A DNA stretch of 64,000 nt, taken from contig JAPOXK010000011.1 in assembly GCA_026707145.1 (NCBI GenBank), positions 35,908 to 99,907 on the forward strand. The letters are read 5' to 3'. The DNA is from Chloroflexota bacterium. GTDB lineage: Bacteria; Chloroflexota; Dehalococcoidia; Bin125. This document shows, one piece after another, positions 1 through 64,000 of this stretch (position 1 is the stretch's first letter; each line of letters opens with the position of its first letter). The translations under genes and the position numbers were made by a program. The notes beneath the pieces were generated by a model. That model was not told the origin of the DNA, did not search any database, and saw only the letters and a list, made by a program, of their open reading frames with translations.

Positions 1-516
1 GGTCGAATTCGAATGCCCAGGGCTGTTGTTGCTCGGACAAGGGATCTGGCTAGCTTGTGCGTCGCCGCACCCGCGGCTCCGCGTCAATGATCCGGCGCCG
101 GATCGCATAGTGGACGATGTCCGTGCGGTACCGAGTACCGTGTGCCTCCACCGCATTCCTCCTGCCTGCCTCGCCCGCTGCGCGCGCCCGCTTTCCGGCT
201 GCGGCTCCGTGATCACTGAAAAGGGGGGCTACTCTAGGCATGCTTTGCGGCCTGGGACAATTACCTCCGATCTCGCGGCGGCGGCCAGCGGTCGCGTAGT
301 CCCCCCTTGGCAGCCAGCGCGCAGCGCCTGAGGCGCGCGAGGTTCCCGCTCGCCACGCATAGGTCTTATATCGAGGAGTTGAACGAAGGGGAGAGTCGCG
401 CGCCGTGTGGGACAACGTGCGGACACTATGGACCGGGGGCCAGGATCAACCACCGATGGGGCAATGGACAACTCGGGCCGTGCGAGGGGCCGAGCCGGAA
501 AGGGCGGGGGGCTGGG

Positions 517-726
517 CTAGAGTCGGAGCTTGCCGTGCGAGGGCTGGCGGCGGCGCTGGCGGCCTGCCTCGACCGCCTGCTCTTCCTCAAGCTCCAAGAC
601 CGAGATCACGTGGCTCTCGTAAACGTATCCGCAGGAGATGCAGGTACCGAAGTTGCCGTGGTTGTCCGACTCGGCCAGCATCGAGCCGGCGCAGCGCGGA
701 CATTGCATTCGTGTCTGTACAGGCAT
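517..726 (-). CDS. small zinc-ribbon protein (CxxC...CxxC), hypothetical
   Basis: Translation MPVQTRMQCPRCAGS...CISCGYVYE carries two CxxC pairs. Third codon positions are mostly G/C as expected for real genes here. Start is uncertain (alternative ATG at 706-708). Confidence 0.35.
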   Translation of the reverse strand: MPVQTRMQCPRCAGSMLAESDNHGNFGTCISCGYVYESHVISVLELEEEQAVEAGRQRRRQPSHGKLRL

Positions 727-1017
727 GGGTATCGAGGCCTCCGTGGCCGCCGCCACTTGTGAATTATTGCACATCCTCACGACGCTTTTTCGGCACTGTC
801 AACCCGATCCGTATTTGCTTGACTGATTCCAGCGCGGATCGCGGCTTGAATTTACGCGTGGTTTACGGCTGTCGGCGCTGCTCGTGACATTTTCGTAGCC
901 GCGTTTTTTCTCTTGCCCCGCAGGTGCTTTCCGTACGCCGCTTCCATCCGTATCCCCGGGCGCTCCGCGGGCCTGCCCCGCTCCTCGTCGCCGTAGGGGC
1001 TATACGATGCCCGCGAC

Positions 1018-2166
1018 ATGATTCCCATCGGCGACAGCCGGCAGCGCTCGTCCACTCCCTACGTCACGCGCGTGTTGCTGGTGATGAACGCTCTCATCTT
1101 CCTCTACATGCTCACCCTCGATCAGAGCGGCACCTCGGCGGTGCTGATCATCGACAGCGACTTGGCGGCCAGCCCGGCTCTCCAAAGCCGCGAAGACGCC
1201 ATCGCCTATCCGTCGTCTCCACTCGACGACTTCACCCTGCGCTACGGTGCGGTTCCAGAGTTTATCGTCGGCTATCTCAACGACGACAACATCTCCCACG
1301 ACGGGGTTGAAGCGTTCCGCTTCAATCGATTCACGGGCGCCCGCAGCAGCGGCGGGATCGATCTCCTCGACGGCGTCCTGCTGCTCCTCACGCCGCTCAC
1401 CGCCATGTTCCTGCACGCCGGTTGGCTCCACGTCATCGGCAACATGCTTTTCCTTTGGGTTTTCGGCACGAGCGTTGAGGATCGCTTGGGGAGTTGGCGA
1501 TTCGCCGTCTTCTACCTCGTCGGCGGATACGCCGCCGCCGCCGCACACATCTGGATCGACTCCGGCGACCTCGTGCCGATGGTCGGCGCCAGCGGCGCCA
1601 TCTCCGCCGTCCTCGGCGCCTACCTGTTGCTCTTTCCGCGCGCCCTGGTGCGCGTCTTTCTCCCCATCATCCTGCTCGTCCCCGCCGTGGTTCCCGCCCC
1701 GCTCATGATCGGGATCTGGTTCGCGCTAAACCTGATCAGCGGCGTCGGCAGCTTGGCGGCGGAATCCGTCGGGAGCGGCGGCACGGCTTGGTGGGCGCAC
1801 CTCGGCGGCTTCGGCGCGGGCATGATCCTCATCTACCCCTTTCTCGTTGGGCGCTGGCGCGCCCCCCGGCAAGAGGTTGGCCCCACCTGGAACCTCCCGC
1901 CCGGAATGAGCGGCTTCTGGCGGTCCGTCGGCCCTCGCGGGCGACCGGGCTTCTCCGCTGTCCGTTTGTCCGGCTCTGCAGAGCCCCGCCTGCCCTCCTC
2001 GATCGTCGCTCGCATCCGCTCGCGCCTCGCGCGCTCCGCCCGAGCGATCCGCCGTCTTCCCGTCTTGCGGGTTGGCGGCCTGTTTGCCCGGAGCTTCCGC
2101 CGTCTGCGCCGCCGTCGCTCCCACCAGGGCGGTATCGACGCTTACCGGTCCTTCGACGACCACTGA
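1018..2166 (+). CDS. rhomboid family intramembrane serine protease
   Basis: Multi-TM protein with the rhomboid motifs HAGWLHVIGNMLFLWVFG and GASGAISAVLGAY (GxSG active-site Ser, downstream His). Arg-rich low-complexity C-terminal tail. Confidence 0.8.
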   Translation: MIPIGDSRQRSSTPYVTRVLLVMNALIFLYMLTLDQSGTSAVLIIDSDLAASPALQSREDAIAYPSSPLDDFTLRYGAVPEFIVGYLNDDNISHDGVEAFRFNRFTGARSSGGIDLLDGVLLLLTPLTAMFLHAGWLHVIGNMLFLWVFGTSVEDRLGSWRFAVFYLVGGYAAAAAHIWIDSGDLVPMVGASGAISAVLGAYLLLFPRALVRVFLPIILLVPAVVPAPLMIGIWFALNLISGVGSLAAESVGSGGTAWWAHLGGFGAGMILIYPFLVGRWRAPRQEVGPTWNLPPGMSGFWRSVGPRGRPGFSAVRLSGSAEPRLPSSIVARIRSRLARSARAIRRLPVLRVGGLFARSFRRLRRRRSHQGGIDAYRSFDDH

Positions 2167-2246
2167 CGTAAGGCCTGCCGGCCGGGCGTTATCGCTGGCC
2201 CTCGCTGGGCGGGGGTGTACGCTCGCTCGGCAGCGTGGAGAGTGCC

Positions 2247-3074
2247 GTGGCGATCCAAGTCACCCTGATCGAGTCCACCGCTAATCCCATTCGGGCCCTC
2301 TACATGGCCTACCGGGTCTGCTACTCCGCCCTCACCCCTCAGCAGGTCCTCGACCGTATTGAAGACGAGCGCATCTCTCAGGAGACCATGGAGGAGTTCG
2401 TGTCGGCGCGGCTCAAGACCGGACACACCTCGCCGCTCGAGCAAGTGTGGTTCGAGTTCGGCATCGCGGGCGTCTCCCGCGCCTTCAGCCACCAGTTCGT
2501 CCGTCACCGCATCGGCATCTCCTTCGAGCAGCAGAGCCAGCGCTACGTGACCTATAAGGACGGCACCTTTCCTTACACCGTCCCCGCGACCGTCGAGCGA
2601 GCCGGCCTCGCTGGTGATATGCACGCTCTCTTCGACCAGGCGGGGACGCTCTACCAGCGCATGGTGGAGGCCGGCGTCCCGGCGGAGGATGCGCGCTTCC
2701 TTCTCCCCAACGCCACGAACACCAACTTCAAGATCGCGGTGAACTTTCTTGAGCTGTTGCATCTCTGCGATCAGCGCCTCTGTATCCGCGCGCAATGGGA
2801 GTTCCGCAAGGTCACCGCCCTCATGCGCGCCGAAGTCCTGCGCAAGGTCCCGGCCCTTGGCCGCTATCTGCAGCCCAAATGCGGCGAGAAACGTCTAGGC
2901 TACTGCGACGAGGAGTACGACGCCTGGAAGGCCTGCCCCCTGGGCCGCAAGCGCCCCCACAGGAGCGAACTCTTCCAGCTCTACGACAGCTACCGCAAGG
3001 GCGAACTCGAAGACCTCGGCGCCGCCGAGTTCGCCGTCATTGAAGAGCAGCGGGTCGAAGGGGCTGCTACCTAG
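2247..3074 (+). CDS. thyX: FAD-dependent thymidylate synthase ThyX
   Basis: ThyX signature RHRIGISFEQQSQRY (RHR...SxRY) and overall length. GGAGAG Shine-Dalgarno 5 nt upstream of the GTG at 2247. Alternative GTG at 2235. Confidence 0.85.
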   Translation: MAIQVTLIESTANPIRALYMAYRVCYSALTPQQVLDRIEDERISQETMEEFVSARLKTGHTSPLEQVWFEFGIAGVSRAFSHQFVRHRIGISFEQQSQRYVTYKDGTFPYTVPATVERAGLAGDMHALFDQAGTLYQRMVEAGVPAEDARFLLPNATNTNFKIAVNFLELLHLCDQRLCIRAQWEFRKVTALMRAEVLRKVPALGRYLQPKCGEKRLGYCDEEYDAWKACPLGRKRPHRSELFQLYDSYRKGELEDLGAAEFAVIEEQRVEGAAT

Positions 3075-3426
3075 ACCCCTCGATCAGCTGCACGTAGTTT
3101 CCGTCGGGATCCTCGACCGTCGATACCAGCCCGCCCCACCACTCCCGCTCCGGCTCCCGCACTACCGTGATCCCCAGCCGCCGCAGCCGCTCGACCGCCG
3201 CGCGCACATCGCCATCCACGAAGAGGTTCAGCAGATGGCGCGCGGGCGTGCGGTTCCGTCCGGCTATCTCGGAGTGCTGGACGATTCGCAGGTTCGCGCC
3301 CCCCGCCCGGAACACCGGGTCCCTGTATTTCGATGCGCGCGGCAGCCCCAGCAGATCCCCGTAGAACCGCGCCAGCTCCTCGGGCTGGTCGCTCCCCACC
3401 ATCACCGTCAGCTCCCGCACCTCCAT
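3067..3426 (-). CDS. VOC (glyoxalase/bleomycin-resistance) family protein
   Basis: 119 aa with the glyoxalase-like beta-alpha-beta-beta-beta pattern, ending ...EDPDGNYVQLIE. Confidence 0.65.
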   Translation of the reverse strand: MEVRELTVMVGSDQPEELARFYGDLLGLPRASKYRDPVFRAGGANLRIVQHSEIAGRNRTPARHLLNLFVDGDVRAAVERLRRLGITVVREPEREWWGGLVSTVEDPDGNYVQLIEGSR

Positions 3427-3430
3427 CGGC

Positions 3431-4267
3431 CTACACCTCCACCACGAGCCCGTCCCGCGCCACGATCACCGGGCCCGCGTACTCGCGGCTGGCCGTCTCC
3501 GCCAGTTCCGCTTCTTCTTCCGTCGGCAGCAAGTGCGTCAAGACCAGCCGGCCCGCTCGCGCCGCCGCCGCTATCCGCGAGACGCTCCCCACCTCGCTGT
3601 GAGAGCGAGCGAAGGCCGCCTTGATCGACCGTGCTCCTTGCGCGTCCAGCCGCGACGCGTACCGTTCGAGCGCGAGCCTGCCGTAGCACTCATGCATCAG
3701 CACGTCGGCGCCCCGAGCGAAGGCCGTCATCAGCGCGCTCGCCGGCCCGCTGTCGCCGCTGTACACGAGCACCCGGCCGTCCCCTGCGACGCGGCGCGCC
3801 TGCGCGACCAGCATCTCCGAGTGCGGCACCGTTACCGATTCCACCTCGAACCCGGCCACCCCCAGGGGCTCCCCTTCCGCTACTTCCTCGACGCGGACCG
3901 AACCCAGTAGCGGCAGCCGCCGTCCTCCGCTTAAGTAGCGCAGCTGCGTCCGCGCGTATTCCACCGCGCTCGATGCGTACTGCGCGGTTCCCGCCGGTCC
4001 GTAGACTGGGGGCGGCTCGCGTCCCCCGAACGCCAACCGGGTCAGTAACTCCGCCAGCGCCAAGGCGTGATCGAAGTGCAGGTGGCTGAGGAACACGGCA
4101 GCCACGCGCTCCAGCCCGATTCCCGCGGCCTGGGCGCGCTCCAGCGACCCCGGACCGCAGTCCAAGAGGATCCCGGGAGCGTTGGATGTCCTCTCGACGA
4201 AGATCGACGCGCCCGCCCGGCGCGCGTTCAACATCGACTGTCCGCTGCCCAAGATCGTCGCGCGCAC
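3431..4267 (-). CDS. MBL-fold metallo-hydrolase
   Basis: HLHFDH metal-binding motif (HxHxDH) and an N-terminal MRATILGSG... beta-lactamase fold start. Confidence 0.7.
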   Translation of the reverse strand: MRATILGSGQSMLNARRAGASIFVERTSNAPGILLDCGPGSLERAQAAGIGLERVAAVFLSHLHFDHALALAELLTRLAFGGREPPPVYGPAGTAQYASSAVEYARTQLRYLSGGRRLPLLGSVRVEEVAEGEPLGVAGFEVESVTVPHSEMLVAQARRVAGDGRVLVYSGDSGPASALMTAFARGADVLMHECYGRLALERYASRLDAQGARSIKAAFARSHSEVGSVSRIAAAARAGRLVLTHLLPTEEEAELAETASREYAGPVIVARDGLVVEV

Positions 4268-4301
4268 GGGCTCCGCTTTCGCTGCTCGCGGGTGGTCGTC
4301 G

Positions 4302-4775
4302 CTAGCCGGACTCGGGCTCGGCCAATCGCCAGCGGGGCTGCACGATCTCGCCGACGTCCGGATCGACGGCCGTGCGCTCGAAGACCACCCGCAGCGGCAT
4401 CCCGATCGCGAGCGCGCCCTCCTCGTCTGCGTCGAGCACGTTGCCCAGCATCCGGACCTCCGGATGGTCGTCGAGCTGCAGCAGCACCACGTTGTAGGGG
4501 CCGCGCTCGCGCAGCAGGTCGTTGGCCGGATGCACCGTGCGCGTGAAGCTGTATATCGTTGCCCGCCCGGAGACTTCCTTCCAGCCCAGGTCGAACGAGT
4601 GGCAGGCGTGGCAGAGCACCTCGGGTGGATGCTGCACCGTTGCGCAGTCGCGGCACTGCTGCACCACGAGGCGCCCTTCGCGCGCCGCCTCCCAGAAGCC
4701 GCGGCTCAGGGCGTCGTTCGGATCGGGGACGGCGTAGCCCTCGGGGAAGTACTGGCCGTCGACGAACTCCGCCAT
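4302..4775 (-). CDS. DUF35 OB-fold/zinc-ribbon protein (thiolase partner)
   Basis: CRDCATVQHPP...CHAC zinc ribbon followed by an OB-fold region. Its ATG (4773-4775) overlaps the TGA stop of the upstream thiolase by 1 nt. Confidence 0.7.
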   Translation of the reverse strand: MAEFVDGQYFPEGYAVPDPNDALSRGFWEAAREGRLVVQQCRDCATVQHPPEVLCHACHSFDLGWKEVSGRATIYSFTRTVHPANDLLRERGPYNVVLLQLDDHPEVRMLGNVLDADEEGALAIGMPLRVVFERTAVDPDVGEIVQPRWRLAEPESG

Positions 4776-5986
4776 CAGTTGTGCAAGATCAGGGCGCTGG
4801 CCGGCGCCACTCCGGGACCACTCACCAGCAGGGAGGTGCGCGCGCCCTCCACCGGCAGGGTTGCCGTGCCGTTGAGCTGCCGCGTTGCTTCCACCATCAG
4901 CTCGAATCCGTGGGTATAGGCCTCGGCCAAGTTGCCGCCGCTGGTGTTGATCGGCAAGGCACCGGCGTGCGGCGCCCCCGTATCCGCCACGGCTTGATGC
5001 TCGATCCGCCCGCCCTCTACCCACCGGCCCGCTTCCCCCCGCCCGCACAGCCCAAAGTCCTCCATCGCCATCAACACCAGCCCGGTGAAGTTCTCATAGA
5101 TCTGCGCCACGTCGATCTCTTCCGGTCCCATCCCCGCCGATGCATACAGCCGCCGCGCCACGTCCGAGAACGCGGCCGTCGTGTAGTCGGGCCGGTTGTC
5201 GCTCATGGCTCCCTCACGATAGCCGGCGCCCTGCGCCGCCCCCGCCAGATAGACCAGGGGCCGCCGCAGGTCCCGCGCCCGCTCGGGCGTCGTCAGGATC
5301 ACCGCCGCCGCCCCGTCCGTTTCTTGGCAGCAATCGTAGAGCCGCAAGGGATCCGCGATCATGCGCGAATTTTGGTGATCCTCGATCGTGATCGGCCTGC
5401 CGTTCATGATGGCGCGCGGGTTGTGCTGCGCGTGTTTGTAGCTGGCCACCGCGATGAGTCCGAGCTGTGCGCTCGTCACGCCGTACTCGTACATGTACCG
5501 TCTGATCGGCAGCGCGAATCGCTGCGGCGGCGTCAGCAAGCCCGCCGCGAGCCGCCACATATCCTGTCCGCGGCTACGGCCGGTGACGCTCGCCTGCCCA
5601 AAGCGGCGGAACTGCCCCTGCGCCAGCGCCCGGTAGACGACCACGTAGTCCGCATATCCGGCGATGATCGCCGCTGCCGCGTTCGCCACCGCCCCGGCCA
5701 CGCCGCCCCCGCCTCCCCCCCAATGCATGTTGTTGAACGCGGTTTGCTCGACGCCCAGCGCCGTCGCAATCCGGATCGCATCGTTGCGGTCGTTCGCGTA
5801 CGATGCGAACCCGTTCAAGCGGCGCGGGTCCAGCCCCGCGTCGTTGCACGCCGCCAGGATCGCCTCGATCGCGAGCTGAAACTCCGGCCGGGCGATCGAC
5901 CCGTGCCGCCCGTACTCGCTCTCCCCCACGCCGACCACGCATACCTTGTCGCGGATCGAGCGCGCTGCGTTCTCGCCCATCGACAC
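4775..5986 (-). CDS. SCP2/nsLTP-type thiolase-like protein
   Basis: Thiolase-like N-terminus (VCVVGVGESEYGRHG), a Gly-rich loop HWGGGGGG, 403 aa. Translationally coupled to the DUF35 gene. Confidence 0.75.
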   Translation of the reverse strand: MSMGENAARSIRDKVCVVGVGESEYGRHGSIARPEFQLAIEAILAACNDAGLDPRRLNGFASYANDRNDAIRIATALGVEQTAFNNMHWGGGGGGVAGAVANAAAAIIAGYADYVVVYRALAQGQFRRFGQASVTGRSRGQDMWRLAAGLLTPPQRFALPIRRYMYEYGVTSAQLGLIAVASYKHAQHNPRAIMNGRPITIEDHQNSRMIADPLRLYDCCQETDGAAAVILTTPERARDLRRPLVYLAGAAQGAGYREGAMSDNRPDYTTAAFSDVARRLYASAGMGPEEIDVAQIYENFTGLVLMAMEDFGLCGRGEAGRWVEGGRIEHQAVADTGAPHAGALPINTSGGNLAEAYTHGFELMVEATRQLNGTATLPVEGARTSLLVSGPGVAPASALILHN

Positions 5987-6112
5987 TCCTCAGCCGGTAA
6001 CGTCCGATGCACCAGCTTGGCCATTCTGGCCGATCAGGAGATCACACGCGACTCGGCATCCGCCCGGTATTCCTCCGTGCGCCCGCTCCCGCTCCGTTGC
6101 TATCCTTCTCTT

Positions 6113-6319
6113 ATGCCGCCCGAGATCGATTCGCAGCAACTCGCCCGCCTGCGCACCCTCGCCGATGCGGCCCGTCTCTCCATCAGCGACGAACGCTTGG
6201 CCGAGATCGCGCCCCTGGCCGAGATCCTCCTCGATCGCTTCGGCGCCTTCGCCGAGTTGGACCTTGATCAGGTTCAGCCCGCCTCCAACCTGCGCCCTCC
6301 GCGCCCTGCGTCCGGCTGA
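6113..6319 (+). CDS. GatC-like small protein (amidase-associated)
   Basis: 68 aa. LARLRTLADAARLSISDERLAEIAPLAEILLD...LDLDQVQP follows the GatC pattern. Its stop lies 2 nt before the amidase start. Confidence 0.55.
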   Translation: MPPEIDSQQLARLRTLADAARLSISDERLAEIAPLAEILLDRFGAFAELDLDQVQPASNLRPPRPASG

Positions 6320-6321
6320 TC

Positions 6322-7695
6322 GTGTCCGAACCGCACGACCTCACCATCCGTGAAGCCGCCACCGCCCTGCGCGATGGGTCCCTCACTGCGGCCGCCCTCA
6401 CCGATGCCGTCCTCGCCCGCGCCGCCGTGACCGAGCCCGCAATCAACGCCTACATCACCCTCACGGCCGACCTCGCCCGCCAGCAAGCGGCCAACGCCGA
6501 TGAAGAGCTTCGCGCTGGCCGCGACCGTGGCCCACTGCACGGCATCCCCGTGGCGCTGAAGGACATCATCGATACCGCCGGCATTCCGACTACCGCTGGC
6601 TCGGACTTCCTCCGCGACCGCGTGCCCCAAAGCGACGCCTTCGTTACTCGTAAGCTCTACGACGCCGGCGCCGTGCTCGTGGGCAAGCTCAACCTGCACG
6701 AGTTCGCCATGAGCACCACCAGCATCAACCCGCACTACGGGCCGGTTGGCAACCCCTGGGACCCTGCGCGCGTCGCTGGCGGCAGCTCGGGCGGCAGCGC
6801 CGCCGCGGTCGCGGCCGGCTCCGCGCTCGCCACGTTGGGCAGCGACACCGGCGGCTCTGTTCGCCTCCCCGCCGCGCTCTGCGGCGTCGTGGGACTCAAG
6901 CCGACCTACGGCCGCGTGGGGCGCAGCGGTGTCGTGATGATCTCCTGGTCGCTCGATCACGTCGGCCCGCTCACGCGCACCGTCGAGGACGCCGCGCTGA
7001 TGCTCAACGCCATCGCCGGGTACGATCCGAACGACGGAGGCTCTGCGGAGGATCCTGCGGGGGATTTCACCCGTGATCTGGGCCGGGGCGTGGAGGGCCT
7101 GCGGATCGGCATCGCGCGCAAGCTCTTCTGGTCCCGCTGCGACCCGGAGATCGAGGCCGCCTGCGAGGCGGCGATCGACGTGCTCCGGGGTCTCGGCGCC
7201 ACGGTCCACGAGGTCGACCTTCCGCTGCTGCACGGGGCCCGGCGCACGCCGATCCTCGCCGTGGAGGCGGCGGCCTATCACTCCACCTGGCTGCGCCAGC
7301 ACGCCGACCGCTATGGCGACGACGCCCGCTCCCTGCTGGAGGCCGGCGCGCTTATCCCCGGCACCGCCTACGTGCAGGCCCAGCGTCTGCGCACCAAGGT
7401 CATCGACGAGACACGCGCCCTCTTCAACACGATCGACGTCCTGGCCTCGCCCACCAGCCCCGTCGTCGCTCCCACGATCGAGGCCGGCGACCCTAAGTTC
7501 GTGCTGGCTCGCTACATCATGGACTTCAACGTCACGGCGATCCCCGCCATCAGCATCCCCTGCGGCTTCAGCGGCAACGACCTGCCCATCAGCCTGATGC
7601 TGGGCGGACGGCACTTTGGGGAGTCCGCCCTGCTCCGCGCCGCGCACGCCTACGAGCAAGCCACCGACTGGCACAGGCGCCGGCCGTCTCTCTAG
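6322..7695 (+). CDS. amidase (amidase-signature family, GatA-like)
   Basis: GGSSGGSAAAVAAGS amidase signature and a KDIIDTAGIPTTAGS region with the catalytic Ser-cisSer-Lys context. No gatB follows. Confidence 0.85.
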   Translation: MSEPHDLTIREAATALRDGSLTAAALTDAVLARAAVTEPAINAYITLTADLARQQAANADEELRAGRDRGPLHGIPVALKDIIDTAGIPTTAGSDFLRDRVPQSDAFVTRKLYDAGAVLVGKLNLHEFAMSTTSINPHYGPVGNPWDPARVAGGSSGGSAAAVAAGSALATLGSDTGGSVRLPAALCGVVGLKPTYGRVGRSGVVMISWSLDHVGPLTRTVEDAALMLNAIAGYDPNDGGSAEDPAGDFTRDLGRGVEGLRIGIARKLFWSRCDPEIEAACEAAIDVLRGLGATVHEVDLPLLHGARRTPILAVEAAAYHSTWLRQHADRYGDDARSLLEAGALIPGTAYVQAQRLRTKVIDETRALFNTIDVLASPTSPVVAPTIEAGDPKFVLARYIMDFNVTAIPAISIPCGFSGNDLPISLMLGGRHFGESALLRAAHAYEQATDWHRRRPSL

Positions 7696-7770
7696 GCTGG
7701 CGCTCCGTTTCGTCCTCGCGCGCGTGTTCCGATCGCGCGGCGGGGCTCGGACCCCACGGCGCGGCGGGGG

Positions 7771-9444
7771 CTAGCGCGTGATCGCTCCCTCCTCGGCCCC
7801 GGACACGCTCCGCGCGTACTTGGCGAACACGCCTTGCGTGTAGCGCGGCGCCGGCGCCGTCCAGGCTGCGAGGCGGCGCTGCATCTGCGCCTCGCCGATC
7901 TCGATGTCCAGCCGCCGCTCCTCGATATCGATGCTGATCGTGTCGCCCTCTTGCACGACCGCGATGGGGCCGCCCACTGCCGCTTCGGGCGCTACGTGCC
8001 CCACCATTAGGCCCCGCGTCGCCCCGCTGAAGCGGCCGTCCGTCAGCAGCGCCACCTCCCCGCCCAACCCTTCCCCGACCAGCGCCGCCGTGACGCCGAG
8101 CATCTCGCGCATGCCCGGCCCGCCCTTGGGGCCCTCGTTGCGGATCACGACCACATCGCCCGAACGGATCCCCTTCGCCGCTACCGCGGCGAAGGCGTCT
8201 TCCTCCCGCTCGAACACCCGTGCGGGACCCCGATGCCGCAGGCGCTCGTGTCCCGCCACCTTCACCACGCAGCCCGCCGGCGCCAAGTTGCCGTGGAGGA
8301 TCACCAGCCCGCCTGTCGGCTTGAGGGCCTTCTCGACCGGCAAGATCACGTCCTGCCCCGGCGTCTCCACCGCCAGCGCCGCTTCTTCCGCGATCGTGCG
8401 GCCCGTCACGGTCATCACGTCGCCGTGCAGCTTCCCGGCTTCCAAGAGCCGCTTCGCCAGCAGGCGCGTGCCCCCCGCTCGGTCGACATCCAGTGCCACG
8501 TAGCGCCCGCCCGGCCGTAGATCGCCGATTAGGGGCGTTTGCTCGCTGATCCGGTCGAAGTCGTCGATCGACAGCGACACGCCCGCCTCGCGCGCGATCG
8601 CGAGTAGGTGCAGCACGGCGTTCGTTGAGCCGCCGGTCGCGGCCGCGCAGATGATCCCGTTCTCGATCGCCTCGCGCGTCAGGATCTCGCCCGCGCGCAC
8701 CCCTCGTCCAAGCATCTCCATCAGCGTGCGTCCGGCCTCGCGCCCCACCGCGTCCTTGCGTGGATCGGTCGCGCCCACGCTGCCGCTGCCCAGCGGCGCG
8801 AGGCCGAGAAACTCGGTCACCATCGCCATCGTGTTGGCCGTGTACTGGGCTCCGCAGGCTCCCGCGCCGGGGCAGGCCGCGTCCTCAATGGCCGTGAGCT
8901 GCTCCTCCGTGATCGATCCCGCGGCGTGCTGCCCCACGCCCTCGAAGACATCTTGAATCGTGATGTCGCGTCCCTCGTAGCGTCCCGGGTCGATCGAGCC
9001 GCTGTACAGCGTGAGCCCCGGAAGGCCCAAGCGCGCGAGGGCCATCGGCCCGGCCGGAATCGTCTTGTCGCACCCCACGATCACGATCGCGGCGTCGAAC
9101 GAATAGCCGATAGCGCACAGCTCGATCGAGTCGGCGATCACCTCCCGGCTGATCAACGACGCCTTCATCCCCTCCGTCCCCATCGCGATCCCGTCACTGA
9201 TCGCGATCGTGTTGACCTCCATCGGCGTGCCGCCCGCCTCCCGCACTCCGTTCATCACCGACTCCGCCAGCGCGCGCTGGCTGAAGTTGCACGGCATCGT
9301 CCCGGTCCAGCTATGCGCCACCAGCACCAGTGGCTTGCGCAGATCCTCGCTCGTCAAGCCGATCGACTTGAAGTACGAGCGCGCCGGCGCGCGCGCCGGG
9401 CCGTCGACCAGGATGTGGCTGCGGTGTCTGGGATCGAGGGTCAT
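7771..9444 (-). CDS. ilvD: dihydroxy-acid dehydratase
   Basis: 557 aa. ILVD/EDD family motifs (CDKTIPAG, SDGIAMGTEGM) and full-length collinearity with IlvD. Confidence 0.9.
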   Translation of the reverse strand: MTLDPRHRSHILVDGPARAPARSYFKSIGLTSEDLRKPLVLVAHSWTGTMPCNFSQRALAESVMNGVREAGGTPMEVNTIAISDGIAMGTEGMKASLISREVIADSIELCAIGYSFDAAIVIVGCDKTIPAGPMALARLGLPGLTLYSGSIDPGRYEGRDITIQDVFEGVGQHAAGSITEEQLTAIEDAACPGAGACGAQYTANTMAMVTEFLGLAPLGSGSVGATDPRKDAVGREAGRTLMEMLGRGVRAGEILTREAIENGIICAAATGGSTNAVLHLLAIAREAGVSLSIDDFDRISEQTPLIGDLRPGGRYVALDVDRAGGTRLLAKRLLEAGKLHGDVMTVTGRTIAEEAALAVETPGQDVILPVEKALKPTGGLVILHGNLAPAGCVVKVAGHERLRHRGPARVFEREEDAFAAVAAKGIRSGDVVVIRNEGPKGGPGMREMLGVTAALVGEGLGGEVALLTDGRFSGATRGLMVGHVAPEAAVGGPIAVVQEGDTISIDIEERRLDIEIGEAQMQRRLAAWTAPAPRYTQGVFAKYARSVSGAEEGAITR

Positions 9445-9690
9445 CGCTGCTCCTGCTCGGATCTCGCCGACCGTTCCCGGACGGCGAGGCTGCGGTTCGT
9501 GCCCACTTCGGGCTGGTCTCGCTCTCGGGCCAATATCGGCTCCGGGCGGAGCAGAGTAAAGGCCTGCCCGGCGCGCGCTTACACCACGGCGTCGCTCCCA
9601 CCTCTAGACTGCGTCCACCCCGCGACCTAGAACGACTGGCGGCGAGCCCTGCGACTCGAGAGCAAATCCCGTCCCCGGCGTTTCCCCGCC

Positions 9691-10926
9691 ATGCACTATG
9701 CGGACTACCGCACGCTCTGGCTCTCTTCCGCGGTTGCCGCCGCGTCGCTGTGGGCCATGCTCATGGCTCGTGGCTGGCTCGTTTTCGAGATCTCCGGCAG
9801 CGGACTGGCCGTCGGCGCCGTCACCTTCGCCGCCATGGCGCCCTGGGCCCTGGCGCCCATCGGCGGCGCCTTCGCCGACCGCTTCGACCGGGGGCGGCTG
9901 GTGCTCTGGGGACGCGTCGCCTTGATGGGCCTCGCCTTTGCCTTGGCGGCGCTCGCCTTCACGGACGTGATCGCGATCTGGCATCTCGTCGTCATCGCCG
10001 CCGCCTCTGGCGTCGTGCGCATCTTCGAGATCCCCGCCGAGCAGGCCCTGATCCCGAACGTGGTCGATCGGGATTCGCTGCTCAACGCGATCACGCTCGC
10101 CAGCCTCGCCCGGCACGGTTCCCGCTTCATCGGGCCGCTCGTGGGCGCGCCGCTGATCGCGGGGGTCGGGCCCGGCTGGCTCTTCGTGCTCGGCGCCGTG
10201 TTTTACGGCATCTCCGCGCTCGTGTTCATCCGCTTCCGCCTGCGCTCCTCGGGCGGGCTCGCCGGCACCGAGGGCGGGTTTCGCGCGGCCGGGCGCGGCA
10301 TCCGCGAAGCCGTGCGCTACGTCGGCCAGCACCGCCCGCTGATGCTGGTTTTCGCGCTCACCATGTTCCACTGCATGCTCGTGATGTCGTTCGACTCCTT
10401 GCTTCCCATCTTCGCGACCGACGCCCTGGGGCGCGGATCCGGCGCCTTCGGTGCGTTACTCGCCGGCGTCGGCGCCGGCGCGCTCGTGGGCACGTTGATC
10501 CTTTCTTTCGTTCACAATGGCGCGGTGCGCGGTGCGACTTTCTTGGGTACCGGCGTGCTCTCGGGCGCGGCGATGCTCTGGCTGGCAGTGGCCTCGGGTC
10601 CGGTGACGGCCGTCGCGGCGGCCGTCGTGGTCGGTGCCGCCCAGGCGGCCTTCATGGCCCTGTCCGCAACCTTCATCCAGGAAGTGGTCTCCGATGCCCT
10701 GCGCGGGCGAGTGATGAGTCTCTACGTCCTGCTCGCCGCCGGCACCATGGCGACCATGATCTTCGGCAACGGCGCGCTCGCCGACGTGATCAATGTGCGC
10801 ATCTTGCTGGTCGCTTCTCCCGCGACGTTCATCGCTTTGGTGCTGGCCTGGTCACTGTCCCAGGCCGACTTGCGAGCGGTCTACCGCACCGGCCGCCTCC
10901 CCGCGGTGGGGAGCGCCCCGGCCTAG
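9691..10926 (+). CDS. MFS transporter
   Basis: About 12 predicted TM helices, 411 aa. MFS-type N-terminus with an FADRFDRGRL loop motif. Confidence 0.8.
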   Translation: MHYADYRTLWLSSAVAAASLWAMLMARGWLVFEISGSGLAVGAVTFAAMAPWALAPIGGAFADRFDRGRLVLWGRVALMGLAFALAALAFTDVIAIWHLVVIAAASGVVRIFEIPAEQALIPNVVDRDSLLNAITLASLARHGSRFIGPLVGAPLIAGVGPGWLFVLGAVFYGISALVFIRFRLRSSGGLAGTEGGFRAAGRGIREAVRYVGQHRPLMLVFALTMFHCMLVMSFDSLLPIFATDALGRGSGAFGALLAGVGAGALVGTLILSFVHNGAVRGATFLGTGVLSGAAMLWLAVASGPVTAVAAAVVVGAAQAAFMALSATFIQEVVSDALRGRVMSLYVLLAAGTMATMIFGNGALADVINVRILLVASPATFIALVLAWSLSQADLRAVYRTGRLPAVGSAPA

Positions 10927-12008
10927 GAGCTCCGCGGCGGCGTCACGGACTCCGCTGCCGCTTCAGCGTCGACACTGACGCCGGAGCGCGCGTGGCGTCT
11001 GATCGGCACGTGCAGGATCCAGAGGAAGCCGAGCCCGACGATCGTGATCGGGACCAGGACGAGTCCGTGCAAAGCGGCCGCGTATGCGATCGCAACCTCC
11101 TCGGCGCCTTCTCCCGATGCGAAGATGAGCACCACCGATTTCACCGCCCACTCGAAGGGCCCGATGCCGCCGCTCGTCGACGGCGCCGTGATAATGACGT
11201 TCGCCGCCGCCGCGGTGAGCAGGTAGACGGGGAAAGCCAGGTCCAGCCCGAAGCCCTCGCCCACCAGCCAGTAGGTCAGCGCTTCGAAGCCCCAGGCGAC
11301 GGCGCTGGTCCAGAGGGTCGCGGTCACCAGCCGCTTTCGCCGCAGCGCTCCCAGTCCCGAAATAAAGGTGTCCACCCAGCGGTGATCGAGCGATCGCAGA
11401 CCCGGCAGCCGCCGGAGCAAGCGGCGGATGGTCCGGCCCGTCGTGCGCGGGTAGCGCGCGATCCGGTAGCTCAGGAGAAACGCCACGCCGACACCGAAGA
11501 CCAGGAAGACCATCGTCGCGGTGAGCACGTCCCCCGCGTACGCCATCCCGAACACGCCCACGAGGCTTGCCGCCACGCCGACGCACAGGAAGAACGTCAG
11601 CAGCAACCCGTCGAACAGCCGCTCCATGGCGACGCTTCCCAGTCCCGCCAACGGGCTCACGCCGAAGCGCTGACCGAAGACGTGGGCGCGGATGACTTCG
11701 CCCGTCCGGGCCGGCAGGATGTTGTTCGTCGCGTATCCGATCGCCACGATCGGGAACAGCTGCCGGGCCGGGATCGGCCGCACGGGCGTGAACAGGTAGT
11801 GCCAGCGCGCCGCTCGGAACCACACCCCCGCGAAGTAGGCGGCGATCCCCAGCAAGATCAGGACGACGTTGGCCTCGCGGAAGGCGTCGGCGACCGCGCC
11901 GAAGTCGGTCCCGCGCAGGAACAGCACGACGAAAACGGCGCTCACTGCGAACCCGAGCAGCACGCGCGTACCGGGTCCCAGTAGCCGATCGCGAAGTCGC
12001 CCCGCCAT
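10923..12008 (-). CDS. flippase-like (UPF0104 / lysyl-PG synthase TM-region-like) membrane protein
   Basis: Polytopic membrane protein with motif GYATNNILPARTGEVIRAHV, typical of the flippase-like family. Confidence 0.55.
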   Translation of the reverse strand: MAGRLRDRLLGPGTRVLLGFAVSAVFVVLFLRGTDFGAVADAFREANVVLILLGIAAYFAGVWFRAARWHYLFTPVRPIPARQLFPIVAIGYATNNILPARTGEVIRAHVFGQRFGVSPLAGLGSVAMERLFDGLLLTFFLCVGVAASLVGVFGMAYAGDVLTATMVFLVFGVGVAFLLSYRIARYPRTTGRTIRRLLRRLPGLRSLDHRWVDTFISGLGALRRKRLVTATLWTSAVAWGFEALTYWLVGEGFGLDLAFPVYLLTAAAANVIITAPSTSGGIGPFEWAVKSVVLIFASGEGAEEVAIAYAAALHGLVLVPITIVGLGFLWILHVPIRRHARSGVSVDAEAAAESVTPPRSS

Positions 12009-12018
12009 ACGTCACCGC

Positions 12019-13059
12019 CTAGGTTGGCTCCGGATGCCGTGCTTTTCGCTGATGGGCCCGACTCCACGGTGGCCAGCAGGCCGTCCGCTTGCATTCGATT
12101 CCTTCGAGCCGCTGCTTCAGCCAACGCCCTAGGCGGACGCCCGGACCTTGCCCCAGCGCCGTCTCGAAGATGAAGTACGCCGCCAGGGCCGAGATCCCGC
12201 CTGCCAGGATGTCCGCGAAGTAGTGCTCGCCCAGGTACATCAGCGAGAACGCCAGCACGATGCAGTACAGCACCGTGAGTGCGAAGAGCCGCCGCGATCG
12301 CACGATCAGGGCCACGATCAAGACGACGAACGAGGCCGCGAAGTGCAGGGAGGGCATGGCCGCGCGTGGATTCGGCTCCGCGAACAGCCGGAACATATCA
12401 TCCCAGAACTGCTGTCCGAACAGCGCCGGTCCCACATCCTCCATGATCCGCCGGACCCCACTCGTGGCTCCCTCCTCGACGGCCAGCCAAGGGGGTACCG
12501 TGGGCACCAGATAGTACAGCGCCGCGCCGAAGAAGAAGGTGCCCGCGACGATGACCGCGACTCGGAAGAACAGATCCCGCGCTAAGAAGAACGTCGCGAA
12601 TACGACCGCGTGCGGGAAGATGAACCAGGTCCAATGCACGAAGGTCGAGAAGAACCCTAGTGCGTTCGGATTGCCGTCGGCTCCGCCCGCCGCGTCCTGG
12701 AGCCAGGCGGAGGGCGTGGTTCCGCCGAACATCCACAGCTCCCAGTCCAGGACGTAGGCTGTGCTGGCATTGATCGACGTCTCGTCAGCCGCGTCGCGCA
12801 GCTGCGTGAAGAAATAGATCGCGACAACGTAAAATGCCCAGGTACGGAACTCGTAGCGCCGTGGCGCCACCCAGAGAAGAGCTCCCAGCGCGACCGGCAG
12901 CGTGAACGCGAGCCCGATGGCGCTGTAGCCAGTGGTGATGCGGATGGCGGGTGCCGCCAGCCCGATGATCAGCACAGCCCACGCGATCAACCGCGCCCAG
13001 TCGCGCGCACTTCTGGGTCTATGAAAAAAAGCCCCAAGCTCGCCTGGCGGCTGCTTCAC
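12019..13059 (-). CDS. PAP2 superfamily membrane protein (PAP2_3, Aur1/Ipt1-like)
   Basis: PSLHFAASF and GEHYFADILAGG match the PAP2 motifs (PSGH-like and HxxxD). The GTG start at 13057-13059 sits 6 nt after a GAGGA Shine-Dalgarno. Confidence 0.6.
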   Translation of the reverse strand: MKQPPGELGAFFHRPRSARDWARLIAWAVLIIGLAAPAIRITTGYSAIGLAFTLPVALGALLWVAPRRYEFRTWAFYVVAIYFFTQLRDAADETSINASTAYVLDWELWMFGGTTPSAWLQDAAGGADGNPNALGFFSTFVHWTWFIFPHAVVFATFFLARDLFFRVAVIVAGTFFFGAALYYLVPTVPPWLAVEEGATSGVRRIMEDVGPALFGQQFWDDMFRLFAEPNPRAAMPSLHFAASFVVLIVALIVRSRRLFALTVLYCIVLAFSLMYLGEHYFADILAGGISALAAYFIFETALGQGPGVRLGRWLKQRLEGIECKRTACWPPWSRAHQRKARHPEPT

Positions 13060-13204
13060 GATCGTCCTCGCCGGATCGCGTCCCGGATCCGCTCCGAAGG
13101 GCCCCAGTTTATCGCCGGTCCCGCGGCGGGGAGCGGGATCTTTGTCCGCACGGCTGTACCCCGTATTGCAGACCGCTACGCTACCGCAAGCGCTTGAGGT
13201 CGGC

Positions 13205-15658
13205 ATGACGTTGAGAGGTATCGTGCGGGTGACGCTGGCCGTTGCGCTCGTCGCGACGCTGGCTTTCGCCGTGCCGACGCCGGGATCGGCCGCCCCCCTC
13301 CCCGTGGCTGCAGGCCGTTTCGTCGCCGACGAACTTCTTGTCCGCTTCCACGATGAGTTCTCGGATGACGACCGCGCCGCTATCTTTCGTGCCCTCGGCG
13401 TCACCGTTCTTGACATCTACCCGTCGAGCGGCGTCGTGCGCTTGCGGGTTGCCCGGGGTTTGCTTGAGGAGGCGCAAAGGCAGCTCCTCGCTGCGGATTT
13501 CGTTGAGTTCGCGGAGCCCAACTACCACCTGCATGTGGCGCAAGTGGTCCCGGCAGACCCGCGCTACGCGGAGCAGCAGGCCGCGATCTACCGGCAGTTG
13601 GACGGGCCCGGAGCCTGGCATGTGAGTACGGGCAGCCGCGATGTCGTCGTGGCCCTTGTCGATGGCGCGGTGGACCTCGACCATCCCGATCTCGCGGCCA
13701 ACATCTGGACCAACCCCGGTGAAGTCCCAGGCAACGGCGAAGACGACGATGGCAACGGCTTCATCGACGATGTCCACGGCTACGATTTCGTTGGCGATTG
13801 GGCGGGCGACGAAGAGAGCAAGAGCAACGAGGACCCCGACCCCGATGCGAAGCCGGGAGACCCCGCGCTCGGCGACGGGCAGGACCAGGACCACGACGGC
13901 GTGCCGGACGATGCGTACGCACACGGCACACAGGTGGCCGGCGTCCTCGCGGCCGTCGGCGATAACGGCATTGGGATCGCGGGCGCGGCCTGGAAGGTAG
14001 CGATCATGCCGCTCCGGATCATGAACCCGGAGGGCACGGGACGCTCCGCTGGCCTCGTCGCCGCGCTGGACTACGCAACCCGCAATGGCGCGGACGTGGT
14101 TAACGTGAGTCTCACCGCGAGTGAATTCCCAGCTGCCGCCCGTGCTGCGATTGATGCCGCCACCGATGCGGGTCTGATCGTCGTCGCCGCTGCGGGGAAC
14201 AATGGCGGTGCGGTCGCCTTCCCCGCTGCACTGCCGAACGTGATCGCCGTCGGCTCCGCCGAAGGCCAACCCAGCCCGGATGCCGTCCCCGTCGAGGAGG
14301 AGGCAGACACGACGCTCACCACGGCCGCGGCCTTCGGGCCGACGCTGTTCACGCCCGTCGGCCCGGAGATCGAGTTCGTCGCTCCCGGCGTCGAAGTGCC
14401 CACCACATCGGTTTCGAGCACGGGCGAGCCGGAGTACGGGTTCGCCACCGGCACCTCGTTCTCCGCGCCCTTCATCACCGGCACGATCGTGCTCATCCTC
14501 GCGGTGGCTCCCGTCACCACGCTGCCGGACGTCCGGACTCTCTTGCAGGCGGGCTCCGCGGACCTCCCGGATGGCGACCGGCCCAACTGGGACGGTGGCG
14601 ATCGAGGCGGCGGGCTGATCAACATGGGCTTGACGTTGCAGACCTTTGCGGCGCAGGTCCCGGCCGCGCCGCTCCTCGTGCGCGCCGAAGTCGTCGGTGA
14701 CGATGTCGAGATCGAGGGCCAAGCGGAAGCGGAGAGCGCCGTGACCATCTTCGTCGACGCCGCTGCTGCCACCGGTGTAACCGACGGCGCCTCCGTACAG
14801 ATCGCAGTCAGCGGCAGCGGGGTACCGCTGACGGTCGCCGACGCGGACGAACCGTCTCAAGAGACGAACGGCGATGAGACGGACGGCAGCGAGACGGAAG
14901 ACGGCGAGACGGATAGCGGCTCGTCGGCTGAGGACCCACCGGACGATCCAGCCGATCCGCCGACCGACGAGCCGGACGCGGCGCTGCCCGCCGGTGCCAT
15001 CGCTCGCGCCCGGCCCGACGAGAGCGGCCACTTCAGCATGACCATCTCGCTCGCTGCCTTCGACGAGACGGCGGCCGTCGTCGCGATTACCGCCGCCGCT
15101 TCCCGTCGCGGCGCCGTCTCGCCGCCTTCAGCGCCCGTCGTCCTCGCGCTGCCGCTCGATGTCGATCTGGTCGAAGGCTGGAACCTCGTCGGTTGGGCCG
15201 GCGCGCCCAGTTCCAGCACGGACATCTTCGCCAGCCTCCCGGCGCGCGTGCTGCGCCTCTACACATGGGACGGCAGCGCCTGGGCGAGCGCCGTTCCCGG
15301 CAACCCTCTCTTCCAGATCGGCGAGATCCGCACCGGGCAAGGACTGTGGATTCTGGTCGGGCCCGGTCCTCCGATGCGGTGGCGACAGACGCGCGCGCCG
15401 TTCGATCCCGCACGGATCGGCCCCGGCTGGCAGTTCATCGCTTGGGTCGGTGCCGGCAGCGACATCGCTCCGGCCGCCGCCAGCGCTAGTACGCATATCG
15501 AGGCGATTCTGGCTTGGGACGCGGTGAAGCAGTCGTTCCGTGTGTTCTATCCACGCCTCCCCACCCTCGGCACGTTGGACCGGCTCGACCACTTCCAGGG
15601 CGTCTGGGTATTCCTTGAGGAGGGCCGGAGCGGGGTCTGGCCGGCAGCGTCCTCCTAA
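13205..15658 (+). CDS. secreted S8 (subtilisin-like) peptidase with acidic Ca-binding-like insert and two C-terminal GWNLV-type modules
   Basis: Signal peptide. Catalytic triad contexts VALVDGAVDLDHPD (Asp), HGTQVAG (His), GTSFSAPFITG (Ser). A long Asp/Gly-rich insert lies between the Asp and His. The C-terminal ~165 aa are two copies of the shared module (LVEGWNLVGWAG...GQGLWILV). Confidence 0.85.
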   Translation: MTLRGIVRVTLAVALVATLAFAVPTPGSAAPLPVAAGRFVADELLVRFHDEFSDDDRAAIFRALGVTVLDIYPSSGVVRLRVARGLLEEAQRQLLAADFVEFAEPNYHLHVAQVVPADPRYAEQQAAIYRQLDGPGAWHVSTGSRDVVVALVDGAVDLDHPDLAANIWTNPGEVPGNGEDDDGNGFIDDVHGYDFVGDWAGDEESKSNEDPDPDAKPGDPALGDGQDQDHDGVPDDAYAHGTQVAGVLAAVGDNGIGIAGAAWKVAIMPLRIMNPEGTGRSAGLVAALDYATRNGADVVNVSLTASEFPAAARAAIDAATDAGLIVVAAAGNNGGAVAFPAALPNVIAVGSAEGQPSPDAVPVEEEADTTLTTAAAFGPTLFTPVGPEIEFVAPGVEVPTTSVSSTGEPEYGFATGTSFSAPFITGTIVLILAVAPVTTLPDVRTLLQAGSADLPDGDRPNWDGGDRGGGLINMGLTLQTFAAQVPAAPLLVRAEVVGDDVEIEGQAEAESAVTIFVDAAAATGVTDGASVQIAVSGSGVPLTVADADEPSQETNGDETDGSETEDGETDSGSSAEDPPDDPADPPTDEPDAALPAGAIARARPDESGHFSMTISLAAFDETAAVVAITAAASRRGAVSPPSAPVVLALPLDVDLVEGWNLVGWAGAPSSSTDIFASLPARVLRLYTWDGSAWASAVPGNPLFQIGEIRTGQGLWILVGPGPPMRWRQTRAPFDPARIGPGWQFIAWVGAGSDIAPAAASASTHIEAILAWDAVKQSFRVFYPRLPTLGTLDRLDHFQGVWVFLEEGRSGVWPAASS

Positions 15659-16404
15659 GGTGACGGCGGCTCCTCTGCCTCCCTCAATGGTGCCGCCTGG
15701 GCCGCGCGTACCTCGGCGAGCGCCTCGCTGACGGCGCGGCCCACGGCCGCGATATCGACGCTCTCTCCCAAGCGTGGCTGGTCGGCGATGTTGACGGACT
15801 GCACCAAGAACAGCAGGCTGCAGCCGTCCGCGAACATGACGAGGTCCGTCGCCACGTTCCGGATGCGCCGTCCTGCTTCCTCGACGCCGTAACGCAACGT
15901 GTAGCGCGCGGCGCGGTCGCCGAGATCCGGGGGTGAGAGCTCCGCACTCTCGAAGAGCTGCTCGTCGGGGCTGATGAACTCAAAGATCGTCCCGATCGGT
16001 TGCGTGATGATGTAGTCCAGCGCGTCCTGCGCGACGGCGGAGGAGTTCAGGACGAGCGTGATCACGAACAGCAATTCGCCCGTTTCCGGGTTGGCGAATC
16101 CCTGTCCGTCGGAGTGGGCGGGCTCGTGCGCCAGCGATCCCAGTTCCGATAGCACCGGATCGCTGCTGTCCAGCAGCAGCCCGGGGATGTCGTGGTAGAA
16201 ACTGATCTCCTCGAAGCTGGGTGACAGATCCGCTGCCTCAATGCGCGCGTTCACGTCCGGACCGCAGACCGGCTCCGGCGGCTTGGGCGCGGGGGGCACG
16301 GCGTCCGGCCTCTCGCTCCCGCAGGCGCTTGCTGCCACCAGCGCCGCCAGCCCGACGCCCGCCGCCAGCAGCGTTGCCCAAGCCGTCGCCGGCCGTCGGC
16401 TCAC
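15655..16404 (-). CDS. lipoprotein, hypothetical
   Basis: Signal peptide with lipobox VAASAC. Overlaps the histidine-kinase stop by 4 nt, so it is in the same operon. Confidence 0.55.
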   Translation of the reverse strand: MSRRPATAWATLLAAGVGLAALVAASACGSERPDAVPPAPKPPEPVCGPDVNARIEAADLSPSFEEISFYHDIPGLLLDSSDPVLSELGSLAHEPAHSDGQGFANPETGELLFVITLVLNSSAVAQDALDYIITQPIGTIFEFISPDEQLFESAELSPPDLGDRAARYTLRYGVEEAGRRIRNVATDLVMFADGCSLLFLVQSVNIADQPRLGESVDIAAVGRAVSEALAEVRAAQAAPLREAEEPPSP

Positions 16405-17912
16405 GTGAGCGTCCGGCGGCGAGGCCCGCCCCGGTGCAGGGCCGTCCGGAGAAATACGCGGAACGTTGTTCCCTCGCCCGGCGTGCTCGCGATCTGAATC
16501 TCGCCGCGCTGCGCGCGGACCAGCTCCCGGGCGATCGCAAGCCCCAATCCCGTACCCCCTTGGCGTCCCCCTTTGTAGAAGCGGTCGAACAAGTGCGGGA
16601 CCTCCTCCGCGCGAATCCCCGGCCCGCTGTCCGTCACGCTCACGCTCACCGTCGCTTCGCTCTCCTGGCGCGTGCTCAGCACGACGCGACCGCCCGGCGG
16701 CGTGTAGCGCAGCGCGTTGTCGACGAGGTTGGCGAGCACCTGTTCCAGGCGGTCGGCGTCGCCGATCACTTGAGATACCGCCTCCGCCTCCACGACCAAC
16801 TCGGTGTTCAGATCCTCGGCGCGAAGCGCGAAGAGGTCGTGGACGTGCCGGAGGAGCTCATCGACATTGAGCGGCTCCAACTCCAGCTCCAACTGCCCGG
16901 CCTCCATGCGTGAGAGATCCAGCAACCCCTCCACGAGGCGCAGCAATCGCCGCGACTCTTCCTCAATGATCCGGTAGGCGTTCGACTGCGAGTCGTCGTC
17001 CTCGATCGTCCCGTCCAGCAGCGCCTGCGAGAAGCCGTTGATCGATGTCAGCGGCGTCTGCAAGTCGTGCGAGACGTTGGCCAGGAAATCGCGCAGCGCC
17101 GCCTGTTGGTTCTGCACCTCTTCCAGCATCTGGTTGAACGACTCCGCCAACTCGCGCGCTTCCTTGCTGCCGGTCACGCCGACCTTGTGGTCGTAGCGTC
17201 CGCGCGCCACGCTGCGCGCCGCCGCCGTGGTCGCCTCCAGCGGCCGGTAGATGCTGCGCGAAAGCAGGAGCGCCAAGATGATCGCCGCCAGCAGCGCGAA
17301 CCCCCCCGCGATGATCAGCCGCGGCGTCAGGTCGCCCAGCACCGCTTGGCGGTTTTCGTTGGGCAGCGCAAACACGACATGGGAGGCGTTGAAGCGCTCG
17401 GCCGCCGTCGGCTCCAGGCCCGTGGCGGCGTAGTTGAGCCGCGTGCCGTCGCGCGCGATCAACGTCCCGTCGATAAAGCCCGCCGACCCGACGCCCGCCG
17501 CTTCCAGTTCGATCTCCAGCACCTCGCCCCGGAAGCGCGGGTCGCGGCTGGCCTCGCTGACCACCCGGCCGCTGGCCTCCACGAACAGGATCAGCACGTC
17601 GGATTCGCCGCCGACCGTCCCTTGGAGCTGCCGGCTCACCTCGAACGCTTGGAAGTTCGCATCGGCCAGCGTCGTCACCGACTCGTACACGGGTCCGCCG
17701 ATCTGTCGCAGCGTCGAGGCCGCGAGCCGGTCCTGGTAACCGCCCAAGAGGAAGAACAGCACGATGCCCGCGATGACCAGCGTCACCGCGATCACGAGAG
17801 CCAGGGTCAGATAGACCCGCGCCCGGATCCCTCTGAGCAGCAGCGGCAAGGCCTGCGGCGGCCGCCGCAGGCGGGACGCGGGGAGCGGCAGCCCGACGCT
17901 ACCCGTTGCCAT
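16401..17912 (-). CDS. sensor histidine kinase (HAMP + HisKA + HATPase_c)
   Basis: H-box SHDLQTPLTSI, N-box LVDNALRYT, G-boxes DSGPGI and GTGLGLAI. N-terminal TM segment. Confidence 0.85.
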   Translation of the reverse strand: MATGSVGLPLPASRLRRPPQALPLLLRGIRARVYLTLALVIAVTLVIAGIVLFFLLGGYQDRLAASTLRQIGGPVYESVTTLADANFQAFEVSRQLQGTVGGESDVLILFVEASGRVVSEASRDPRFRGEVLEIELEAAGVGSAGFIDGTLIARDGTRLNYAATGLEPTAAERFNASHVVFALPNENRQAVLGDLTPRLIIAGGFALLAAIILALLLSRSIYRPLEATTAAARSVARGRYDHKVGVTGSKEARELAESFNQMLEEVQNQQAALRDFLANVSHDLQTPLTSINGFSQALLDGTIEDDDSQSNAYRIIEEESRRLLRLVEGLLDLSRMEAGQLELELEPLNVDELLRHVHDLFALRAEDLNTELVVEAEAVSQVIGDADRLEQVLANLVDNALRYTPPGGRVVLSTRQESEATVSVSVTDSGPGIRAEEVPHLFDRFYKGGRQGGTGLGLAIARELVRAQRGEIQIASTPGEGTTFRVFLRTALHRGGPRRRTLT

Positions 17913-18582
17913 GGGGCGTGGCCGTCAATTTGTACCCCACGCCGCGCAGCGTTTCGATCTGCACGCCGCGATCTTGCAACCGCTGGCGCAAGTGGTTGAT
18001 GTGTACGTCCACCGTCCGCGTCTCCCCGGCGAACGTGTAGCCCCAGACCAGGCTCAGCAGCTGCTCGCGCGAGAGAGCCGTGCCCGCGTTCTGCGCCAGC
18101 GTGAATAGCAGGTCGAACTCCTTGGTGCGCAGCTTCAACGGCTCGCCGTCGAGCGTGGCTTCGCGGCGCTGCCGGTTCAGGTGCAACTTTCCCACGCGTA
18201 CTTCGATCCCCGAGCGGCGCAGGCCGTCCGCGCGGCGCAGGATCGCCTTCACCCGCGCGACCAGCTCCTTGGGGTTGAAGGGTTTCGTCAGGTAGTCGTC
18301 GGCACCCAGCTCCAATCCCGTGACCTTGATTGCGTCCTCCTTGCGCACCGTCAGCATCAAGATCGGCACATCGGAGCGCTCGCGAATGATTCGCGTCACC
18401 TCGAAGCCGTCCAGTCGCGGCATCATGAGGTCCAGCACGATCAGATCCGGGTGACTGCTCTGCGCCTTCTCCACCGCGTCCTGGCCGTCGACCGCGCTCT
18501 CGATCTCGTACCCCTCCTTCGAGAGGTACATGCGCACCAACTCACGGATGTGCGGCTCGTCGTCGGCGATCAGGATGCGCAT
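17899..18582 (-). CDS. OmpR-family response regulator
   Basis: MRILIADDEPHIRE...DLIVLDLMMP receiver domain followed by a winged-helix C-terminal domain. Overlaps the kinase start. Confidence 0.9.
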   Translation of the reverse strand: MRILIADDEPHIRELVRMYLSKEGYEIESAVDGQDAVEKAQSSHPDLIVLDLMMPRLDGFEVTRIIRERSDVPILMLTVRKEDAIKVTGLELGADDYLTKPFNPKELVARVKAILRRADGLRRSGIEVRVGKLHLNRQRREATLDGEPLKLRTKEFDLLFTLAQNAGTALSREQLLSLVWGYTFAGETRTVDVHINHLRQRLQDRGVQIETLRGVGYKLTATPHGNG

Positions 18583-18625
18583 GACCTACGTCCTCGGCTG
18601 CGCTAGCCGGCTGACAGTATACTTG

Positions 18626-19531
18626 TCACTCTCCGCGGAGATAGGCGACGACCGCCGCTTCGAACTCCCGTTGCTCCTCGGCCGTCAGATCCCGGTGCGG
18701 CGGCCGCACGCATGGGACGGGGAGCCGGGCGGTGATCCCGACCAGCTGCTTCAGCGCCGCGAGCGACGGGTAGGGTGCGAGCAGCGCCCGCAGTCGCTCC
18801 AGCTCCCGCTGCACGCGTCCGGCATCGCGGCCGCTCCGGTGCGCCGCCTGGATTCCAAGCACGAGGTGCGGCACCGCGTTGCCCAGCCCCGTCACCGCGC
18901 CCCCGCAGCCTGCCGCATACAGCCGATCGTGATGCGCGTCGGCTCCCGCCAGCACCGTGAACGTGGGAAAGCGCTCCGCGATCGCCAGATAGCGGCTCGT
19001 GCGCTCCACGACCCCGCTCGAATCCTTGATCCCGAGCACCCGCTCGCCGTGGCGATCGATCAGCGCCAACACGACATCGTCCGGGATGTCGACCTGCGCC
19101 TTGTGGGGAATGTTGTAGAGCAGGACGCGGCCCGGCGCCGGGAGCGCCTCCAGCACGGCGTCGAAGTAGCTCAGCAGCCCGGCCGCGTCCACCTGCGCCT
19201 CGAAGAACGGCGGCAGGATCGCCACGGCGTCCGCCCCCGCCTCGAGGGCGTCGTTGGCGGCTCGGATCGTGTCGGGCAGGGCGGCGGTTCCGGCGCCCGC
19301 CACGACGCCCAGCCCGCCCTTGTGCGCGACCACCGTCTCGACGACCTGCCGCCGCTCCGCCACGCCGACCGACGGACCCTCGCCGTTCGTTCCCAGCGTG
19401 AACACCGAGCTGATGCCCGCCTGTTCGAGGAATCGCAGGTGCGGAGGGATCCAGTCATGGTCGACCGCCGCGCCGCCGCGCGTGAAGGGCGTCACCGCCG
19501 CCACCATCACTCCGGTGAGATCCAGTGCCAT
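18626..19531 (-). CDS. DapA-family (dihydrodipicolinate synthase / N-acetylneuraminate lyase) aldolase
   Basis: GVMVAAVTPF...TNGEG class I aldolase (DapA family) pattern, 301 aa. Confidence 0.75.
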   Translation of the reverse strand: MALDLTGVMVAAVTPFTRGGAAVDHDWIPPHLRFLEQAGISSVFTLGTNGEGPSVGVAERRQVVETVVAHKGGLGVVAGAGTAALPDTIRAANDALEAGADAVAILPPFFEAQVDAAGLLSYFDAVLEALPAPGRVLLYNIPHKAQVDIPDDVVLALIDRHGERVLGIKDSSGVVERTSRYLAIAERFPTFTVLAGADAHHDRLYAAGCGGAVTGLGNAVPHLVLGIQAAHRSGRDAGRVQRELERLRALLAPYPSLAALKQLVGITARLPVPCVRPPHRDLTAEEQREFEAAVVAYLRGE

Positions 19532-19607
19532 GGGCTGATCCTAACCAGACGCGCCCCGCCGTGATCGTGCAGCGCATTATCTGCATTACCGATGGCGCGG
19601 TTTTATA

Positions 19608-20354
19608 TTGGAGCCGCCGTGCACGGCGCATGGAAGCGGTGGTGAGATCTTGGCCCAGAAACGCGTCCGGCTCGATGTCAACGACCCCAACACGCACCAC
19701 GGCTGGGGCGTGGAGCTTGCCAAGGACGGGCGGCACGAGCACGCGATCGAAGCCTTCGACCGGGCCATCGCGCTCGATCCCGATCACGCCGAATCTCACG
19801 CGCAGCGCGGTGCCGCGCTGGCCGCGCTGCAGCGCTACGAGGATGCCCTCGCCGCCTACGATCGCGCCCTTGAGATCGAGGCCGGCGACGCGGCGACGCT
19901 GGGACGGCGCGCGATCGCCTTGGCCGGCCTCAACCGCGGTCTGGCCGCGCTGCGCTCGATGGACCAAGCGCTGAAGCTGGAGCCGGACGACCCCGAGAAC
20001 CGCAGCACCTACGCCAGCCTCCTGCTGATCCTCGGCCGCTACGACGACGCCCTCGCCGCCGCCGACGCGGCCCTGGCGCTCCGTCCGGACCACGCCGCCA
20101 CTCTCTACGACCGCGCCTGCGCCCTCTCGCAGCTTGAGCGGCCGGCCGAGGCCCTGGCCGATCTCGATCGGGCGTTCGCGATCGACTTCGGCGCCTTCGG
20201 CTTCGCCGAGGTCGACAACGATCTCGCCAACCTCCGCCGCGATGACGAGCAGGGCCCCAAGTTTCGCGCGCTCGTGGCGCGCTGCAAGCGGGACCGCGAG
20301 GCGGCGGCGGACGAATCGAAGGACGAATCGGGGGACGGCGCCGGCGTCGGCTAG
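19608..20354 (+). CDS. TPR repeat protein
   Basis: Repeated A..a...A..a..P 34-residue TPR units, e.g. HAIEAFDRAIALDPDHAESHAQRGAALAAL. Confidence 0.7.
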   Translation: MEPPCTAHGSGGEILAQKRVRLDVNDPNTHHGWGVELAKDGRHEHAIEAFDRAIALDPDHAESHAQRGAALAALQRYEDALAAYDRALEIEAGDAATLGRRAIALAGLNRGLAALRSMDQALKLEPDDPENRSTYASLLLILGRYDDALAAADAALALRPDHAATLYDRACALSQLERPAEALADLDRAFAIDFGAFGFAEVDNDLANLRRDDEQGPKFRALVARCKRDREAAADESKDESGDGAGVG

Positions 20355-20625
20355 CTACCCCCGCCGGTCGTGCGGAAGCTCTATCGCACAGTAGACGGCG
20401 CCACCTAACCGCCGCCGTCCGCGCCGCCACCGGCTGCCCAAGGGGGCCGCAGCTCTGCCGCATCCTGCTGGATGGTGCGGCCGTGGGGGAGGGGCGCCGG
20501 CCTCAGATCAGCGGCTTCGGCGCGCTCGATTCGGGAACGGAAAGGCCGCCGTGGCAAGCCGGGGCGCGGAACTCCCCCGGCGGCGGCAACGTTAAGCTTG
20601 ACACGGATGGCCGAGAGGGGGCGCG

Positions 20626-21966
20626 ATGCCGGTCCGGCGGACCCGGCGATCCCAGCGCTTCTTGCTGGTGTGCGTCCCCGCGCTGCTGCTCGCGAGCGGT
20701 CTGGCGGCCTGCAACGGCTCCACAGACGACGAGCTGCCGCCTGCGGCAACTGAGACTGCTTCGCAGACTGCCGTGCCAGCTGCGTCGCCCCCGGCGGAGA
20801 CGCCGCCATCTCCCACCACGCCCGAAGCCCCCGTCCCGGAACCGCCCGCGACGCCGATCGAGCCGCCCGCACCGGAGGCGTCCCCGCCAACGGACGAGCC
20901 CGCATCAACCGCGACGGCCACCCCTGAACCGGCGGCCGAGCCAGTCGAATCCCCTACAGGGGCTCCGTCCGCAGCGACGGACGAGGCGGAAGTCATGCTC
21001 CTCCTCTACGACACCTACGACCTCAGTGGCGCCGTCGCCGAGCCGGGGCACTACGCCTTCCTGGCCGATCCCGGCGACCCGTCGAGCGCCGTCACCACCT
21101 ACGAGGGGCTGCGCGATGGTACGGCCACGCGGCTGCGCCTGCACCCCAGCGACGCCGACGGTGCCGACCGGAGCGATCTGCTCGCCATCCTGCGGCCCGG
21201 CGACCTGGTCGAGTGGCACAAGGCGGCCGACTGCTTCGTGCGCTACCAGGTCACGGCCGGCCCCGATGCGGCCGCCCCCACGGCCTACCGGGAGATCGGC
21301 GTGGCCTGGATGACCTACGCCTTCACCGGCTGCAGCGGGGCCATCCCCGCGGGGACCGGGGCCAGCGTGGGCGTCGGTGACCTGCCTAATCTGGGCGGGA
21401 CGAGCCTGACGGCACCGATCCGGCACGGGCCCTGGCAGATCCTGCCGGAAGGATGGACCGGGGCAACCGAGGAGACCGTGTTTCTCCCGGTGCCGACGCC
21501 TCCGGATGTCTACACGGAAGACATCGCCGTCGCGCGGCAGTTCCCGAACTGGCGGGAGCCGATCCTGCCGGACGGCTGGACGTTCATCGATGCCCATCGG
21601 TCTGGCGAAGTGGCATCCGGATATTCGGCGTCCTGGACGGGAACCGGCCGGGGCGTTGGGCTCGTCATCCGCAACTATCTGAACGGAGGACACGGCGGAA
21701 AATCGGACGCGGTGTGGCGACTGGATGCTGGACGCGAGTTGGCTGTCGTCGAGACGCGGGTCATTGCCGGACGTCCGGCTTGGGTGAGATTCGGGGTGCC
21801 GAATCCGACGATCGATCGCTGGTTCTCCGTTTCCGTGCGGGTGGAAGACCCAGAGACGGACAGCAGCTATTACCTCTTTGGCGGAAACGTCATCTATCGG
21901 GGAGCGAATGTCGACGCGCTGGTCGACGTCGCCGCCAGTCTCTTCGCGGATGGAACAACGCCATGA
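20626..21966 (+). CDS. lipoprotein with Pro/Thr/Glu-rich linker, hypothetical
   Basis: Signal peptide plus lipobox LAAC, then a PT/E-rich linker and a ~330 aa globular domain of unknown function. Confidence 0.6.
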   Translation: MPVRRTRRSQRFLLVCVPALLLASGLAACNGSTDDELPPAATETASQTAVPAASPPAETPPSPTTPEAPVPEPPATPIEPPAPEASPPTDEPASTATATPEPAAEPVESPTGAPSAATDEAEVMLLLYDTYDLSGAVAEPGHYAFLADPGDPSSAVTTYEGLRDGTATRLRLHPSDADGADRSDLLAILRPGDLVEWHKAADCFVRYQVTAGPDAAAPTAYREIGVAWMTYAFTGCSGAIPAGTGASVGVGDLPNLGGTSLTAPIRHGPWQILPEGWTGATEETVFLPVPTPPDVYTEDIAVARQFPNWREPILPDGWTFIDAHRSGEVASGYSASWTGTGRGVGLVIRNYLNGGHGGKSDAVWRLDAGRELAVVETRVIAGRPAWVRFGVPNPTIDRWFSVSVRVEDPETDSSYYLFGGNVIYRGANVDALVDVAASLFADGTTP

Positions 21967-22090
21967 TGCGGCGGCTTGGGATTCTCGCGCTGGTCATCGG
22001 TCTTGCCGGGACGTTCCTGTCCTGGGAGCGGGCGGCGACGGACGCGCCCGACGAGGTCAGCGGGGCGGCGGGCCAGGTGATTCCCGCTCT

Positions 22091-22876
22091 TTACGCTACC
22101 GTCCCCCCATCGACCACGTAGATGCCGCCCGTCACGTACGATGCGTCGTCGCTGCAGAGGAAGGCCGCCATCGCCGCGATCTCGGCCGGCCGGCCGTAGC
22201 GCTTCAGCAGCGGCCATTGCTCGAAATCCGCGTGCGCCTGCTCGGGGTGCTCGGGATTGATCATGGTCTCGATCCGGTGCAGCATCTCCGTCTCCACCGG
22301 CCCGGGACAGATCGCGTTCACCCGGATCGACCAGGGCGCGAACTCTTGCGCCGCCGTCCGCGTGATGCCCAGCACCGCGTGCTTGCTGGCGTTGTAGGCG
22401 GAGTTGTTGGCCTCGCCGCGCAGCCCCGAGGTCGAGGACGTGATCACGATCGCGCCGCCGCCCCGCTCGCGCATCACCGGCGCCACGTGCTTCAGTCCCA
22501 GCCAGACGCCTTTCACGTTGACGTCGAAGACGCGCGACCAGATCTCCTCGGGGTAGTCGACCATCGGCGCGATCACCCCCTCGATCGCCGCGTTGTTGAA
22601 GAAGTAGTCGATTCCGCCGAAGCGCTCCTGCGCCCGTTCCACCGCGCGCCGGACCTCCGATGCCACGCTGACGTCCGCCGTCACGCCGTGGGCGCGTCCG
22701 CCCGCCTCCGCGATCGCCGCCACCTGCTCCTCCAGCGCCTGTGCCGCCACGTCGACCAGCACGACCCGTGCTCCCTCCGCCGCGAACCGCTCCGCCGCCG
22801 CGCGGCCGATCCCGCCTCCCGCGCCCGTGATCAGCGCGACCTTTCCCTCGAATCGTCCCTCGAAACGTGGGTTCAC
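22091..22876 (-). CDS. SDR family oxidoreductase
   Basis: TGAGGGIG Rossmann motif, NNAA, and the catalytic S...YNASK triad. GTG start preceded by an AAGGAGG Shine-Dalgarno. Confidence 0.85.
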   Translation of the reverse strand: MNPRFEGRFEGKVALITGAGGGIGRAAAERFAAEGARVVLVDVAAQALEEQVAAIAEAGGRAHGVTADVSVASEVRRAVERAQERFGGIDYFFNNAAIEGVIAPMVDYPEEIWSRVFDVNVKGVWLGLKHVAPVMRERGGGAIVITSSTSGLRGEANNSAYNASKHAVLGITRTAAQEFAPWSIRVNAICPGPVETEMLHRIETMINPEHPEQAHADFEQWPLLKRYGRPAEIAAMAAFLCSDDASYVTGGIYVVDGGTVA

Positions 22877-23064
22877 GAGCGCCTCCTTCGCGGACCGGCT
22901 GGGCGGGCGCCGTCGCCGGTCCGCTGCCGCCCCGCAGAGCTGATCCGTCACACCGGCGGAGTCTAGCCGCGCCGCATTGACACGGCCTGCGTATTACAGA
23001 TCGTTCCCGCCGCGCTAGAGTCACCACTGACGAATCCGGGCGCGCCGGCGCGGAGGAGTTCGGA

Positions 23065-23598
23065 ATGGACGAGGTCACGATCCGGGCGCTCTACATCGGC
23101 GCTGCGGTCGTGCTGATCGGCAGCAGCCTCGCGGGCGCGCTCCTCGCGCCGCGGCGGGGCCGGCCATGGTCGCACGGCGCCGCGCTGGGGCTTGTGCTCA
23201 GCTTCGGCTTCCTCGTCGGCGTCGTCGGCGTGCTTCTAGTGGCATTCGAGCTCCCGTCCATCATCGCCATCCCGCTCATTGTCGCCTTCTTCATCGTTTG
23301 GGCGGGCAGCGTCGCCGCCGGCGCCATCCTCGCTCGCTGGCAAGGCCGCTCGACGTGGTTCGGCTTGGCGTTGGGGCTTGGGCTCAACCTGGTCGGCGTT
23401 CTGATCGTCGCCCTGCTCCCGGCGGATCGGAGCATGCTGCTGCTGCTCAGGCTGTCGCTCTCGTCGCGCGTCGCCCTCCCGCGCCTCGAGATGGAAGTGG
23501 GGAAGTGCCGGTCCTGCGGAGCCGGCCTGCACTCCATGGATCGGTTCTGCTCCCAGTGCGGGACCCCCGTCGCTTCGTCTCCGCAGGGATCCCCGTAG
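23065..23598 (+). CDS. membrane protein with C-terminal zinc ribbon
   Basis: Four predicted TM helices, then CRSCGAGL...CSQCG. Confidence 0.5.
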   Translation: MDEVTIRALYIGAAVVLIGSSLAGALLAPRRGRPWSHGAALGLVLSFGFLVGVVGVLLVAFELPSIIAIPLIVAFFIVWAGSVAAGAILARWQGRSTWFGLALGLGLNLVGVLIVALLPADRSMLLLLRLSLSSRVALPRLEMEVGKCRSCGAGLHSMDRFCSQCGTPVASSPQGSP

Positions 23599-23687
23599 CG
23601 CGCCGCCGGGCCCCATCGCCGGCGCCGCGCGTGTACCCTGCTCTTGCCTGAGAGAGGCGCCGTGGGCGCGCGGGGCGCTCGTCCGGC

Positions 23688-24101
23688 GTGGATTGGCTCG
23701 GCGCGAAGGGACTGGCAATGGACGGCGTGGAAGAGTCCGCCACCGTCCCCTCGTTCGTCGTTTGGATCGTCCTGTTCGCCAGCATCGCCGCCGGCGCGGC
23801 CGTCGCCAATAGAAACGGCCGGTCGTGGTCGACCGGCGGCGCGATCGGGCTCGTGCTCAGCCTCGGCCTGCTCGTCGGCGCCCTGATCGCCGCCGTGATC
23901 CCGATCGCTTTCTCCGCCGTGCTGATCGTTGTCTGGATCGGCAGCGTCGTCGCGAGCGTGAGGATCGCGGGCGGCAAGGGCCGCTCGCGCTGGTTCGGCG
24001 CCGCGCTGGGGCTGGGGTTCAATCTGATCGGCGTTCTGATCGTCTTTCTGATTCCCCCGGCGCGCGATGCGCCGTCCAGCCCGCTACAGCCGCCGCGTTG
24101 A
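23688..24101 (+). CDS. membrane protein, paralog of the upstream TM domain
   Basis: Same TM core as 23065..23598 (RSWSTGGAIGLVLSLGLLVG vs RPWSHGAALGLVLSFGFLVG) but lacks the zinc ribbon. Confidence 0.5.
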   Translation: MDWLGAKGLAMDGVEESATVPSFVVWIVLFASIAAGAAVANRNGRSWSTGGAIGLVLSLGLLVGALIAAVIPIAFSAVLIVVWIGSVVASVRIAGGKGRSRWFGAALGLGFNLIGVLIVFLIPPARDAPSSPLQPPR

Positions 24102-24120
24102 AGCAGATAGGAGAAACGAG

Positions 24121-25149
24121 ATGTCCAAGCTGCCAGCCCTCAATATCAACCTCGCCGACTTGCCCTACGACGATGCCCTCGCCCTCGCCAAGGAGGCGGA
24201 GAACGCCGGCTTTCAGTCGACCTCCGTGCCGGAGTTCATCCGCGACAGCCTCACCTACCTGGCGGCGATGGCCGTCGCCACCGACCGGATCCAGCTCGTC
24301 AGCAACGTCGCGACGTGGACCCGGACGCCGGTCAACATGGCGCGCGCCTGCCGCGATGTCGATCTGATCAGCAAGGGCCGCCTCGTCCTCGGCCTCGGCA
24401 GCATGCCGGGCGTCTGGAACCGCGACTTCCACGGCATCGACCCGCAGCGACCCGCCTCCCGGATGCGCGAGTACGTGGAGTTGCTGCGGCTGCTGTGGGC
24501 CTCCGATCAAAACACCCCCGTCGACTACCAGGGAGAGTTCTACCAAGTGCGCGGCTACCGCATGTTCGAGCCGCCGCCACGGCCCCACCTCCCCATCATG
24601 ATCGGGGCGAGCCGTCCCGGCATGCTGCGCACGGCGGGCGAGATCGCCGACGGCGTGCTCTTCAACTGGAACTTCACGCTGGACTTCCTGCGCGATGTGG
24701 CCCGTCCCGCCATCGCCGAGGGCGCGGCCAAATCCGGCCGGACCCTCGACGACCTCTGGCTCGATGCCGGCCGTCCCATCGTCTTCACCGACGACAAGGA
24801 GCGTGCCGAGGAGGCCGTACGCTGGTGGCGCTACGCGGCCGCCGCCATCTTCATGGGCATCGACTACCACCAGGAGCTGCTCATCCAGCACGGCTTCGAG
24901 GAGGAGGTGACGGCGGCCCGCGAGGCGATCGCGGCCAACGACTTCGAGGGCGTGGTCGCCGCCGTGAGCGACGAGATGGCCGACACGTTCCTCATCCGCG
25001 GCAGTCCCGAGGAGTGCCTGGAGCGGGTCGCCGAATTCGACGGCTTGGTCGACTCGTTCTTCCTCTGGAGCACGACCGTGGCGCTGACCGGCGCTGATAA
25101 GGTCAAGGAGACGCGCCGCCTGATCGAGATCTTCGGCGACGCACTCTAG
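24121..25149 (+). CDS. LLM-class flavin/F420-dependent oxidoreductase (luciferase-like)
   Basis: Luciferase-like TIM-barrel pattern (GRLVLGLGSM, IMIGASRPGMLR). AGGAGA Shine-Dalgarno 7 nt upstream. Confidence 0.8.
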   Translation: MSKLPALNINLADLPYDDALALAKEAENAGFQSTSVPEFIRDSLTYLAAMAVATDRIQLVSNVATWTRTPVNMARACRDVDLISKGRLVLGLGSMPGVWNRDFHGIDPQRPASRMREYVELLRLLWASDQNTPVDYQGEFYQVRGYRMFEPPPRPHLPIMIGASRPGMLRTAGEIADGVLFNWNFTLDFLRDVARPAIAEGAAKSGRTLDDLWLDAGRPIVFTDDKERAEEAVRWWRYAAAAIFMGIDYHQELLIQHGFEEEVTAAREAIAANDFEGVVAAVSDEMADTFLIRGSPEECLERVAEFDGLVDSFFLWSTTVALTGADKVKETRRLIEIFGDAL

Positions 25150-25229
25150 CGAACCGGCTATGCTCCGGCGGCGCCCTGCGGGGCGGGCGCGCGGCTCCGG
25201 GGCGCGGCCCCCATGACGAAAGGAGAGCC

Positions 25230-25661
25230 ATGCTGGACAAGATCGACCACATCGGCATCGTGGCCCACTCGTTCGACGAGGCCCGCGAGGTGTTCGTCGA
25301 CAAGCTGGGGCTGACGGTCGACGAGAGCCGCACCAAGCTGCCGGACGGCAACCTCTTCAAGCCGCAGAACACGCGCATCTACTTCCTGCGGGTGGCCGCG
25401 GCCGAGACGCGGGTCGAGGTGCTGATCCCCCAGGACGACGTCAGCGGGGTTGCCAGGTACCTGGCCAAGAACGGGCCGGGCCTGCATCACATCTGCTACG
25501 GCGTGCGCGACATGGAGGGCGAGATCAAGCGGCTGCGCGCGGCCGGCATCGGCCAGATCGACCTCGGCCCCAGCCACGATCCCGCGCGTCTGTCCGCCGC
25601 CTTCTTCTATCCCAAGGATGTCAACGGCATCCTCACCGAGCTCATCCCTTGGCGGCCCTAA
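25230..25661 (+). CDS. VOC family protein (methylmalonyl-CoA epimerase-like)
   Basis: IDHIGIVAHSFDEA and HHICYGVRD glyoxalase-fold metal ligands, 143 aa. Confidence 0.6.
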   Translation: MLDKIDHIGIVAHSFDEAREVFVDKLGLTVDESRTKLPDGNLFKPQNTRIYFLRVAAAETRVEVLIPQDDVSGVARYLAKNGPGLHHICYGVRDMEGEIKRLRAAGIGQIDLGPSHDPARLSAAFFYPKDVNGILTELIPWRP

Positions 25662-25714
25662 TCCCGGTGAGCCCGGCGGGTCGCCCGGGCGCCTGCTGGT
25701 AAGCCGCGCCTTTC

Positions 25715-27820
<2,106 letters not shown>

Positions 27821-27852
27821 GGATCAACCGACAAGCACCTGAGAGGCACCCC

Positions 27853-29307
27853 ATGACATACGCCTTTCGCTCCGCCCAAGAGCTCGTCGCGCTCTACCGC
27901 TCCGGCGAGGCCCGGCCCAGCGACGTGGTCGAGGAGACGCTGCGGCGCATCGACGCCCTCAATCCCACGCTCAACGCCTTCCTCACCGTGACCCCGGAGA
28001 TCGCCCGCGCGCAGGCGGCGCGCGCCGACGCGGCCTACGCGGAGGCGCGGCGGGGCGGCGATCCGGCCGCGCTCCCGCTGCTGCTGGGGGTGCCCGTCTC
28101 CGTCAAGGATCTGCACGATGTCGAGGGCGTGCGCACCACACACGGCTCGCGCGCCTTCGCCGACAACGTCGCCCAGGCGAGCGGCATCCCCTGGGAGCGG
28201 CTGGAAGCCGCGGGCGCCGTGCTGCTGGGCAAGACCAACACGCCCGAGTTCGGCCTTATCACCGTGACCGACAACGATCTGGGCGGCCCCGCCGGCACGC
28301 CATGGAGCCCGGAGCGGATCGCCGGCGGCAGCAGCGGCGGCGCGGCCGCGGCCGTGGCGGCCGGGCTGGGTCCGTTGGCGCACGGCAGCGACGGCGGCGG
28401 CTCGATCCGCGTGCCGGCCGCCTACTGCGGCGTCGTCGGGATCAAGCCCACGCAGGGGCGCATCCCCAAGGCGGTCCCGCGCGACCCCGGCATGCCCCAG
28501 CTCTCCAGCGAGGGCCCGCTGGCCCGCACCGTGCGCGACGCGGCGCTCATGCTCCAGGTCATGGCCGGCCCGGACCCGCGCGACCCTACCTCCTTCCAAG
28601 GGCCGCAGCCGGATTATCTGGCCGCTTGCGAGCGCACCGGCCTCGGCGATCTGCGCATCGCCTGGAGCCTCGACCTCGGCTTCGCCACGGTGGCGTACCC
28701 CGTGCGCGCCAACGCCGAGCGCGCGGTGGCGCGGCTGCGGGAAGCGGGCGCCGTGGTCGAGGAGGCGACGCCAGAGATCCTCTATCCATTCGACATCTTC
28801 GCGCCCATCGCCTTGGCCGGTGCCGCCGCCAATCATGGCGCGCTCTACGACGCCGATCCCGAGATGCTGACGAAGTACGTGCGGCGCACCGTCGAGCACG
28901 GCCGCGCGGTCGACGGCGCCGCGGTCGTGCGGGCCTACGCCGAGCTGGAGCGCTTCCGCGCGCTCATGCGCCGCTTCTTCGCCGACTACGACTTGCTGCT
29001 CACTCCCACCGTGGCCGTGCCGGCTTACCCGCACGGACAGCGGCTGCGGGAGATCGAAGGCAAGCCCGCGATCCCCTTCTGGGGCGCGACGCCCTTCACC
29101 GCGCCCTTCAACATGACCCACCAGCCCGGCATCTCCGTCCCTACCGGCTTCGACCCGCAGGGCCTCCCTACCGCGCTCCAGATCGTCGCGCGCTTGGGCG
29201 AGGACGACACGGCGCTGCGCGCGGCGGCCGCCATCGAGGAGACGATGCCGTGGGCGGATGCCGTCCCGCCCCTCGCGAGCGATACCGCAGGGGAAGCTTC
29301 GGCTTGA
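27853..29307 (+). CDS. amidase (amidase-signature family)
   Basis: GGSSGGAAAAVAAG signature and the VKDLHDVEGVRTTHGS active-site region. Confidence 0.85.
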   Translation: MTYAFRSAQELVALYRSGEARPSDVVEETLRRIDALNPTLNAFLTVTPEIARAQAARADAAYAEARRGGDPAALPLLLGVPVSVKDLHDVEGVRTTHGSRAFADNVAQASGIPWERLEAAGAVLLGKTNTPEFGLITVTDNDLGGPAGTPWSPERIAGGSSGGAAAAVAAGLGPLAHGSDGGGSIRVPAAYCGVVGIKPTQGRIPKAVPRDPGMPQLSSEGPLARTVRDAALMLQVMAGPDPRDPTSFQGPQPDYLAACERTGLGDLRIAWSLDLGFATVAYPVRANAERAVARLREAGAVVEEATPEILYPFDIFAPIALAGAAANHGALYDADPEMLTKYVRRTVEHGRAVDGAAVVRAYAELERFRALMRRFFADYDLLLTPTVAVPAYPHGQRLREIEGKPAIPFWGATPFTAPFNMTHQPGISVPTGFDPQGLPTALQIVARLGEDDTALRAAAAIEETMPWADAVPPLASDTAGEASA

Positions 29308-29421
29308 GCCGTGCCGCTTAACCCGTGGAGGCAGCCGTAGCGGTCTATGGCGCCGTCGCGCGCCCGATACGATAGGGTCGATGCCTGCCAGCAACGATCG
29401 CTCCTGCGCATGAGTCGGCGC

Positions 29422-30816
29422 ATGAACTCGCACATCTTCCGCGCCTACGACATCCGCGGCTTGGCCGAAGACGAGCTGACGCCGGCGGTGGCGGAGCGCA
29501 TCGGCGCCGCCTTCGCGACCGACGTCCGGCGCCGCGGCGGCAAAGCCTTGGCCGTGGGCCGCGACAGCCGGCCCTCTTCGCCCGCGCTCTACGCGGCGAT
29601 CATCGCCGGCGTCCGCGCCGCGGGGATCGACGTGACCGCGCTGGGACTGACCCCCAGCCCCGTCGCGGGATTCGCCACTGCGGCCTGGGCCCTGGACGGC
29701 GCCATCAACGTCACCGCCAGCCACAATCCGGTTCGCTTCAACGGCCTCAAGCTCGTGCGGGCCGGCGCCGCGGCGCTGCTGCCCGAGGAGATCCAGGAGC
29801 TGCGCGCGCTGGTGGAATCGGGCGACTTCGAGCGCGGCCGGGGCGCGCTGGCCGAGCGTGATCCCAAGCCCGAGTACGTCGCCATGCTGGCGCGGCGTTT
29901 CCCCGTGGCGCGTCCGCTGCGGGTCGTGGCCGACCCCGGCAACGGCGTTGCCACCCTCACCGGGCCCGCCGCCCTGCGCGGCGCCGGCTGCGAGGTCGTG
30001 GGCCTCTATACCGAGCTGCTGGAAGGCTTTCCCAACCATCTGCCCGATCCTCAAGCGGCGGAGACCATGGCCGACCTCGGCCGCGCCGTGCTTGAACACA
30101 AGGCCGGCTGCGGCTTCGCTTGGGACGGCGACGGCGACCGCGTGGGCCTGGTCGATGAAACCGGCCGCCGCCACGAGGCCGACTGGATCGTGGCGCTGCT
30201 GGCCCGCGACCTGCTGCGCCGTCACCCCGGCGCGCGAGTCCTGCTGGACGGCAAGTGCTCGCTCGGCGCCATCCGCGCCATCCGCGCCCGGGGCGGCGAG
30301 CCCATCCTCACCCGCACGGGCTACACCCTGCTGCGGCGCCGCATGGCCGCCGAGGGCATCCTCTTTGGCGGCGAGGCCAGCGGCCACCTCATCTTCGGCG
30401 AGGGCTACTACGGCATCGACGACGGCGTCTACGCGGCCTGCGCCGTTGCCTGCCTCGCGGCGACAGAGGACCGGCCGCTCTCCGCGCATTTCCAAGAGAT
30501 GAAGGCCGGCATGCCGCCGCTCTTCACCTCGCGCGAGATCATGATGCCCTGCGGCGACGCGGCCAAGTTCCGCGTGGCGGCGTCGGTGAACGCGCGGCTG
30601 CGCGCGGCTTGCGACGGCCTGGAGGCGGAGGGTTTACGCCTCGACTTCGGCGATGGCTGGGCGCTGGTGCGCGCCTCCAACACCAATCCCGTGCTCTCCG
30701 TGCGTTTCGAGGCCGAGAGCCGCGACCGGTACGACGCCATTCGCACCCTGATCTGGGAGGCGGTCGGCGAGCATGCCGAGGTGACCATCCCGGACGGCGT
30801 TGGGGAGCCCGCCTGA
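29422..30816 (+). CDS. phosphomannomutase/phosphoglucomutase (alpha-D-phosphohexomutase family)
   Basis: IFRAYDIRG N-terminus, active-site TASHNP, Mg-binding DGDGDR and sugar-binding GGEASGH. Confidence 0.85.
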   Translation: MNSHIFRAYDIRGLAEDELTPAVAERIGAAFATDVRRRGGKALAVGRDSRPSSPALYAAIIAGVRAAGIDVTALGLTPSPVAGFATAAWALDGAINVTASHNPVRFNGLKLVRAGAAALLPEEIQELRALVESGDFERGRGALAERDPKPEYVAMLARRFPVARPLRVVADPGNGVATLTGPAALRGAGCEVVGLYTELLEGFPNHLPDPQAAETMADLGRAVLEHKAGCGFAWDGDGDRVGLVDETGRRHEADWIVALLARDLLRRHPGARVLLDGKCSLGAIRAIRARGGEPILTRTGYTLLRRRMAAEGILFGGEASGHLIFGEGYYGIDDGVYAACAVACLAATEDRPLSAHFQEMKAGMPPLFTSREIMMPCGDAAKFRVAASVNARLRAACDGLEAEGLRLDFGDGWALVRASNTNPVLSVRFEAESRDRYDAIRTLIWEAVGEHAEVTIPDGVGEPA

Positions 30817-30818
30817 TC

Positions 30819-32285
30819 ATGCCCGCTGATCGGACCGGTGAGACGGCCCGCCGGCCACGCCTCAACCCCCATATCTTCCGCGCCTACGACATCCGCGGCG
30901 TTGTCGGCGAGGACCTCGACTCCGAGGTGGCGGCGCTGATCGGCCGTGCCTACGGCACGCACCTGCGCCGCGCCTACGGCGGCGAGACGATGGTGCTGGG
31001 CCGCGACAACCGCCCCTCCTCGCCGTCGCTGCGGGACGGCTTCGTGCGCGGCGCGCGGGCGGCGGGTGTCTCCGTCGTCGATATCGGTCTCGCGCCCTCG
31101 CCGCTGCTCTACTTCGCCGCCGCCGCCTGGGGCATCGACGGCGGCGCCAGCGTCACGGGCAGCCACAATCCCCCGCACATGAACGGCCTCAAGCTGCTCG
31201 AGCGCCGGGGCATCCCCATCGCGCCCGAGGAGATCCAGGCGGTGCGTGCACTCGCGGAGGCGCGCGACTTCGAGAGCGGCGCGGGTGGCCTGGAAGAGCG
31301 CGACCCCAAACCCGCCTACTGGGACTTCCTCGGCCGCCGCTTCTCCCTCGCGCGCTGCCTCAAGGTCGTCACCGACGCCGGCAACGGCGTCGCCGCCTGT
31401 ACCGGCCCGGAGGCGCTGCGCCGCATCGGCTGCGACGTGGCCGAGACCTACTCGGAGCTGGACGGCACCTATCCGCATCACCTGCCCGATCCCCAGGAGC
31501 CCGCGGCCATGGAGGCCCTGCGCGCCGCCGTGATCGAGCACGGCGGCGACTGCGGCATCGCCTGGGACGGCGACGGCGACCGGCTGGGCGTGGTGGACGA
31601 GCGCGGCCGGCGCCACGAGCCCGACGAGATCCTGGCCCTCCTCGCCCGCGACTTTCTCGGCCGTCACCCCGGCGCTCGCGTCCTCATCGACGTGAAGTGC
31701 TCGGCCACGGTCGTGCGCGCGATCGAGGACGCGGGTGGCCTGCCCGTCTTCGCACCCAGCGGTCACTCCCTCGGCAAGCGCAAGATGCGCGAGGAGGGCA
31801 TCCGCTTCGGCGGCGAGAGCAGCGGCCACTTCTACTTCGGTGAGGATTACCACGGTCTGGACTACGGCATCGACGACGCTGTCTTCGGCGCCTGCGCCGT
31901 CGCCGAGCTGCTGGCCCGCGGCCCCGCGCCGCTCTCCGCCCGCTTCGAGGAGATGCGCGCCGGCCTGCCGCGCCTGATCACGTCACCCGAGCTCAAGCTG
32001 CCCTGCCCCGACGCCGACAAGTTCGGCGTTGCCGCCGCCGTGGCCAAGCGCTTCCGCGGCCGCTATCCCGTGCTCGCCATTGACGGGGCGCGCATCGAGT
32101 TCCCGGGCGGCTGGGCGCTGGTGCGCGCCTCCAACACGACGCCGGTGCTGTCGGTGCGCCTCGAAGCGGAGAGCGCCGAGCGCTACGATGCGATTCGAGC
32201 GATGATCTGGGAGGCGCTGGCCGAGCACCCTGCGGTGACCATCCCCGAGGGCGCCGGCCAGCTCGGCGACGCCGCCGAGGCGTGA
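30819..32285 (+). CDS. phosphomannomutase/phosphoglucomutase paralog
   Basis: Same motifs (TGSHNP, DGDGDR, GGESSGH). The ATG lies 3 nt after the upstream stop. Confidence 0.85.
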   Translation: MPADRTGETARRPRLNPHIFRAYDIRGVVGEDLDSEVAALIGRAYGTHLRRAYGGETMVLGRDNRPSSPSLRDGFVRGARAAGVSVVDIGLAPSPLLYFAAAAWGIDGGASVTGSHNPPHMNGLKLLERRGIPIAPEEIQAVRALAEARDFESGAGGLEERDPKPAYWDFLGRRFSLARCLKVVTDAGNGVAACTGPEALRRIGCDVAETYSELDGTYPHHLPDPQEPAAMEALRAAVIEHGGDCGIAWDGDGDRLGVVDERGRRHEPDEILALLARDFLGRHPGARVLIDVKCSATVVRAIEDAGGLPVFAPSGHSLGKRKMREEGIRFGGESSGHFYFGEDYHGLDYGIDDAVFGACAVAELLARGPAPLSARFEEMRAGLPRLITSPELKLPCPDADKFGVAAAVAKRFRGRYPVLAIDGARIEFPGGWALVRASNTTPVLSVRLEAESAERYDAIRAMIWEALAEHPAVTIPEGAGQLGDAAEA

Positions 32286-32333
32286 GCCGCCTCCACGCCT
32301 GACGCATCGAGCTTGTACCGAGCGGAGACCCTC

Positions 32334-33224
32334 ATGCCAGACGCTTCGACCGCAACCGCCCCCACGCCCCTGCCTGAGATCAAGAAAGTCGCCATCATCG
32401 GCGCCGGCACCATGGGCGCCGGCATCGCCCAGGTCGCCGTGCAGCACGGCTACGCGACCGTCTTGCGCGACATCGACCAGGCGCTGATCGACCGCGGGAT
32501 CGCCACCGTGGAGAAGGGGCTGGGCCGGCTCGTGGACAAAGGGCGGCTCGGCCCCGCCGAGCGCGACGCCGCCCTGGCGCGCCTCGGCGGCGGACTGGAT
32601 CTGGACGCCTTGGCCGACGCCGACCTCGTGCTGGAGGCCGCCAGCGAGCGCCTCGACATCAAGCGCGCCATCTTCGCCGAGCTGGACGAGGCCTGCTCCC
32701 AGGCGCGCGTGCTCGCCAGCAACTCCTCCTCGCTCTCCAACCAGAACCTGGCCGGGGTCACGAAGCGGCCCGGGCGGGTGATCGGCCTGCACTTCTTCAA
32801 CCCCGCGCCCGTGCTGCCGCTGGTCGAGGTGATCGTGCCCTACACGGCCGACGAGGAGGTCGTGGAGCTGGGCGAGCGCTGGGTGCGCAGCCTGGGCAAG
32901 CAGCCCGTGCGGGCCAAGGACACCCCCGGCTTCATCGCCAACCGCCTGCTGGTCCCCTTCATCCTGGACGCCTTCCGCCTGCTGGAGAGCGGCGTGGCCA
33001 GCGCCGAGGACATCGACACCGCCTGCCACGTCGGTTTCAATCACGCCATGGGGCCGCTGGCGACGGCGGACCTGATCGGCCTCGACGTGATGCTCGATAT
33101 CGCCGAGGCGATGCAGGCGGAGCTGCACGAGCCGTCCCTGGCCGCGCCCACCATGCTGCGCCGCTACGTGGAGGCCGGCTGGCTGGGCCGCAAGAGCGGC
33201 CGCGGCGTCTACCGCTACGACTAA
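32334..33224 (+). CDS. hbd: 3-hydroxybutyryl-CoA dehydrogenase (3-hydroxyacyl-CoA dehydrogenase family)
   Basis: IGAGTMGAGIA NAD-binding motif plus the 3HCDH N- and C-terminal domains (GFIANR, HAMGPL). Confidence 0.85.
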   Translation: MPDASTATAPTPLPEIKKVAIIGAGTMGAGIAQVAVQHGYATVLRDIDQALIDRGIATVEKGLGRLVDKGRLGPAERDAALARLGGGLDLDALADADLVLEAASERLDIKRAIFAELDEACSQARVLASNSSSLSNQNLAGVTKRPGRVIGLHFFNPAPVLPLVEVIVPYTADEEVVELGERWVRSLGKQPVRAKDTPGFIANRLLVPFILDAFRLLESGVASAEDIDTACHVGFNHAMGPLATADLIGLDVMLDIAEAMQAELHEPSLAAPTMLRRYVEAGWLGRKSGRGVYRYD

Positions 33225-33778
33225 GGGGTGTGCGAGTCGGTTGCTCTCGCCTCGGGCGCAGCCCGCGCTCTGCGGATGCTCGCGGAAATAACCCGCTTCA
33301 TGCGACGTAAGGGCACTTGGGATCTGGCTGGGCTGTGGAAAACGATTGCTGCGGTAGCAGGGCTGTGGAGAAGTGCCGGGAGGGCCGGGGAAATCGTGGA
33401 AAATTCTGCTGAATACGGCGCGATAGGGCGAAGATGGTGACTGCTCGACGAGGAAACGCGCGCGTCTCTACAGGCCGGAATAGATGGCATTGAATTTATT
33501 GACGTAAAGATTAACGGACGGGCAGTTCGTCCTGGCGAACCTCAGCACGCCGGCGGCCGCGCTCTTCAGGCAGGGCGTGACGATCGCCTGGACGTTCTTG
33601 CCGGTGAATTGCGCTGGGTCGCCTACAACCCCGTCGTGGGGTTGGTGGACTTCTCCATCGCCCTCGCGACCTGCTCTCGGTCGTCTCCCCCCGCGATCAG
33701 ACGCTCGGCGGATAGCGTGCCGATCTAGCATGGCCGGACCGGACATGCCCGTGGCGGGCGGCCCGGAGAGGAGCGCTC

Positions 33779-36700
33779 ATGCGGCTGCCGATCGCGCGCT
33801 GGGCGCTGGTCCTAGCTGGGGCGGCCCTGCTGGTCGCGGCCGCGCTGGACGGACCCGCCCGCCCGCTGCTCGCGCAAGAGTCCGGCGAACCGCTGGAGGA
33901 GGTGGCAACGGATCGGGCTGCCCTGATGGCGCTCTACGCCGCCACGGACGGCCCCAACTGGACGAACGACCACCACTGGGGCAGCGGCGAGCCGCTTGGG
34001 CTCTGGGACGGCGTCACCGCCGATGCCCAGGGCCGCGTCATCCGTCTGATACTTTCTGGCAATAACTTGGTCGGTACCCTGCCGCCCGAGCTGGGCAACC
34101 TCGCGAACTTGCAGCTCCTCTGGCTTGGTCAGAACCAATTGAGCGGGCCGCTGCCATCCGAGTGGGGCCGTCTCATCAACCTCGAGCACTTGGCCTTGGC
34201 GAGGAATCGGTTGATCGGGCCGCTGCCCGGTGCGCTCGGCGACCTTGTCAACTTGGAGCACCTGGACCTCGGCTACAACCAGTTGAGCGGGCCGCTGCCG
34301 CCCGAGTGGGGCCAACTCGCCAGCTTGGAGTACCTGGACCTCAGCTACAACCAGTTGAGCGGGCCGCTGCCGCCCCAATGGGGCCAGCTCACCGCCCTGC
34401 GAAACCTTCAGCTTCACGTCAATCACTTGAATGGCCCGCTGCCGCCCGAGTGGGACCAGCTGACCAACTTGGGTCTCCTTTACGCTGGCGGGAACCGCTT
34501 GACCGGTCCGCTTCCCGCCGAGTGGAGCAAGCTCCCGCGCCTGACCTCTCTCGGGCTGAGCGGGAACCGCTTGACCGGTCCGCTGCCAACCGAATGGAGC
34601 AAGCTCGCCGGCCTCACCAGCCTGGGCTTGGGGGGCAATCAGCTCAGCGGGCCGATCCCGCCGGGGTGGGGCATTCTCTCCAATCTCTACCACCTCAGTC
34701 TCGCTCCGAATCCCGGCTTGAGCGGATGCATCCCGTACGGCTGGCGCTATCTGGTGGCCGGTCCCGATCCCTGGCGGGTCCCCCGCACGCATGACCTCCA
34801 CCGCTTGGCGCTGCCCTTCTGCCTGCTGCGCGATCTGCGACTGCGCGGTACGACCCTCGATCCGCCTTTCGCCGGCGGCACAGCCCCCCACGCTGCCCCC
34901 AGGGCCTACACCGCCGGCGTGGCCGCCAGCATCACCGAGACGGCCGTGACGGCGACGCTCCACGATCCCGCCGACCGTCCGATCATCCGCAGAGGAGGAC
35001 GAACCTACGCCAGCGGCGAGCCACTGCTACTCGACCTGGGACCGAACCGCATCACGATCATGGTCACTCCTGCGGATACCACCTTCCCCATCGCGGAGGT
35101 CGTCGTCGTCACGGTGACGCGCGGGCCGGCCGAGACGCCCGAAGCGCCGGACCCCGCCGACGTGGCAGCGGACCGGGCCGCGCTGCTGGCGCTCTATGAC
35201 CAGACGGACGGGCCGAATTGGACGGCCGACAGCAACTGGGGCAGCGATGCGCCGCTCCGTGATTGGCACGGCGTCACGATCGGCGTCGACGGCCGTGTCG
35301 GCGGCCTGGCGCTTGCGGGCAACAACCTAACGGGAACTCTGCCGTCCGCGCTGGGGGACCTCGGCAGCCTGACGGAGCTGGATCTGGGCGATAACCGATT
35401 GCAGGGGGCGATTCCAGAGGCGCTGGGCAACCTCACCGACTTGGAGTCCCTGTCGCTGGACGGCAACGAGTTGAGCGGGCCGATCCCGGTCCTCCTGCAC
35501 CGCCTCCGTAACCTGCGGGAGCTGGATCTGAGCGGCAATCGCTTCAGCGGAGTGATTCCGGCCTGGGTGGACATGCTCGTCAACCTGACCGACATCAATC
35601 TCGCGGAGAACCGGTTGAGGGGGCTGCTGCCGACCGCGCTGGGCCGCCTCGCCGACTTGGAAACCTTGGACCTCGGCGGCAACCTGTTCTGGGGGCTGCT
35701 GCCGGCCGCGTGGAACGCACTCGCCAACCTGGAGTCCCTCTCCCTTGCCGGTAACCGTTTACGCGGGCCGCTGCCGGCCGCCTGGGGGGAGCTCGTCAAC
35801 CTGGGGGCGCTGGACCTGAGCGGCAACCGCCTGGAGGGGCCCCTGCCGGCCGCGTGGGCTGAACTCACCAATCTGGAGGCCCTCTCGCTTGCCGGCAACG
35901 GCTTCCGCGGGCCGCTGCCGGCCGCCTGGGGGGAGCTCGTCAACCTGGAGGCGCTGGATCTGAGCGGCAACCAGTTGGAAGGACCCCTGCCACCCTGGCT
36001 GGGCGCTCTCGCCGATCTGGAGGTCTTGGACCTCAGCAACAACCGCTTGTACGGGCCGATCCCGGCTTCGTTGGGCAACCTCACCGGCTTGTGGTCTCTC
36101 TCCCTCGCCGAAAACCGCCTGGGTGGGCCCGTCCCGGCCGCGCTGGGCGATCTCAGCGGTCTCCGGTTCATCCGCCTCGCGGGCAACGCCCTGCAGGGGT
36201 GTCTGCCCTACGGTCTCCACGATCTGCTGGCTGCGCCGGAGCACGCGGGCCTCCCGGCCCACGACTTCTCCGCCCTGCGCCTGCCCTTCTGCCTGCTGCG
36301 CGATCTGCGGCTGGCGGACGCCACGCTGGAGTCGCCCTTCGCCGCCGACAGGGGCACCTACATCGCCGCCGTGAATCGCAGTGTGACGGAGGCGGCCCTG
36401 ATGGTGACCCTGCAGAACGCCAACGACGCCGTCACCATTCACAAGGGAGGGGAGAGCTACAGCAACGGTGCGCCGCTGCCGCTCGACCTGGGGCCGAATC
36501 GCATCACCATCACCGTCATCCCCGTGGACGGCACACCGCTGCAGAACGTCACCGTGACGCTGATCCGCTTGGCCACCGATCCGATCAGCCTGGACCTGCG
36601 GGCGGGCGGCGATCTCGTCGTCGTGCCGGCCGGGGCGGCCACGACAGCGGCCGATCTGTTCGGGGAGACGGACGTGGCCAGCGTCTGGAAATACACCCGC

Positions 36701-37423
36701 GCCACCCGGGCCTGGGACCGCTCCTACCTGCCCGCCCTCGAGACGGGGGACTTCCCCATCGTCGGCGGCGACGTGCTCTGGGTCGTCTCCCCGGTGGAGC
36801 AGACGCTGCCGGTGGCGGGGAGGCCGCCTCCGGCGTCGCCCGTCGCCGGCCCCATCACCTTGGATCTGCAGGCGGGCGGCGACCTGGTGGTCGTGCCGGC
36901 GGGGACGCCCACGACCGCGGCTGCGCTCTTCGACGGTACGGACGTGGCAGTCGTCTGGCAGTACAACCGGGCCACCCGCGCTTGGGACCGCGCCTATCTG
37001 CCCGCTCTCGGGACGGGGGACTTCCCCATCGCCCCTGGCGACGTGCTCTGGGTGGTGGCGCCGCGCGCCCTCACCGTCACCGCAGGAGCGCCCGCCGCCG
37101 CGGTGACGGGACGCGTCTACTTCGGCGGCGGGGAGGTGACCCTGCCGGAGGGCGCCGTCGTGACCGTGCGGCTGCTGGACACTTCCCTCGCCGATGCCCC
37201 GTCGACGACCCTCGGCGAGCAGATCATCCGGGACGCGGGGAGGCTGCCGCTGGCGTTCCGCGTCGGCTACGACCCAGCCGCCATCATGGAGGGCTACGAG
37301 TACTCCCTGCAGGCCACCGTCCGCCATGACGGCCGCCTGCTCTACATCAACGACACGGTGCACCCGGTGCTGACGCGCGGCGCTCCTCGGAACCGCGACA
37401 TCGAAGTCATCCGCGTGCAGTAG
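33779..37423 (+). CDS. giant secreted LRR + cadherin-like protein with two C-terminal GWNLV-type modules and a YbaY-like tail
   Basis: Signal peptide, then two tandem units of LRRNT-like cap (DRAALMALY..DGPNW), ~12 plant-type 24-aa LRRs (LxxLxLxxNxLSGPLP) and a Cys-containing C-cap (GCIPYG...LPFCLLRDL) followed by a cadherin-like beta sandwich. Two shared modules and a YbaY-like domain end the protein. Confidence 0.85.
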   Translation: MRLPIARWALVLAGAALLVAAALDGPARPLLAQESGEPLEEVATDRAALMALYAATDGPNWTNDHHWGSGEPLGLWDGVTADAQGRVIRLILSGNNLVGTLPPELGNLANLQLLWLGQNQLSGPLPSEWGRLINLEHLALARNRLIGPLPGALGDLVNLEHLDLGYNQLSGPLPPEWGQLASLEYLDLSYNQLSGPLPPQWGQLTALRNLQLHVNHLNGPLPPEWDQLTNLGLLYAGGNRLTGPLPAEWSKLPRLTSLGLSGNRLTGPLPTEWSKLAGLTSLGLGGNQLSGPIPPGWGILSNLYHLSLAPNPGLSGCIPYGWRYLVAGPDPWRVPRTHDLHRLALPFCLLRDLRLRGTTLDPPFAGGTAPHAAPRAYTAGVAASITETAVTATLHDPADRPIIRRGGRTYASGEPLLLDLGPNRITIMVTPADTTFPIAEVVVVTVTRGPAETPEAPDPADVAADRAALLALYDQTDGPNWTADSNWGSDAPLRDWHGVTIGVDGRVGGLALAGNNLTGTLPSALGDLGSLTELDLGDNRLQGAIPEALGNLTDLESLSLDGNELSGPIPVLLHRLRNLRELDLSGNRFSGVIPAWVDMLVNLTDINLAENRLRGLLPTALGRLADLETLDLGGNLFWGLLPAAWNALANLESLSLAGNRLRGPLPAAWGELVNLGALDLSGNRLEGPLPAAWAELTNLEALSLAGNGFRGPLPAAWGELVNLEALDLSGNQLEGPLPPWLGALADLEVLDLSNNRLYGPIPASLGNLTGLWSLSLAENRLGGPVPAALGDLSGLRFIRLAGNALQGCLPYGLHDLLAAPEHAGLPAHDFSALRLPFCLLRDLRLADATLESPFAADRGTYIAAVNRSVTEAALMVTLQNANDAVTIHKGGESYSNGAPLPLDLGPNRITITVIPVDGTPLQNVTVTLIRLATDPISLDLRAGGDLVVVPAGAATTAADLFGETDVASVWKYTRATRAWDRSYLPALETGDFPIVGGDVLWVVSPVEQTLPVAGRPPPASPVAGPITLDLQAGGDLVVVPAGTPTTAAALFDGTDVAVVWQYNRATRAWDRAYLPALGTGDFPIAPGDVLWVVAPRALTVTAGAPAAAVTGRVYFGGGEVTLPEGAVVTVRLLDTSLADAPSTTLGEQIIRDAGRLPLAFRVGYDPAAIMEGYEYSLQATVRHDGRLLYINDTVHPVLTRGAPRNRDIEVIRVQ

Positions 37424-37566
37424 CGGGCATGCCGCCGACCGTCGGCCAGCCTCTTCGGCGAACATGGCAGTGACGGTCGTGTGGAGGTACGGCCGGGCCA
37501 CGCAGGCCCCGGCGATCACCGACCAAGGTACGCACGAGAACACAAGCGAGCGCCCGTTGGCCTAGC

Positions 37567-38310
37567 ATGGCCGGGCCTGCGGGCCGGACGTGGCGAGTGG
37601 AGGAGCATGCGATGTCACGCGGACTCGGCGACGGAGCTTCCCAGAGAGATTTCCAGCGAGGCGGGGCCTGGGAGCGGCTGCGGCCCCGGCGCGCCGTCGC
37701 CCGCTGGGCTGCGGCCCTGGCCGGCATGGCGCTGCTGATCGCCGCCGCCTTGGCCGGACCCGCGGCGCTGTTCGCGCAGGAGGACGGCGGCGAGACGGAG
37801 GCGGCGGGCAGCGTCACCGTGATCCTGCACCCCGTCGGCGACTTTTACGTGCTGCCGGCCAGCGCGGCGCCCACGACGGCGTCCGCCCTCTTCGGGGACG
37901 TGGAGCTGTCGAGCCTCTGGAAGCATAGGACCGGCCGGGACTGGATCGCGTACGATCCCGCCACCGGCGCGGAGGACTTCTCCATCGCGGGCGGGGACCT
38001 GCTCTGGATCGTGGTCCCCCGCCTCCAGGAGATCATCGTGCCGCTGACGGAGAGCCCCGTCCCGCCCATCCACAGCATTACCCTGACCCTGCGCGCGGGC
38101 GGCGGCTTCTACCGTGTGCCGGAGGGATCGCCCACGACGGCGGCCCTCCTCTTCGGAGGCACGGACGTGACGGTCGTCTGGGGCTACAACAGCGTCTCGC
38201 GGGCATGGGACCGCTCCTATGACCCGGTCCAAAACCAGGGCAATTTCGTGATCGAAGCCGACGACCTCCTCTGGATCGAGGCGCCGCGGGCCCAGACCGT
38301 CGGCGGCTAG
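37567..38310 (+). CDS. small secreted protein composed only of two GWNLV-type modules
   Basis: Signal peptide plus two tandem copies of the module (VPAG.PTTAA.LFG...VW.Y......WD.SY.P......F.I..GD.LW), ending QTVGG. Alternative start at 37612. Confidence 0.7.
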   Translation: MAGPAGRTWRVEEHAMSRGLGDGASQRDFQRGGAWERLRPRRAVARWAAALAGMALLIAAALAGPAALFAQEDGGETEAAGSVTVILHPVGDFYVLPASAAPTTASALFGDVELSSLWKHRTGRDWIAYDPATGAEDFSIAGGDLLWIVVPRLQEIIVPLTESPVPPIHSITLTLRAGGGFYRVPEGSPTTAALLFGGTDVTVVWGYNSVSRAWDRSYDPVQNQGNFVIEADDLLWIEAPRAQTVGG

Positions 38311-38317
38311 ACTCACG

Positions 38318-41300
38318 GTGCTCCCATGGCGATCATGGCAAGCCGGGACGGGTGCGATGCGGCACGGACGCAGCGACGCGAAGGGCCGTGGCAGGGACGG
38401 CGTCCCCTGGGCGCGGCTCTCCAGCGCGCGCCTGGTGTTGGTCCTGGCGGCTCTGGCCCTGCTGATCGGGGCCGCGCTGGCCGGCCCTGCCCGCCCCCTG
38501 CGCGCGCAGGAGGCCTCCGGCACGGCGGCGACGGACCGGGCCGCCCTGATGGCGCTCTACGAGGCCACGGGCGGCGCTCGCTGGACGGTCAATCACAACT
38601 GGGGCAGCAGCGCGCCGCTCGGCACCTGGCACGGCGTCACGGTCTCCGTCCAGGGCCGGGTCACCCATCTCTCGCTCTTTGCCAACAACCTGATCGGGGG
38701 CGTGCCGGACGAGCTGGGCAACCTCGACGCCCTGACCTATCTCTCGCTGGAGGAGAATCGCTTGCGCGGCCCCATTCCCGCCGCGCTGGGCGACCTCACC
38801 GCCTTGGAGTCCCTGGCCCTGGGCGGCAACGGCTTGAACCGGGAGATCCCGGACGCCTTGGGCCGCCTCACCCGCCTGCAACTGCTGTCGCTGGCCGATA
38901 ACCTCCTGCGGGGGCCGCTGCCGGACTGGCTCGGCGATCTGACCGATCTCCAGTACCTGGCGCTGGACTCCAACGATCTCAGCGGGCCGCTGCCGGCGGC
39001 CCTGGGCGGCCTCACCGAACTGCGGGAGATCGATCTGGGCGATAACCGCTTGAGCGGGGAGATCCCGGCCACGTTCGGCAACCTCGCCGAGCTGCGGTAC
39101 CTGGCGCTGGACTCCAACCAGCTCAGCGGGGGGATTCCGGCGGCCCTGGGCGGCCTCGCCAACCTGGAGGATCTGCACCTGGACGGCAACCGCCTGACCG
39201 GGCCGATCCCGGCGGCGCTGGGCGGCCTCCCCCACCTCTACACGCTGCGCCTGCAGGGCAACAGCTTGAGCGGGGGGATTCCGGCGGCGCTGGGCGGCCT
39301 CGTCAACCTGCAGCAGCTTTGGCTGGGGCGGAACCAGTTCAGCGGGCCGCTGCCGGCGGCGCTGGGCGGCCTCGCCAACCTCACGGAGCTGCGCCTGGAG
39401 AGCAACCGCCTGAGCGGGGGGATTCCGGCGGCCCTGGGCGGCCTCGCCAGCCTGGCGGCGCTCGACCTGGGCGGCAACCGCTTGGAGGGGACGATCCCGC
39501 GCGCGCTGGACGATCTCTCCAGCCTGGAGTTCATCCGCCTCACGCCCAACGCCGTGTTCACGGGCTGCATCCCCCACGGCCTGCGCGCCCTGCTGGCCGT
39601 CCCCGTGCCCGAGGGCGCCCCCGCGGCCCATGATTTCTCCTCCCTGATCCTGCCCTTCTGCCTCCTGCGCGACCTCCAGTTCAGCGACGTGACCCTCGAA
39701 CCGCCCTTCACCGGCGGCACGACCCCCTTCATCGCCGTGACGAATCCGGCCGCCGCCTACAGCGCCGCCGTGCCCGGCAGCGTCACGGAGACGGTCGTGA
39801 CGGCGGCCCTCTACGATCCCCGCGACGAGATCACCATCCACCTGGCCGGGACGATCTACGCCAGCGGCGACACGCTGCCGCTCAGCCCGGGGCCGAACCG
39901 CATCACCATCGAGGTCGCGCCCGCGGACGAGGCCCTCCCGATCCCGGAGTTCGTGGTCGTGACGCTGACGCGCGGGACGGACGCGCATCCGGTCCCGCCC
40001 GATCACGGCGGCGAGGCGGCCGACCGGGCCGCGCTGCTGGCGCTTTACGCCGCCACGGACGGCCCCAACTGGTCGGCCGGCGACAACTGGGGCAGCGACG
40101 CGCCGCTCGGGAGCTGGCAGGGCGTCACCACGGCGGCCGACGGCCGCGTGATCAGCCTGACTCTGGCGCACAACAACCTGACGGGGACCCTGCCGGCCGC
40201 CCTGGGCGACCTCGCCGATCTGACGGAGCTGGATCTGAGCGGCAACCGCTTGAGCGGATCGCTGCCGCCGGCGCTGGGCGGCCTCCGCAACCTGGAGGAG
40301 CTGGACCTGCACGACAACCGCTTGAGCGGATCGCTGCCGGCGGCGCTCGGCGGCCTCGTCAATCTGGAGACGCTGGACCTGGGGGGCAACCGGCTGAGCG
40401 GGGCGATTCCGGCGACCGTGGGCGCCCTCGTCGATCTGGAGACGCTGGACCTGCACGGCAACCGCCTGCGCGGGCCGCTGCCGCCGGCCCTGGTCGGCCT
40501 CACCGATCTGGAGGAGCTGGACCTGGGCGGCAACCGCCTGCGCGGGCCGCTGCCGCCCGCCCTGGGCGATCTCACCGATCTGGAGGAGCTGGACCTGGGC
40601 GGCAACCGCCTGGACGGGTCGCTGCCGGCCGCGTGGAGCGATCTCACCGATCTGGAGGAGCTGGACCTGGGCGGCAACCGCCTGGACGGGCCGCTGCCGC
40701 CCTGGCTGGGCGACCTGGCCCATCTGGAGCGGCTGGACCTGCGCGACAATCGCTTCCGGGGGCCGCTGCCGGCCGCCCTGGGCGGCCTCGCCGACCTGCG
40801 GATCATCCACCTGGCGGGCAACGCCCTCAGCGGCTGCATCCCCCACGGCCTGCGCGCCCTGCCGGCGACGGCCGGGGGCGAGCCGGCCCACGACCTGTCC
40901 GATCTGGGTTTGCCCTTCTGCCTGCTGCGCGATCTGGAGCTGACGGGCGCCACCCTGGATCCTCCCTTCAGCGCCGCGGGCGAGGCCTACAGCGCCGCCG
41001 TGGGCCGCAGCGTGACCGAGACGGTCCTGACGGCGGTCCTGCACGACGACGGCGACGCCGTCACCATCCGCACGGGCGGGCAGGACTACGCCAGCGGCGA
41101 CGCCCTGCCCCTCGACCTGGGCGCCAATCCCATCACGGTCACCGTCGTTCCCGCGGACGGCACGCGCGCGCAGACCGTCACCGTCACGGTGACCCGCCTG
41201 ACCGTCGATCCGATCACCCTGCACCTGCGCGAGGGCGGCGACCTCGTGCCCGTGCCGGCGGGGGCGGCCACGACGGCGGCCGCCCTCTTCGGGGGCGCGG

Positions 41301-41446
41301 AGGTCTCCAGCGCCTGGCGGTACAACCGGGAGACGCGGCGCTGGGATTTCCCCTACCTGCCGGCCAGCGACCGGGGCAGCTTCCCCATCGCGGCCGGCGA
41401 CGTGCTCTGGGTGGTGGCGCCCCGCGCCCAGACGGTCGGCGGCTGA
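38318..41446 (+). CDS. giant secreted LRR + cadherin-like protein, paralog, with C-terminal GWNLV-type module
   Basis: Same duplicated LRRNT-LRR-Ccap-cadherin architecture as 33779..37423. One C-terminal module ending QTVGG. GTG start 7 nt after the upstream stop (alternative ATG at 38357). Confidence 0.85.
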   Translation: MLPWRSWQAGTGAMRHGRSDAKGRGRDGVPWARLSSARLVLVLAALALLIGAALAGPARPLRAQEASGTAATDRAALMALYEATGGARWTVNHNWGSSAPLGTWHGVTVSVQGRVTHLSLFANNLIGGVPDELGNLDALTYLSLEENRLRGPIPAALGDLTALESLALGGNGLNREIPDALGRLTRLQLLSLADNLLRGPLPDWLGDLTDLQYLALDSNDLSGPLPAALGGLTELREIDLGDNRLSGEIPATFGNLAELRYLALDSNQLSGGIPAALGGLANLEDLHLDGNRLTGPIPAALGGLPHLYTLRLQGNSLSGGIPAALGGLVNLQQLWLGRNQFSGPLPAALGGLANLTELRLESNRLSGGIPAALGGLASLAALDLGGNRLEGTIPRALDDLSSLEFIRLTPNAVFTGCIPHGLRALLAVPVPEGAPAAHDFSSLILPFCLLRDLQFSDVTLEPPFTGGTTPFIAVTNPAAAYSAAVPGSVTETVVTAALYDPRDEITIHLAGTIYASGDTLPLSPGPNRITIEVAPADEALPIPEFVVVTLTRGTDAHPVPPDHGGEAADRAALLALYAATDGPNWSAGDNWGSDAPLGSWQGVTTAADGRVISLTLAHNNLTGTLPAALGDLADLTELDLSGNRLSGSLPPALGGLRNLEELDLHDNRLSGSLPAALGGLVNLETLDLGGNRLSGAIPATVGALVDLETLDLHGNRLRGPLPPALVGLTDLEELDLGGNRLRGPLPPALGDLTDLEELDLGGNRLDGSLPAAWSDLTDLEELDLGGNRLDGPLPPWLGDLAHLERLDLRDNRFRGPLPAALGGLADLRIIHLAGNALSGCIPHGLRALPATAGGEPAHDLSDLGLPFCLLRDLELTGATLDPPFSAAGEAYSAAVGRSVTETVLTAVLHDDGDAVTIRTGGQDYASGDALPLDLGANPITVTVVPADGTRAQTVTVTVTRLTVDPITLHLREGGDLVPVPAGAATTAAALFGGAEVSSAWRYNRETRRWDFPYLPASDRGSFPIAAGDVLWVVAPRAQTVGG
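40440..40740 (+). repeat. near-identical 72-bp in-frame tandem repeats (LRR units) inside LRR gene
   Basis: ctggaggagctggacctgggcggcaaccgcctg(c/g)gcgggccgctgccgcc recurs four or more times with a 72-bp period (one 24-aa LRR each). Confidence 0.7.
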
Positions 41447-41639
41447 GGCCGCCCTGCCACGCCCCCGATCCACGCCGGATCGGGCGCGAATGTGCTATCT
41501 TTCCGCTGTACGCAGATACGCGCTTCGGTCGATGGCCCCGCTTCGCCGGACCGGCCAAGGGAGTGGGAGGCGCGTCATGGCGAAGACCAGCACCCCGTTC
41601 ACGGACGCGCGCCGCGCTGCCCCGCCGAAGGTGTAGCCG

Positions 41640-42206
41640 ATGCGCCGCGCCAAGATCGCCACGGCTCTCTTGGTCGCCCTCCTGGCCGTCCTCGCCTCGA
41701 CGGCGGCCCTGGCCGCCAACACCGGCGGCGCCTCCGACGGCGACGGCGACCCCGCGATCATCGACGCCGACTGCCTCGCCTGGCGGGTCGCCTACACCAA
41801 CGCGGCCGTCGGCCGCGACGGCTCGGTCGACTTCGAGCTCTACGAGGCGGCCCTGGCCTTCCGCGACAGCCTCTGCGACCAGACCTCCTACCCGATCTTC
41901 GAGAACGTGCGCGGCCCCGACTGCCTGGGCGCGGACGTGCATGTGCGCATCACCCACGACAACCCGGGCCAGGTCCGCGCGGACGGGCGCCCCGTCGCCC
42001 CGGTCTGGTCCGTCCGCATCGCGCCCTGGGACCCGGATCGCTTCGGCGGCGCGGGCGGCAGCGTCTTCAACTTCTGGCAGGGCTTCCAGGGCCGCGACGC
42101 CGAGCACTTCGCCCGCGCCCTGGCCGGGCGGGTCGCCGAGAACCTGCGATCGCAGGGCTTCACCGTCGCCCACTTCGCCTACGAGGCGGGCCTTCCCCAG
42201 GGCTGA
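41640..42206 (+). CDS. secreted hypothetical protein
   Basis: Signal peptide MRRAKIATALLVALLAVLASTAALA, 188 aa. Last gene of the LRR operon. Confidence 0.55.
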   Translation: MRRAKIATALLVALLAVLASTAALAANTGGASDGDGDPAIIDADCLAWRVAYTNAAVGRDGSVDFELYEAALAFRDSLCDQTSYPIFENVRGPDCLGADVHVRITHDNPGQVRADGRPVAPVWSVRIAPWDPDRFGGAGGSVFNFWQGFQGRDAEHFARALAGRVAENLRSQGFTVAHFAYEAGLPQG

Positions 42207-42443
42207 GGCGCGCTGAGGCCCTTCCCCGCGCCCATCCCGGCGGCTCGCGCGCGATCTTCACGGACGCCGGATACGACGGCCGGGTGCGGGAGATCGCGCG
42301 GGGGATGTGCGGGAAGCGATTACGGTATCAAGAGTTGGATCGCCGAGCTCGACGGGTAGTGCGACTGGAACCGTGAGGAGATGGCGTGAGACGGGAAAAT
42401 CAGCCCCGAGTCATGCTGGGACGCCGGCCGTGACGCCTTTCTG

Positions 42444-42471
42444 TTGACGGAAACCGCACTTCCGTTATTGT
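42444..42471 (+). promoter_or_regulatory. sigma70-like promoter (TTGACG-N16-TATTGT) with embedded inverted repeat ACGGAA-N7-TTCCGT
   Basis: Read directly: ttgACGGAAaccgcacTTCCGTtattgt, about 40 nt upstream of the 42513 ORF. Confidence 0.35.
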
Positions 42472-42512
42472 GCCCGCGCTACGATCCCGCACAAGCATGC
42501 ATATATAGGTAG

Positions 42513-42806
42513 GTGCCGATGTCTGCGTCTCAGCTCATTGCAGAGGCCATGCAGCAGGTGGGATCACCAGAGAGTATCCGGCAGGACCTGGAAGAGTTCA
42601 GGGAAAGTGCGCTCGCCCTCTCCTCTGATCATCCCCGACTCATTGATGAGTATCGTGAGGAGTGGGTTGCCGTCCATAGGGGAGAGGTGGTCGCGCACGG
42701 GCGGACAATGGCTGCGGTACTCAAGCAGGTCGACGCTGCGGGACTGCCGCGCTCCAAGATCGTCGTGCGATTTATCACCGAGGACCCGCGTACTCTCATC
42801 CTGTGA
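42513..42806 (+). CDS. small protein, partner of retropepsin-like protease (DUF5678-like?)
   Basis: 97 aa. Overlaps the downstream gene by 4 nt (ATGA). Family assignment is from memory and tentative. Confidence 0.45.
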   Translation: MPMSASQLIAEAMQQVGSPESIRQDLEEFRESALALSSDHPRLIDEYREEWVAVHRGEVVAHGRTMAAVLKQVDAAGLPRSKIVVRFITEDPRTLIL

Positions 42807-43255
42807 CACTGCGGGGACGGTTCGGAAACACCACGGGGAGGCCGTATGTGGAGGGCCTCCTCAGCTTCCCACGGCCGAATTTGCTTGGGGTCGTGTCGTT
42901 TCTCGTTGACACGGGAGCGGATACGTCCATCATTGGTCCTCCCGATGCAGTTCGCATCGGCGTGCAAGAGGACCAACTGACAGAGAAAGCTGAATCCTTC
43001 GGCATTGGAGGAAAGATCTCCTGCTCTATCGAGCCCGCTGTCCTCATCTTCCGGGACGACAGCGGCGCGGCCCACTTCTACGCCCGCACGGTCCAGATCA
43101 TGCCGCTCAGAAGACGAGACATGGCGGCATTGCCTTCGCTGCTCGGCCGTGACGTGTTGGATCATTGGCGCGTGACCTATGATCCGCAGGTTTCACTGCT
43201 GGAGATCGATATTCACTCTGCGGATCGGACGTTAAAACCGCCGACGATCCTCTAG
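42803..43255 (+). CDS. retropepsin-like (clan AA) aspartic protease
   Basis: LVDTGADTSIIG matches the retroviral/ Ddi1-type D(T/S)G(A) active-site loop. 150 aa. Confidence 0.7.
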   Translation: MTLRGRFGNTTGRPYVEGLLSFPRPNLLGVVSFLVDTGADTSIIGPPDAVRIGVQEDQLTEKAESFGIGGKISCSIEPAVLIFRDDSGAAHFYARTVQIMPLRRRDMAALPSLLGRDVLDHWRVTYDPQVSLLEIDIHSADRTLKPPTIL

Positions 43256-43399
43256 TCGCATATTTTCCTTCCCTCCGTAACGGGAGAGCCTGTGGCTCTC
43301 TGTGCCACGCCGTGCTGGGGGACAGGAAGGGGATGAGGCATCCTCGCCCGCCGTTCATAAAGCCCGGCCGCGCCGCCGCCCGATCATCCTCCGGCGCGT

Positions 43400-43651
43400 T
43401 CATTCAATCGGATCGCCGTCCCGCTGCGCGGCGTAGACGTCCAGGAGCGCGATCGCGTCCTCCAGATCGTCCCACAGCGCATGCAGATCCGCCCGGGTCT
43501 CCGCGTGCGCCGGGCCGCCGAGGGAGCCGCCCACCAACCGGCCGAGCTGCGCGTCCAGGTGCAGGAGGAACGCCTGGCGGCTGCCGGGGTCGAGCGCGCG
43601 GATCGCGCCGGCGATGGCGATCGCGAAGTGGACCTGGGCGAGCGAACTCAT
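43400..43651 (-). CDS. hypothetical small protein
   Basis: Only a GC-rich ORF of 83 aa. Confidence 0.25.
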   Translation of the reverse strand: MSSLAQVHFAIAIAGAIRALDPGSRQAFLLHLDAQLGRLVGGSLGGPAHAETRADLHALWDDLEDAIALLDVYAAQRDGDPIE

Positions 43652-44142
43652 CGCAAACCATCCCGATACGGCAGCCGCGCAACAGTCTATGCGATGGATG
43701 CTATGCGATTGATGGCGCCCGCCGTCTCAGCAGGCTCGACATACGGGGATTACCGTTTACCCGGGCATGGCGCGACTGTGAATCGACCCTCTTGATTGGA
43801 GCTTATATGGATAAGTGCCCGCATCACTCAGGAGGCAAGAGTGGACAGCAATGGGCAGAAGTGGGACAGAAGTGGGCAGAATAGGTACAATTGTTCTGAT
43901 TTGGGTGCACTGGGTGCATACGCAGTGTGGCCTGGGTATGGCAGGAGAGAGGCGCAGGGATGGCCGACCCTAAACGGCTGCCGTCAAAGGACCTACGCAT
44001 CCCGACTACGCCAGAGAAGCTGGCCCAGGCCGCCGCGCGCGGCGGAGCGCCACGGCGCGAACCGAAGGAGTCCTAGCTTCCACAGGTGCGAGCGCGCTTC
44101 AGCGGCTCTTAAGTGAGCCGCTAGGAGGAAGGGAGCGGCTAA

Positions 44143-44334
44143 ATGCCCGTAAAGGACATACAGTTAGACGCGGCATCAAAGCGCGTCTTGGAAGCGGTGA
44201 ATCGTCAGACAGCACCGAGCGACCAAAAGCTTGTGGAGATGGCGAGGCGGTCCCTTGAAAATCGGGCAGCAGGGAGCCCTCGTATCTCGTTAGAGGAGCT
44301 ACGGCAGCGGTGCAACGATTCAAGCCCTGGGTAG
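44143..44334 (+). CDS. putative type II antitoxin
   Basis: 63 aa, immediately upstream of and overlapping a RelE/ParE-like gene. Its Shine-Dalgarno lies in the loop of a hairpin. Confidence 0.45.
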   Translation: MPVKDIQLDAASKRVLEAVNRQTAPSDQKLVEMARRSLENRAAGSPRISLEELRQRCNDSSPG

Positions 44335-44573
44335 ATGAGGATTTTGCCAACGACCTAGCCCTTGAGTCAGCCGACATCCGAGAGGTGGTTCAAGGCCTGA
44401 TTAATGAACTCGCGAATGCAGTCGAGCCTGATGGCGAAAACTGGAGGTGGATCGATCCACCTCCAGTTTGTCTTGGGGAGATCGGAGATGCACAGGGGCG
44501 TGTTCGCGTTTGGTATCAGGTTGACGAGCGGGAGAACACCGTTCACGTGATGGGGTACTCGGTAGAGCGCTAA
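44310..44573 (+). CDS. RelE/ParE-like toxin
   Basis: C-terminus LGEIGDAQGRVRVWYQVDERENTVHVMGYSVER resembles the RelE/ParE pattern L.G....R.R.GdyRiiY.vd.....v.vl.i.hR. Confidence 0.5.
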   Translation: MQRFKPWVDEDFANDLALESADIREVVQGLINELANAVEPDGENWRWIDPPPVCLGEIGDAQGRVRVWYQVDERENTVHVMGYSVER

Positions 44574-45613
44574 GCGATGAGATCGCTGTAGCGGAGCCGC
44601 CGTCCCTGCACCCTCGCGAGATTCCCGCCGACTGAGGCGCGGCCGCCGACGGGCAGGCATACGTATGCCGCCGCCCGTGCCGCGTCCAACGGCCCACTTG
44701 ATTGGGGGACGATCTACGATCGTGCCGAAACGCCGATGAGGAGCAGTCCCCAGCGGAATGGCATGCGTCCACGTTGTGGGTCCACGGAGCAGCCGGTAGC
44801 GTTCGGGGCTAGCGGGCGAGTAATCTGGGTGGCGGGCGTGGCGTACCATCCGCCGTCCATGAGCGCTTCGATGCCCTGGAGGAGCGCCTCGGCGCCATGA
44901 AGCGCGAGCTCTTGGCCGCGATCAAGCGGCAGGAAAAGACGGTTCCCGATGCCTCCATTCCGCGCAACCGTGAAGCCACTCCTCAGTGCTGGCGGCGCGT
45001 TCCTCTGGGCGCTCGCGCGATTCGCCGGCGTTGCGCTCTGGACGATCGGCGTCCGGGTTGGGCGCATGGCCGCTGCGGGCGTCCGCAAGGGCGGGAAAGC
45101 TCTGGGCCGGAAGCTGCGCGGAACGCCGCCGGATCAGACGAACGACACGCCCTAGGCGGCCAAGTCCCGGTAGCGGAGCCGCTTCCCCGCCCCTATCCCG
45201 CCCAGCCGCTGCGATCAAGGGGCCGCACGGCACAAATAGTGGATAAGCCGGGGAAAGCCGTGGGCAAATGGTGGACGGCGCCCCCGAATTCCCGCGCGGC
45301 CGCGGCCGCGCGGGCGAGAAGGTGAAGCGGCGGTAAAATGGGCGGAAAATGTCGCGGAGCGCGTTGTATCCCGCCGCGGATTCCCCATAGCATGGCTCGC
45401 AAACCGGGGCGGTTCGCCGCCCGATTTTCCCTATGGCCGCGCCCGTCTCGGGCGGGGACGGCCGCAGCCGCCGGGCTGATCGCCCGGACCAGCCCGGAAG
45501 AGGAGGAGCGCAAGAAGAGAAGCACCACACCAGAGCGCATGCCCCCCGGCATGCACGAACCAAAAGGGATTGAAAACCCTCTCACAAGGAGGAACGCATT
45601 GAGTAAAGCAATC

Positions 45614-47476
45614 ATGAAGAAAGGGATGGGCCTGCGGCTCGTCGCGCTGGCGGCGGTCGTCGCGGCCGTCGCCCTCGCCGGCGCCGTCTTCACGCAGGGC
45701 GCCGACGCGGCGGGCCCCGGGGACACCGTGAACGTGCCCGCGGCCGCCGACGGGAGCGTCGACGGGGCCACGGTCACCGAGTTCAACTCCGGTGCGAACG
45801 ACGGGATCGCCCACTTCGAGATCGACGAGTCGAGCACGGCCAGCGGCAGCTTCGCCTACAACGGCGGGCAGTCGATCAGCTGTCAGGACGGCGCCAAGTG
45901 TGACGCCGACGACACGGACAACGAGGTCGCGGTGAAGGTCAACGTCGACGATGACTCGCCCAACGGCTTCATCATCGTCAACGTCACCGACCTGAACGCC
46001 GCCACCGGCGGCGAGTCGCGCGAGCTGATCAGCGTCAACACGGACGATCGGGTAGTGGCGATCGACGCCACGACCCCGACGCCGAACCCGGCGATCTCCG
46101 CCACCGGCGCCGACACCGTGACCATCACCGCCAAGCTGACCAACCCCTCGGAGGGCGGCGTCAACGGCAAGCCCGTGGTCATCTTCACGACCCTGGGCCT
46201 CCTTGACGACTGTGGCGGCAACGCGGACGACGCGGGCGCGGACGGCGTCCAGGCCTGCTCGGAGACCAGCCACACGAACGATGTCGACAGCAATGCCGAC
46301 ACCGATAACGACGGCTACGTGCAGGTCGAGCTGGAAGCCACCTCCCGCGCGGGCGTGGCCACGGTCACCTTCACTGCGGGCGACCTGAGCGACTCCGTGA
46401 CCGTGGTCTTCTACGGTGCCGCCGACGCCATCGCCGCGGAGGCGATGCAGTCCTCGATCTCCAACGTCAACGACGAGACCTTCATCGTCGTGACGGTCAC
46501 CGACAGCGGCGGCAACCCGGTCGATGACCACACGATCGCGGCGCGCTCGCAAGGCGCGGACGGCGGCGACGCGGACGGCGACGGCGTCGTCGGACCGGGC
46601 GCCAAGGCCGTGGAAGTCATGGCGGACTACAACAAGGACTTCGTCCACCCGACGGACTCCAAGAAGAACATCCCCGCCTGTGGTGACGAGCTCGACGACT
46701 CCGCAACCACGGACGTGGACGAAGGTGCCCGCTTCGACGGCGGCACCGGCGCCGCCGGGAAGTGCGTCATTCATGTGTCGTCGACCTTCACGGACGACGA
46801 CAACCCGGCCAACGACACCAGCCGCGGTACGAACACCGTGCACATCGCGGGTCCTGGCGCCACTGCCACCGACACGTCCAAGGACGCAGCGGTGGCGATC
46901 CAGGTCGGCGGCGCGCCGGCCGCGATCTCCAGCGACGCTCCGGCGAACGTGGATCCGCTGAGCGCGACTGAGGTCACGGTGAGCGTGGTCGACGACGAAG
47001 GCGTCCCCGTGGGCGAAGTCGTCACCTCGGTCAACCAGATCGAGGGTTCCGGCCGGGTCATCGCCGGTGACGGTGCCGGCATGACCAGCGACGGCGCGGT
47101 GAAGTTCACCTACCTGGCGCCGCAGACGCCGGGCACGGCCGTCTTCCGCGTGACCGCGGGCGAGGGCGCAGGCCAGATCGCGTCCAGCATCGTGGTCACC
47201 ATCGGCGAGATGGCTGCTGAGGAGCCGCCGGCTCCGACCGAGAGCGCCGTCTCACTGGACCTCAGTGCGGGCGGGAACTACTACTCCGTCCCGGCCAACA
47301 GCGTGCCCACGACCGCGAGTGCCCTCTTCGACGGCACGAGCGTCTCGGTTGCCTGGAAGTGGGAGAACGGCTCCTGGACGAGCTACATCCCGGCGATCGG
47401 CAGCACCGACTTCCTCGTCACCTCTGGCGACATCCTCTGGATCGTCGCCGGCAGCGCCGAGACCGTCGGCGGCTAG
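45614..47476 (+). CDS. secreted Ig-like (Big) domain surface protein with C-terminal GWNLV-type module
   Basis: Signal peptide (MKKGMGLRLVALAAVVAAVALAGA), acidic repetitive Ig-like segments (VTVT, DSGGNPV) and a terminal module ending ETVGG. AGGAGG upstream. Alternative TTG start at 45599. Confidence 0.75.
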   Translation: MKKGMGLRLVALAAVVAAVALAGAVFTQGADAAGPGDTVNVPAAADGSVDGATVTEFNSGANDGIAHFEIDESSTASGSFAYNGGQSISCQDGAKCDADDTDNEVAVKVNVDDDSPNGFIIVNVTDLNAATGGESRELISVNTDDRVVAIDATTPTPNPAISATGADTVTITAKLTNPSEGGVNGKPVVIFTTLGLLDDCGGNADDAGADGVQACSETSHTNDVDSNADTDNDGYVQVELEATSRAGVATVTFTAGDLSDSVTVVFYGAADAIAAEAMQSSISNVNDETFIVVTVTDSGGNPVDDHTIAARSQGADGGDADGDGVVGPGAKAVEVMADYNKDFVHPTDSKKNIPACGDELDDSATTDVDEGARFDGGTGAAGKCVIHVSSTFTDDDNPANDTSRGTNTVHIAGPGATATDTSKDAAVAIQVGGAPAAISSDAPANVDPLSATEVTVSVVDDEGVPVGEVVTSVNQIEGSGRVIAGDGAGMTSDGAVKFTYLAPQTPGTAVFRVTAGEGAGQIASSIVVTIGEMAAEEPPAPTESAVSLDLSAGGNYYSVPANSVPTTASALFDGTSVSVAWKWENGSWTSYIPAIGSTDFLVTSGDILWIVAGSAETVGG

Positions 47477-47576
47477 GAACGAGCATTCACGGAGGGGCCG
47501 TCCCCGCGGCGGCCCCCTCCGTGGGCTTCGTGAGGAAAGCCAACCAATAGAGCGATAGGAAAGGAAAGCCATACTC

Positions 47577-48158
47577 ATGGCGAGTATTCGTAAGGGGTGG
47601 CGCATGGCGGTGGTCGCGAGCGCGGCCGCCCTCGCCCTGGCGCTTGTCACGAGCGCCTTCGCGCAGGCGCCGCCCGCTCCCGACCATGCGTTCTACGGCA
47701 GCGCCGCCGACGGCTCCGGTGCCACCATCGACGGGGAACCCGCTCCAGACGGGACCGTCGTGACGGCCACGAACCAGGACGGCCAAGCCGTGGGATCGGA
47801 CACCGTCAGTGGCGGCATCTGGATGATCAACGTCGGCAGTGACAACGCCAGCGTCACCTTTGCCGTCAACGGCATCGCCGCCGAAGGATCGCACGGCGTG
47901 ACAAGCGGCAGCGTCAGCGAGGTCACCCTGGCGGTGACCACGGCCGCGGACGAGCCGGACGAGCCGGTCGAGCCGGTCGAACCACCGGTCGAGCCGGTCC
48001 AGCCGGAGACGCCGACCGGGCTGCCCAACACGGGCAGCGGCGGCCTGGCGGACACCAGCGGCGGCTTCCCGCTGCTGCCGGTGGCCCTGGTCATCTCGGC
48101 CCTGGTCGCGCTGGGCGGCGTGGCGGTCACCCGCCGCGCTGGCATCGGCGCGCGCTAG
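47577..48158 (+). CDS. LPXTG-anchored small surface protein
   Basis: Signal peptide and a PEPVEPVEP linker. The sorting signal is LPNTG, a hydrophobic segment FPLLPVALVISALVALGGVAV and a positive tail TRRAGIGAR. Confidence 0.75.
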   Translation: MASIRKGWRMAVVASAAALALALVTSAFAQAPPAPDHAFYGSAADGSGATIDGEPAPDGTVVTATNQDGQAVGSDTVSGGIWMINVGSDNASVTFAVNGIAAEGSHGVTSGSVSEVTLAVTTAADEPDEPVEPVEPPVEPVQPETPTGLPNTGSGGLADTSGGFPLLPVALVISALVALGGVAVTRRAGIGAR

Positions 48159-48445
48159 ACGCGTGAGAAGAACGCCGGACGGTCCCCCACGGGGGATCGC
48201 CCGACAACGGGATTGAAGGGCGGAGCGGCCTGGCCCAGGCGAGGCCGCTCCGCCTTTTCTCCCCAGCCCTTGGGGGCCGCGCCGGCGGCCCTGGGGGAAA
48301 CGCTCCCTGGAGGGGGCTCCCGCCGGTGATCTGGGGTCGCGCGGTGCGCTCGTCCACGGAAGGATGAAGCGCCGGCCGCGGCTTCAGCGCCCCGACGGGA
48401 GATCACTCCAACCCCGGACGGCAGGGGGATAGGAAGCCGGGAGCC

Positions 48446-50149
48446 ATGCAGATGCGCCCAGCACCGGACCCCAGCACGCGTTTCCGCGGCGCGCCCCTGG
48501 GCGGGCGCGCGCGGCGCCCCCGCCTCTTTCTGCTCCTGTTGCTGACGGCGCTGGCGGCCGGGCTGCTCCTGGCGCTGCTGCCCGCCGCCACGCAGGCGGC
48601 GCCGGCCTCGGTGCGCTCCCTCAGCGCCTCCCCGACCAAGGTCGCGGCGGCCGGCGGCCAAACCACCATCCACGTGACCGTCGCCTGGAACGCGGCCACG
48701 GAGAGCGGCCTGCGGGTGGCGCTGGCGAGCACCCTGGGCGCCTTCGGCAGCGCCGGCGGCCCCAGCCGCGTCAGCGTGGCGCTGAGCGACCAGGGGGACG
48801 GCACGGCCCTCGCCACGGCCACGCTGGTGGGCGACGGGCGGCTGGGCAACGCCGCCGTCACGGCCCGCGTGGGCGCCAGCGTGCGCTCGGCCACGGTCAC
48901 CTTCGTGGGCGCGCCGGCCACGGTCGTCTTCGAGACGCCCAGCGCCGACGCCGTCCTGGACGCGGCCACGCCGTCGCGCCTGATCGTGCAGGTGCGCGAC
49001 AGCGTCGGCGTCGAGGTGTCCGGCGCCTCCGTCACCTTCACCACCGACGCCGGCCAGCTCCTGGCCAGCTCCACGCCGCCCGCCGCCGACGCGGCCGCCT
49101 CCGCGGTCTACACGATTCGCAGCGACAGCCGGGGCAAGGCCTCGGCCTTCCTCCACGGCGATCCCGGCCCCGTGCGCGTGCGCGCCGCCGCCGGCGCCGC
49201 CACGGCCAGCCTTTCGCTGACGCTGCACGGCCCCCCGGCCCAGCTGGAGCTGACGGCGCTGACGCGGCGGGTCAACCTGGGCGATACGCCCTTCGCCGCG
49301 CCGGCGGGCACGCTGGTGGCCTCGCTCTTCGACGAGGGCGGGCGGCCCGTGCCGCGCGTCAGCGTGCGCTTCAGCAGCGACGTCGATGGCGTCACCGTCG
49401 TGCAGAGCGGCGAGGGCGAGTCCGGCGTCACGGGCGCCAGCGGGCGCGCCGCGGCCCACGTCTCGGCGGCGGACGCGGCGGCAGCCGGCGCCGTGACGAT
49501 CGCGGCCTGGGCGGACGAGCTCTCGGCCAGCACCACGATCCAGATCGTGGGGCCGGCCACCGATCTGCGGCTGGCGATCACGGCCGATGACGAGGCCGGG
49601 GCCTACCGCGTGGTGGCGCTGGTCAGCGACGCCGGCGGCCGGGCCGTGCCCAGCGGCTACCGGGTGCGCTTCAGCGCCGTCGGCGCGACGCCCGATGCCG
49701 AGGCCACATTCGATCCGGTCACGGCCGAGACGGTGAACGGCCTCGCCTTCACGCGCTTCACCCTGGAGGGCGACTCCCTCGACGGGGTGCGGGTGCGGGC
49801 CCAGGTCTCCGATATCGAGATGGACGTGCGCGACAGCGCTCCCCTGCCCGCGACGGACGCGGCCAGCATCGCGCTGGCGGCCGGGCTGAACCTGATCACC
49901 TGGCCGGGCCCGTCGCTGACGGCGTCGGCGGCGGTGGCGGCGATCGCGGAGCAGGTGACGGCGCTGTGGCGCTACGACGAAGCCGACGGCTGGCAGGGCT
50001 ACTTCCCCGGCACCGATCTGGGAACCGACTTCGAGCTCGCCGCGGGCGACTCGCTGGCGGTCACCGCCAGCGCCGACGTCGTCTGGACGGTCCCCGAGGA
50101 GGAGGAGGACGAAGAGGACGAGGACGGAGAGGGCGGGGACGCGGGCTAG
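48446..50149 (+). CDS. secreted Ig-like repeat protein with divergent C-terminal module and poly-acidic tail
   Basis: Signal peptide, repeated ~95-aa Ig-like segments (VTFTTDAGQL, VRFSSDVDGV) and the module variant LAAGLNLITWPG...WRYDEADGWQGYFP...GDSLAV. Ends EEEEDEEDEDGEGGDAG. Confidence 0.7.
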   Translation: MQMRPAPDPSTRFRGAPLGGRARRPRLFLLLLLTALAAGLLLALLPAATQAAPASVRSLSASPTKVAAAGGQTTIHVTVAWNAATESGLRVALASTLGAFGSAGGPSRVSVALSDQGDGTALATATLVGDGRLGNAAVTARVGASVRSATVTFVGAPATVVFETPSADAVLDAATPSRLIVQVRDSVGVEVSGASVTFTTDAGQLLASSTPPAADAAASAVYTIRSDSRGKASAFLHGDPGPVRVRAAAGAATASLSLTLHGPPAQLELTALTRRVNLGDTPFAAPAGTLVASLFDEGGRPVPRVSVRFSSDVDGVTVVQSGEGESGVTGASGRAAAHVSAADAAAAGAVTIAAWADELSASTTIQIVGPATDLRLAITADDEAGAYRVVALVSDAGGRAVPSGYRVRFSAVGATPDAEATFDPVTAETVNGLAFTRFTLEGDSLDGVRVRAQVSDIEMDVRDSAPLPATDAASIALAAGLNLITWPGPSLTASAAVAAIAEQVTALWRYDEADGWQGYFPGTDLGTDFELAAGDSLAVTASADVVWTVPEEEEDEEDEDGEGGDAG

Positions 50150-50199
50150 GAGCGGGGCGGGTGGAGCCGTAGCTGTCCAGCCCCCGCGCCGCGACTGTC

Positions 50200-50985
50200 T
50201 TGGACATGGAGCCCTATCGGGTCTATATCGACGAGTCGGGCGACCATAGCTATAAGGCGACCACGCACCCGAGCAAGCGGTTCCTGGGGTTGATGGGGTT
50301 CGTTGTCGAGTCCCGCTACTACATCGATACCGTCTCCGCTCGTCTTGAAGCGCTGAAGCGAGCACACTTTCGCTTCGAACCCGATGACCCGGTCATCCTG
50401 ACGCGTAAGCGGATCATCGATAAGAAAGGGCCGTTCGGCGTGCTGGCCAACCCGGTAGCGAACGCCGCCTGGGAGGACGCCGTCATCGAGTTTTTCGCCG
50501 CGGGCGACAGATCCAAGATCGGGTACTTCACCGTCGTAATGGATAAGGAGCGCCATAAGCAGCGCTACCCGGCTGCCCGCTGGGACCCGTATGGTTACGC
50601 GGCGGCGGTGCTGCTGAACCGGATCAGAGGGCTGTTGTATTTCCGCAGGGGCAAAGCCACCGCTTCGGTGATTGCCGAGGCGCGTGGAAAAAGCGAGGAC
50701 GCACAATTGCAGGCCGCGTACGTTGAGATGCGTACCGACGGATCCGGCGACCGCCCTGCGGCGGAATACCGCGCGACTTACCCCGAGGCTGAGATTCGGT
50801 TCCGGAGGAAGGCCGAGAACATTCCCGGCTTGCAGATCGCCGACCTCTTGGCTGCAGCCCAAAAGGAAAAGGTAATCGTCGACAACCAGCTGCCACTCGC
50901 GAGACCGAGTAGCATGTTTACACAGCGCCTGAACGAAGCCGTGCGTCCGTTCGTGAACCGATACGGGCAGTACCTGTTGGAGTAG
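50200..50985 (+). CDS. DUF3800 family protein
   Basis: N-terminal YRVYIDESGDHSY matches the DUF3800 hallmark (Y.DESG). 261 aa. Lower-GC flanks. Confidence 0.65.
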   Translation: MDMEPYRVYIDESGDHSYKATTHPSKRFLGLMGFVVESRYYIDTVSARLEALKRAHFRFEPDDPVILTRKRIIDKKGPFGVLANPVANAAWEDAVIEFFAAGDRSKIGYFTVVMDKERHKQRYPAARWDPYGYAAAVLLNRIRGLLYFRRGKATASVIAEARGKSEDAQLQAAYVEMRTDGSGDRPAAEYRATYPEAEIRFRRKAENIPGLQIADLLAAAQKEKVIVDNQLPLARPSSMFTQRLNEAVRPFVNRYGQYLLE

Positions 50986-51230
50986 TGGTGAGATGATGCG
51001 GCAGGGATAATACAGGAGAGATAAATGCAGAGAGCGGGCCGAAACCCGCTCCTCGCACGCTGGCCCTTACGGGCCATCCTTAATGCATATTAGAACATGT
51101 GTGCCTGTGAAAATCAATATGCGCTAGGCAAGGCCGCGGAACGTTTCCCATCACCGAGCGGTCGGCCTCGACGGATCGGATGGCATGACGAAGGCGTGAC
51201 GGTAAGGCGGACACGAGAAAGAAGAGCGCC

Positions 51231-51464
51231 ATGACGGTGGGCAGGCTCTATCCGACGGAGGCCCTGCAAGAGCGGTGGGAGCGAGAAGGGAACGACCGAG
51301 ATTTCGTTTTCTTCGACATGCACTCCGGTGACTACGAGATCAACGCGGACTACACGACCGCGAAGGCCAACCTGCTGGCGCGCCGTCCCAATGCCGCCAT
51401 CTACATCCAGGATATCGGCGGCCACAAGGTAATCAGGAACGTTTCGTTCCGACCTGTTCGGTGA
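51231..51464 (+). CDS. hypothetical small protein
   Basis: Only a 77-aa ORF with a plausible Shine-Dalgarno. Lower-GC context. Confidence 0.3.
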   Translation: MTVGRLYPTEALQERWEREGNDRDFVFFDMHSGDYEINADYTTAKANLLARRPNAAIYIQDIGGHKVIRNVSFRPVR

Positions 51465-51533
51465 TCTCCGGGAAGGTCATTCGAGGTCCCTACGGATTCG
51501 ATCCGCATATCGCCGTTCAGACGCCGCGCGCCC

Positions 51534-51806
51534 CTAGTGTTGCGCCGCCGGCTTGCGCAGGTCGCAGACGTGATCGGCTAGCTCGGTCCTGGTGCGGCAG
51601 AACCTGCAGACCGCCACCCAGCCGCAGCGGCTCTCCCGCAGGTGCATCCAGATCCAGAAGGCGGGCGTCCGGGAGGAGCTCTCTCCCTTGGCGAAGTGGC
51701 AGATCCCGCAGAGGGAGGCACCCGTGAGGGCGGGCCCGTAGCTCTCGGGCTGCTGGATGACGGGCGTCTCGATCGGCTGCTCCGTTGGCGGGTCCAAGGC
51801 CGTCAT
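51534..51806 (-). CDS. Cys-rich small protein (zinc-ribbon-like)
   Basis: 90 aa with CGIC...C...CRFC...C. A GGAGG Shine-Dalgarno sits 9 nt upstream of the ATG. Confidence 0.4.
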   Translation of the reverse strand: MTALDPPTEQPIETPVIQQPESYGPALTGASLCGICHFAKGESSSRTPAFWIWMHLRESRCGWVAVCRFCRTRTELADHVCDLRKPAAQH

Positions 51807-51959
51807 CGCTTGCCTCCGCGCTCGTCCTCTCCCCCACGCCGGGACGTGCACTCTAGCGCTTGGAGGCCTCCCTTGCCGCCGGCCCGGCCCCTCCCGTTCC
51901 GTTCCCTGCCGACCGCCATTGTTATGTTGCCGTTCTGCTAGCATTGGCGGGCGGTCCGC

Positions 51960-52301
51960 ATGGCGAATCGGAGGGGACGGATGGATCAGCGGGGCGAGGT
52001 CGGCGCGACGGTTCTCTTCACCGTGACCGTCACCTGCGTCTCCGCCGGCGACGGCTGGTTCTGCATGGGCAGGGAGACCGGCGTCGTGTCGCGGGGCGCC
52101 ACGGAGGACGAGGCCGTGGACCGCAACGCCGCCATGCATCAGGCTCTGGTACGGCGGCTCAAGCGGGACGGCGCCATCGCCCTGCTCGGCTTCATGAGCG
52201 AGCGCGGCATCGACTTCACGCTCGACGAGGAGCCGGACGCCCAGTCCGTGTTCACGCTCTCGCGCAAGGGCACGCGGCGCGTGATCGAAGCGGCCGCCTA
52301 G
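51960..52301 (+). CDS. HicB-like antitoxin (UPF0150 fold)
   Basis: AGDGWFCMGRETGVVSRGATEDEAVDRNAAMHQAL parallels the HicB pattern DGGYWAECPDLPGC.S.GDT.EEAL.N..EAI. Confidence 0.5.
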   Translation: MANRRGRMDQRGEVGATVLFTVTVTCVSAGDGWFCMGRETGVVSRGATEDEAVDRNAAMHQALVRRLKRDGAIALLGFMSERGIDFTLDEEPDAQSVFTLSRKGTRRVIEAAA

Positions 52302-52313
52302 GCGGGAGATCGC

Positions 52314-52550
52314 GTGGCGCAACAGGGGCAGATCGTCGCGGCGCTGGCGGCACTGGGCTGGACCGAGTGCGGTGAAGACGGCGCCGTCCTCGTCTTCCAC
52401 AACCCCGGGCTGCCGGAGCATCCCGTCGTGTGGGACCCGGACACGGGCGCCGACGCCCTCGCCCCGCAGCTCCAGCGCGCGGGGGTCTCCGGCCACGAGC
52501 TGGGGCGCGCCCTGCGGGAGGCTCCGCCCGCCGCCCCGGACGGCGGCTAG
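52314..52550 (+). CDS. HicA-like toxin (YcfA family)
   Basis: ALAALGWTECGEDGAVLVFHNPGLPEHPVVWDP...LQRAGVS parallels HicA (GW...GSH..F.HP......VP.H.....G.L..I.KQAGL). Begins 13 nt after the HicB-like stop. Confidence 0.5.
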   Translation: MAQQGQIVAALAALGWTECGEDGAVLVFHNPGLPEHPVVWDPDTGADALAPQLQRAGVSGHELGRALREAPPAAPDGG

Positions 52551-52823
52551 GGACGCCGGGGAGCCCGCGCCCGCCCGCGCTCCCTGCATCAGGGGCGCGA
52601 AACCGCCGCCGCCACGAGCCTTTCAGCGGGCGCGGCCCGCATCCTCACCCCGGCGGCGCGCCGGCGATGGCGCGGGCCGCTTCGCCTTCCGCCCCGGCCG
52701 CCCGGGGGCCCGGCGGCCAGGTCGCCTTCCTTCGCCTATCTCCTATGATTGATCGAGGAGCCGGCGGGCGCCGCGCGTTCGGGATCCGTCCCTGCGGAGG
52801 CGTTCGCGCGAGGGAAAGCGGTC

Positions 52824-54056
52824 ATGCAGCGCGATCGCACGCGGAAAGGGCTTGCCGTCTGGATCCTGGCGCTGGTCGCGCTGGGGACGTGGCTGGGCGC
52901 CGGGATGGCCCTGAACGCCGGCCTGCGCTACACCCCGGCGTCGGCCGTGAACGGAGAGGATCCGCTCCCGGCCCTGATCACGGTGACCCCGTCGGAGCGC
53001 ACGGCCCTCCCGCTCGGCGCCCCCGGCGAGGAGAACCCGTCCAAGGAGTGGACGGTGCGGGTGACGGACGCCGGCGGCGCCGGCGTGGCCGGCCTGCTCG
53101 AAGGCTCCTTCCGCCGGCTGTACGTCACTAGCGAGTTCGGCAGCCGCCTGCACGTGCGCTCCATCGCCGATGCCGCCGCGGCCGGCCGGGCGGGTGACTA
53201 CACCGTCTCCCTGGCCGCCGGCGCCGGCGCCGCGCCCGGCTCCCAGCACAACGCCCGCGTGACGGTGATCCGGCCCGGCTTCGGTCCGCTGACGGCGCTC
53301 ATCAACGTGGTGATCGGGAACCCGGGGGAAACCCTTGGCCCCGAGACCGGCGACGGCTCGGAGGACGATGCGGGCGGCGGCGCAACCGGCATCGCGGCGC
53401 ACAGCACGCACGTCACCAGCTATCCGCCTCTCGAACGGCTGGGCGACACCTTCCAAATCCGGGTCGCTCCCGGCGGCACGGTCTGGGTCCGGGTCACCTT
53501 CTTCGATGCGGAGTTCGACGCGGTGCCGGACGGCACCGAGGTCACGATCCACGAGATCGGCGCCAATCCCGGGATCGTCGTCGCGCTCCCGCGGGGCACC
53601 TGGCGCAGCCTGCTCGCCTTGCCCACGGCGCCGGGCGTCCCCGCTCTCGACTCCGTCGAAGAGTCCGCTCTCGGGATGGATCGGGGCGTGACCGAGGACG
53701 GGTCGGTGCACCTGCTCTACATCGCCTCGCCCGTGCCCCCGCCAAGCGCCGCGCCGCAGCGGATCATCGCGATCTCGGGGAATGCCTCCGCGCTGATCGA
53801 GATCTTCGTGGGCGCGGCCGACGACGAGCCCTACGTGCTGCCCCTCAAGCAGGGCGGGCAGTTCGTCCGGGCGAGCTTCGAGGCCCGCGCGGCCGACCTC
53901 TTCGGGGATCGGGTGACGGTCGCCTGGAAGTACGATGGCCCGGAGGCCGGATGGATCGCCTATATCCCGGCCATCGGCCTCGCGAACTTCGCCATCGCGC
54001 CCGGCGATTTCCTCTGGGTCGTCTCGCCGGGCGGCCAGACGCTCGCGGTGCCGTAG
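52824..54056 (+). CDS. secreted hypothetical protein with C-terminal GWNLV-type module
   Basis: TM/signal N-terminus and an unknown ~300 aa region. The terminal module is VTVAWKYDGPEAGWIAYIPAIGLANFAIAPGDFLWVV. GAGGGA Shine-Dalgarno. Confidence 0.7.
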   Translation: MQRDRTRKGLAVWILALVALGTWLGAGMALNAGLRYTPASAVNGEDPLPALITVTPSERTALPLGAPGEENPSKEWTVRVTDAGGAGVAGLLEGSFRRLYVTSEFGSRLHVRSIADAAAAGRAGDYTVSLAAGAGAAPGSQHNARVTVIRPGFGPLTALINVVIGNPGETLGPETGDGSEDDAGGGATGIAAHSTHVTSYPPLERLGDTFQIRVAPGGTVWVRVTFFDAEFDAVPDGTEVTIHEIGANPGIVVALPRGTWRSLLALPTAPGVPALDSVEESALGMDRGVTEDGSVHLLYIASPVPPPSAAPQRIIAISGNASALIEIFVGAADDEPYVLPLKQGGQFVRASFEARAADLFGDRVTVAWKYDGPEAGWIAYIPAIGLANFAIAPGDFLWVVSPGGQTLAVP

Positions 54057-54167
54057 CAGCGTTCTCCCATTGCTCTTCTGGCCTCTCGGGAGCGACGCCC
54101 ATACGATTGTCTGGAGCGGCCGGTGGCGGTGGCCGGCTTTGCAAGCAAGAGCCGGCCGGGAGTCTTG

Positions 54168-56552
54168 ATGCGGCCTCTCTTGGCAACTCTCGCACGGCTT
54201 GCCCTCTTCGCCCTGATCGTGATCGTGGTCGCCCTGCTGATCTTTCTGCCCCTGGCGGCCACGGGCGGCTTCGTTCTCTTCCCCGCCGCCGCCGCGCAGG
54301 ATGGCGCGGGGGAGGCGCCGATCTTCGTGGTGGCGACGCCGGGCGACGGCGGCGACGGGGTTTGCGACGTCTCCTGCACGCTGCGCGACGCCCTGTTGGC
54401 GGCGAACGCGGCTGGGGGCGCCCGCGTCCATTTCGCCATCGGCGCCGGCCCCGTGCGTCTCTTCCCCGTCCGCCCCCTCCCCACCATCAGCGGCCCCGGC
54501 ACGGTGATCGACGGCACGACCCAGCCGGGCTGGCGCGGCGACCCGATCGTCATGATCGACGGCGCGGCCGCCGGCGCGACGAGCGGCCTCGTCTCCATCG
54601 CGCCCCGGGTGGAGTTCCGCGGCCTGGTCGTCGGCAACTTCGCCCACTACGGGCTGGCCGCCCGGGGCACGGCCGCGGTCGCCAACCGCTTCCTGGGGAA
54701 TTGGGTTGGGACGGACCCGTCCGGCCGGGTCGCGGCGCCCAACCGGCGGGGCGGCATCGGCGTGGTCGACGGCGCCGCGCAGGCGCTCGTGGGCGATAGC
54801 TGCGAGGGCTGCGGCAACCGGCTGGCGGGAAACAGCGCGCCCGGCCGCTCGGGCTACGGCGTGGTGGTCGGCGGCGCCGGCCGCACCGGCTTCGGGCTGG
54901 TGGTCGGCGGCGCCGGGAGCTCGGCGGCGCAAGTGGTCAACAACACGATCGGGCTGGGAAGCGACGGCGCGGCGCTGCCCAACGACGCCGGCGTGCTGAT
55001 CGTCGACGGCGGTTGGGCCGAGATCGGCGGCGCGGGTCCGAACGAGCGCAACCTGATCAGCGGCAACCGCTTGGCCGGGATCGAGCTGCGCGACGCCGGC
55101 AGCAAGACCATGCAGATCCAGGGCAACTGGATCGGGCTCGCGCCCGGTGGCGCGGCGACGGTCGGCAACGACGTGGGCATCTTCATCCACGGCGCCCGGG
55201 AGGGGACGGCGCAGGTGATCGTGGGCGGGCTGCAGGCCGCCAGCCGTAACGTGATCAGCGGCAATCGCGTGGGCCTGGCCCTGGAGCGGGGGGCGCGGGC
55301 GATCGCCGTGATCGGCAACTGGATCGGCCTCAGCGCCGACGGCGCGTCGCCGCTGCCCAACGAGGAGGACGGCGTCTCCGTGCTGCGGGACACCCGCCAC
55401 ATCACCATCGGCGGCTCCACCGTGGCGCAGGGGAACTACATCATGAGCGCCGGCAACGGCGTGACCGTGGAAGGCGCGGCGGGGGTCTCCATCCAGAACA
55501 ACGGCATCGGCGTCATGCCGGACGGCTCGCTGGTGGGGAGCCTGGCCGGGATCATGCTGCGCAACGGCGCCCGGGAGACGATCGTTCGCAGCAATCGCAT
55601 CGGGGGCAGCGCCGCCGGCGTGCTCCTGCTGCACGAGAGCACGGTGCGCAACCGCGTCAGCCGCAACCTCTTCCTCGGCAACGCGGGGATCGCCATCGAC
55701 CTCGGCGGCGACGGCCCCACGGCCAACGACCCCGGCGACGCCGATGCCGGGCCCAACGGCCGGCTCAACACCCCCGTCATCCTGGGCGCGAGCCCGGAGC
55801 GCGTGCACGGCAGCGCGTCTCCCGGCGCCGTGGTCGAGCTCTACGCCGTGGCCGCGCCCGGCTTCCCCCAGCTCGACCGGAGCGGCTTTGGCCCCGGCGG
55901 CCGCTACCTGGGCGAGACGGTCGCGGACGCCGCCGGCGAGTGGTCGCTGGAGGCCGAGGTCGAGCCAGGCGCGGCCGTCAGCGCGATCGCGATCGACGCG
56001 GCCGGCAACACCTCCGAGTTCGCGGCCAACTTCGTCGGGGAGCAGATCGCGCTGTCGCTGGAGGCCGGCTTCACGCCCGTCGGCTGGTTCGGGGAGGAGA
56101 TAGAGCCCGCGCTGGCCTTCGAGACGATCGCGCATCGCCTGGAAGCGGTCTTCCGTTACGACGCCGGCGCCCAGCGCTGGGAGACGTTCCGCCCCATCCT
56201 GCCCCGCCACAGCAGTCTGGGCCAGCTGCGGCGCGGCGACGCGCTCTGGCTGCTGCTCTCGCCCGGTCCCCCGGTCGCATGGGCGCCGCCCGCCGCCCTG
56301 CCCGTCAGCCGCGCACTGGCCCTGCAGCGCGGCTTCAACTTCGTCACCTGGGCCGGGCCGCCGCGCGCGGCGGCGGAGGCGCTGGCGCCGCTCGCCGGTC
56401 GGATCTCCTCGGCGTACCACTGGAACCCGGAACGCGGGGCCTTCGAGATCGTCTTCCACTCGGCCCCCCTTCCAATCCGCGAGGTGATCCTGCAGCCCGG
56501 CGACGTGCTCTGGCTGAGCATGACCGAAGTGGCCGCCTGGCAGCAGCGCTGA
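54168..56552 (+). CDS. secreted right-handed parallel beta-helix repeat protein with two C-terminal GWNLV-type modules
   Basis: Signal/TM N-terminus and many ~22-aa beta-helix coils (GNRLAGIELRD, GNWIGL, ISGNRVGLAL). Ends with two module copies (GFTPVGWFG...GDALWLL and GFNFVTWAG...GDVLWL). Confidence 0.75.
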   Translation: MRPLLATLARLALFALIVIVVALLIFLPLAATGGFVLFPAAAAQDGAGEAPIFVVATPGDGGDGVCDVSCTLRDALLAANAAGGARVHFAIGAGPVRLFPVRPLPTISGPGTVIDGTTQPGWRGDPIVMIDGAAAGATSGLVSIAPRVEFRGLVVGNFAHYGLAARGTAAVANRFLGNWVGTDPSGRVAAPNRRGGIGVVDGAAQALVGDSCEGCGNRLAGNSAPGRSGYGVVVGGAGRTGFGLVVGGAGSSAAQVVNNTIGLGSDGAALPNDAGVLIVDGGWAEIGGAGPNERNLISGNRLAGIELRDAGSKTMQIQGNWIGLAPGGAATVGNDVGIFIHGAREGTAQVIVGGLQAASRNVISGNRVGLALERGARAIAVIGNWIGLSADGASPLPNEEDGVSVLRDTRHITIGGSTVAQGNYIMSAGNGVTVEGAAGVSIQNNGIGVMPDGSLVGSLAGIMLRNGARETIVRSNRIGGSAAGVLLLHESTVRNRVSRNLFLGNAGIAIDLGGDGPTANDPGDADAGPNGRLNTPVILGASPERVHGSASPGAVVELYAVAAPGFPQLDRSGFGPGGRYLGETVADAAGEWSLEAEVEPGAAVSAIAIDAAGNTSEFAANFVGEQIALSLEAGFTPVGWFGEEIEPALAFETIAHRLEAVFRYDAGAQRWETFRPILPRHSSLGQLRRGDALWLLLSPGPPVAWAPPAALPVSRALALQRGFNFVTWAGPPRAAAEALAPLAGRISSAYHWNPERGAFEIVFHSAPLPIREVILQPGDVLWLSMTEVAAWQQR

Positions 56553-56673
56553 GGTGGAGGCGGGGGCGCGCCGGCAAAACGCCCGCCGATAATGGCTTTT
56601 AAGCGCGGCGTTCGATTGACCGGCCGCGAGGCCATCTCTAGCCTTGACACGCCGCTGCGCGGCGGTCGACTGC

Positions 56674-56751
56674 GGTGGGCGTCGCCTAGAGGCCTAAGGC
56701 GCCAGGTTGTGGCCCTGGTATTCGTGGGTTCGAATCCCACCGTCCACCCCA
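56674..56751 (+). tRNA. tRNA-His (GTG)
   Basis: Manual fold: G-1, acceptor GTGGGCG/CGTCCAC (one G-T wobble), D arm GCCT/AGGC, anticodon arm CCAGG-ttGTGgc-CCTGG, T arm GTGGG-TTCGAAT-CCCAC, discriminator C, encoded CCA. Confidence 0.85.
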
Positions 56752-56815
56752 ACCCGATCCGTTGGAGAGCGCCGTCAGTGATCGGAACGTGACCGCAAGA
56801 TGATTGGAGATCGCG

Positions 56816-56878
56816 ATGCCGTTTGAAGGTTTGATTCGTTGGGTGCGCGGTATGATCGATCGCGTGCTGGGCCGCTAA
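56816..56878 (+). CDS. micro-ORF 1 (MPFEGLIRWVRGMIDRVLGR)
   Basis: GGAGA 6 nt upstream of the ATG, 20 codons, TAA stop. Confidence 0.3.
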   Translation: MPFEGLIRWVRGMIDRVLGR

Positions 56879-56957
56879 AGGGGTCGTTCGATCCCGCTCG
56901 CTCCACCGGGGAGCGCCGCTGGCGATCGGTGATGTTGGAAAGCGATTGGAGATCGCG

Positions 56958-57020
56958 ATGCCGTTTGAAGGTTTGATTCGTTGGGTGCGCGGTATGATCG
57001 ATCGCGTGCTGGGCCGCTAA
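56958..57020 (+). CDS. micro-ORF 2 (identical to micro-ORF 1)
   Basis: Exact duplicate 142 nt downstream. Confidence 0.3.
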   Translation: MPFEGLIRWVRGMIDRVLGR

Positions 57021-57089
57021 AGGGTTGTTCGATCCCGCTCGCTCCACTGGGGAGCGCCGCCGGCGATCGGAAGGGGAAGGGAGAATGTG

Positions 57090-57167
57090 ATGCCATGTTG
57101 TAAAGACATATTGCACCGTATGCGTGGCATGATCGGGAGCGTGGTCAATCGCGTGCTGGGCCGCTAA
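57090..57167 (+). CDS. micro-ORF 3 (MPCCKDILHRMRGMIGSVVNRVLGR)
   Basis: Purine-rich GGGAAGGGAGA upstream. 25 codons. Keeps the R.RGMI...RVLGR C-terminus with an in-frame 3-codon insertion. Confidence 0.3.
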   Translation: MPCCKDILHRMRGMIGSVVNRVLGR

Positions 57168-57238
57168 GGCCAACCCTTCGACCGAACCGGCTTCACCGGG
57201 GAGCGCCGCTGGCGATCAGAGCGTGACTGGAGATCGCG

Positions 57239-57307
57239 ATGCCGCTTGCACTTGCGGGCGTGATGCGTTGGGTGCGCCGTTTCGTCGACCGATTGCCGGG
57301 CCGCTGA
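57239..57307 (+). CDS. micro-ORF 4 (MPLALAGVMRWVRRFVDRLPGR)
   Basis: GGAGA Shine-Dalgarno, 22 codons, in-frame 2-codon indel relative to unit 1. TGA stop 10 nt before the lipoprotein GTG. Confidence 0.3.
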   Translation: MPLALAGVMRWVRRFVDRLPGR

Positions 57308-57316
57308 AGGTAACCC

Positions 57317-57880
57317 GTGTTCCCTAGAGAGGGACTCCGGCTGCAGCGGCGCGTGCTCGGGTGGGGGCTTCTTCTCCTGGGACTCGTCGCGGTCGTGCTG
57401 CTGGTCGCTTGCGACCGTTCCGACGACGAGGAGCGTCTGGCCGCCCAGCGGCTCTTTCGCAACTACCTGGTCCAGGCCGACAGTACGGCTGCCGCCGACG
57501 TGCGCATCCAGGGCTTCGTCGATACCCTCCCGCCCGACTTTCCTCTGCCCGACGGACTCGTGCTCCTCGGCTCCGGATTTACGGATACGGAGACCACCCG
57601 CGAGCTGATCGTGGGCTGGGAGTCCGACCAGAGCGCGGACGATCTCTACGACTTCTATCGCGAGGCGCTGGATACCGAGCCCTGGTCCATCGCCTCCGAC
57701 CCGCGCGTCATCGGCATCGACTTCATTCGCTTCACCGACGTGGATTACCCGGCCTTTGAGGGCGAGCTGCGGATCGCGCAAGAGGGTGATCAGGCCGTGG
57801 TCGTCCTGATCGCCCGCGAGGCGCTCGGCGCCCCCGGCGAAGAGGACGCCCGCCCCGCCCCGACCGGCGCCCATCCCTAG
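57317..57880 (+). CDS. lipoprotein, hypothetical
   Basis: Signal peptide with lipobox LLVAC, 187 aa, acidic mature domain. Confidence 0.55.
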   Translation: MFPREGLRLQRRVLGWGLLLLGLVAVVLLVACDRSDDEERLAAQRLFRNYLVQADSTAAADVRIQGFVDTLPPDFPLPDGLVLLGSGFTDTETTRELIVGWESDQSADDLYDFYREALDTEPWSIASDPRVIGIDFIRFTDVDYPAFEGELRIAQEGDQAVVVLIAREALGAPGEEDARPAPTGAHP

Positions 57881-57902
57881 GCGCCTGACGGGAGGTTGCC
57901 GG

Positions 57903-59249
57903 TCAGTCGATCTGGCTGATCAGGAGCGCAGCCATCCCCAAGAAGAAGAAGAAGCCCATGACGTCCGTCACAGCCGTGACGACGATGCTGCTACCCAGCG
58001 CTGGATCGGAGCGGAAGAGGCGCAGGCTGGTCGGGACCAGAACGCCCGCGATGCCGGCGATCAGCAGGTTCCCCAGCATCGCCACGCCGATCACGATGCC
58101 GAGGTAGAGGTTGTCTTGCCACACACCCGCCAGCACGGCCACGAGCAGGCCGAGCGCGGCCCCGTTCAGGACGGCGATCGCGATCTCCCGCGGGAGCACC
58201 TCGCGCCATTGTCGGCGGTCGTATTCGCCCAGCGCCATGGCGCGCACCACGAGCGTGAGCGTCTGCGTGCCGGCGTTTCCCCCCAGTCCGGCCACGACCG
58301 GCAGAAAGATCGCCAGCGCCGCCGCTCGCTCCAGCGTGTCCTCGAACACCGAGATCGTGGCGGCGGCGATGAAGACGGTGATGATGTTGAGAGTCAGCCA
58401 GGGCAGCCGCCGCCGCACGGAGGGGACCACCGGGCCCATGAAGGGCTCTTCCTCGTCCAGCCCCACCATGCGGAACATATCCTCGGTGGCTTCCTGCTGC
58501 GCCACGTCGAGCAGCTCGTCCGCCGTCGTCACGCCGACGAGGTGGCCGCTCCCGTCGACGACCGGGACCGCCCGCAGCCCATAGTGCTGCAGTGTGCGCA
58601 GCACCTCCTCCTGGTCGGTCTCGGGCGTGGTCGTGATGACGTTGATGTCCATCAGCTCGTGCAGCGGACGGTCGGGCGCCGCCGTCAGGAGTTGGCGCAG
58701 GTTCAGCACTCCCAGCAGCCGGGAGGCTTCATCGAGTACGTAGAGGTAGTAGGCGTCCCCTTCGGGAAGCTGTGTCGTGCGCATGTAGTCGATCGCGCCG
58801 GCCGCCGTCATCTCCGGCCGCAGCGCCACCACGTTCGGCGTCATGATGCCGCCGGCGCTCTCGTCCGAGTGCGCCAGCAGCGGCTCCACCGCCGCCGTCT
58901 CATGCATCGAGCCGAGGACGGCGAACGATTCCTCCGGCGCCAGATTGTGGAGCACGTCGGCGGCGGTTTCCGGCGGCGAGGCGTCGAGCGCCGCCGCCAG
59001 CGCGTCGACCGCGATCAGCCGGGCGACGGCGGTTCGCTCCTGGGCCGTCAGGTGCTCCAGCAGCCCCGCCAATTGCTCCGGGCTGAAGCCTGCGATCAGG
59101 GCCTCGCGCGCCGCGTCGTCGAACTCGCCGAGCACGTCGGCTTGATCGGCGGGGTGCAGCGCCAGCAGGTACTGCTGGGCACCGCTGAAGTCCGCCGCGT
59201 CGACGCGCGCGGCCACTTCCCAGGCGGTGCTGCGAATCGTCTCTCGCAT
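57903..59249 (-). CDS. mgtE: magnesium transporter MgtE
   Basis: MgtE N-domain, two CBS domains and five C-terminal TM helices with the conserved GNAGTQ and PVVAGLGGN-like motifs. Start chosen at MRETIRST with a GGGAG Shine-Dalgarno. Confidence 0.85.
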   Translation of the reverse strand: MRETIRSTAWEVAARVDAADFSGAQQYLLALHPADQADVLGEFDDAAREALIAGFSPEQLAGLLEHLTAQERTAVARLIAVDALAAALDASPPETAADVLHNLAPEESFAVLGSMHETAAVEPLLAHSDESAGGIMTPNVVALRPEMTAAGAIDYMRTTQLPEGDAYYLYVLDEASRLLGVLNLRQLLTAAPDRPLHELMDINVITTTPETDQEEVLRTLQHYGLRAVPVVDGSGHLVGVTTADELLDVAQQEATEDMFRMVGLDEEEPFMGPVVPSVRRRLPWLTLNIITVFIAAATISVFEDTLERAAALAIFLPVVAGLGGNAGTQTLTLVVRAMALGEYDRRQWREVLPREIAIAVLNGAALGLLVAVLAGVWQDNLYLGIVIGVAMLGNLLIAGIAGVLVPTSLRLFRSDPALGSSIVVTAVTDVMGFFFFLGMAALLISQID

Positions 59250-59451
59250 ACGCTCCCGCCTTTCATGGCCGCCCGCCTGTGGGCCCCGCGCTGCGCCTCT
59301 GGCCCGGGCCCATCTCGCCGGAATAGATCCCTTGGCGAGGATTGGCCGCGCTGCTGCGATCGAGCAATCAACGATAGGACAGAAGGGGGCGCGCGTTGCC
59401 CGGACGTTAACCAAGCTGCGCCGCTGCCCGCCCCTGTTAGACTGCCCGCGA

Positions 59452-59528
59452 GCGCCCGTAGCTCAGTGGATCAGAGCGTCAGACTTCGGATCTGAAGGTC
59501 GGGGGTTCGAATCCCTCCGGGCGTGCCA
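59452..59528 (+). tRNA. tRNA-Arg (TCG)
   Basis: Manual fold: acceptor GCGCCCG/CGGGCGT, D arm GCTC-AGTGGATCA-GAGC, anticodon arm TCAGA-ctTCGga-TCTGA, T arm GGGGG-TTCGAAT-CCCTC, discriminator G, CCA. Close to the E. coli tRNA-Arg scaffold. Confidence 0.85.
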
Positions 59529-59591
59529 GGCCCGCCCCCTTCCCGAGGCCGCGCCTCCGCCTGTGGGAGCGCCTGCGAGAGAAGGAGCGCC

Positions 59592-60152
59592 GTGTCCGCG
59601 TTCGACTGGCGCAAGTACCTCAAGTTCCGCTGCACCGGCTGCGGCAACTGCTGCCGCGGCACCGTGGTGCTGATCACCGATGACGACGTCAACCGCATCG
59701 TTCAAGGCACCGGCCGCGATCCCCGCGACTTCGTCCGCTTTTACGACGAAGAACGCGTCGAGATCGCCAAATCCAGCCCTTGGTGGATCCGCCTGGGCGC
59801 CAAGCGGGCCGTCATGGCCTTGCGCTGGCAACGGGGGCCGCGCTGCATCTTTCTCTCGGCGGACAACAGCTGCGCCATCTACGAGCATCGCCCCGTCGTT
59901 TGCCGCGAGCACCCCTTCAACATCACTCTCTCGGAGCGCGGCGCGGTGCAGCGCATGACCATCAACCGCGTGGTCGATTGTCCCCACGACTGGGACGGCG
60001 ATCTCACGCGCCGGGAGATCGGCCGCGTCGCACGCTGGAATCAACGCCAGGCCGACGATTTCACCGGGAAGATCAAGACCTGGAACCGTGGCGCGAGGAG
60101 CCGCACCCGGCCGGGGTTCCTTCGGTTTCTAGGGCTCATTCCCGCCCGCTGA
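59592..60152 (+). CDS. YkgJ-family cysteine-cluster (Fe-S) protein
   Basis: CTGCGNCC near the N-terminus and CAIYEHRPVVC (CxxxxxRPxxC), typical of UPF0153/YkgJ. GTG start after an AAGGAG Shine-Dalgarno. Confidence 0.7.
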   Translation: MSAFDWRKYLKFRCTGCGNCCRGTVVLITDDDVNRIVQGTGRDPRDFVRFYDEERVEIAKSSPWWIRLGAKRAVMALRWQRGPRCIFLSADNSCAIYEHRPVVCREHPFNITLSERGAVQRMTINRVVDCPHDWDGDLTRREIGRVARWNQRQADDFTGKIKTWNRGARSRTRPGFLRFLGLIPAR

Positions 60153-60360
60153 CGCTGTCTCCACACCTCTTCCCCACGTTCTCTACCGATAGGGAGTGCA
60201 TATCCACACTTTTCCGCCGTCGTGGGAATGACAGAAAAATATTACTTAGGTCCTCACTATATAAGAGAAATTAAAATGCGTCTCTGCACGTATAAGTATC
60301 GGATACTATTTGATACGCATGTTATCTCAATTTTCCGCCTTTTAACTCATTGAAATCCGT

Positions 60361-60784
60361 TTCCCATGCTTGCTACGGTTTGCGGTGACTTCGCCGGGCG
60401 GTAGTGTTCCCGTCCGAACGAAGCCCCGGGAGGGCAAGCGGTTCAGGGGGCGAGGAAGGCACGCCTCGCTTCGATCTCCTGGAAGCGTCGTGAAAGCGCC
60501 GGCTGCAGCCGGGATAGCGTCAAGCGACGATCTGGAGAGATTGGCCGGTCCGATGCCCGGAGCCCGCGAGGGCTGAGAAATATCGGGCGCTCCTGAAAGT
60601 CTTGAGCGGCGGGGTGGAACCCGCCAAAGCGCCACTATCGGGCGCCTCAGCCGTAACCGGCCCTGCGCTTCGATGCGGATGGGTGTCGATCCGTAACGAA
60701 GTGGAGGGACGGCCGGAAGTCCGCAAAACGAACCGGGTGGGGCGACGCTCGGCCTTCGGGTCGGCCCCTACGGTTCGTTTTTTG
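60361..60784 (+). ncRNA. candidate structured non-coding RNA / long leader ending in intrinsic terminator
   Basis: ~420 nt with no credible ORF and many local helices (e.g. GGCGGGGTGGAACCCGCC). Ends in a 10-bp stem AAACGAACCG...CGGTTCGTTT followed by a T-run. No match to the RNase P, tmRNA, SRP or 6S motifs I can recall. Confidence 0.3.
60726..60784 (+). terminator. rho-independent terminator-like hairpin + T-tract
   Basis: AAACGAACCG-(35 nt GC-rich substem)-CGGTTCGTTT then TTTT. Confidence 0.5.
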
Positions 60785-60915
60785 CGTCCGGCGCCCGCGC
60801 TGCGTCGGCTGGAATTGTCCCGCCCTCTCCCTCGGTGCTAGGGTTGTGCGCGGTCGGTTTCGTGCGGAGACGGATGGATCGTCGGCCCGCGGCCGACCGA
60901 TGGGAGAGCACCCAG

Positions 60916-61110
60916 GTGCTGCAAGTGACCCGGCGCGACGGCGAGGACTCCGAACAGCTCGTGCGGCGCTTCAACAAGCTGGTCCAACGCGACGGCGTTC
61001 TCCAGGAAGCCCGGCGCCGGCGGCACTTCATCTCCAATCGCGAGAAGGAGCGCCAGGCGCAGCGCCGCGCCGCGCGCCGCCGCCGCCGCACCACGAAGCC
61101 CTCTCGCTAG
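60916..61110 (+). CDS. rpsU: 30S ribosomal protein S21
   Basis: LQVTRRDGEDSEQLVRRFNKLVQRDGVLQEARRRRHFISNREKERQAQRRAARRRR aligns with S21 (VIKVRENEPFDVALRRFKR..AGVLAEVRRREFYEKPT.ERKR). GTG start with GGGAGA upstream. Confidence 0.8.
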   Translation: MLQVTRRDGEDSEQLVRRFNKLVQRDGVLQEARRRRHFISNREKERQAQRRAARRRRRTTKPSR

Positions 61111-61190
61111 CCTGCTCCCTCACCGTTCCTGCTCTGCTCCTGCGCCGTCTCCGGTCTGGGGCGCGTGACGGCTGCGTGAGGCGTTGCCTG

Positions 61191-62183
61191 CTACTTTTCC
61201 GCTACGATCGATCCCGGCCTCGGCCCCAGCAGCAGCTTGAGTTGGCCGTCGGCGAGCAGACAGGCGAAGTCGAGCCCCGCGAACAGCTCCGGGTCCACGC
61301 CTCGCAGCGCCGCGCTCGCGCTCTCCTCCTCCATCGATCGGTACATCCCCACGAACGCCACTGCGCGTCCCTCCCGCTCGGCGGCGGGTTGCGCCTCCAT
61401 CGCCTCGCGCGCCGCCGAGAGTCCGGCGCGCAGCGTGCGCCGCACGGTCGTCCCATCCGCCGTGCCCCCGTCCGCCGCTGCGACGACCGCCGGCCCGCCG
61501 AGGCCCTCCAGCTTTTGCACGGTCCAAGCGTCCTCCGCCTTCACCGCCGCCCGCTGGCCCGCCTTCCGGATCCCGTTGGCGACGAGCACGGTGAAGTCGA
61601 TCAGCTGCGTCACCTTGTCGGCGTCCTCCGGCAGCCGGTGGATGGCGCTGCTGTCGAGCTGGTAGAAGCCGAAGACCCGGTCCGTGAAGCGCGCCCAATG
61701 CGGGGACAACCCTCCCACCACGCTCATGTACCTTCCTTCGTCGCTGTTCTTGCGCAGCTCCAATTCCACCGGGAACATGACCTCGCCCCGGGCGCCGGGC
61801 GCCAGCGCCGCAGCAGCGGCGGTGACCCGCTCGCAGGTGGCATCCCGCTCTTCGTCCGGGATCGTCGCGCCCGGCGGCACCCACAGCGTCACCGCCCCCG
61901 CACCGGCCGCCGAGAGCCGGTGCTCGAGGTCCACGCGCCGCCGTCCCGGCTCCCCCTCCGCCGCGTCCTCGAACAGCGGCAGCACCGCGAGACACAGCAT
62001 CCGTCCCTCTACGGTCAGCCGCGCCAGCGGCACCGGGCCGCCGACCGTCGTGCCGCCGCCGCTTGCGGCGAGGCCGCGCTCCGTCAGCCAGCGCATCACC
62101 ATGGCGCTCGCCAGCGCCGCCAGCCGCGTGCTCGCGCCCGTCATCGCTGGCTCGTCCGTCTGCGGGTCATTGTCCATCCGCAC
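61191..62183 (-). CDS. hypothetical protein
   Basis: 330-aa ORF with coding-like composition and no recognisable motif. Confidence 0.45.
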   Translation of the reverse strand: MRMDNDPQTDEPAMTGASTRLAALASAMVMRWLTERGLAASGGGTTVGGPVPLARLTVEGRMLCLAVLPLFEDAAEGEPGRRRVDLEHRLSAAGAGAVTLWVPPGATIPDEERDATCERVTAAAAALAPGARGEVMFPVELELRKNSDEGRYMSVVGGLSPHWARFTDRVFGFYQLDSSAIHRLPEDADKVTQLIDFTVLVANGIRKAGQRAAVKAEDAWTVQKLEGLGGPAVVAAADGGTADGTTVRRTLRAGLSAAREAMEAQPAAEREGRAVAFVGMYRSMEEESASAALRGVDPELFAGLDFACLLADGQLKLLLGPRPGSIVAEK

Positions 62184-62323
62184 GCGTTCCCGTCTGCCGC
62201 CCCGGCGCCGGGCCTTCCGCGCGGCATGGTATCAGCGGTGGCGGTTGACCACCGAGCGGCGCGGGTCGCAGACTGGCGTCAGCGCGATCCCCGACGGCAT
62301 GCGAGATCACCGAGGAGGACGCC

Positions 62324-63730
62324 ATGCAGCGCTACACTCTGCTCCAAAACTGCCGGCTGATCGACGGTGTCAGCCCGGAGCCCCGGGACGCCGCGAGCGT
62401 CCTGATCGAAGGAGAGCGGATCACCCAAGTGGGCGGCGTCGACGAGGTCAAGCCGCCTCCGCAGGGCGGAGGCGAGGTCGTCGACGCATCGGGGCGCACC
62501 GTCATGCCCGGCATGGTCGACTGCCACTTTCACGGTGCTTACCACGATGTCTCCTGCTTCGAGGACTACGACCTGCGCCGCCCTATCGAGCACACGACGA
62601 TCCTCGCCGCCCGCAATGCCCAGACCCTGCTGGAGGTCGGCTTCACCAGCGCGCGCGACGTGGGCACGCGCGGGCTGGTGGCGGTGGCGTTGCGCGACAT
62701 GATCGATCAAGGCGTCATCAAAGGGCCACGCATGAAGCCGGGCGCCCGCATCCTCACCACCACAGGGGGACTGGCCGACTTCTACGGCAACTGGGCCGAC
62801 AACCAAGCGGCCCTCGGCCACACGGTCGATGGTCCGGCCGAGATCCTCAAGGCCACGCGCCTGCAGATCAAATACGGCGTCACGAACATCAAGGTGGAGG
62901 CGAGCGGCACCGGCATCAGTCCTTTCGCTTCGTCGACCAAGCAGACGATGACGGAGGAGGAGATCGCGACCGTCGTTAACGAAAGCAAGCGCAACGGCGT
63001 GCGCGTGGCCTGCCACGCCCAGGCTACCGAGGGCATTAAGAACGGCGTTCGGGCCGGCGTGACCACGATCGAGCACGGCTCCTTCCTCGACGAGGAGGGC
63101 GCGGATCTCATGCTCGCGATGGGCACGGTCCTGGTGCCGACCATCGCCGTGCTCTACCTCTACGTGCACAAGGGCCCCGAAGTAGGCGTGCCGGATTGGG
63201 TCGTACAGAAGTTCAAGGGCGACCTGGACCTGCACTACGCCAGTGTCAAGATGGCGCGCGAAAAGGGCATCCCGATGGTCGTGGGCAGCGACTCCGGCCA
63301 CGCCTTCAATCCGCAGCACGTGATCGCCATTGAGCTCGAACTCATGGTCAGGCTCACCGACTTCACGCCCATGGAAGCGATCCAGTCCGCTACCAGCGTC
63401 GGTGCCAGGACGATCGGCCTCGGCGAGGTGACCGGCCAGATCACGCCCGGCTACTACGGCGATGTGCTGGTCGTGGACGGCGACCCGCTGGCCGATGTCG
63501 GCATCCTGCAGCAGCACCACCGCCTTGAGCGGGTCTACAAGGGCGGGCTGCTGGAAGCCGGCACCGTGGCGCGCCGCGCACCGCAGCTGGAGCTCGCTTC
63601 CGTGCTGGAGAGAGAACCGCCGATCGCGGGCGGCGCGCTCGATCCTGTGCCCTCGCGTCCCCATGAAGAGGAGCCGCACGCGCATCGTCCCTCCTGCCTG
63701 CGGCACTCCGAGGAGTTGGAAAACCGCTAG
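62324..63730 (+). CDS. amidohydrolase family metal-dependent hydrolase
   Basis: PGMVDCHFHGAYHD (HxH metal site) plus downstream HAQATEG and VVGSDSGHAF motifs of the amidohydrolase superfamily. Confidence 0.8.
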   Translation: MQRYTLLQNCRLIDGVSPEPRDAASVLIEGERITQVGGVDEVKPPPQGGGEVVDASGRTVMPGMVDCHFHGAYHDVSCFEDYDLRRPIEHTTILAARNAQTLLEVGFTSARDVGTRGLVAVALRDMIDQGVIKGPRMKPGARILTTTGGLADFYGNWADNQAALGHTVDGPAEILKATRLQIKYGVTNIKVEASGTGISPFASSTKQTMTEEEIATVVNESKRNGVRVACHAQATEGIKNGVRAGVTTIEHGSFLDEEGADLMLAMGTVLVPTIAVLYLYVHKGPEVGVPDWVVQKFKGDLDLHYASVKMAREKGIPMVVGSDSGHAFNPQHVIAIELELMVRLTDFTPMEAIQSATSVGARTIGLGEVTGQITPGYYGDVLVVDGDPLADVGILQQHHRLERVYKGGLLEAGTVARRAPQLELASVLEREPPIAGGALDPVPSRPHEEEPHAHRPSCLRHSEELENR

Positions 63731-63762
63731 CTGTCCCCGCCCCTCGGAGGCAGGGTCCGGCG

Positions 63763-64000
63763 GTGCGTACGGGCAAGCTCCCTCCCGAGCTGCTGACGCG
63801 GCTGCTGCGGGACCTTCCGCGCGACGAGCGGCTGCTCGTCCGGCCCGGCCTCGGCCGCGACGCCGCCGCCGTCGCGGCCGGCGATCACGTGCTCATCCTT
63901 ACCGCCGATCCGGTGACCTTCACGGCCGAGCGCGCGGGCTGGTACGCGGTGCACCTCAGCGCCAACGACGTCGCCTGCCTGGGGGGCGAGCCACGGTGGT
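63763..64000 (+). CDS. PurM-like (AIR synthase-related) protein, N-terminal part, truncated by window end
   Basis: GLGRDAAAVAAGDHVLILTADPVTF...HLSANDVACLGG resembles the PurM/HypE/ThiL N-domain. Runs off the window. Confidence 0.45.
   Translation, partial: MRTGKLPPELLTRLLRDLPRDERLLVRPGLGRDAAAVAAGDHVLILTADPVTFTAERAGWYAVHLSANDVACLGGEPRW

What the first reader, a model, noticed from the sequence alone, without database searches (positions are those of the whole stretch)
33779..56552. One ~65-75 aa C-terminal module shared by at least eight otherwise unrelated secreted proteins
The module pattern is roughly L.L..G(W/F/L)N(L/F)(V/I).W.G...(P.TTA..LF)....V..(V/A)(W/F).(Y/W)(D/N)......W...Y.P.....(D)F.(I/V)..GD.LW(V/L). 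It closes an S8 peptidase (13205..15658, two copies), two giant LRR proteins, two Ig-like proteins, a parallel beta-helix protein (two copies), two unknown secreted proteins, and a small protein that is nothing but two copies. It is nearly always at the extreme C-terminus, three times ending in (Q/E)TVGG. I do not recognise it as SLH, GW, T9SS-CTD, PEP-CTERM, GlyGly-CTERM or LPXTG. One shared C-terminal module on diverse passengers behaves like a surface-anchoring or sorting/co-assembly domain, comparable to a dockerin or T9SS CTD. A classic LPXTG protein sits inside the same cluster, so the module probably does something other than sortase anchoring.
Basis: seen in the sequence. Interest (0 to 1): 0.88.

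Follow-up and report, generated by a model that had tools for sequence, protein, structure and literature searches.

The report
Unannotated surface-protein module in Chloroflexota
Eight unrelated secreted proteins of a Chloroflexota bacterium (probably a sponge symbiont) share a real ~80-residue domain that no database describes, that belongs to a very large family, and that most likely tethers or targets these proteins at a surface, although its function has not been tested.

The parts
13205..15658 (+). S8 peptidase gene: signal peptide, fervidolysin-like prodomain, S8 domain and two type-A modules
   Evidence: Pfam PF22148 and PF00082; N-terminus
15140..15400 (+). module copy 1 (type A, 'GWNLVGW')
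   Evidence: 59 bits with the external-only HMM
15401..15655 (+). module copy 2 (type A), at the extreme C-terminus
33779..37423 (+). LRR protein 1: two [plant-type LRR + Cadherin-like] units, two type-B modules, then a YscW-like domain
   Evidence: Pfam; sequence
36578..36823 (+). module copy 3 (type B)
36848..37090 (+). module copy 4 (type B), followed by the YscW-like domain (about 37091-37405)
37440..37490 (+). out-of-frame relic of a type-B module, in the intergenic region downstream of LRR protein 1
   Evidence: 76% nt identity over 51 nt, collinear with module positions 68-117; weak HMM hit
37612..38310 (+). 232-aa protein made of a signal peptide plus two modules only; identical to NCBI MCY3886604.1 (Chloroflexi bacterium MAG)
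37807..38055 (+). module copy 5 (type B)
38071..38307 (+). module copy 6 (type B, ends QTVGG)
38357..41446 (+). LRR protein 2: two [LRR + Cadherin-like] units and one type-B module. The start is uncertain (GTG 38318 or ATG 38357).
   Evidence: Pfam
41207..41443 (+). module copy 7 (type B, ends QTVGG); modelled alone at pLDDT 96.1
45614..47476 (+). secreted protein with no Pfam domain at threshold and one type-B module. The start is uncertain (45338 or 45614).
47243..47473 (+). module copy 8 (type B, ends ETVGG)
47577..48158 (+). LPXTG (LPNTG) sortase-substrate protein with no module. It is context, showing the organism also uses sortase anchoring.
48446..50149 (+). Big_1 (Ig-like) protein with one type-A-like module and an acidic tail
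   Evidence: Pfam PF02369
49853..50101 (+). module copy 9 (type A-like)
   Evidence: 53.5 bits with the external HMM
52824..54056 (+). secreted protein of unknown type with one module
53826..54053 (+). module copy 10 (type B-like)
54168..56552 (+). parallel beta-helix (NosD/Beta_helix) protein with a Big_6-like domain and two type-A modules
   Evidence: Pfam; NCBIfam CSLREA below threshold
56040..56294 (+). module copy 11 (type A)
   Evidence: pair modelled at pLDDT 96
56301..56549 (+). module copy 12 (type A), at the extreme C-terminus

Best explanation
The module is an autonomously folding, ~80-residue, beta-rich extracellular domain (order beta-beta-short helix-beta-beta-beta-beta). It belongs to a very large, unannotated family that is concentrated in Chloroflexota and normally occurs as a rigid tandem pair. 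I think it is most likely a non-catalytic binding module. In that reading it holds secreted enzymes and adhesins non-covalently on a lineage-specific component of the producer's own cell envelope (wall glycan, S-layer or sheath). That would be a surface-display route running in parallel with sortase/LPXTG.

Shown: homology among the copies, family size, confident fold, absence from Pfam, NCBIfam and PDB, secreted context, variable position in the protein, and mutual exclusion with other anchors.

Inferred: that it binds anything at all, and that the ligand is on the cell's own envelope.
For: 1. All eight window proteins carry signal-peptide-like N-termini. Passenger domains here and in homologs are all extracellular types: S8, trypsin/HtrA, M23, DPBB/RlpA, Peptidase_MA, LRR, Cadherin-like, Big_1, Kelch, FG-GAP, PKD, beta-helix and CAP.
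2. The family is large and usually appears as a tandem pair: 5,478 clusters at E<=1e-3, and 137 of the 153 top hits have exactly two copies. The pair model has pTM 0.88. Repeated wall-binding modules such as SLH x3, CWB2 x3, LysM xn and GW xn behave this way (established knowledge).
3. None of 153 module proteins has LPXTG and about none has a C-terminal TM helix. No SLH, LysM or PG_binding family is among the families listed, that is those matched by two or more of the 100 homologs. The same genome does use LPXTG on a neighbouring protein.
4. The pair takes the C-terminal slot after NCBIfam 'choice-of-anchor' D and Q domains. Those families are named for pairing with alternative anchoring or sorting tails (knowledge of NCBIfam naming).
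5. The pair lies between or after peptidoglycan hydrolase domains, as in M23-[pair]-DPBB and M23...[pair]. Wall-targeting domains usually occupy that position.
6. It is lineage-restricted and multi-copy. All 45 confirmed GTDB loci are Chloroflexota. One 2.0-Mb Dehalococcoidia genome has at least 12 module ORFs. This 64-kb window has eight.
Against: There is no direct binding or localisation evidence of any kind. The modules are acidic (median pI 4.6, 76% below pI 6), unlike the basic SLH, GW and CWB2 modules that bind anionic wall polymers. The pair is internal in 18 of 45 two-copy ORFs, which suits a generic binding or structural domain as well as it suits an anchor. No viral (endolysin) relative was found, but the scan had limited sensitivity. 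No conserved neighbouring gene was detected. The taxonomic restriction comes partly from an exact-pattern scan, and at least one named homolog is from Acidobacteriota.
Confidence: 0.4

Rival explanations
1. It is a lectin- or CBM-like adhesion module that binds an external target (host or sponge matrix glycans, or polymeric substrates) rather than the cell's own envelope. It would direct proteases and adhesins to that target.
Against: CBMs normally accompany glycoside hydrolases, and none appears among the listed partner families. The family seems lineage-restricted rather than spread by substrate. No fold hit reaches a convincing Z.
Confidence: 0.25
2. It is a protein-protein assembly module. 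Two modules pack into a pair, and proteins with a single copy (LRR2, 45614-47476, Big_1, 52824-54056) complete the pair between molecules. The two-module 232-aa protein would act as an adaptor.
For: The tandem pair is predicted as one rigid unit (pTM 0.88). Four of the eight window proteins have a single copy, while pairs dominate the family. The small two-module protein is encoded between the two LRR genes.
Against: A single module folds confidently on its own (pLDDT 96.1), so it does not need a partner. The top-hit list is biased towards two-copy proteins. No interaction was tested and no multimer modelling was available.
Confidence: 0.15
3. It is a structural spacer or stalk, or a stabilising domain, like the Ig/PKD/PPC-type domains that follow many secreted proteases. 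It would have no specific ligand.
For: It occurs anywhere in the protein, often between other domains. It has no conserved charged or Cys motif. The nearly invariant residues (L, G, P, L, W) look like core positions.
Against: Spacer domains rarely keep a strict tandem-pair format or form stand-alone secreted proteins. They also co-occur freely with LPXTG or TM anchors, which these do not.
Confidence: 0.15
4. It is a C-terminal sorting or secretion signal domain, recognised and perhaps removed by dedicated machinery, analogous to the T9SS CTD.
For: Six of the eight window proteins carry it at the extreme C-terminus. The termini are conserved ('QTVGG' in type B, 'W.QPAP' in type A).
Against: Family-wide it is N-terminal or internal in 30 of 45 two-copy ORFs. 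The proteins already carry Sec-type signal peptides. It does not match the T9SS, PEP-CTERM or GlyGly-CTERM models. No conserved neighbouring machinery was found.
Confidence: 0.05

Closest known systems
Non-covalent cell-wall-binding repeats of monoderm bacteria (SLH, CWB2, GW, LysM)
   Same: A short module, repeated in tandem, at either end of otherwise unrelated secreted enzymes and adhesins. It is multi-copy per genome, lineage-enriched and used alongside sortase/LPXTG.
   Different: There is no sequence match (Pfam and NCBIfam negative) and the predicted fold is different. It is acidic rather than basic. It is often internal. Binding has not been demonstrated and the ligand is unknown.
T9SS C-terminal domain (CTD)
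   Same: A beta-rich module of about 80 aa shared by diverse secreted passengers and, in this window, mostly at the C-terminus.
   Different: It is not restricted to the C-terminus family-wide. It does not match PF18962 or TIGR04183. The host phylum is Chloroflexota, generally regarded as monoderm (knowledge), where T9SS is not expected. It usually occurs as a tandem pair.
Dockerin/cohesin assembly modules
   Same: One short module shared by many secreted proteins that are encoded close together.
   Different: Dockerins are ~70-aa Ca-binding alpha-helical duplicated EF-hand-like modules. This one is beta-rich, has no Pfam dockerin match and has no identifiable partner (cohesin-like) domain.
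Carbohydrate-binding modules and small jelly-roll domains (e.g. CBM6 2cdo; PM2 P2 2vvf)
RCK_C / TrkA_C domains
   Different: RCK_C is a cytoplasmic ligand-sensing domain. There is no Pfam PF02080 match and the context is entirely different, so the resemblance is probably analogous.

Membership tests
T9SS C-terminal sorting domain | Match to PF18962 / TIGR04183 models | tested here: not met
   No hit in the window proteins, the isolated modules or the 100 homologs
T9SS C-terminal sorting domain | Obligate extreme C-terminal position | tested here: not met
   13 C-terminal, 12 N-terminal and 18 internal among the two-copy ORFs of other genomes
LPXTG sortase signal | LPXTG motif, then a hydrophobic helix, then a basic tail at the C-terminus | tested here: not met
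   0 of 153 module proteins. None of the eight window proteins has it. It is present only in the module-less neighbour at 47577-48158.
PEP-CTERM / GlyGly-CTERM | C-terminal motif followed by a TM helix and a basic cluster | tested here: not met
   No C-terminal hydrophobic helix after the module; no NCBIfam hit
SLH domain | Match to PF00395; ~55-aa repeats, typically three copies and basic | tested here: not met
   No Pfam hit; ~80 aa, in pairs, median pI 4.6
GW / SH3b-type wall-binding modules | Match to PF13457 or the SH3b families | tested here: not met
Dockerin | Match to PF00404; duplicated Ca-binding helical segments | tested here: not met
   No Pfam hit; the predicted structure is six beta-strands plus one short helix
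Carbohydrate-binding module (jelly-roll CBMs) | Significant sequence or fold similarity to a CBM family | tested here: inconclusive
Carbohydrate-binding module (jelly-roll CBMs) | Demonstrated glycan binding | not testable with these tools
   Needs glycan arrays or ITC
RCK_C / TrkA_C | Match to PF02080 and a convincing fold match | tested here: not met
Non-covalent surface-anchor modules (functional class) | Binds the producer's envelope and retains the passenger at the surface | not testable with these tools
   Only indirect support: no other anchors, the choice-of-anchor slot and wall-hydrolase partners

The most novel reading that the evidence does not exclude
The module works by self-complementation. 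Two modules must pack into the rigid pair seen in the model. Single-module proteins in this cluster (LRR2, two Ig-like proteins, one protein of unknown type) would then be joined to each other, or to the secreted two-module adaptor protein, by pairing between molecules. The result would be a Chloroflexota-specific extracellular assembly that displays eukaryote-like LRR/cadherin adhesins on a sponge symbiont. It would use a fold with no solved relative and no separate cohesin-type partner.
Probability: 0.1. Interest if true: 0.8.

Novelty: new member of a known kind. Interest (0 to 1): 0.55.

Why it matters
Chloroflexota are abundant in soils, sediments, oceans and sponges. Their cell envelope, and the way they display surface proteins, are poorly understood. 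This domain family has more than 5,000 50%-identity clusters, up to a dozen or more genes per small genome, and no Pfam, NCBIfam or PDB counterpart, so it is a sizeable blind spot in annotation. If it is a surface-retention module, it marks out the displayed proteome of these mostly uncultured bacteria. In the probable sponge symbiont here it sits on the LRR/cadherin-like 'eukaryote-like' proteins thought to mediate host interaction, and the route by which those reach the host is described as unclear (PMC8163846). The module is small, folds on its own and is easy to express, so the hypothesis can be tested directly.

Tried and rejected
- An exact look-up of the small protein from the wrong start codon found nothing. 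The correct start came from P0156.
- Word-indexed homolog searches returned few hits, 4 and 20, because of how candidates are selected. The exhaustive profile search was needed.
- Alignment A3 was too diverse for back-translation, so I used the tighter A4, which biases the GTDB scan towards 'GWNLVGWT' members.
- The afdb50 fold library was unavailable, so AlphaFold-database relatives were not examined.
- A PDB sequence search gave only summed sub-threshold matches of about 24 residues to designed Kelch proteins (per-stretch i-E above 100). I reject these as a shared strand motif.
- The viral-contig scan for endolysin fusions was negative.
- Clustering of neighbouring genes across 45 loci was dominated by orthologous loci and wrong-frame ORFs and showed no conserved partner.
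- A literature search for the motif strings found nothing.
- Cluster-member names gave only 'hypothetical protein' or names taken from passenger domains.
- I considered fervidolysin's own C-terminal beta-sandwich domains as the origin, but neither fold search returned fervidolysin (1R6V).

Full report
**What is there**

The window is 64 kb at about 70% G+C. A seed HMM made from three motif-picked copies found the remaining copies. Iteration converged on 12 copies in eight plus-strand ORFs:
- S8 peptidase, 13205-15658: two copies.
- LRR protein 1, 33779-37423: two copies.
- A 232-aa protein, 37612-38310: two copies and nothing else.
- LRR protein 2, about 38357-41446: one copy.
- A secreted protein with no Pfam domain, about 45614-47476: one copy.
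- A Big_1 protein, 48446-50149: one copy.
- A secreted protein of unknown type, 52824-54056: one copy.
- A parallel beta-helix protein, 54168-56552: two copies.

All eight begin with a signal-peptide-like hydrophobic segment. The passenger domains were confirmed by Pfam. A classic LPNTG protein lies at 47577-48158. With its final strand included the module is about 80 aa, and the '(Q/E)TVGG' ending is that strand.

**Is it more than chance?**

Yes. An HMM built only from 245 foreign modules, each under 50% identical to any window copy, ranks the 12 window copies as the top 12 of all six-frame pieces. Eleven score 13-68 bits and one is marginal at 7.0 bits. The best of about 4,000 reversed or shuffled decoys scores 8.0 bits.

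There are two visibly different flavours. Type A ('L.L..GWNLVGW.G…WD…F..Y.P…GDGLW….W') is in the S8, Big_1 and beta-helix proteins. Type B ('GGDLVVVPAG..TTAA.LF…VW.Y…W…Y.P…GDVLWVV.P.AQTVGG') is in the LRR, small and unknown proteins. A profile-profile comparison aligns them end to end at 97.4% probability and E 1e-11, and both give the same predicted topology. At the DNA level no two copies exceed 82% identity, so these are not recent duplications.

- There are 12 copies, not about 14.
- Only one 'unknown secreted protein' carries the module.
- In LRR protein 1 the modules are followed by a YscW-like domain (PF09619), so there the module is not terminal.

**Source organism**

The small protein is identical to NCBI MCY3886604.1, 'MAG: hypothetical protein OXG19_02715 [Chloroflexi bacterium]'. 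The locus recurs in five assemblies, including ERZ23497053 'ROBB21-1_SAMN13943207' and GCA_034428695.1. The tag matches Robbins et al. 2021 on sponge microbiomes (PMC8163846). That paper reports enrichment of LRR and cadherin-domain genes in sponge MAGs and states that the route by which eukaryote-like repeat proteins reach the host is unclear. The sponge origin is my inference from the tag and was not verified.

**Is it a known family?**

No curated model matches it. Pfam-A and NCBIfam do not cover the module in the window proteins, in isolated modules at E up to 10, or in 100 diverse homologs. Sources name homologs only as 'hypothetical protein' or after their passenger domains. A PDB sequence search gives only sub-threshold strand-motif matches to designed Kelch proteins. 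A literature search for the motif found nothing.

**Family size and architecture**

An exhaustive HMMER search of 1.84 billion cluster representatives finds 5,478 proteins at E<=1e-3 and 1,172 at E<=1e-10. Of the 153 best hits, 137 have exactly two adjacent copies and eight have four or five. That list favours multi-copy proteins because scores add up.

A pattern-seeded scan of GTDB species genomes confirmed 45 loci, all in Chloroflexota. Most are Dehalococcoidia and Tepidiformaceae, with a few Chloroflexia and Anaerolineaceae, and some MAG names match the sponge-study tags. The scan is biased by the exact peptide pattern used, and one named homolog is from Acidobacteriota. One 2.0-Mb Dehalococcoidia genome has at least 12 module ORFs in seven loci.

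In full-length ORFs from these genomes the pair is C-terminal in 13, N-terminal (just after the signal peptide) in 12 and internal in 18. Architectures include:
- FG-GAP-[pair]-trypsin
- M23-[pair]-DPBB
- Kelch-[pair]
- [pair]-Peptidase_MA-CarboxypepD_reg
- CSLREA-choice_anchor_Q-…-[pair]
- choice_anchor_D x4-[pair]
- M23-…-[pair]

**Structure**

AlphaFold2 models the beta-helix protein's pair (170 aa, 32-sequence alignment) at pLDDT 96.0 and pTM 0.88. It models the lone type-B module of LRR2 (79 aa, 62 sequences) at pLDDT 96.1 and pTM 0.84. Each module runs beta-beta-short helix-beta-beta-beta-beta. The module is therefore an autonomous domain, and the pair is predicted as a rigid unit.

**Function**

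Nothing here is direct evidence, so this section is inference.

The sorting-signal reading (T9SS-CTD-like) is contradicted by the variable position in the protein and by the Sec-type signal peptides.

Five observations favour a binding or retention module:
- The module is always in an extracellular context.
- It keeps a tandem-repeat format.
- It occurs in many copies per genome, within a restricted lineage.
- It never co-occurs with LPXTG or a C-terminal TM anchor (0 of 153), nor with SLH, LysM or PG_binding partners among the listed families.
- It takes the slot after 'choice-of-anchor' domains and lies next to peptidoglycan hydrolase domains.

Three observations count against a classical wall-polymer binder:
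- The modules are acidic, with median pI 4.6.
- They are often internal.
- No phage-lysin fusion was found.

Their aromatic richness, the stand-alone two-module secreted protein family and the link between type B and LRR/cadherin-like proteins keep a lectin or adhesion reading alive. The rigid pair, together with four single-copy proteins in this window, leaves room for pairing between molecules.

My estimates are:

| Reading | Confidence |
|---|---|
| Retention on the cell's own envelope | 0.40 |
| Binding to an external ligand | 0.25 |
| Assembly between proteins | 0.15 |
| Spacer | 0.15 |
| Sorting signal | 0.05 |

**Novelty and verdict**

This is a real, large, undescribed domain family with a confidently predicted fold that has no solved relative, carried by the surface proteome of Chloroflexota. 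As a kind of thing, a shared modular domain on secreted proteins, it is familiar, so I rate it a new member of a known kind. Interest is moderate to good at 0.55. It is a clear annotation gap with an easily testable hypothesis, and it may bear on how sponge symbionts display host-interaction proteins. It does not overturn anything and its function is still inferred.

Noticed in passing
window 37440-37490: An out-of-frame relic of about 50 nt from a type-B module lies in the intergenic region downstream of LRR protein 1. It is 76% identical to module DNA and collinear with it. This suggests past module gain, loss or recombination at this junction.
   Followed up: partly
window 38318-41446; loci L004-L007: The second LRR gene differs in predicted length between five assemblies of the same locus (986, 1095, 1119 and 1143 aa, against about 1029-1042 here). 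This points to repeat-number or module-number variation between strains.
   Followed up: no
window 33779-37423 and 38357-41446: Both giant proteins are internal duplications of [N-cap 'DRAALMALY..TDGPNW…W.GVT' + 24-residue 'L..L..L.L..N.LSG.IP' repeats + Cadherin-like domain]. From memory this is the plant-specific LRR class, that is, eukaryote-like proteins. NCBIfam gives sub-threshold hits to the Xanthomonas effectors XopAE, XopAC and XopL and to internalins.
   Followed up: partly
window 37091-37405: LRR protein 1 ends in a YscW-like domain (PF09619, type III secretion lipoprotein chaperone family, E 1.6e-24). That is an odd partner in a presumed monoderm. Two of the 100 homologs also carry it.
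   Followed up: no
window 33779-33890, 37690-37790, 38420-38520: LRR protein 1, the 232-aa protein and LRR protein 2 share nearly the same signal peptide ('…ALLIAAALAGPA..L.AQE'). This suggests common descent or exchange of the 5' ends as well as the 3' modules.
   Followed up: no
window 42000-46000 and 50000-52000: Two islands of lower G+C (0.63-0.66 against about 0.70-0.75 in the flanks) interrupt the cluster. They hold a DUF3800 gene (50200-50985) and several ORFs with no Pfam match, and may be inserted DNA.
   Followed up: partly
window 54168-56552; P0097, P0124: The beta-helix protein has a sub-threshold CSLREA N-terminal motif (TIGR04214, E 1.5e-4). Homologs combine CSLREA, choice-of-anchor Q and this module at the C-terminus.
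   Followed up: partly
window 41640-42206 and 57317-57880: Two further small secreted or lipoprotein-like proteins, with no module and no Pfam match, flank the cluster.
   Followed up: no
L016, L019, L022, L025 (Dehalococcoidia genomes): A recurrent ~600-aa architecture, M23 peptidase-[module pair]-DPBB (RlpA-like), suggests a conserved cell-wall remodelling enzyme that uses this module. It would be a good first target for binding tests. Only L016 was scanned against Pfam; the other three are inferred from similar length and pair position.
   Followed up: partly

Follow-up and report, generated by a model that had tools for sequence, protein, structure and literature searches.

A conserved protein of a leader and two tandem modules, encoded beside LRR genes in a Dehalococcoidia bacterium, and the uncatalogued module family to which it belongs

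In Listeria, the GW-module tails of InlB and Ami hold these proteins at the cell surface non-covalently, and module-only paralogues of binding proteins are also known, among them LysM-only effectors (Ecp6) and the CWB2-only and SLH-only proteins. Here we describe a protein from a Dehalococcoidia bacterium that consists of a leader and two tandem modules, and that is encoded between two LRR genes whose products carry the same type of module. The window, by which we mean the whole 64-kb stretch of DNA that was analysed, encodes seven module-bearing secreted proteins inside ~23 kb, and the modules (each ~77 aa long) were delimited with a module HMM built from six window copies. The features of the stand-alone gene, hereafter the di-module gene, and of its two LRR neighbours are as follows.

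33779..37423, + strand: LRR1, from Pfam and HMM matches a leader, two successive units of LRR array plus cadherin-like domain, two modules and a YscW/YbaY-like domain
36581-36814 and 36851-37087, + strand: LRR1 module pair, from the module HMM
37599..37605, + strand: Shine-Dalgarno-like GGAGGAG, read from the sequence, 6 nt before ATG 37612
37612..38310, + strand: revised di-module CDS, 232 aa plus stop, a 100% match to P0001 / MCY3886604.1
37612..37776, + strand: leader of 55 aa, from a hydropathy scan, with an Arg-rich n-region and a ~20-residue hydrophobic core
37810..38043, + strand: module 1, of a type specific to the stand-alone gene (HMM domain E = 4.6e-35; pLDDT ~90)
38044..38073, + strand: Pro-rich 10-aa linker LTESPVPPIH between modules 1 and 2
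38074..38307, + strand: module 2, which ends QTVGG (HMM domain E = 1.7e-40; single-module AF2 pLDDT 97.4)
38357..41446, + strand: LRR2, from Pfam and HMM matches a leader, two successive units of LRR plus cadherin-like domain and one terminal module; start revised from GTG 38318
41210-41443, + strand: LRR2 single terminal module, from the module HMM

The preliminary description of this DNA took the di-module gene to be the unbroken + strand ORF of 37567..38310, which encodes 247 aa from its longest ATG and has the C-terminus ...PRAQTVGG, and it read the product as a signal peptide followed by two copies of a shared module. Both the ORF and this layout are borne out, the latter by a putative Sec-type leader and two HMM matches, but the length is not: the gene almost certainly starts at ATG 37612, 15 codons inside that ORF, because the N-terminus M-x-R-G-L-G occurs in all orthologues and a Shine-Dalgarno sequence lies upstream of that ATG. 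Indeed, a purine-rich GGAG-type Shine-Dalgarno sequence is found 7-9 nt before the orthologous ATG in all four genomes compared (the window and the related loci L005, L001 and L003), and the resulting 232-aa product is identical to MCY3886604.1 ('MAG: hypothetical protein OXG19_02715, Chloroflexi bacterium'). The distance of 7 nt that had been given between the stop and the second LRR gene depended on the longest-ORF start of the latter, GTG 38318; since the LRR2 orthologues begin MRRG, which fits ATG 38357 (MRHG), that distance has to be rejected and the gap is 46 nt.

The length of an ORF is no proof of coding in this window, because its GC content is 70% and long spurious ORFs abound, for example an antisense ORF of 302 aa (37615..38523) that runs across the di-module gene. 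We consider the gene to be coding based on the contrast between its codon positions (GC3 of 91% versus GC2 of ~54-55%), on its intact orthologues and on the confident predicted fold of its product. Intact orthologues of 221-232 aa, with 51-88% identity, are present in at least six related Dehalococcoidia assemblies; P0002-P0007 have identities of 88, 60-64 and 51-61% to the di-module protein and the same layout, and a search for related loci with the orthologue alignment returned Dehalococcoidia MAGs only. The gene is in frame in all four of its DNA copies, six of the seven orthologues have a mature part of 177-178 aa and one has 183 aa, although their amino-acid sequences diverge by up to 49%, and 71 columns of the orthologue alignment are invariant, including Trp, Tyr, Gly, Pro and Asp core positions. 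We regard it as near-certain that the ORF is functional and encodes a small, probably exported protein made up of a leader and one heterotypic module pair; the suspicion that it might be a degenerate fragment of a larger gene fails, as the gene is intact in six related assemblies. Three other pairs look as if they stood alone (P0009, P0018 and P0089) but probably belong to larger genes that are split or have a wrongly called start, of which they would be the tails; these were excluded from the orthologues.

The hydrophobic core of the leader, with Kyte-Doolittle values of up to 2.1, is followed by a G-P helix breaker and then by L-F-A/Q-E, in which the slash marks the presumed point of cleavage. 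The -3/-1 rule is the established criterion for signal peptidase I sites, and by this rule L-F-A/Q-E is a putative signal peptidase I site; the motif L-x-[AG]/[QE]-[ED] is kept in all seven di-module orthologues and also occurs in the LRR1 and LRR2 leaders. The predicted mature di-module protein has 177 aa and is acidic, with a pI of 4.3; mature pI values lie between 4.2 and 4.65, and the net charge of the modules varies from -7 to +3 without pattern. The combination of LPXTG, hydrophobic stretch and basic tail is absent from the di-module C-terminus, which has no TM segment. The leader as a whole, M-x-R-G-L-G ... ALLIAAALAGPA..L.A/QE, is common to the LRR genes and the di-module gene, and recurs as far away as a distantly related genome of the Dehalococcoidia (loci with this leader are 33779.., 37612.. 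and 38357.. in the window, 7119.. in L001 and 4303.. in L007). So conserved a leader is unusual, and it may represent a dedicated signal-peptide class or a uniformity that is kept by gene conversion.

The single module is predicted by AF2 (pLDDT 97.4, pTM 0.85) to be a small beta-sandwich of seven to eight strands with one short helix, and each 77-aa module contains 8-11 Trp, Tyr or Phe residues. In the prediction for the full 232-aa protein, both modules have a pLDDT of ~90, residues 1-64 are disordered and the pTM is 0.64; since one placed module could give a pTM of at most ~0.34 (78/232), the model suggests that the two modules are confidently positioned relative to each other. No match for the 232-aa protein was found in Pfam or NCBIfam (including SLH, cohesin, dockerin, LysM and CWB), none for the module in a PDB sequence profile search, and no significant one for the module fold with Foldseek against PDB and BFVD (E ≥0.7, TM ≤0.45). 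The best-ranked Foldseek neighbours, CBM6 and CBM_E1, are at chance level (E 0.7-0.8, TM 0.29-0.34). Similarly, the PADLOC and PHROGs models, for anti-phage defence and phage, gave no match to the di-module protein.

The remaining modules of the window are found in the following proteins.

47246..47473, + strand: terminal module of the secreted protein ORF 45338..47476 (HMM E = 1.2e-33)
49865..50098, + strand: diverged module near the C-terminus of ORF 48446..50149, which has a Pfam Big_1 match (HMM E = 9e-6, and alignment)
53829..54053, + strand: terminal module of ORF 52749..54056 (HMM E = 3.3e-17)
56046..56546, + strand: two diverged 'GFN/GW'-type tandem modules, C-terminal in the beta-helix protein ORF 54123..56552

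Several window proteins, LRR2 among them, have one module only, whereas the LRR2 orthologues have two terminal modules. The diverged pair of the beta-helix protein bridges the local subfamily and a broad family. When ten window modules were used as a profile in an exhaustive search, the representatives of 1,552 clusters (50% identity) matched at E ≤1e-3, and 184 of them at E ≤1e-10; the HMM built here defines an uncatalogued family of tandem 'GWN...GD.LW' modules, with the broad-family consensus L.PGWNLVGW.G...A...WDA..Q.F...P..P..L..L..GD..W...W. Exactly two modules are present in 122 of the 162 best family members (75%), joined by linkers of mostly 5-14 aa; the modules lie ≤15 aa from the C-terminus in 98 of these 162 and are N-proximal in 36. 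The median identity within pairs is 40% family-wide and exceeds 70% in only 6 of 113 pairs, all from the clade studied here. The di-module protein, with its 10-aa linker and 39% identity between heterotypic modules, fits this norm. When modules were compared with profiles for the two positions of the pair, all local modules scored higher on the position-2 profile, module 1 less so.

The modules are combined with LRR, cadherin-like, Kelch, FG-GAP, Big_1, beta-helix/NosD, trypsin-like peptidase and DPBB domains, about half of the full-length family members have an N-terminal hydrophobic leader, and in none of the full-length members examined are the modules followed by a TM segment or an LPXTG tail. 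A 1,497-aa protein at L007 (4303..8796) has a leader, an LRR array, a cadherin-like domain, the module pair and then ~730 aa of RCC1 repeats; because this pair is internal, with the repeats following QTVGG, we take QTVGG to be the last strand of the domain and not a C-terminal sorting signal. The tandem heterotypic pair is thus the standard unit of the family, which is found in Dehalococcoidia/Chloroflexota and some other bacteria, mainly as the C-terminal part of secreted surface proteins that are adhesin-like or enzymatic; look-ups of the clusters gave almost no taxonomy beyond a single broad-family member from the Syntrophorhabdales. An origin of the organism as a sponge symbiont is conceivable. 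Homologue searches based on a word index, for which module profiles were used, gave few hits, none of them with a name that was informative, and a description of the module was not found in literature searched for the motif, the accessions, and LRR or sorting domains of Chloroflexi/Dehalococcoidia.

The preliminary description had the di-module gene wedged between two LRR genes and proposed looking for that order in relatives. The neighbours of the gene, locus by locus, are as follows.

Window: LRR1 upstream, LRR2 downstream
L001: LRR gene upstream, LRR gene downstream
L003/L004: 3-hydroxyacyl-CoA dehydrogenase gene upstream, LRR gene downstream
L013: 3-hydroxyacyl-CoA dehydrogenase gene upstream, LRR gene downstream
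L005: IS1595 transposase gene plus module relic upstream, LRR2 in three ORFs downstream
L012: LRR gene upstream, LRR2 missing downstream

A same-strand LRR gene adjoins the di-module gene in all six assemblies, so adjacency to at least one LRR gene is conserved, but the full order LRR, di-module, LRR holds only for the window and L001 (two of six) and is not a conserved arrangement. LRR1 is missing in L003 and L013 and is disrupted in L005, where the transposase gene and module relic stand in its place. The gap to the downstream LRR gene is 46 nt in the window and 47-95 nt in relatives (L001, L003/L004, L005 and L013). A scan for promoters and terminators, which is uninformative in such GC-rich DNA, showed no terminator-like site between the di-module and LRR genes on the + strand; based on the short gap (46-95 nt) and on this result, the di-module gene is probably co-transcribed with the LRR gene. 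In L005, the closest relative, the LRR2 orthologue (10795..14215) is divided into three ORFs of 639, 114 and 238 aa, which may be either a real pseudogenisation or the result of indel errors in a long-read assembly. The YscW/YbaY-like lipoprotein-type domain that ends LRR1 (~37091-37405, PF09619, E = 1.6e-24) is not in LRR2, and a tail of modules plus YscW as in LRR1 recurs in P0008 from a related contig.

The rates of change at this locus differ from those of its surroundings. The dN/dS of the di-module gene is ~0.6-1.0 (0.46-1.2 by region) and that of LRR2 is 0.53-0.63, compared to 0.14-0.16 for flanking housekeeping genes; similarly, relative to L003, the flanking PGM/PMM and dehydrogenase are 96% identical and the di-module gene 53%. 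DNA identity to L003 is 94.5% over 23502-33342, 80% over 37681-41437 and 92-94% beyond 42.4 kb. Because identity drops to 80% between flanks at 92-94.5%, the block of LRR and di-module genes is a hypervariable and probably recombining island. The dN/dS of 0.6-1.0 could also reflect weak constraint on the di-module gene. Identity to L005 is a uniform 89-90%, and the trees disagree: in the flanks the nearest locus to the window is L003, but within an island of ~33400..41500 it is L005.

In a tree of the modules, those in first position of the stand-alone gene, from four genomes, group together as a separate clade, while both modules of each LRR tail group by genome and are 81-88% identical in the LRR2 tails, a pattern that indicates concerted evolution or gene conversion of the LRR-tail pairs. 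The LRR1 pair of the window (36581-37087) is 73% identical, and tail pairs of LRR/cadherin proteins are 73-88% identical within a genome; other homogenised tail pairs lie at 13578-14078 and 6552-7052 in L001, 13581-14075 in L003 and 13709-14212 in L005. Since module 1 is a separate lineage and the heterotypic pair, at 39% identity, looks ancestral, the stand-alone pair has not been copied recently from an LRR tail. Neighbouring genes share a repeated unit that consists of module, spacer and leader, with L001 9718-10188 aligning to window 38075-38538, and this fits an origin of the genes in a tandem array. Because this junction is itself repeated between neighbours, the adjacency to LRR genes may be a mere product of birth by tandem duplication.

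Several other genes of the window deserve mention. The + strand ORF 47577..48158 encodes a 193-aa protein in which a signal peptide is combined with LPNTG, a hydrophobic stretch or TM segment and an RRAGIGAR tail, and which carries no module; NCBIfam gave only a weak GVDTG_CTERM match to it. Since this is the classic layout of a sortase substrate, the organism probably has sortase and wall anchoring beside the module system. Tandem phosphoglucomutase/phosphomannomutase paralogues (29347..30816 and ~30858..32285, + strand, with ~70% DNA identity) are kept as a pair in L003 and L005. On the + strand, a DUF5678 gene (42513..42806) overlaps by 4 nt a gene for a retropepsin-like aspartyl protease (42803..43255; PF13650, PF00077), a two-gene cassette that L003 also has, in rearranged form. 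A DUF3800 protein is encoded between module-bearing genes (50200..50985, + strand), in a stretch of ~50.2-52.7 kb that is poorly conserved in relatives. The sole Rfam matches in the window are two + strand tRNA genes (56675..56748 and 59452..59525).

With respect to function, we tentatively favour a reading in which the module pair is a unit of non-covalent surface retention or pairing and the di-module protein is a tail-only paralogue, and we give this somewhat less than an even chance. The two modules would pack as one rigid unit, and the pair would bind either an envelope component or other module pairs and so keep its carrier attached to the cell surface without a covalent bond. The stand-alone protein, for whose export the leader that it shares with the LRR proteins would serve, would have no passenger but would take up the same sites on the surface, and would in this way set the density or arrangement of the neighbouring LRR adhesins; the fast diversification of the locus would be like that of exposed surface proteins. 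We lean to this reading because the pair occurs in exported proteins, usually at a terminus and with varied partner domains, because these proteins have no other anchor, and because the LPNTG protein, which has one, is without the module. The N-proximal pairs (36 of the 162 best members) and the internal pair of L007 count against it, as does the acidic charge of the mature protein, which speaks against the GW mechanism in particular.

Alternatively, as the preliminary description proposed, the stand-alone pair might be an adaptor or scaffold that binds the module tails of the LRR proteins and cross-links or presents them, as a small partner of the cohesin type. This could explain the conserved adjacency to an LRR gene and the probable operon with it, as well as the restriction of the heterotypic module 1 to the stand-alone gene; the single-module proteins of the window, LRR2 included, could need a partner, and the modules appear to pack pairwise. 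However, the stand-alone gene is kept although the LRR2 orthologues own two modules, and it occurs in L012 without a downstream LRR2. The net charges of the LRR tails and of the stand-alone modules also do not complement each other consistently, and the protein has no anchor of its own once the leader is cleaved, so that we consider an adaptor role unlikely.

We are equally doubtful that the protein is a free, lectin-like binder or decoy for a ligand outside the cell, for example a glycan of the host or matrix, or a receptor of phage or host, and acts as a soluble blocker in the manner of LysM-only effectors. The module is a small aromatic-rich beta-sandwich, similar in size to the all-beta and aromatic-rich CBM6 and CBM_E1, which are among its non-significant top Foldseek matches; the locus evolves quickly and recombines, much as genes at an interface with a host or phage do, and the neighbours encode eukaryote-like LRR and cadherin-like proteins. 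The fold matches are nevertheless at chance level (E ≥0.7, TM ≤0.45), and the module has neither a significant structural match nor any sequence similarity to CBM6 or CBM_E1.

A bolder version, which we think quite improbable, combines a docking role with pairing: the module pair would be an unrecognised class of surface-docking unit in Chloroflexota and other bacteria, with the stand-alone protein and its unique module 1 as a dedicated partner that arrays the fast-diversifying LRR adhesins, a minimal analogue of cohesin and dockerin with a fold for which no relative has been solved. Less probable still is a C-terminal secretion or sorting tag like the C-terminal domain (CTD) of T9SS, with the stand-alone gene as a substrate without cargo. 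That domain (Por_Secre_tail) is likewise a beta-sandwich of ~80 aa with which many secreted proteins that are otherwise unrelated end, in ~60% of the best family members the modules are the last part of the chain, and QTVGG is the conserved ending of the local copies; but no Por_Secre_tail/TIGR04183 or other sorting-domain HMM matched, the modules here are tandem and sometimes N-proximal (36 of the 162 best members) or internal (L007), and the organism belongs to the Dehalococcoidia and not to the Bacteroidota. Finally, although the leader and module 2 are homologous to the LRR genes, the repeated junction points to unequal crossing-over, dN/dS is high and the window has many long chance ORFs, it is scarcely credible that the gene is a non-functional remnant of an LRR gene without its middle part, or a spurious high-GC ORF, given the intact frame and fixed mature length across at least six assemblies at up to 49% amino-acid divergence, the conserved Shine-Dalgarno sequence, the invariant core residues, the separate conserved lineage of module 1 and the high-confidence fold.

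The di-module gene is thus real and conserved, and the retention role of the tail is a candidate function, possible rather than probable. On present evidence, the stand-alone gene is an unsurprising, minimal paralogue and involves no new mechanism; the novelty lies more in the module family. The module is common (at least 1,552 clusters at 50% identity) and folds confidently in prediction, yet it is absent from Pfam, NCBIfam and PDB, and in uncultured Dehalococcoidia it is attached to secreted proteins, both adhesin-like and enzymatic. No natural version of the unit is smaller than the stand-alone protein, which has 177 aa beyond its leader and is the obvious construct for determining structure and ligand, and the target of the tail, once known, would show how this group displays eukaryote-like LRR proteins.

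If the preferred reading of surface retention is correct, the nearest parallel would be the GW modules of Listeria (InlB, Ami and Auto). In both cases, tandem, beta-rich C-terminal modules of ~80 aa are found on an LRR protein and on enzymes (wall enzymes in Listeria), a G-W-N motif occurs in the broad family described here, and a separate LPXTG system exists alongside the GW modules, as the LPNTG protein stands here beside the module proteins. The two nevertheless differ in sequence, since there is no GW/SH3_8 Pfam match at E ≤1; in fold, which was not found to be the SH3-like one of InlB; and in charge and number, since GW modules are strongly basic and present in 3-8 copies whereas the modules here form an acidic to neutral pair. 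GW-like binding to polyanionic wall polymers is therefore unlikely, because the mature protein is acidic and the charge of its modules patternless. The di-module protein is unrelated in fold and sequence family to the LysM-only, CWB2-only and SLH-only proteins, but by analogy it would be, as they are, a secreted binding or anchoring module that stands alone, without a catalytic or adhesive passenger.

Follow-up and report, generated by a model that had tools for sequence, protein, structure and literature searches.

Four tandem ORFs of 20-25 codons, located between tRNA-His and a lipoprotein gene in a Chloroflexota genome, are, judging from their evolution, probably real translated micro-genes. 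They would be cotranscribed and would encode amphipathic peptides of 20-25 residues, a young family found in a narrow clade of GC-rich Chloroflexota. The locus lies in a 64-kb stretch of DNA, hereafter called the window.

Four micro-ORFs lie between tRNA-His and a lipoprotein gene

The locus is arranged on the + strand in the order tRNA-His, four units of ~142 nt, and the lipoprotein gene:

56616-56644, + strand: promoter-like element 5′ of tRNA-His (TTGACC at 56616-56621, 17-nt spacer, TAGCCT at 56639-56644)
56675-56751, + strand: tRNA-His, anticodon GTG (ARAGORN; Rfam tRNA, 57.3 bits)
56752-56815, + strand: unit 1 leader, with a diverged copy of the inter-ORF block, a spacer and the Shine-Dalgarno (SD) site GGAGA at 56806-56810
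56816-56878, + strand: micro-ORF 1, 20 aa, MPFEGLIRWVRGMIDRVLGR, intact in all six complete genomes compared
56879-56957, + strand: inter-ORF 1, with a piece resembling the tRNA-His 3′ end (56886-56907), the block GGGGAGCGCCGCTGGCGATC (56908-56927), a spacer and an SD site (56948-56952)
56958-57020, + strand: micro-ORF 2, 20 aa, with the same nucleotides as micro-ORF 1 in the window genome
57021-57089, + strand: inter-ORF 2, with the block at 57049-57068 and SD GGAGA at 57080-57084
57090-57167, + strand: micro-ORF 3, 25 aa, MPCCKDILHRMRGMIGSVVNRVLGR
57168-57238, + strand: inter-ORF 3, with the block at 57198-57217 and SD GGAGA at 57229-57233
57239-57307, + strand: micro-ORF 4, 22 aa, MPLALAGVMRWVRRFVDRLPGR, whose TGA stop and the lipoprotein gene's SD (GAAGG) overlap
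57317-57880, + strand: lipoprotein gene, 187 aa, lipobox LLVAC, with a GTG start 9-10 nt past the micro-ORF 4 stop (57305-57307)

The original prediction of four short ORFs after tRNA-His agrees with the ORF coordinates and with the tRNA calls by ARAGORN and Rfam, and the lipobox ORF begins at 57317, 10 nt past unit 4 as described there. Each unit consists of an SD site, ATGCC, an ORF of 20-25 codons and a stop, and the pattern SD-N5-ATGCC...TGCYGGGCCGCTRA has four matches against none expected. The array, an insert of only ~560 nt, was missed by TRF and picked up by a repeat search and nhmmer.

Several details of the units had to be refined. The start GGAGAtcgcg-ATG had been ascribed to all units; GGAGATCGCG-ATG is found in units 1, 2 and 4, and unit 3 reads GGAGAATGTG-ATG. 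The intergenic block GGGGAGCGCCGCYGGCGATC, which was thought to accompany every unit, occurs three times between units, and after the tRNA it is present solely in a diverged form; the unit 1 leader that contains this form aligns with the inter-unit blocks at z = 4.0. The nucleotide identity of units 1 and 2 holds at 100% over an 81-nt stretch composed of the SD, the ORF and 4 nt. Relative to unit 1, unit 4 is longer by 6 nt as predicted, and the difference given as 9 nt for unit 3 is actually 15 nt (3 + 12 in the alignment). The GC content at third codon positions (GC3) of the micro-ORFs, previously put at ~63%, was measured as 0.68, compared with 0.84-0.94 in the neighboring genes. A 132-aa antisense ORF spanning units 1-3 was discarded as a candidate, its frame not being kept in the orthologous arrays of L098 or L126.

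The reading frames are conserved in orthologous arrays

The same four-unit array is present in six other assemblies, whose lipoproteins are 88-100% identical to that of the window. Arrays were found in L098, L126, L139/L140, L141 and L142, and a further strain (L127/L128) has an altered unit 4. We limited the six-genome comparison to complete arrays, which contain 24 ORFs. Conservation of the reading frame in relatives had been set beforehand as the refuting test of a coding array; starts, frames and stops are all kept in the six further arrays, and in the six complete arrays compared all 24 ORFs are open, frame-shifting indels are absent and the copy number is invariably four.

Substitutions in the ORFs are biased toward the third codon position, with minimal changes of 14/12/32 at the three positions (32 of 58 at the third, P=5e-4). 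The ORFs evolve at half the rate of the spacers (0.222 versus 0.441 substitutions per site), and all 19 gap columns of the alignment fall in spacers, the sole ORF length change being an in-frame 12 nt. The most variable spacer is inter-ORF 2, which has 45 minimal substitutions and 4 gap columns among 72 alignment columns. The micro-ORF 1 peptide is identical in four of the six genomes despite synonymous changes. Micro-ORF 3 shows the greatest amino-acid change among the ORFs (9/4/10 by codon position), and its MPCCK head and NRVLGR tail are common to all six genomes. Compared with random non-synonymous changes, the amino-acid replacements are the more conservative, with a mean BLOSUM62 score of 0.06 versus -0.78 (P=0.003).

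Pairwise comparisons with the window gave similar indications at short distances. The 18 ORF substitutions between the window and L098 are split 2/2/14 by codon position, giving a pN/pS of 0.25 in the ORF frame (Fisher p=0.003) versus 1.56 and 1.91 in the control frames. Between the window and L126, none of 273 ORF sites is changed compared with 11 of 284 spacer sites (p=0.0009). In the comparisons of the window with L139, L141 and L142, dN/dS, proposed earlier as a check, is ~0.65 for the micro-ORFs and 0.14-0.20 for the lipoprotein gene; purifying selection on the micro-ORFs is weak at these larger distances.

Open frames alone are weak evidence because only 2.3% of random changes create a stop. 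Taken together, however, the intact ORFs, the codon-position bias, the slow evolution of the ORFs, the restriction of gaps to spacers and the conservative replacements show that the reading frame is under selection, which maintains it along with the hydrophobic/Arg pattern of the peptides. Substitutions by codon position, pN/pS and indel placement all agree with the original proposal of selection acting on a peptide. We infer translation of the four ORFs solely from this evolutionary record.

Micro-ORF 2 differs from micro-ORF 1 in L098 and L139, and its L141/L142 version is a chimera of 24 aa whose tail resembles unit 3, suggesting that the units evolve in concert or recombine with each other. 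Positional orthologues stay distinct across lineages (MPFEG.., MPCCK.. and MPLAL..). In the strain L127/L128, unit 4 carries a Trp codon changed to a stop (TGG to TGA) and two Arg-to-His changes; therefore, at least that copy of unit 4 is dispensable.

The array is a young insertion restricted to one clade

The lipoprotein gene is evidently the ancestral downstream partner of tRNA-His: at every locus examined, tRNA-His lies directly upstream of either the array or the lipoprotein gene. A search for lipoprotein homologues returned 143 at E<=0.001, and the few with a source name are Chloroflexi/Chloroflexota MAGs. In L121-125, L129 and L137, whose lipoproteins are 70-81% identical, the array is absent and tRNA-His directly abuts the lipoprotein gene. 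As relatives at this distance have no array, it is a young, clade-restricted insertion, and the foreign or young origin formerly suggested by the low GC3 fits its absence from slightly more distant relatives. One carrier is labelled a Dehalococcoidia MAG, and the clade consists of GC-rich Chloroflexota.

We detected no further array copies in the 64-kb window or in any locus retrieved, and a blastn search of plasmids with the array was negative. A scan of genome contigs with the 18-base spacer block listed mostly chance matches in GC-rich genomes, L098 alone being real among them. A degenerate peptide pattern (W-x-R...D/E-R...G-R-stop) had six matches in JGI metagenomes and one in IMG/VR, all of which were rejected as chance matches in the wrong context. 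The genes flanking the locus (NosD-like, lipoprotein, MgtE and CxxCxxCC protein) are the same in array-less relatives, and no transporter, immunity, modification, integrase or other cargo gene among the neighboring genes was gained with the array.

A degenerate copy of the tRNA 3′ end seems to form part of the repeat unit. The unit profile of nhmmer matches from 56741, inside the 3′ end of tRNA-His, and the piece at 56886-56907 matches the last 22 nt of tRNA-His at 19 of 23 bases, a score reached by 9 of 2000 shuffles. Such degenerate pieces follow micro-ORF 1 (p ~0.005) and micro-ORF 2 (p ~0.012), their likeness being modest, and none was found after micro-ORF 3 or 4.

A link between the ORFs and signal peptides was also considered. 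Alignments with the 5′ end of the window's own lipoprotein gene gave no support for derivation from it (DNA alignment z=-0.5; peptide alignments p>=0.08), and a peptide profile compared with 104 signal peptides scored barely over reversed or shuffled controls. A single array-less locus, L129, does align with unit 4 (z=4.9), a hint at derivation of the ORFs from the lipoprotein signal peptide.

The tRNA-3′-end-like piece is reminiscent of duplications and integrations at tRNA genes, and the array might be a neutral, decaying by-product of such an event at the tRNA-His 3′ end, its ORFs open through youth alone. Its narrow distribution and low GC3, the nonsense codon in unit 4 of one strain and the rarity of stop-creating changes would fit this explanation. 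We nevertheless regard it as improbable: the codon-position bias is impossible for neutral sequence, the ORFs change at half the spacer rate with no frameshift in 24 ORFs as opposed to 19 gap columns in spacers, the window and L126 differ in their spacers only, and the copy number has stayed at four in every complete array. Moreover, tRNA-integrated elements carry an integrase, whereas no integrase or other cargo is present in the neighborhood and an insert of ~560 nt leaves no room for a mobility gene.

Transcription and RNA structure of the locus

A string of the form ATTGACC-N17-(C)TAGCCTTGA is kept upstream of tRNA-His in nine loci, with or without the array. This element at 56616-56644 was not called by the consensus scan because its -10 is weak, and it presumably functions as a promoter. 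Within the array, the consensus scan, which is weak for a GC-rich genome, found no promoter-like site on either strand and no terminator-like site. As the array sits within the old tRNA-His-lipoprotein transcription unit, it would be transcribed from the tRNA-His promoter.

A non-coding repeated RNA had been left open in the original prediction. Such an element might be a structured RNA or cis-element, for example for processing or stability of the tRNA-lipoprotein transcript, with incidental ORFs. For the three closest genomes, folding predicts a small hairpin (CGCUCC/GGAGCG plus GAUC/GAUC) downstream of micro-ORFs 1-3, backed by one compensatory pair, and at larger distances the pS of the ORFs (0.16-0.19) is below that of the lipoprotein gene (0.27-0.28). 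However, the CGCTCC/GGAGCG hairpin in inter-ORF 1 is partly deleted in L139, which has lost half of it, and diverged in L141/L142; the consensus structure across all lineages collapses to -0.72 kcal/mol. The MFE z-scores are positive (+0.5 to +2.1), that is, the array is less structured than shuffled sequence, and the tRNA alone passes in Rfam, all other matches being far below gathering scores. Thus, Rfam, single-sequence folding and RNAalifold revealed no convincing RNA structure in the array. The best-conserved parts are the ORFs themselves, and as their substitutions show codon periodicity, an RNA element is largely refuted and has hardly any probability left.

The last unit may be coupled to the lipoprotein gene

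Micro-ORF 4 is in frame with the lipoprotein ORF, and two in-frame stops (TGA, then TAA or TAG) separate them in all seven genomes, in which the spacing between the micro-ORF 4 stop and the GTG start is kept as well. The AF2 model of the lipoprotein (pLDDT 84) has weak matches to PsbP/DcrB/LpqN-like folds; at TM 0.30-0.37 these provide no functional lead.

This geometry raises the question of whether the micro-ORFs are serial uORFs or leader peptides, for which translation itself would matter through ribosome loading, protection of the 5′ leader or reinitiation at unit 4, the peptides having little or no function. Like uORFs, they lie on the same strand in a 5′ leader, that of a gene elsewhere joined directly to tRNA-His, and the last stop overlaps the downstream SD, an arrangement kept together with the second in-frame stop in seven genomes. 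A dN/dS of up to ~0.65 at larger distances is also expected if translation outweighs sequence. On the other hand, the array has four copies that encode distinct conserved peptides, each positional orthologue having its own identity across lineages, and the third-position bias and conservative replacements reveal selection on amino acids. We found no SD-sequestering hairpin, no terminator/antiterminator alternative or other attenuator structure, and regulatory codons form no runs in the array. In addition, the lipoprotein gene is intact in L127/L128 despite the nonsense codon in unit 4. We therefore consider it unlikely that the ORFs act solely as uORFs, and we retain selected peptides as the preferred reading, with a probable additional role of unit 4 in translation of the lipoprotein gene.

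The peptides are Arg-rich and match no known family

The peptides are rich in Arg, with a net charge (Arg+Lys minus Asp+Glu) of +2 to +5 in those scored. Their longest uncharged run is 3-9 residues, which leaves no transmembrane stretch, their mean Eisenberg hydrophobicity is ~0, and neither their length nor their polarity allows for a Sec signal. Searches with the peptides in Pfam, NCBIfam, PADLOC, PHROGs and PDB yielded nothing significant, with a uL29 helix at E=4 as the best match, and assigned them to no known family. A concatenate of the three peptides had no candidate in a large protein database, and our searches of the literature turned up neither such an array nor peptides of this type in Chloroflexota. 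The RiPP precursors envisaged originally are unlikely, as no modifying enzyme came with the array: the neighboring proteins contain no RiPP enzyme domains, and the neighborhood is the same in array-less relatives.

Among known systems, the alpha-type PSMs (psm-alpha-like loci, delta-toxin) resemble the array peptides in their length of 20-25 residues and in a primary product without a signal peptide. psm-alpha is a four-gene operon, and PSM genes and the array ORFs alike are adjacent, have their own ribosome-binding sites and exist in duplicated copies. Alpha-type PSMs are amphipathic alpha-helices; for the array peptides, hydrophobic periodicity at the level of the family peaks at 90-100 degrees (muH 0.65-0.76, p=0.016), whereas single peptides are only within the top 6-25% of shuffles. 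Like the array ORFs, PSM genes fall below the size that annotation pipelines detect (PMC5442197). In contrast to PSMs, with which they have no sequence similarity (no Pfam/NCBIfam match even at E<=10), the array peptides occur in another phylum and are far richer in Arg. PSMs depend on a dedicated Pmt-like ABC exporter, which secretes them and protects the producer (PMC5442197), but no ABC exporter is found among the genes neighboring the array, whose flanks are those of array-less relatives. PSM loci are also organized as a quorum-sensing-controlled operon, whereas the array genes sit in a tRNA-lipoprotein unit. In leaderless bacteriocin loci of the aureocin A70 type, one operon encodes a tandem series of related peptides that are cationic and contain Trp. 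Those peptides have at least 30-31 residues and are accompanied by transporter and immunity genes, whereas the array peptides have 20-25 and neither gene was gained.

Type I toxin genes (Ibs/Sib, ZorO/OrzO, Ldr/Rdl) are, like the array, very short tandem ORFs (19-35 codons), arranged as direct tandem repeats of some 140-500 nt, and each unit might accordingly encode a toxic peptide restrained by an antisense RNA or the structure of its mRNA. The ~142-nt unit and the cationic C-terminus are within the usual range. Such toxins are often tandemly duplicated small ORFs, ZorO having been found by a search for these, and their genes are lineage-restricted and missed by annotation (PMC8309996). However, the type I toxins that associate with membranes are hydrophobic peptides for which a transmembrane helix is predicted (PMC8309996), unlike the array peptides with their short uncharged runs and hydrophobicity near zero. 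Type I systems pair the transmembrane peptide with an antisense RNA, of which the array shows no promoter sign: the consensus scan, despite its weakness for a GC-rich genome, detected none on either strand, and the spacers, where antisense promoters would lie, evolve fastest. With no match in PADLOC or Pfam either, a toxin-antitoxin array has a low probability.

Discussion

The peptides most likely constitute a new micro-protein family cotranscribed from the tRNA promoter. The array may have arisen by tandem duplication of a ~142-nt segment, extending from the T-arm and 3′ end of tRNA-His across the spacer and ending with the stop codon of an initial small ORF. The conserved tRNA-His promoter would drive a single polycistronic transcript of the array, and every ORF would be translated from its own SD, unit 4 probably also coupling translation into the lipoprotein gene. 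The products are predicted to be Arg-rich amphipathic alpha-helices too polar to span the membrane, and by analogy to PSMs and antimicrobial peptides they would most likely work at the membrane surface or on a partner protein.

A more specific scenario, which we propose tentatively, is that the family has been caught soon after its birth. The first ORF would have emerged from the tRNA-His-lipoprotein spacer or from the lipoprotein 5′ end and been multiplied to four by duplications carrying the tRNA 3′ end; all copies would then have been selected as distinct Arg-rich amphipathic peptides expressed from the tRNA promoter, with the array-less sisters representing the state before.

Genes of 20-25 codons escape standard annotation, and very few have functional evidence beyond model bacteria. 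Here, comparative data alone indicate that selection keeps four such genes in uncultured Chloroflexota. The close relatives devoid of the array offer a before-and-after view of the birth and amplification of a micro-gene family, apparently in part from a tRNA gene. Should the peptides be membrane-active, they would provide a new scaffold of an antimicrobial or surfactant-like kind; if they chiefly tune the lipoprotein gene, the locus would be an unusual four-fold uORF arrangement under a tRNA promoter.

Structure of the array

Four units of ~142 nt (u1 to u4), each with a short ORF, lie directly 3′ of tRNA-His and upstream of a lipoprotein-like gene.

56675-56751, tRNA-His (GTG), Rfam match for tRNA
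56816-56878, u1 ORF, MPFEGLIRWVRGMIDRVLGR
56958-57020, u2 ORF, same sequence as u1, MPFEGLIRWVRGMIDRVLGR
57090-57167, u3 ORF, MPCCKDILHRMRGMIGSVVNRVLGR
57239-57307, u4 ORF, MPLALAGVMRWVRRFVDRLPGR
57317-57880 (+), lipoprotein-like gene with the lipobox LLVAC, starting 10 nt past the u4 stop

Each unit consists of a spacer, the SD sequence GGAGA, five bases, ATGCC and the ORF. This overall layout agrees with the original prediction except in u3, whose SD-ATG spacer differs from that of the other units. The spacer block reported for all four units is a 20-nt block present three times, and u3, to which a 9-nt indel had been ascribed, is actually 15 nt longer than u1. The pattern of SD, ATGCC and C-terminal codons was matched four times against zero expected, and u1 and u2 have the same 81 nt over SD and ORF. 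The u4 stop overlaps the SD of the lipoprotein gene, and the two ORFs share one reading frame with two in-frame stops between them (window:57305-57319), arranged in 7/7 genomes as TGA, one codon, then TAA or TAG. GC content is ~0.60 in the array versus 0.70 in the window, and GC3 is 0.68 in the micro-ORFs versus 0.84-0.94 in the adjacent genes.

Conservation of the reading frames

The original prediction had made its case depend on conservation of the reading frame in relatives (loci or contigs denoted by L-numbers). The data favour coding, as the frames are intact and the changes biased by codon position. The array of L098, a Dehalococcoidia MAG, is 93% identical (pattern scan of genome contigs, among the matches listed); its 18 ORF substitutions relative to the window fall 2/2/14 on the codon positions, with a pN/pS of 0.25 (p=0.003) in the ORF frame versus 1.56 and 1.91 in two shifted control frames. 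Between the window and L126, 0/273 sites differ in ORFs and 11/284 in spacers (p=0.0009). Across six genomes, the minimal changes are 14/12/32 by codon position (P=5e-4). Part of the changes shared by u1 and u2 reflect gene conversion and are hence not independent events. Change per site in these genomes is 0.222 in ORFs and 0.441 in spacers, 19/19 gap columns lie within spacers, and SD, ATGCC and stop are retained in 24/24 ORFs, u2 of L141 and L142, with 12 nt in frame, being the sole ORF to change in length. Random non-synonymous changes would be less conservative than the amino-acid replacements observed (mean BLOSUM62 -0.78 versus 0.06, P=0.003), and positional orthologues hold their own signatures (MPFEG.., MPCCK..NRVLGR and MPLAL..RLP..). 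In the more distant pairs, the constraint is much weaker than that on the lipoprotein gene (dN/dS ~0.65 versus 0.14-0.20), and in L127 and L128, which represent one strain, the u4 Trp codon TGG is changed to TGA alongside two Arg to His changes. From these comparisons, the micro-ORFs are very probably translated and selected.

The u2 of L141 (2602-2676) and L142 (2629-2703) encodes a 24-aa chimera with a u1-like head (MPFEGVIR) and a u3-like tail (RVINRVLGR), which, together with the identity of u1 and u2 in the window and L126, points to recombination or gene conversion among units. L127:1-50 and L128:1-50 are short contigs from different samples with the same first base inside u4, a sign that the assembly may have broken at the repeat. 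A 132-aa antisense ORF over u1-u3 was rejected, its frame not being conserved. A 1238-aa minus-strand ORF (window:52743-56459) overlapping the NosD-like gene (54123-56552, +) is very likely a GC-rich artefact.

As for a structured RNA in place of peptides, a small hairpin is predicted after ORFs 1-3 in the three closest genomes. L139 has lost half of this hairpin by deletion, and no consensus structure survives over all lineages (-0.72 kcal/mol); therefore, the intergenic block that had been called conserved is less conserved than the ORFs. Folding energy is no better than that of shuffled sequence (z +0.5 to +2.1), and tRNA is the only Rfam match.

Distribution and origin

The window lipoprotein, identical to MCY3886622.1 of a 'Chloroflexi bacterium' MAG, has many homologues, and the few source-named ones are from Chloroflexi/Chloroflexota MAGs. 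Comparison of the contigs of these homologues and of members of the two closest clusters resulted in two locus classes. Where the lipoprotein is 88-100% identical (L126, L098, L142, L141, L139/L140), the array is always present with four units. Where it is 70-81% identical (L121-125, L129, L137), the array is absent and tRNA-His lies 11-67 nt ahead of the lipoprotein gene. The tRNA-His-lipoprotein pairing is therefore ancestral, and the array, roughly 560 nt long, was either inserted or amplified locally within a narrow clade. The flanking genes for a NosD-like beta-helix protein, MgtE and a CxxCxxCC protein are common to array-less relatives, and comparison of neighbours with these relatives found no gene gained together with the array. 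A unit profile found no extra copy in the 64-kb window or any fetched locus, and a peptide-level pattern gave only chance matches in JGI metagenomes and IMG/VR.

The lipoprotein homologue P0013 is over-called, its N-terminal part being translated tRNA-His (..VFVGSNPTVHP..). This shows the adjacency of tRNA-His and lipoprotein gene to be widespread, and a possible source of error for gene callers. A tRNA-Arg (TCG; window:59452-59528) adjoins MgtE, as in relatives, and the block of tRNA-His, lipoprotein, MgtE and tRNA-Arg is conserved; in L124 and L125 it has the opposite orientation with respect to the flanking sequence. Between MgtE and tRNA-His, L125:3186-3840 contains CCCATCCCGCG repeated in tandem ~13 times (about 3285-3415). 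A direct repeat of ~90 nt stands on either side of this run (3186-3275, 3540-3640), and near 3810-3840 there is a partial copy of it in inverted orientation. An apparent frameshift that splits the NosD-like gene in L137:170-1922 (contig coverage 2x) is probably a sequencing error.

The unit profile match begins at 56741, within tRNA-His, and an alignment (z=4.0) relates the inter-ORF blocks to the one 3′ of the tRNA. The pieces directly after ORFs 1 and 2 match the last 22 nt of tRNA-His at 19/23 bases, a score reached by 9/2000 and 23/2000 shuffles, respectively, and are less like tRNA-Arg. The simplest reading would be that a segment with one end in the T-arm of the tRNA and the other at the stop of the ORF was duplicated in tandem; the family was probably built through duplication beside tRNA-His, drawing partly on the tRNA sequence itself. 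An origin of the ORF in the 5′ end of the lipoprotein gene is doubtful: a single alignment, of the L129 5′ region with window u4 (z=4.9), is suggestive, and three other tests gave no support. The array-less L129:755-830 carries a 9-codon uORF from ATGCCG (MPQATKNER*) overlapping the lipoprotein start.

Expression and possible function

A promoter-like ATTGACC-N17-TAGCCT (window:56616-56644) lies ~30 nt upstream of tRNA-His and is kept in nine loci (window, L098, L121, L126, L129, L137, L139, L141 and L142), though not called by a consensus scanner. As the consensus scan found no promoter-like or terminator-like site within the array and array-less relatives have no room for the lipoprotein gene's own promoter, the array most likely belongs to a single predicted transcript of tRNA-His, ORFs and lipoprotein.

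Per peptide there are 4-6 Arg/Lys and 0-2 Asp/Glu, and uncharged stretches extend over 3-9 residues at most, which rules out a membrane-spanning segment in the predicted peptides. Hydrophobic periodicity peaks at 90-100 degrees (short type, muH 0.65-0.76, p=0.016), single peptides being less convincing. No match was found in Pfam, NCBIfam, PADLOC, PHROGs or PDB, nor, for the three peptides joined into one query, in a large protein database. The lipoprotein model (pLDDT 84) has only weak PsbP/DcrB/LpqN-like matches.

The closest architecture is that of alpha-type PSM loci, in which amphipathic 20-25-aa peptides without signal peptide are encoded side by side (PMC5442197); however, the array is not a member, having no sequence match and no exporter and belonging to another phylum. 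Tandem type I toxin genes are another reminiscent layout, though the array peptides lack the hydrophobic transmembrane helix that defines these toxins (PMC8309996). Leaderless bacteriocins and RiPPs come with accessory genes that the array does not have. The position would fit leader peptides, but the array has no attenuator and its sequence is under selection.

Judged from the sequences compared, the four micro-protein genes are a real, selection-maintained, clade-restricted family without known relatives, and the family is young. A membrane-surface role, taken singly, is tentative and rather doubtful. The favoured reading is that the Arg-rich amphipathic peptides would act at the membrane surface or on a partner, and that u4 may additionally be coupled to translation of the lipoprotein.
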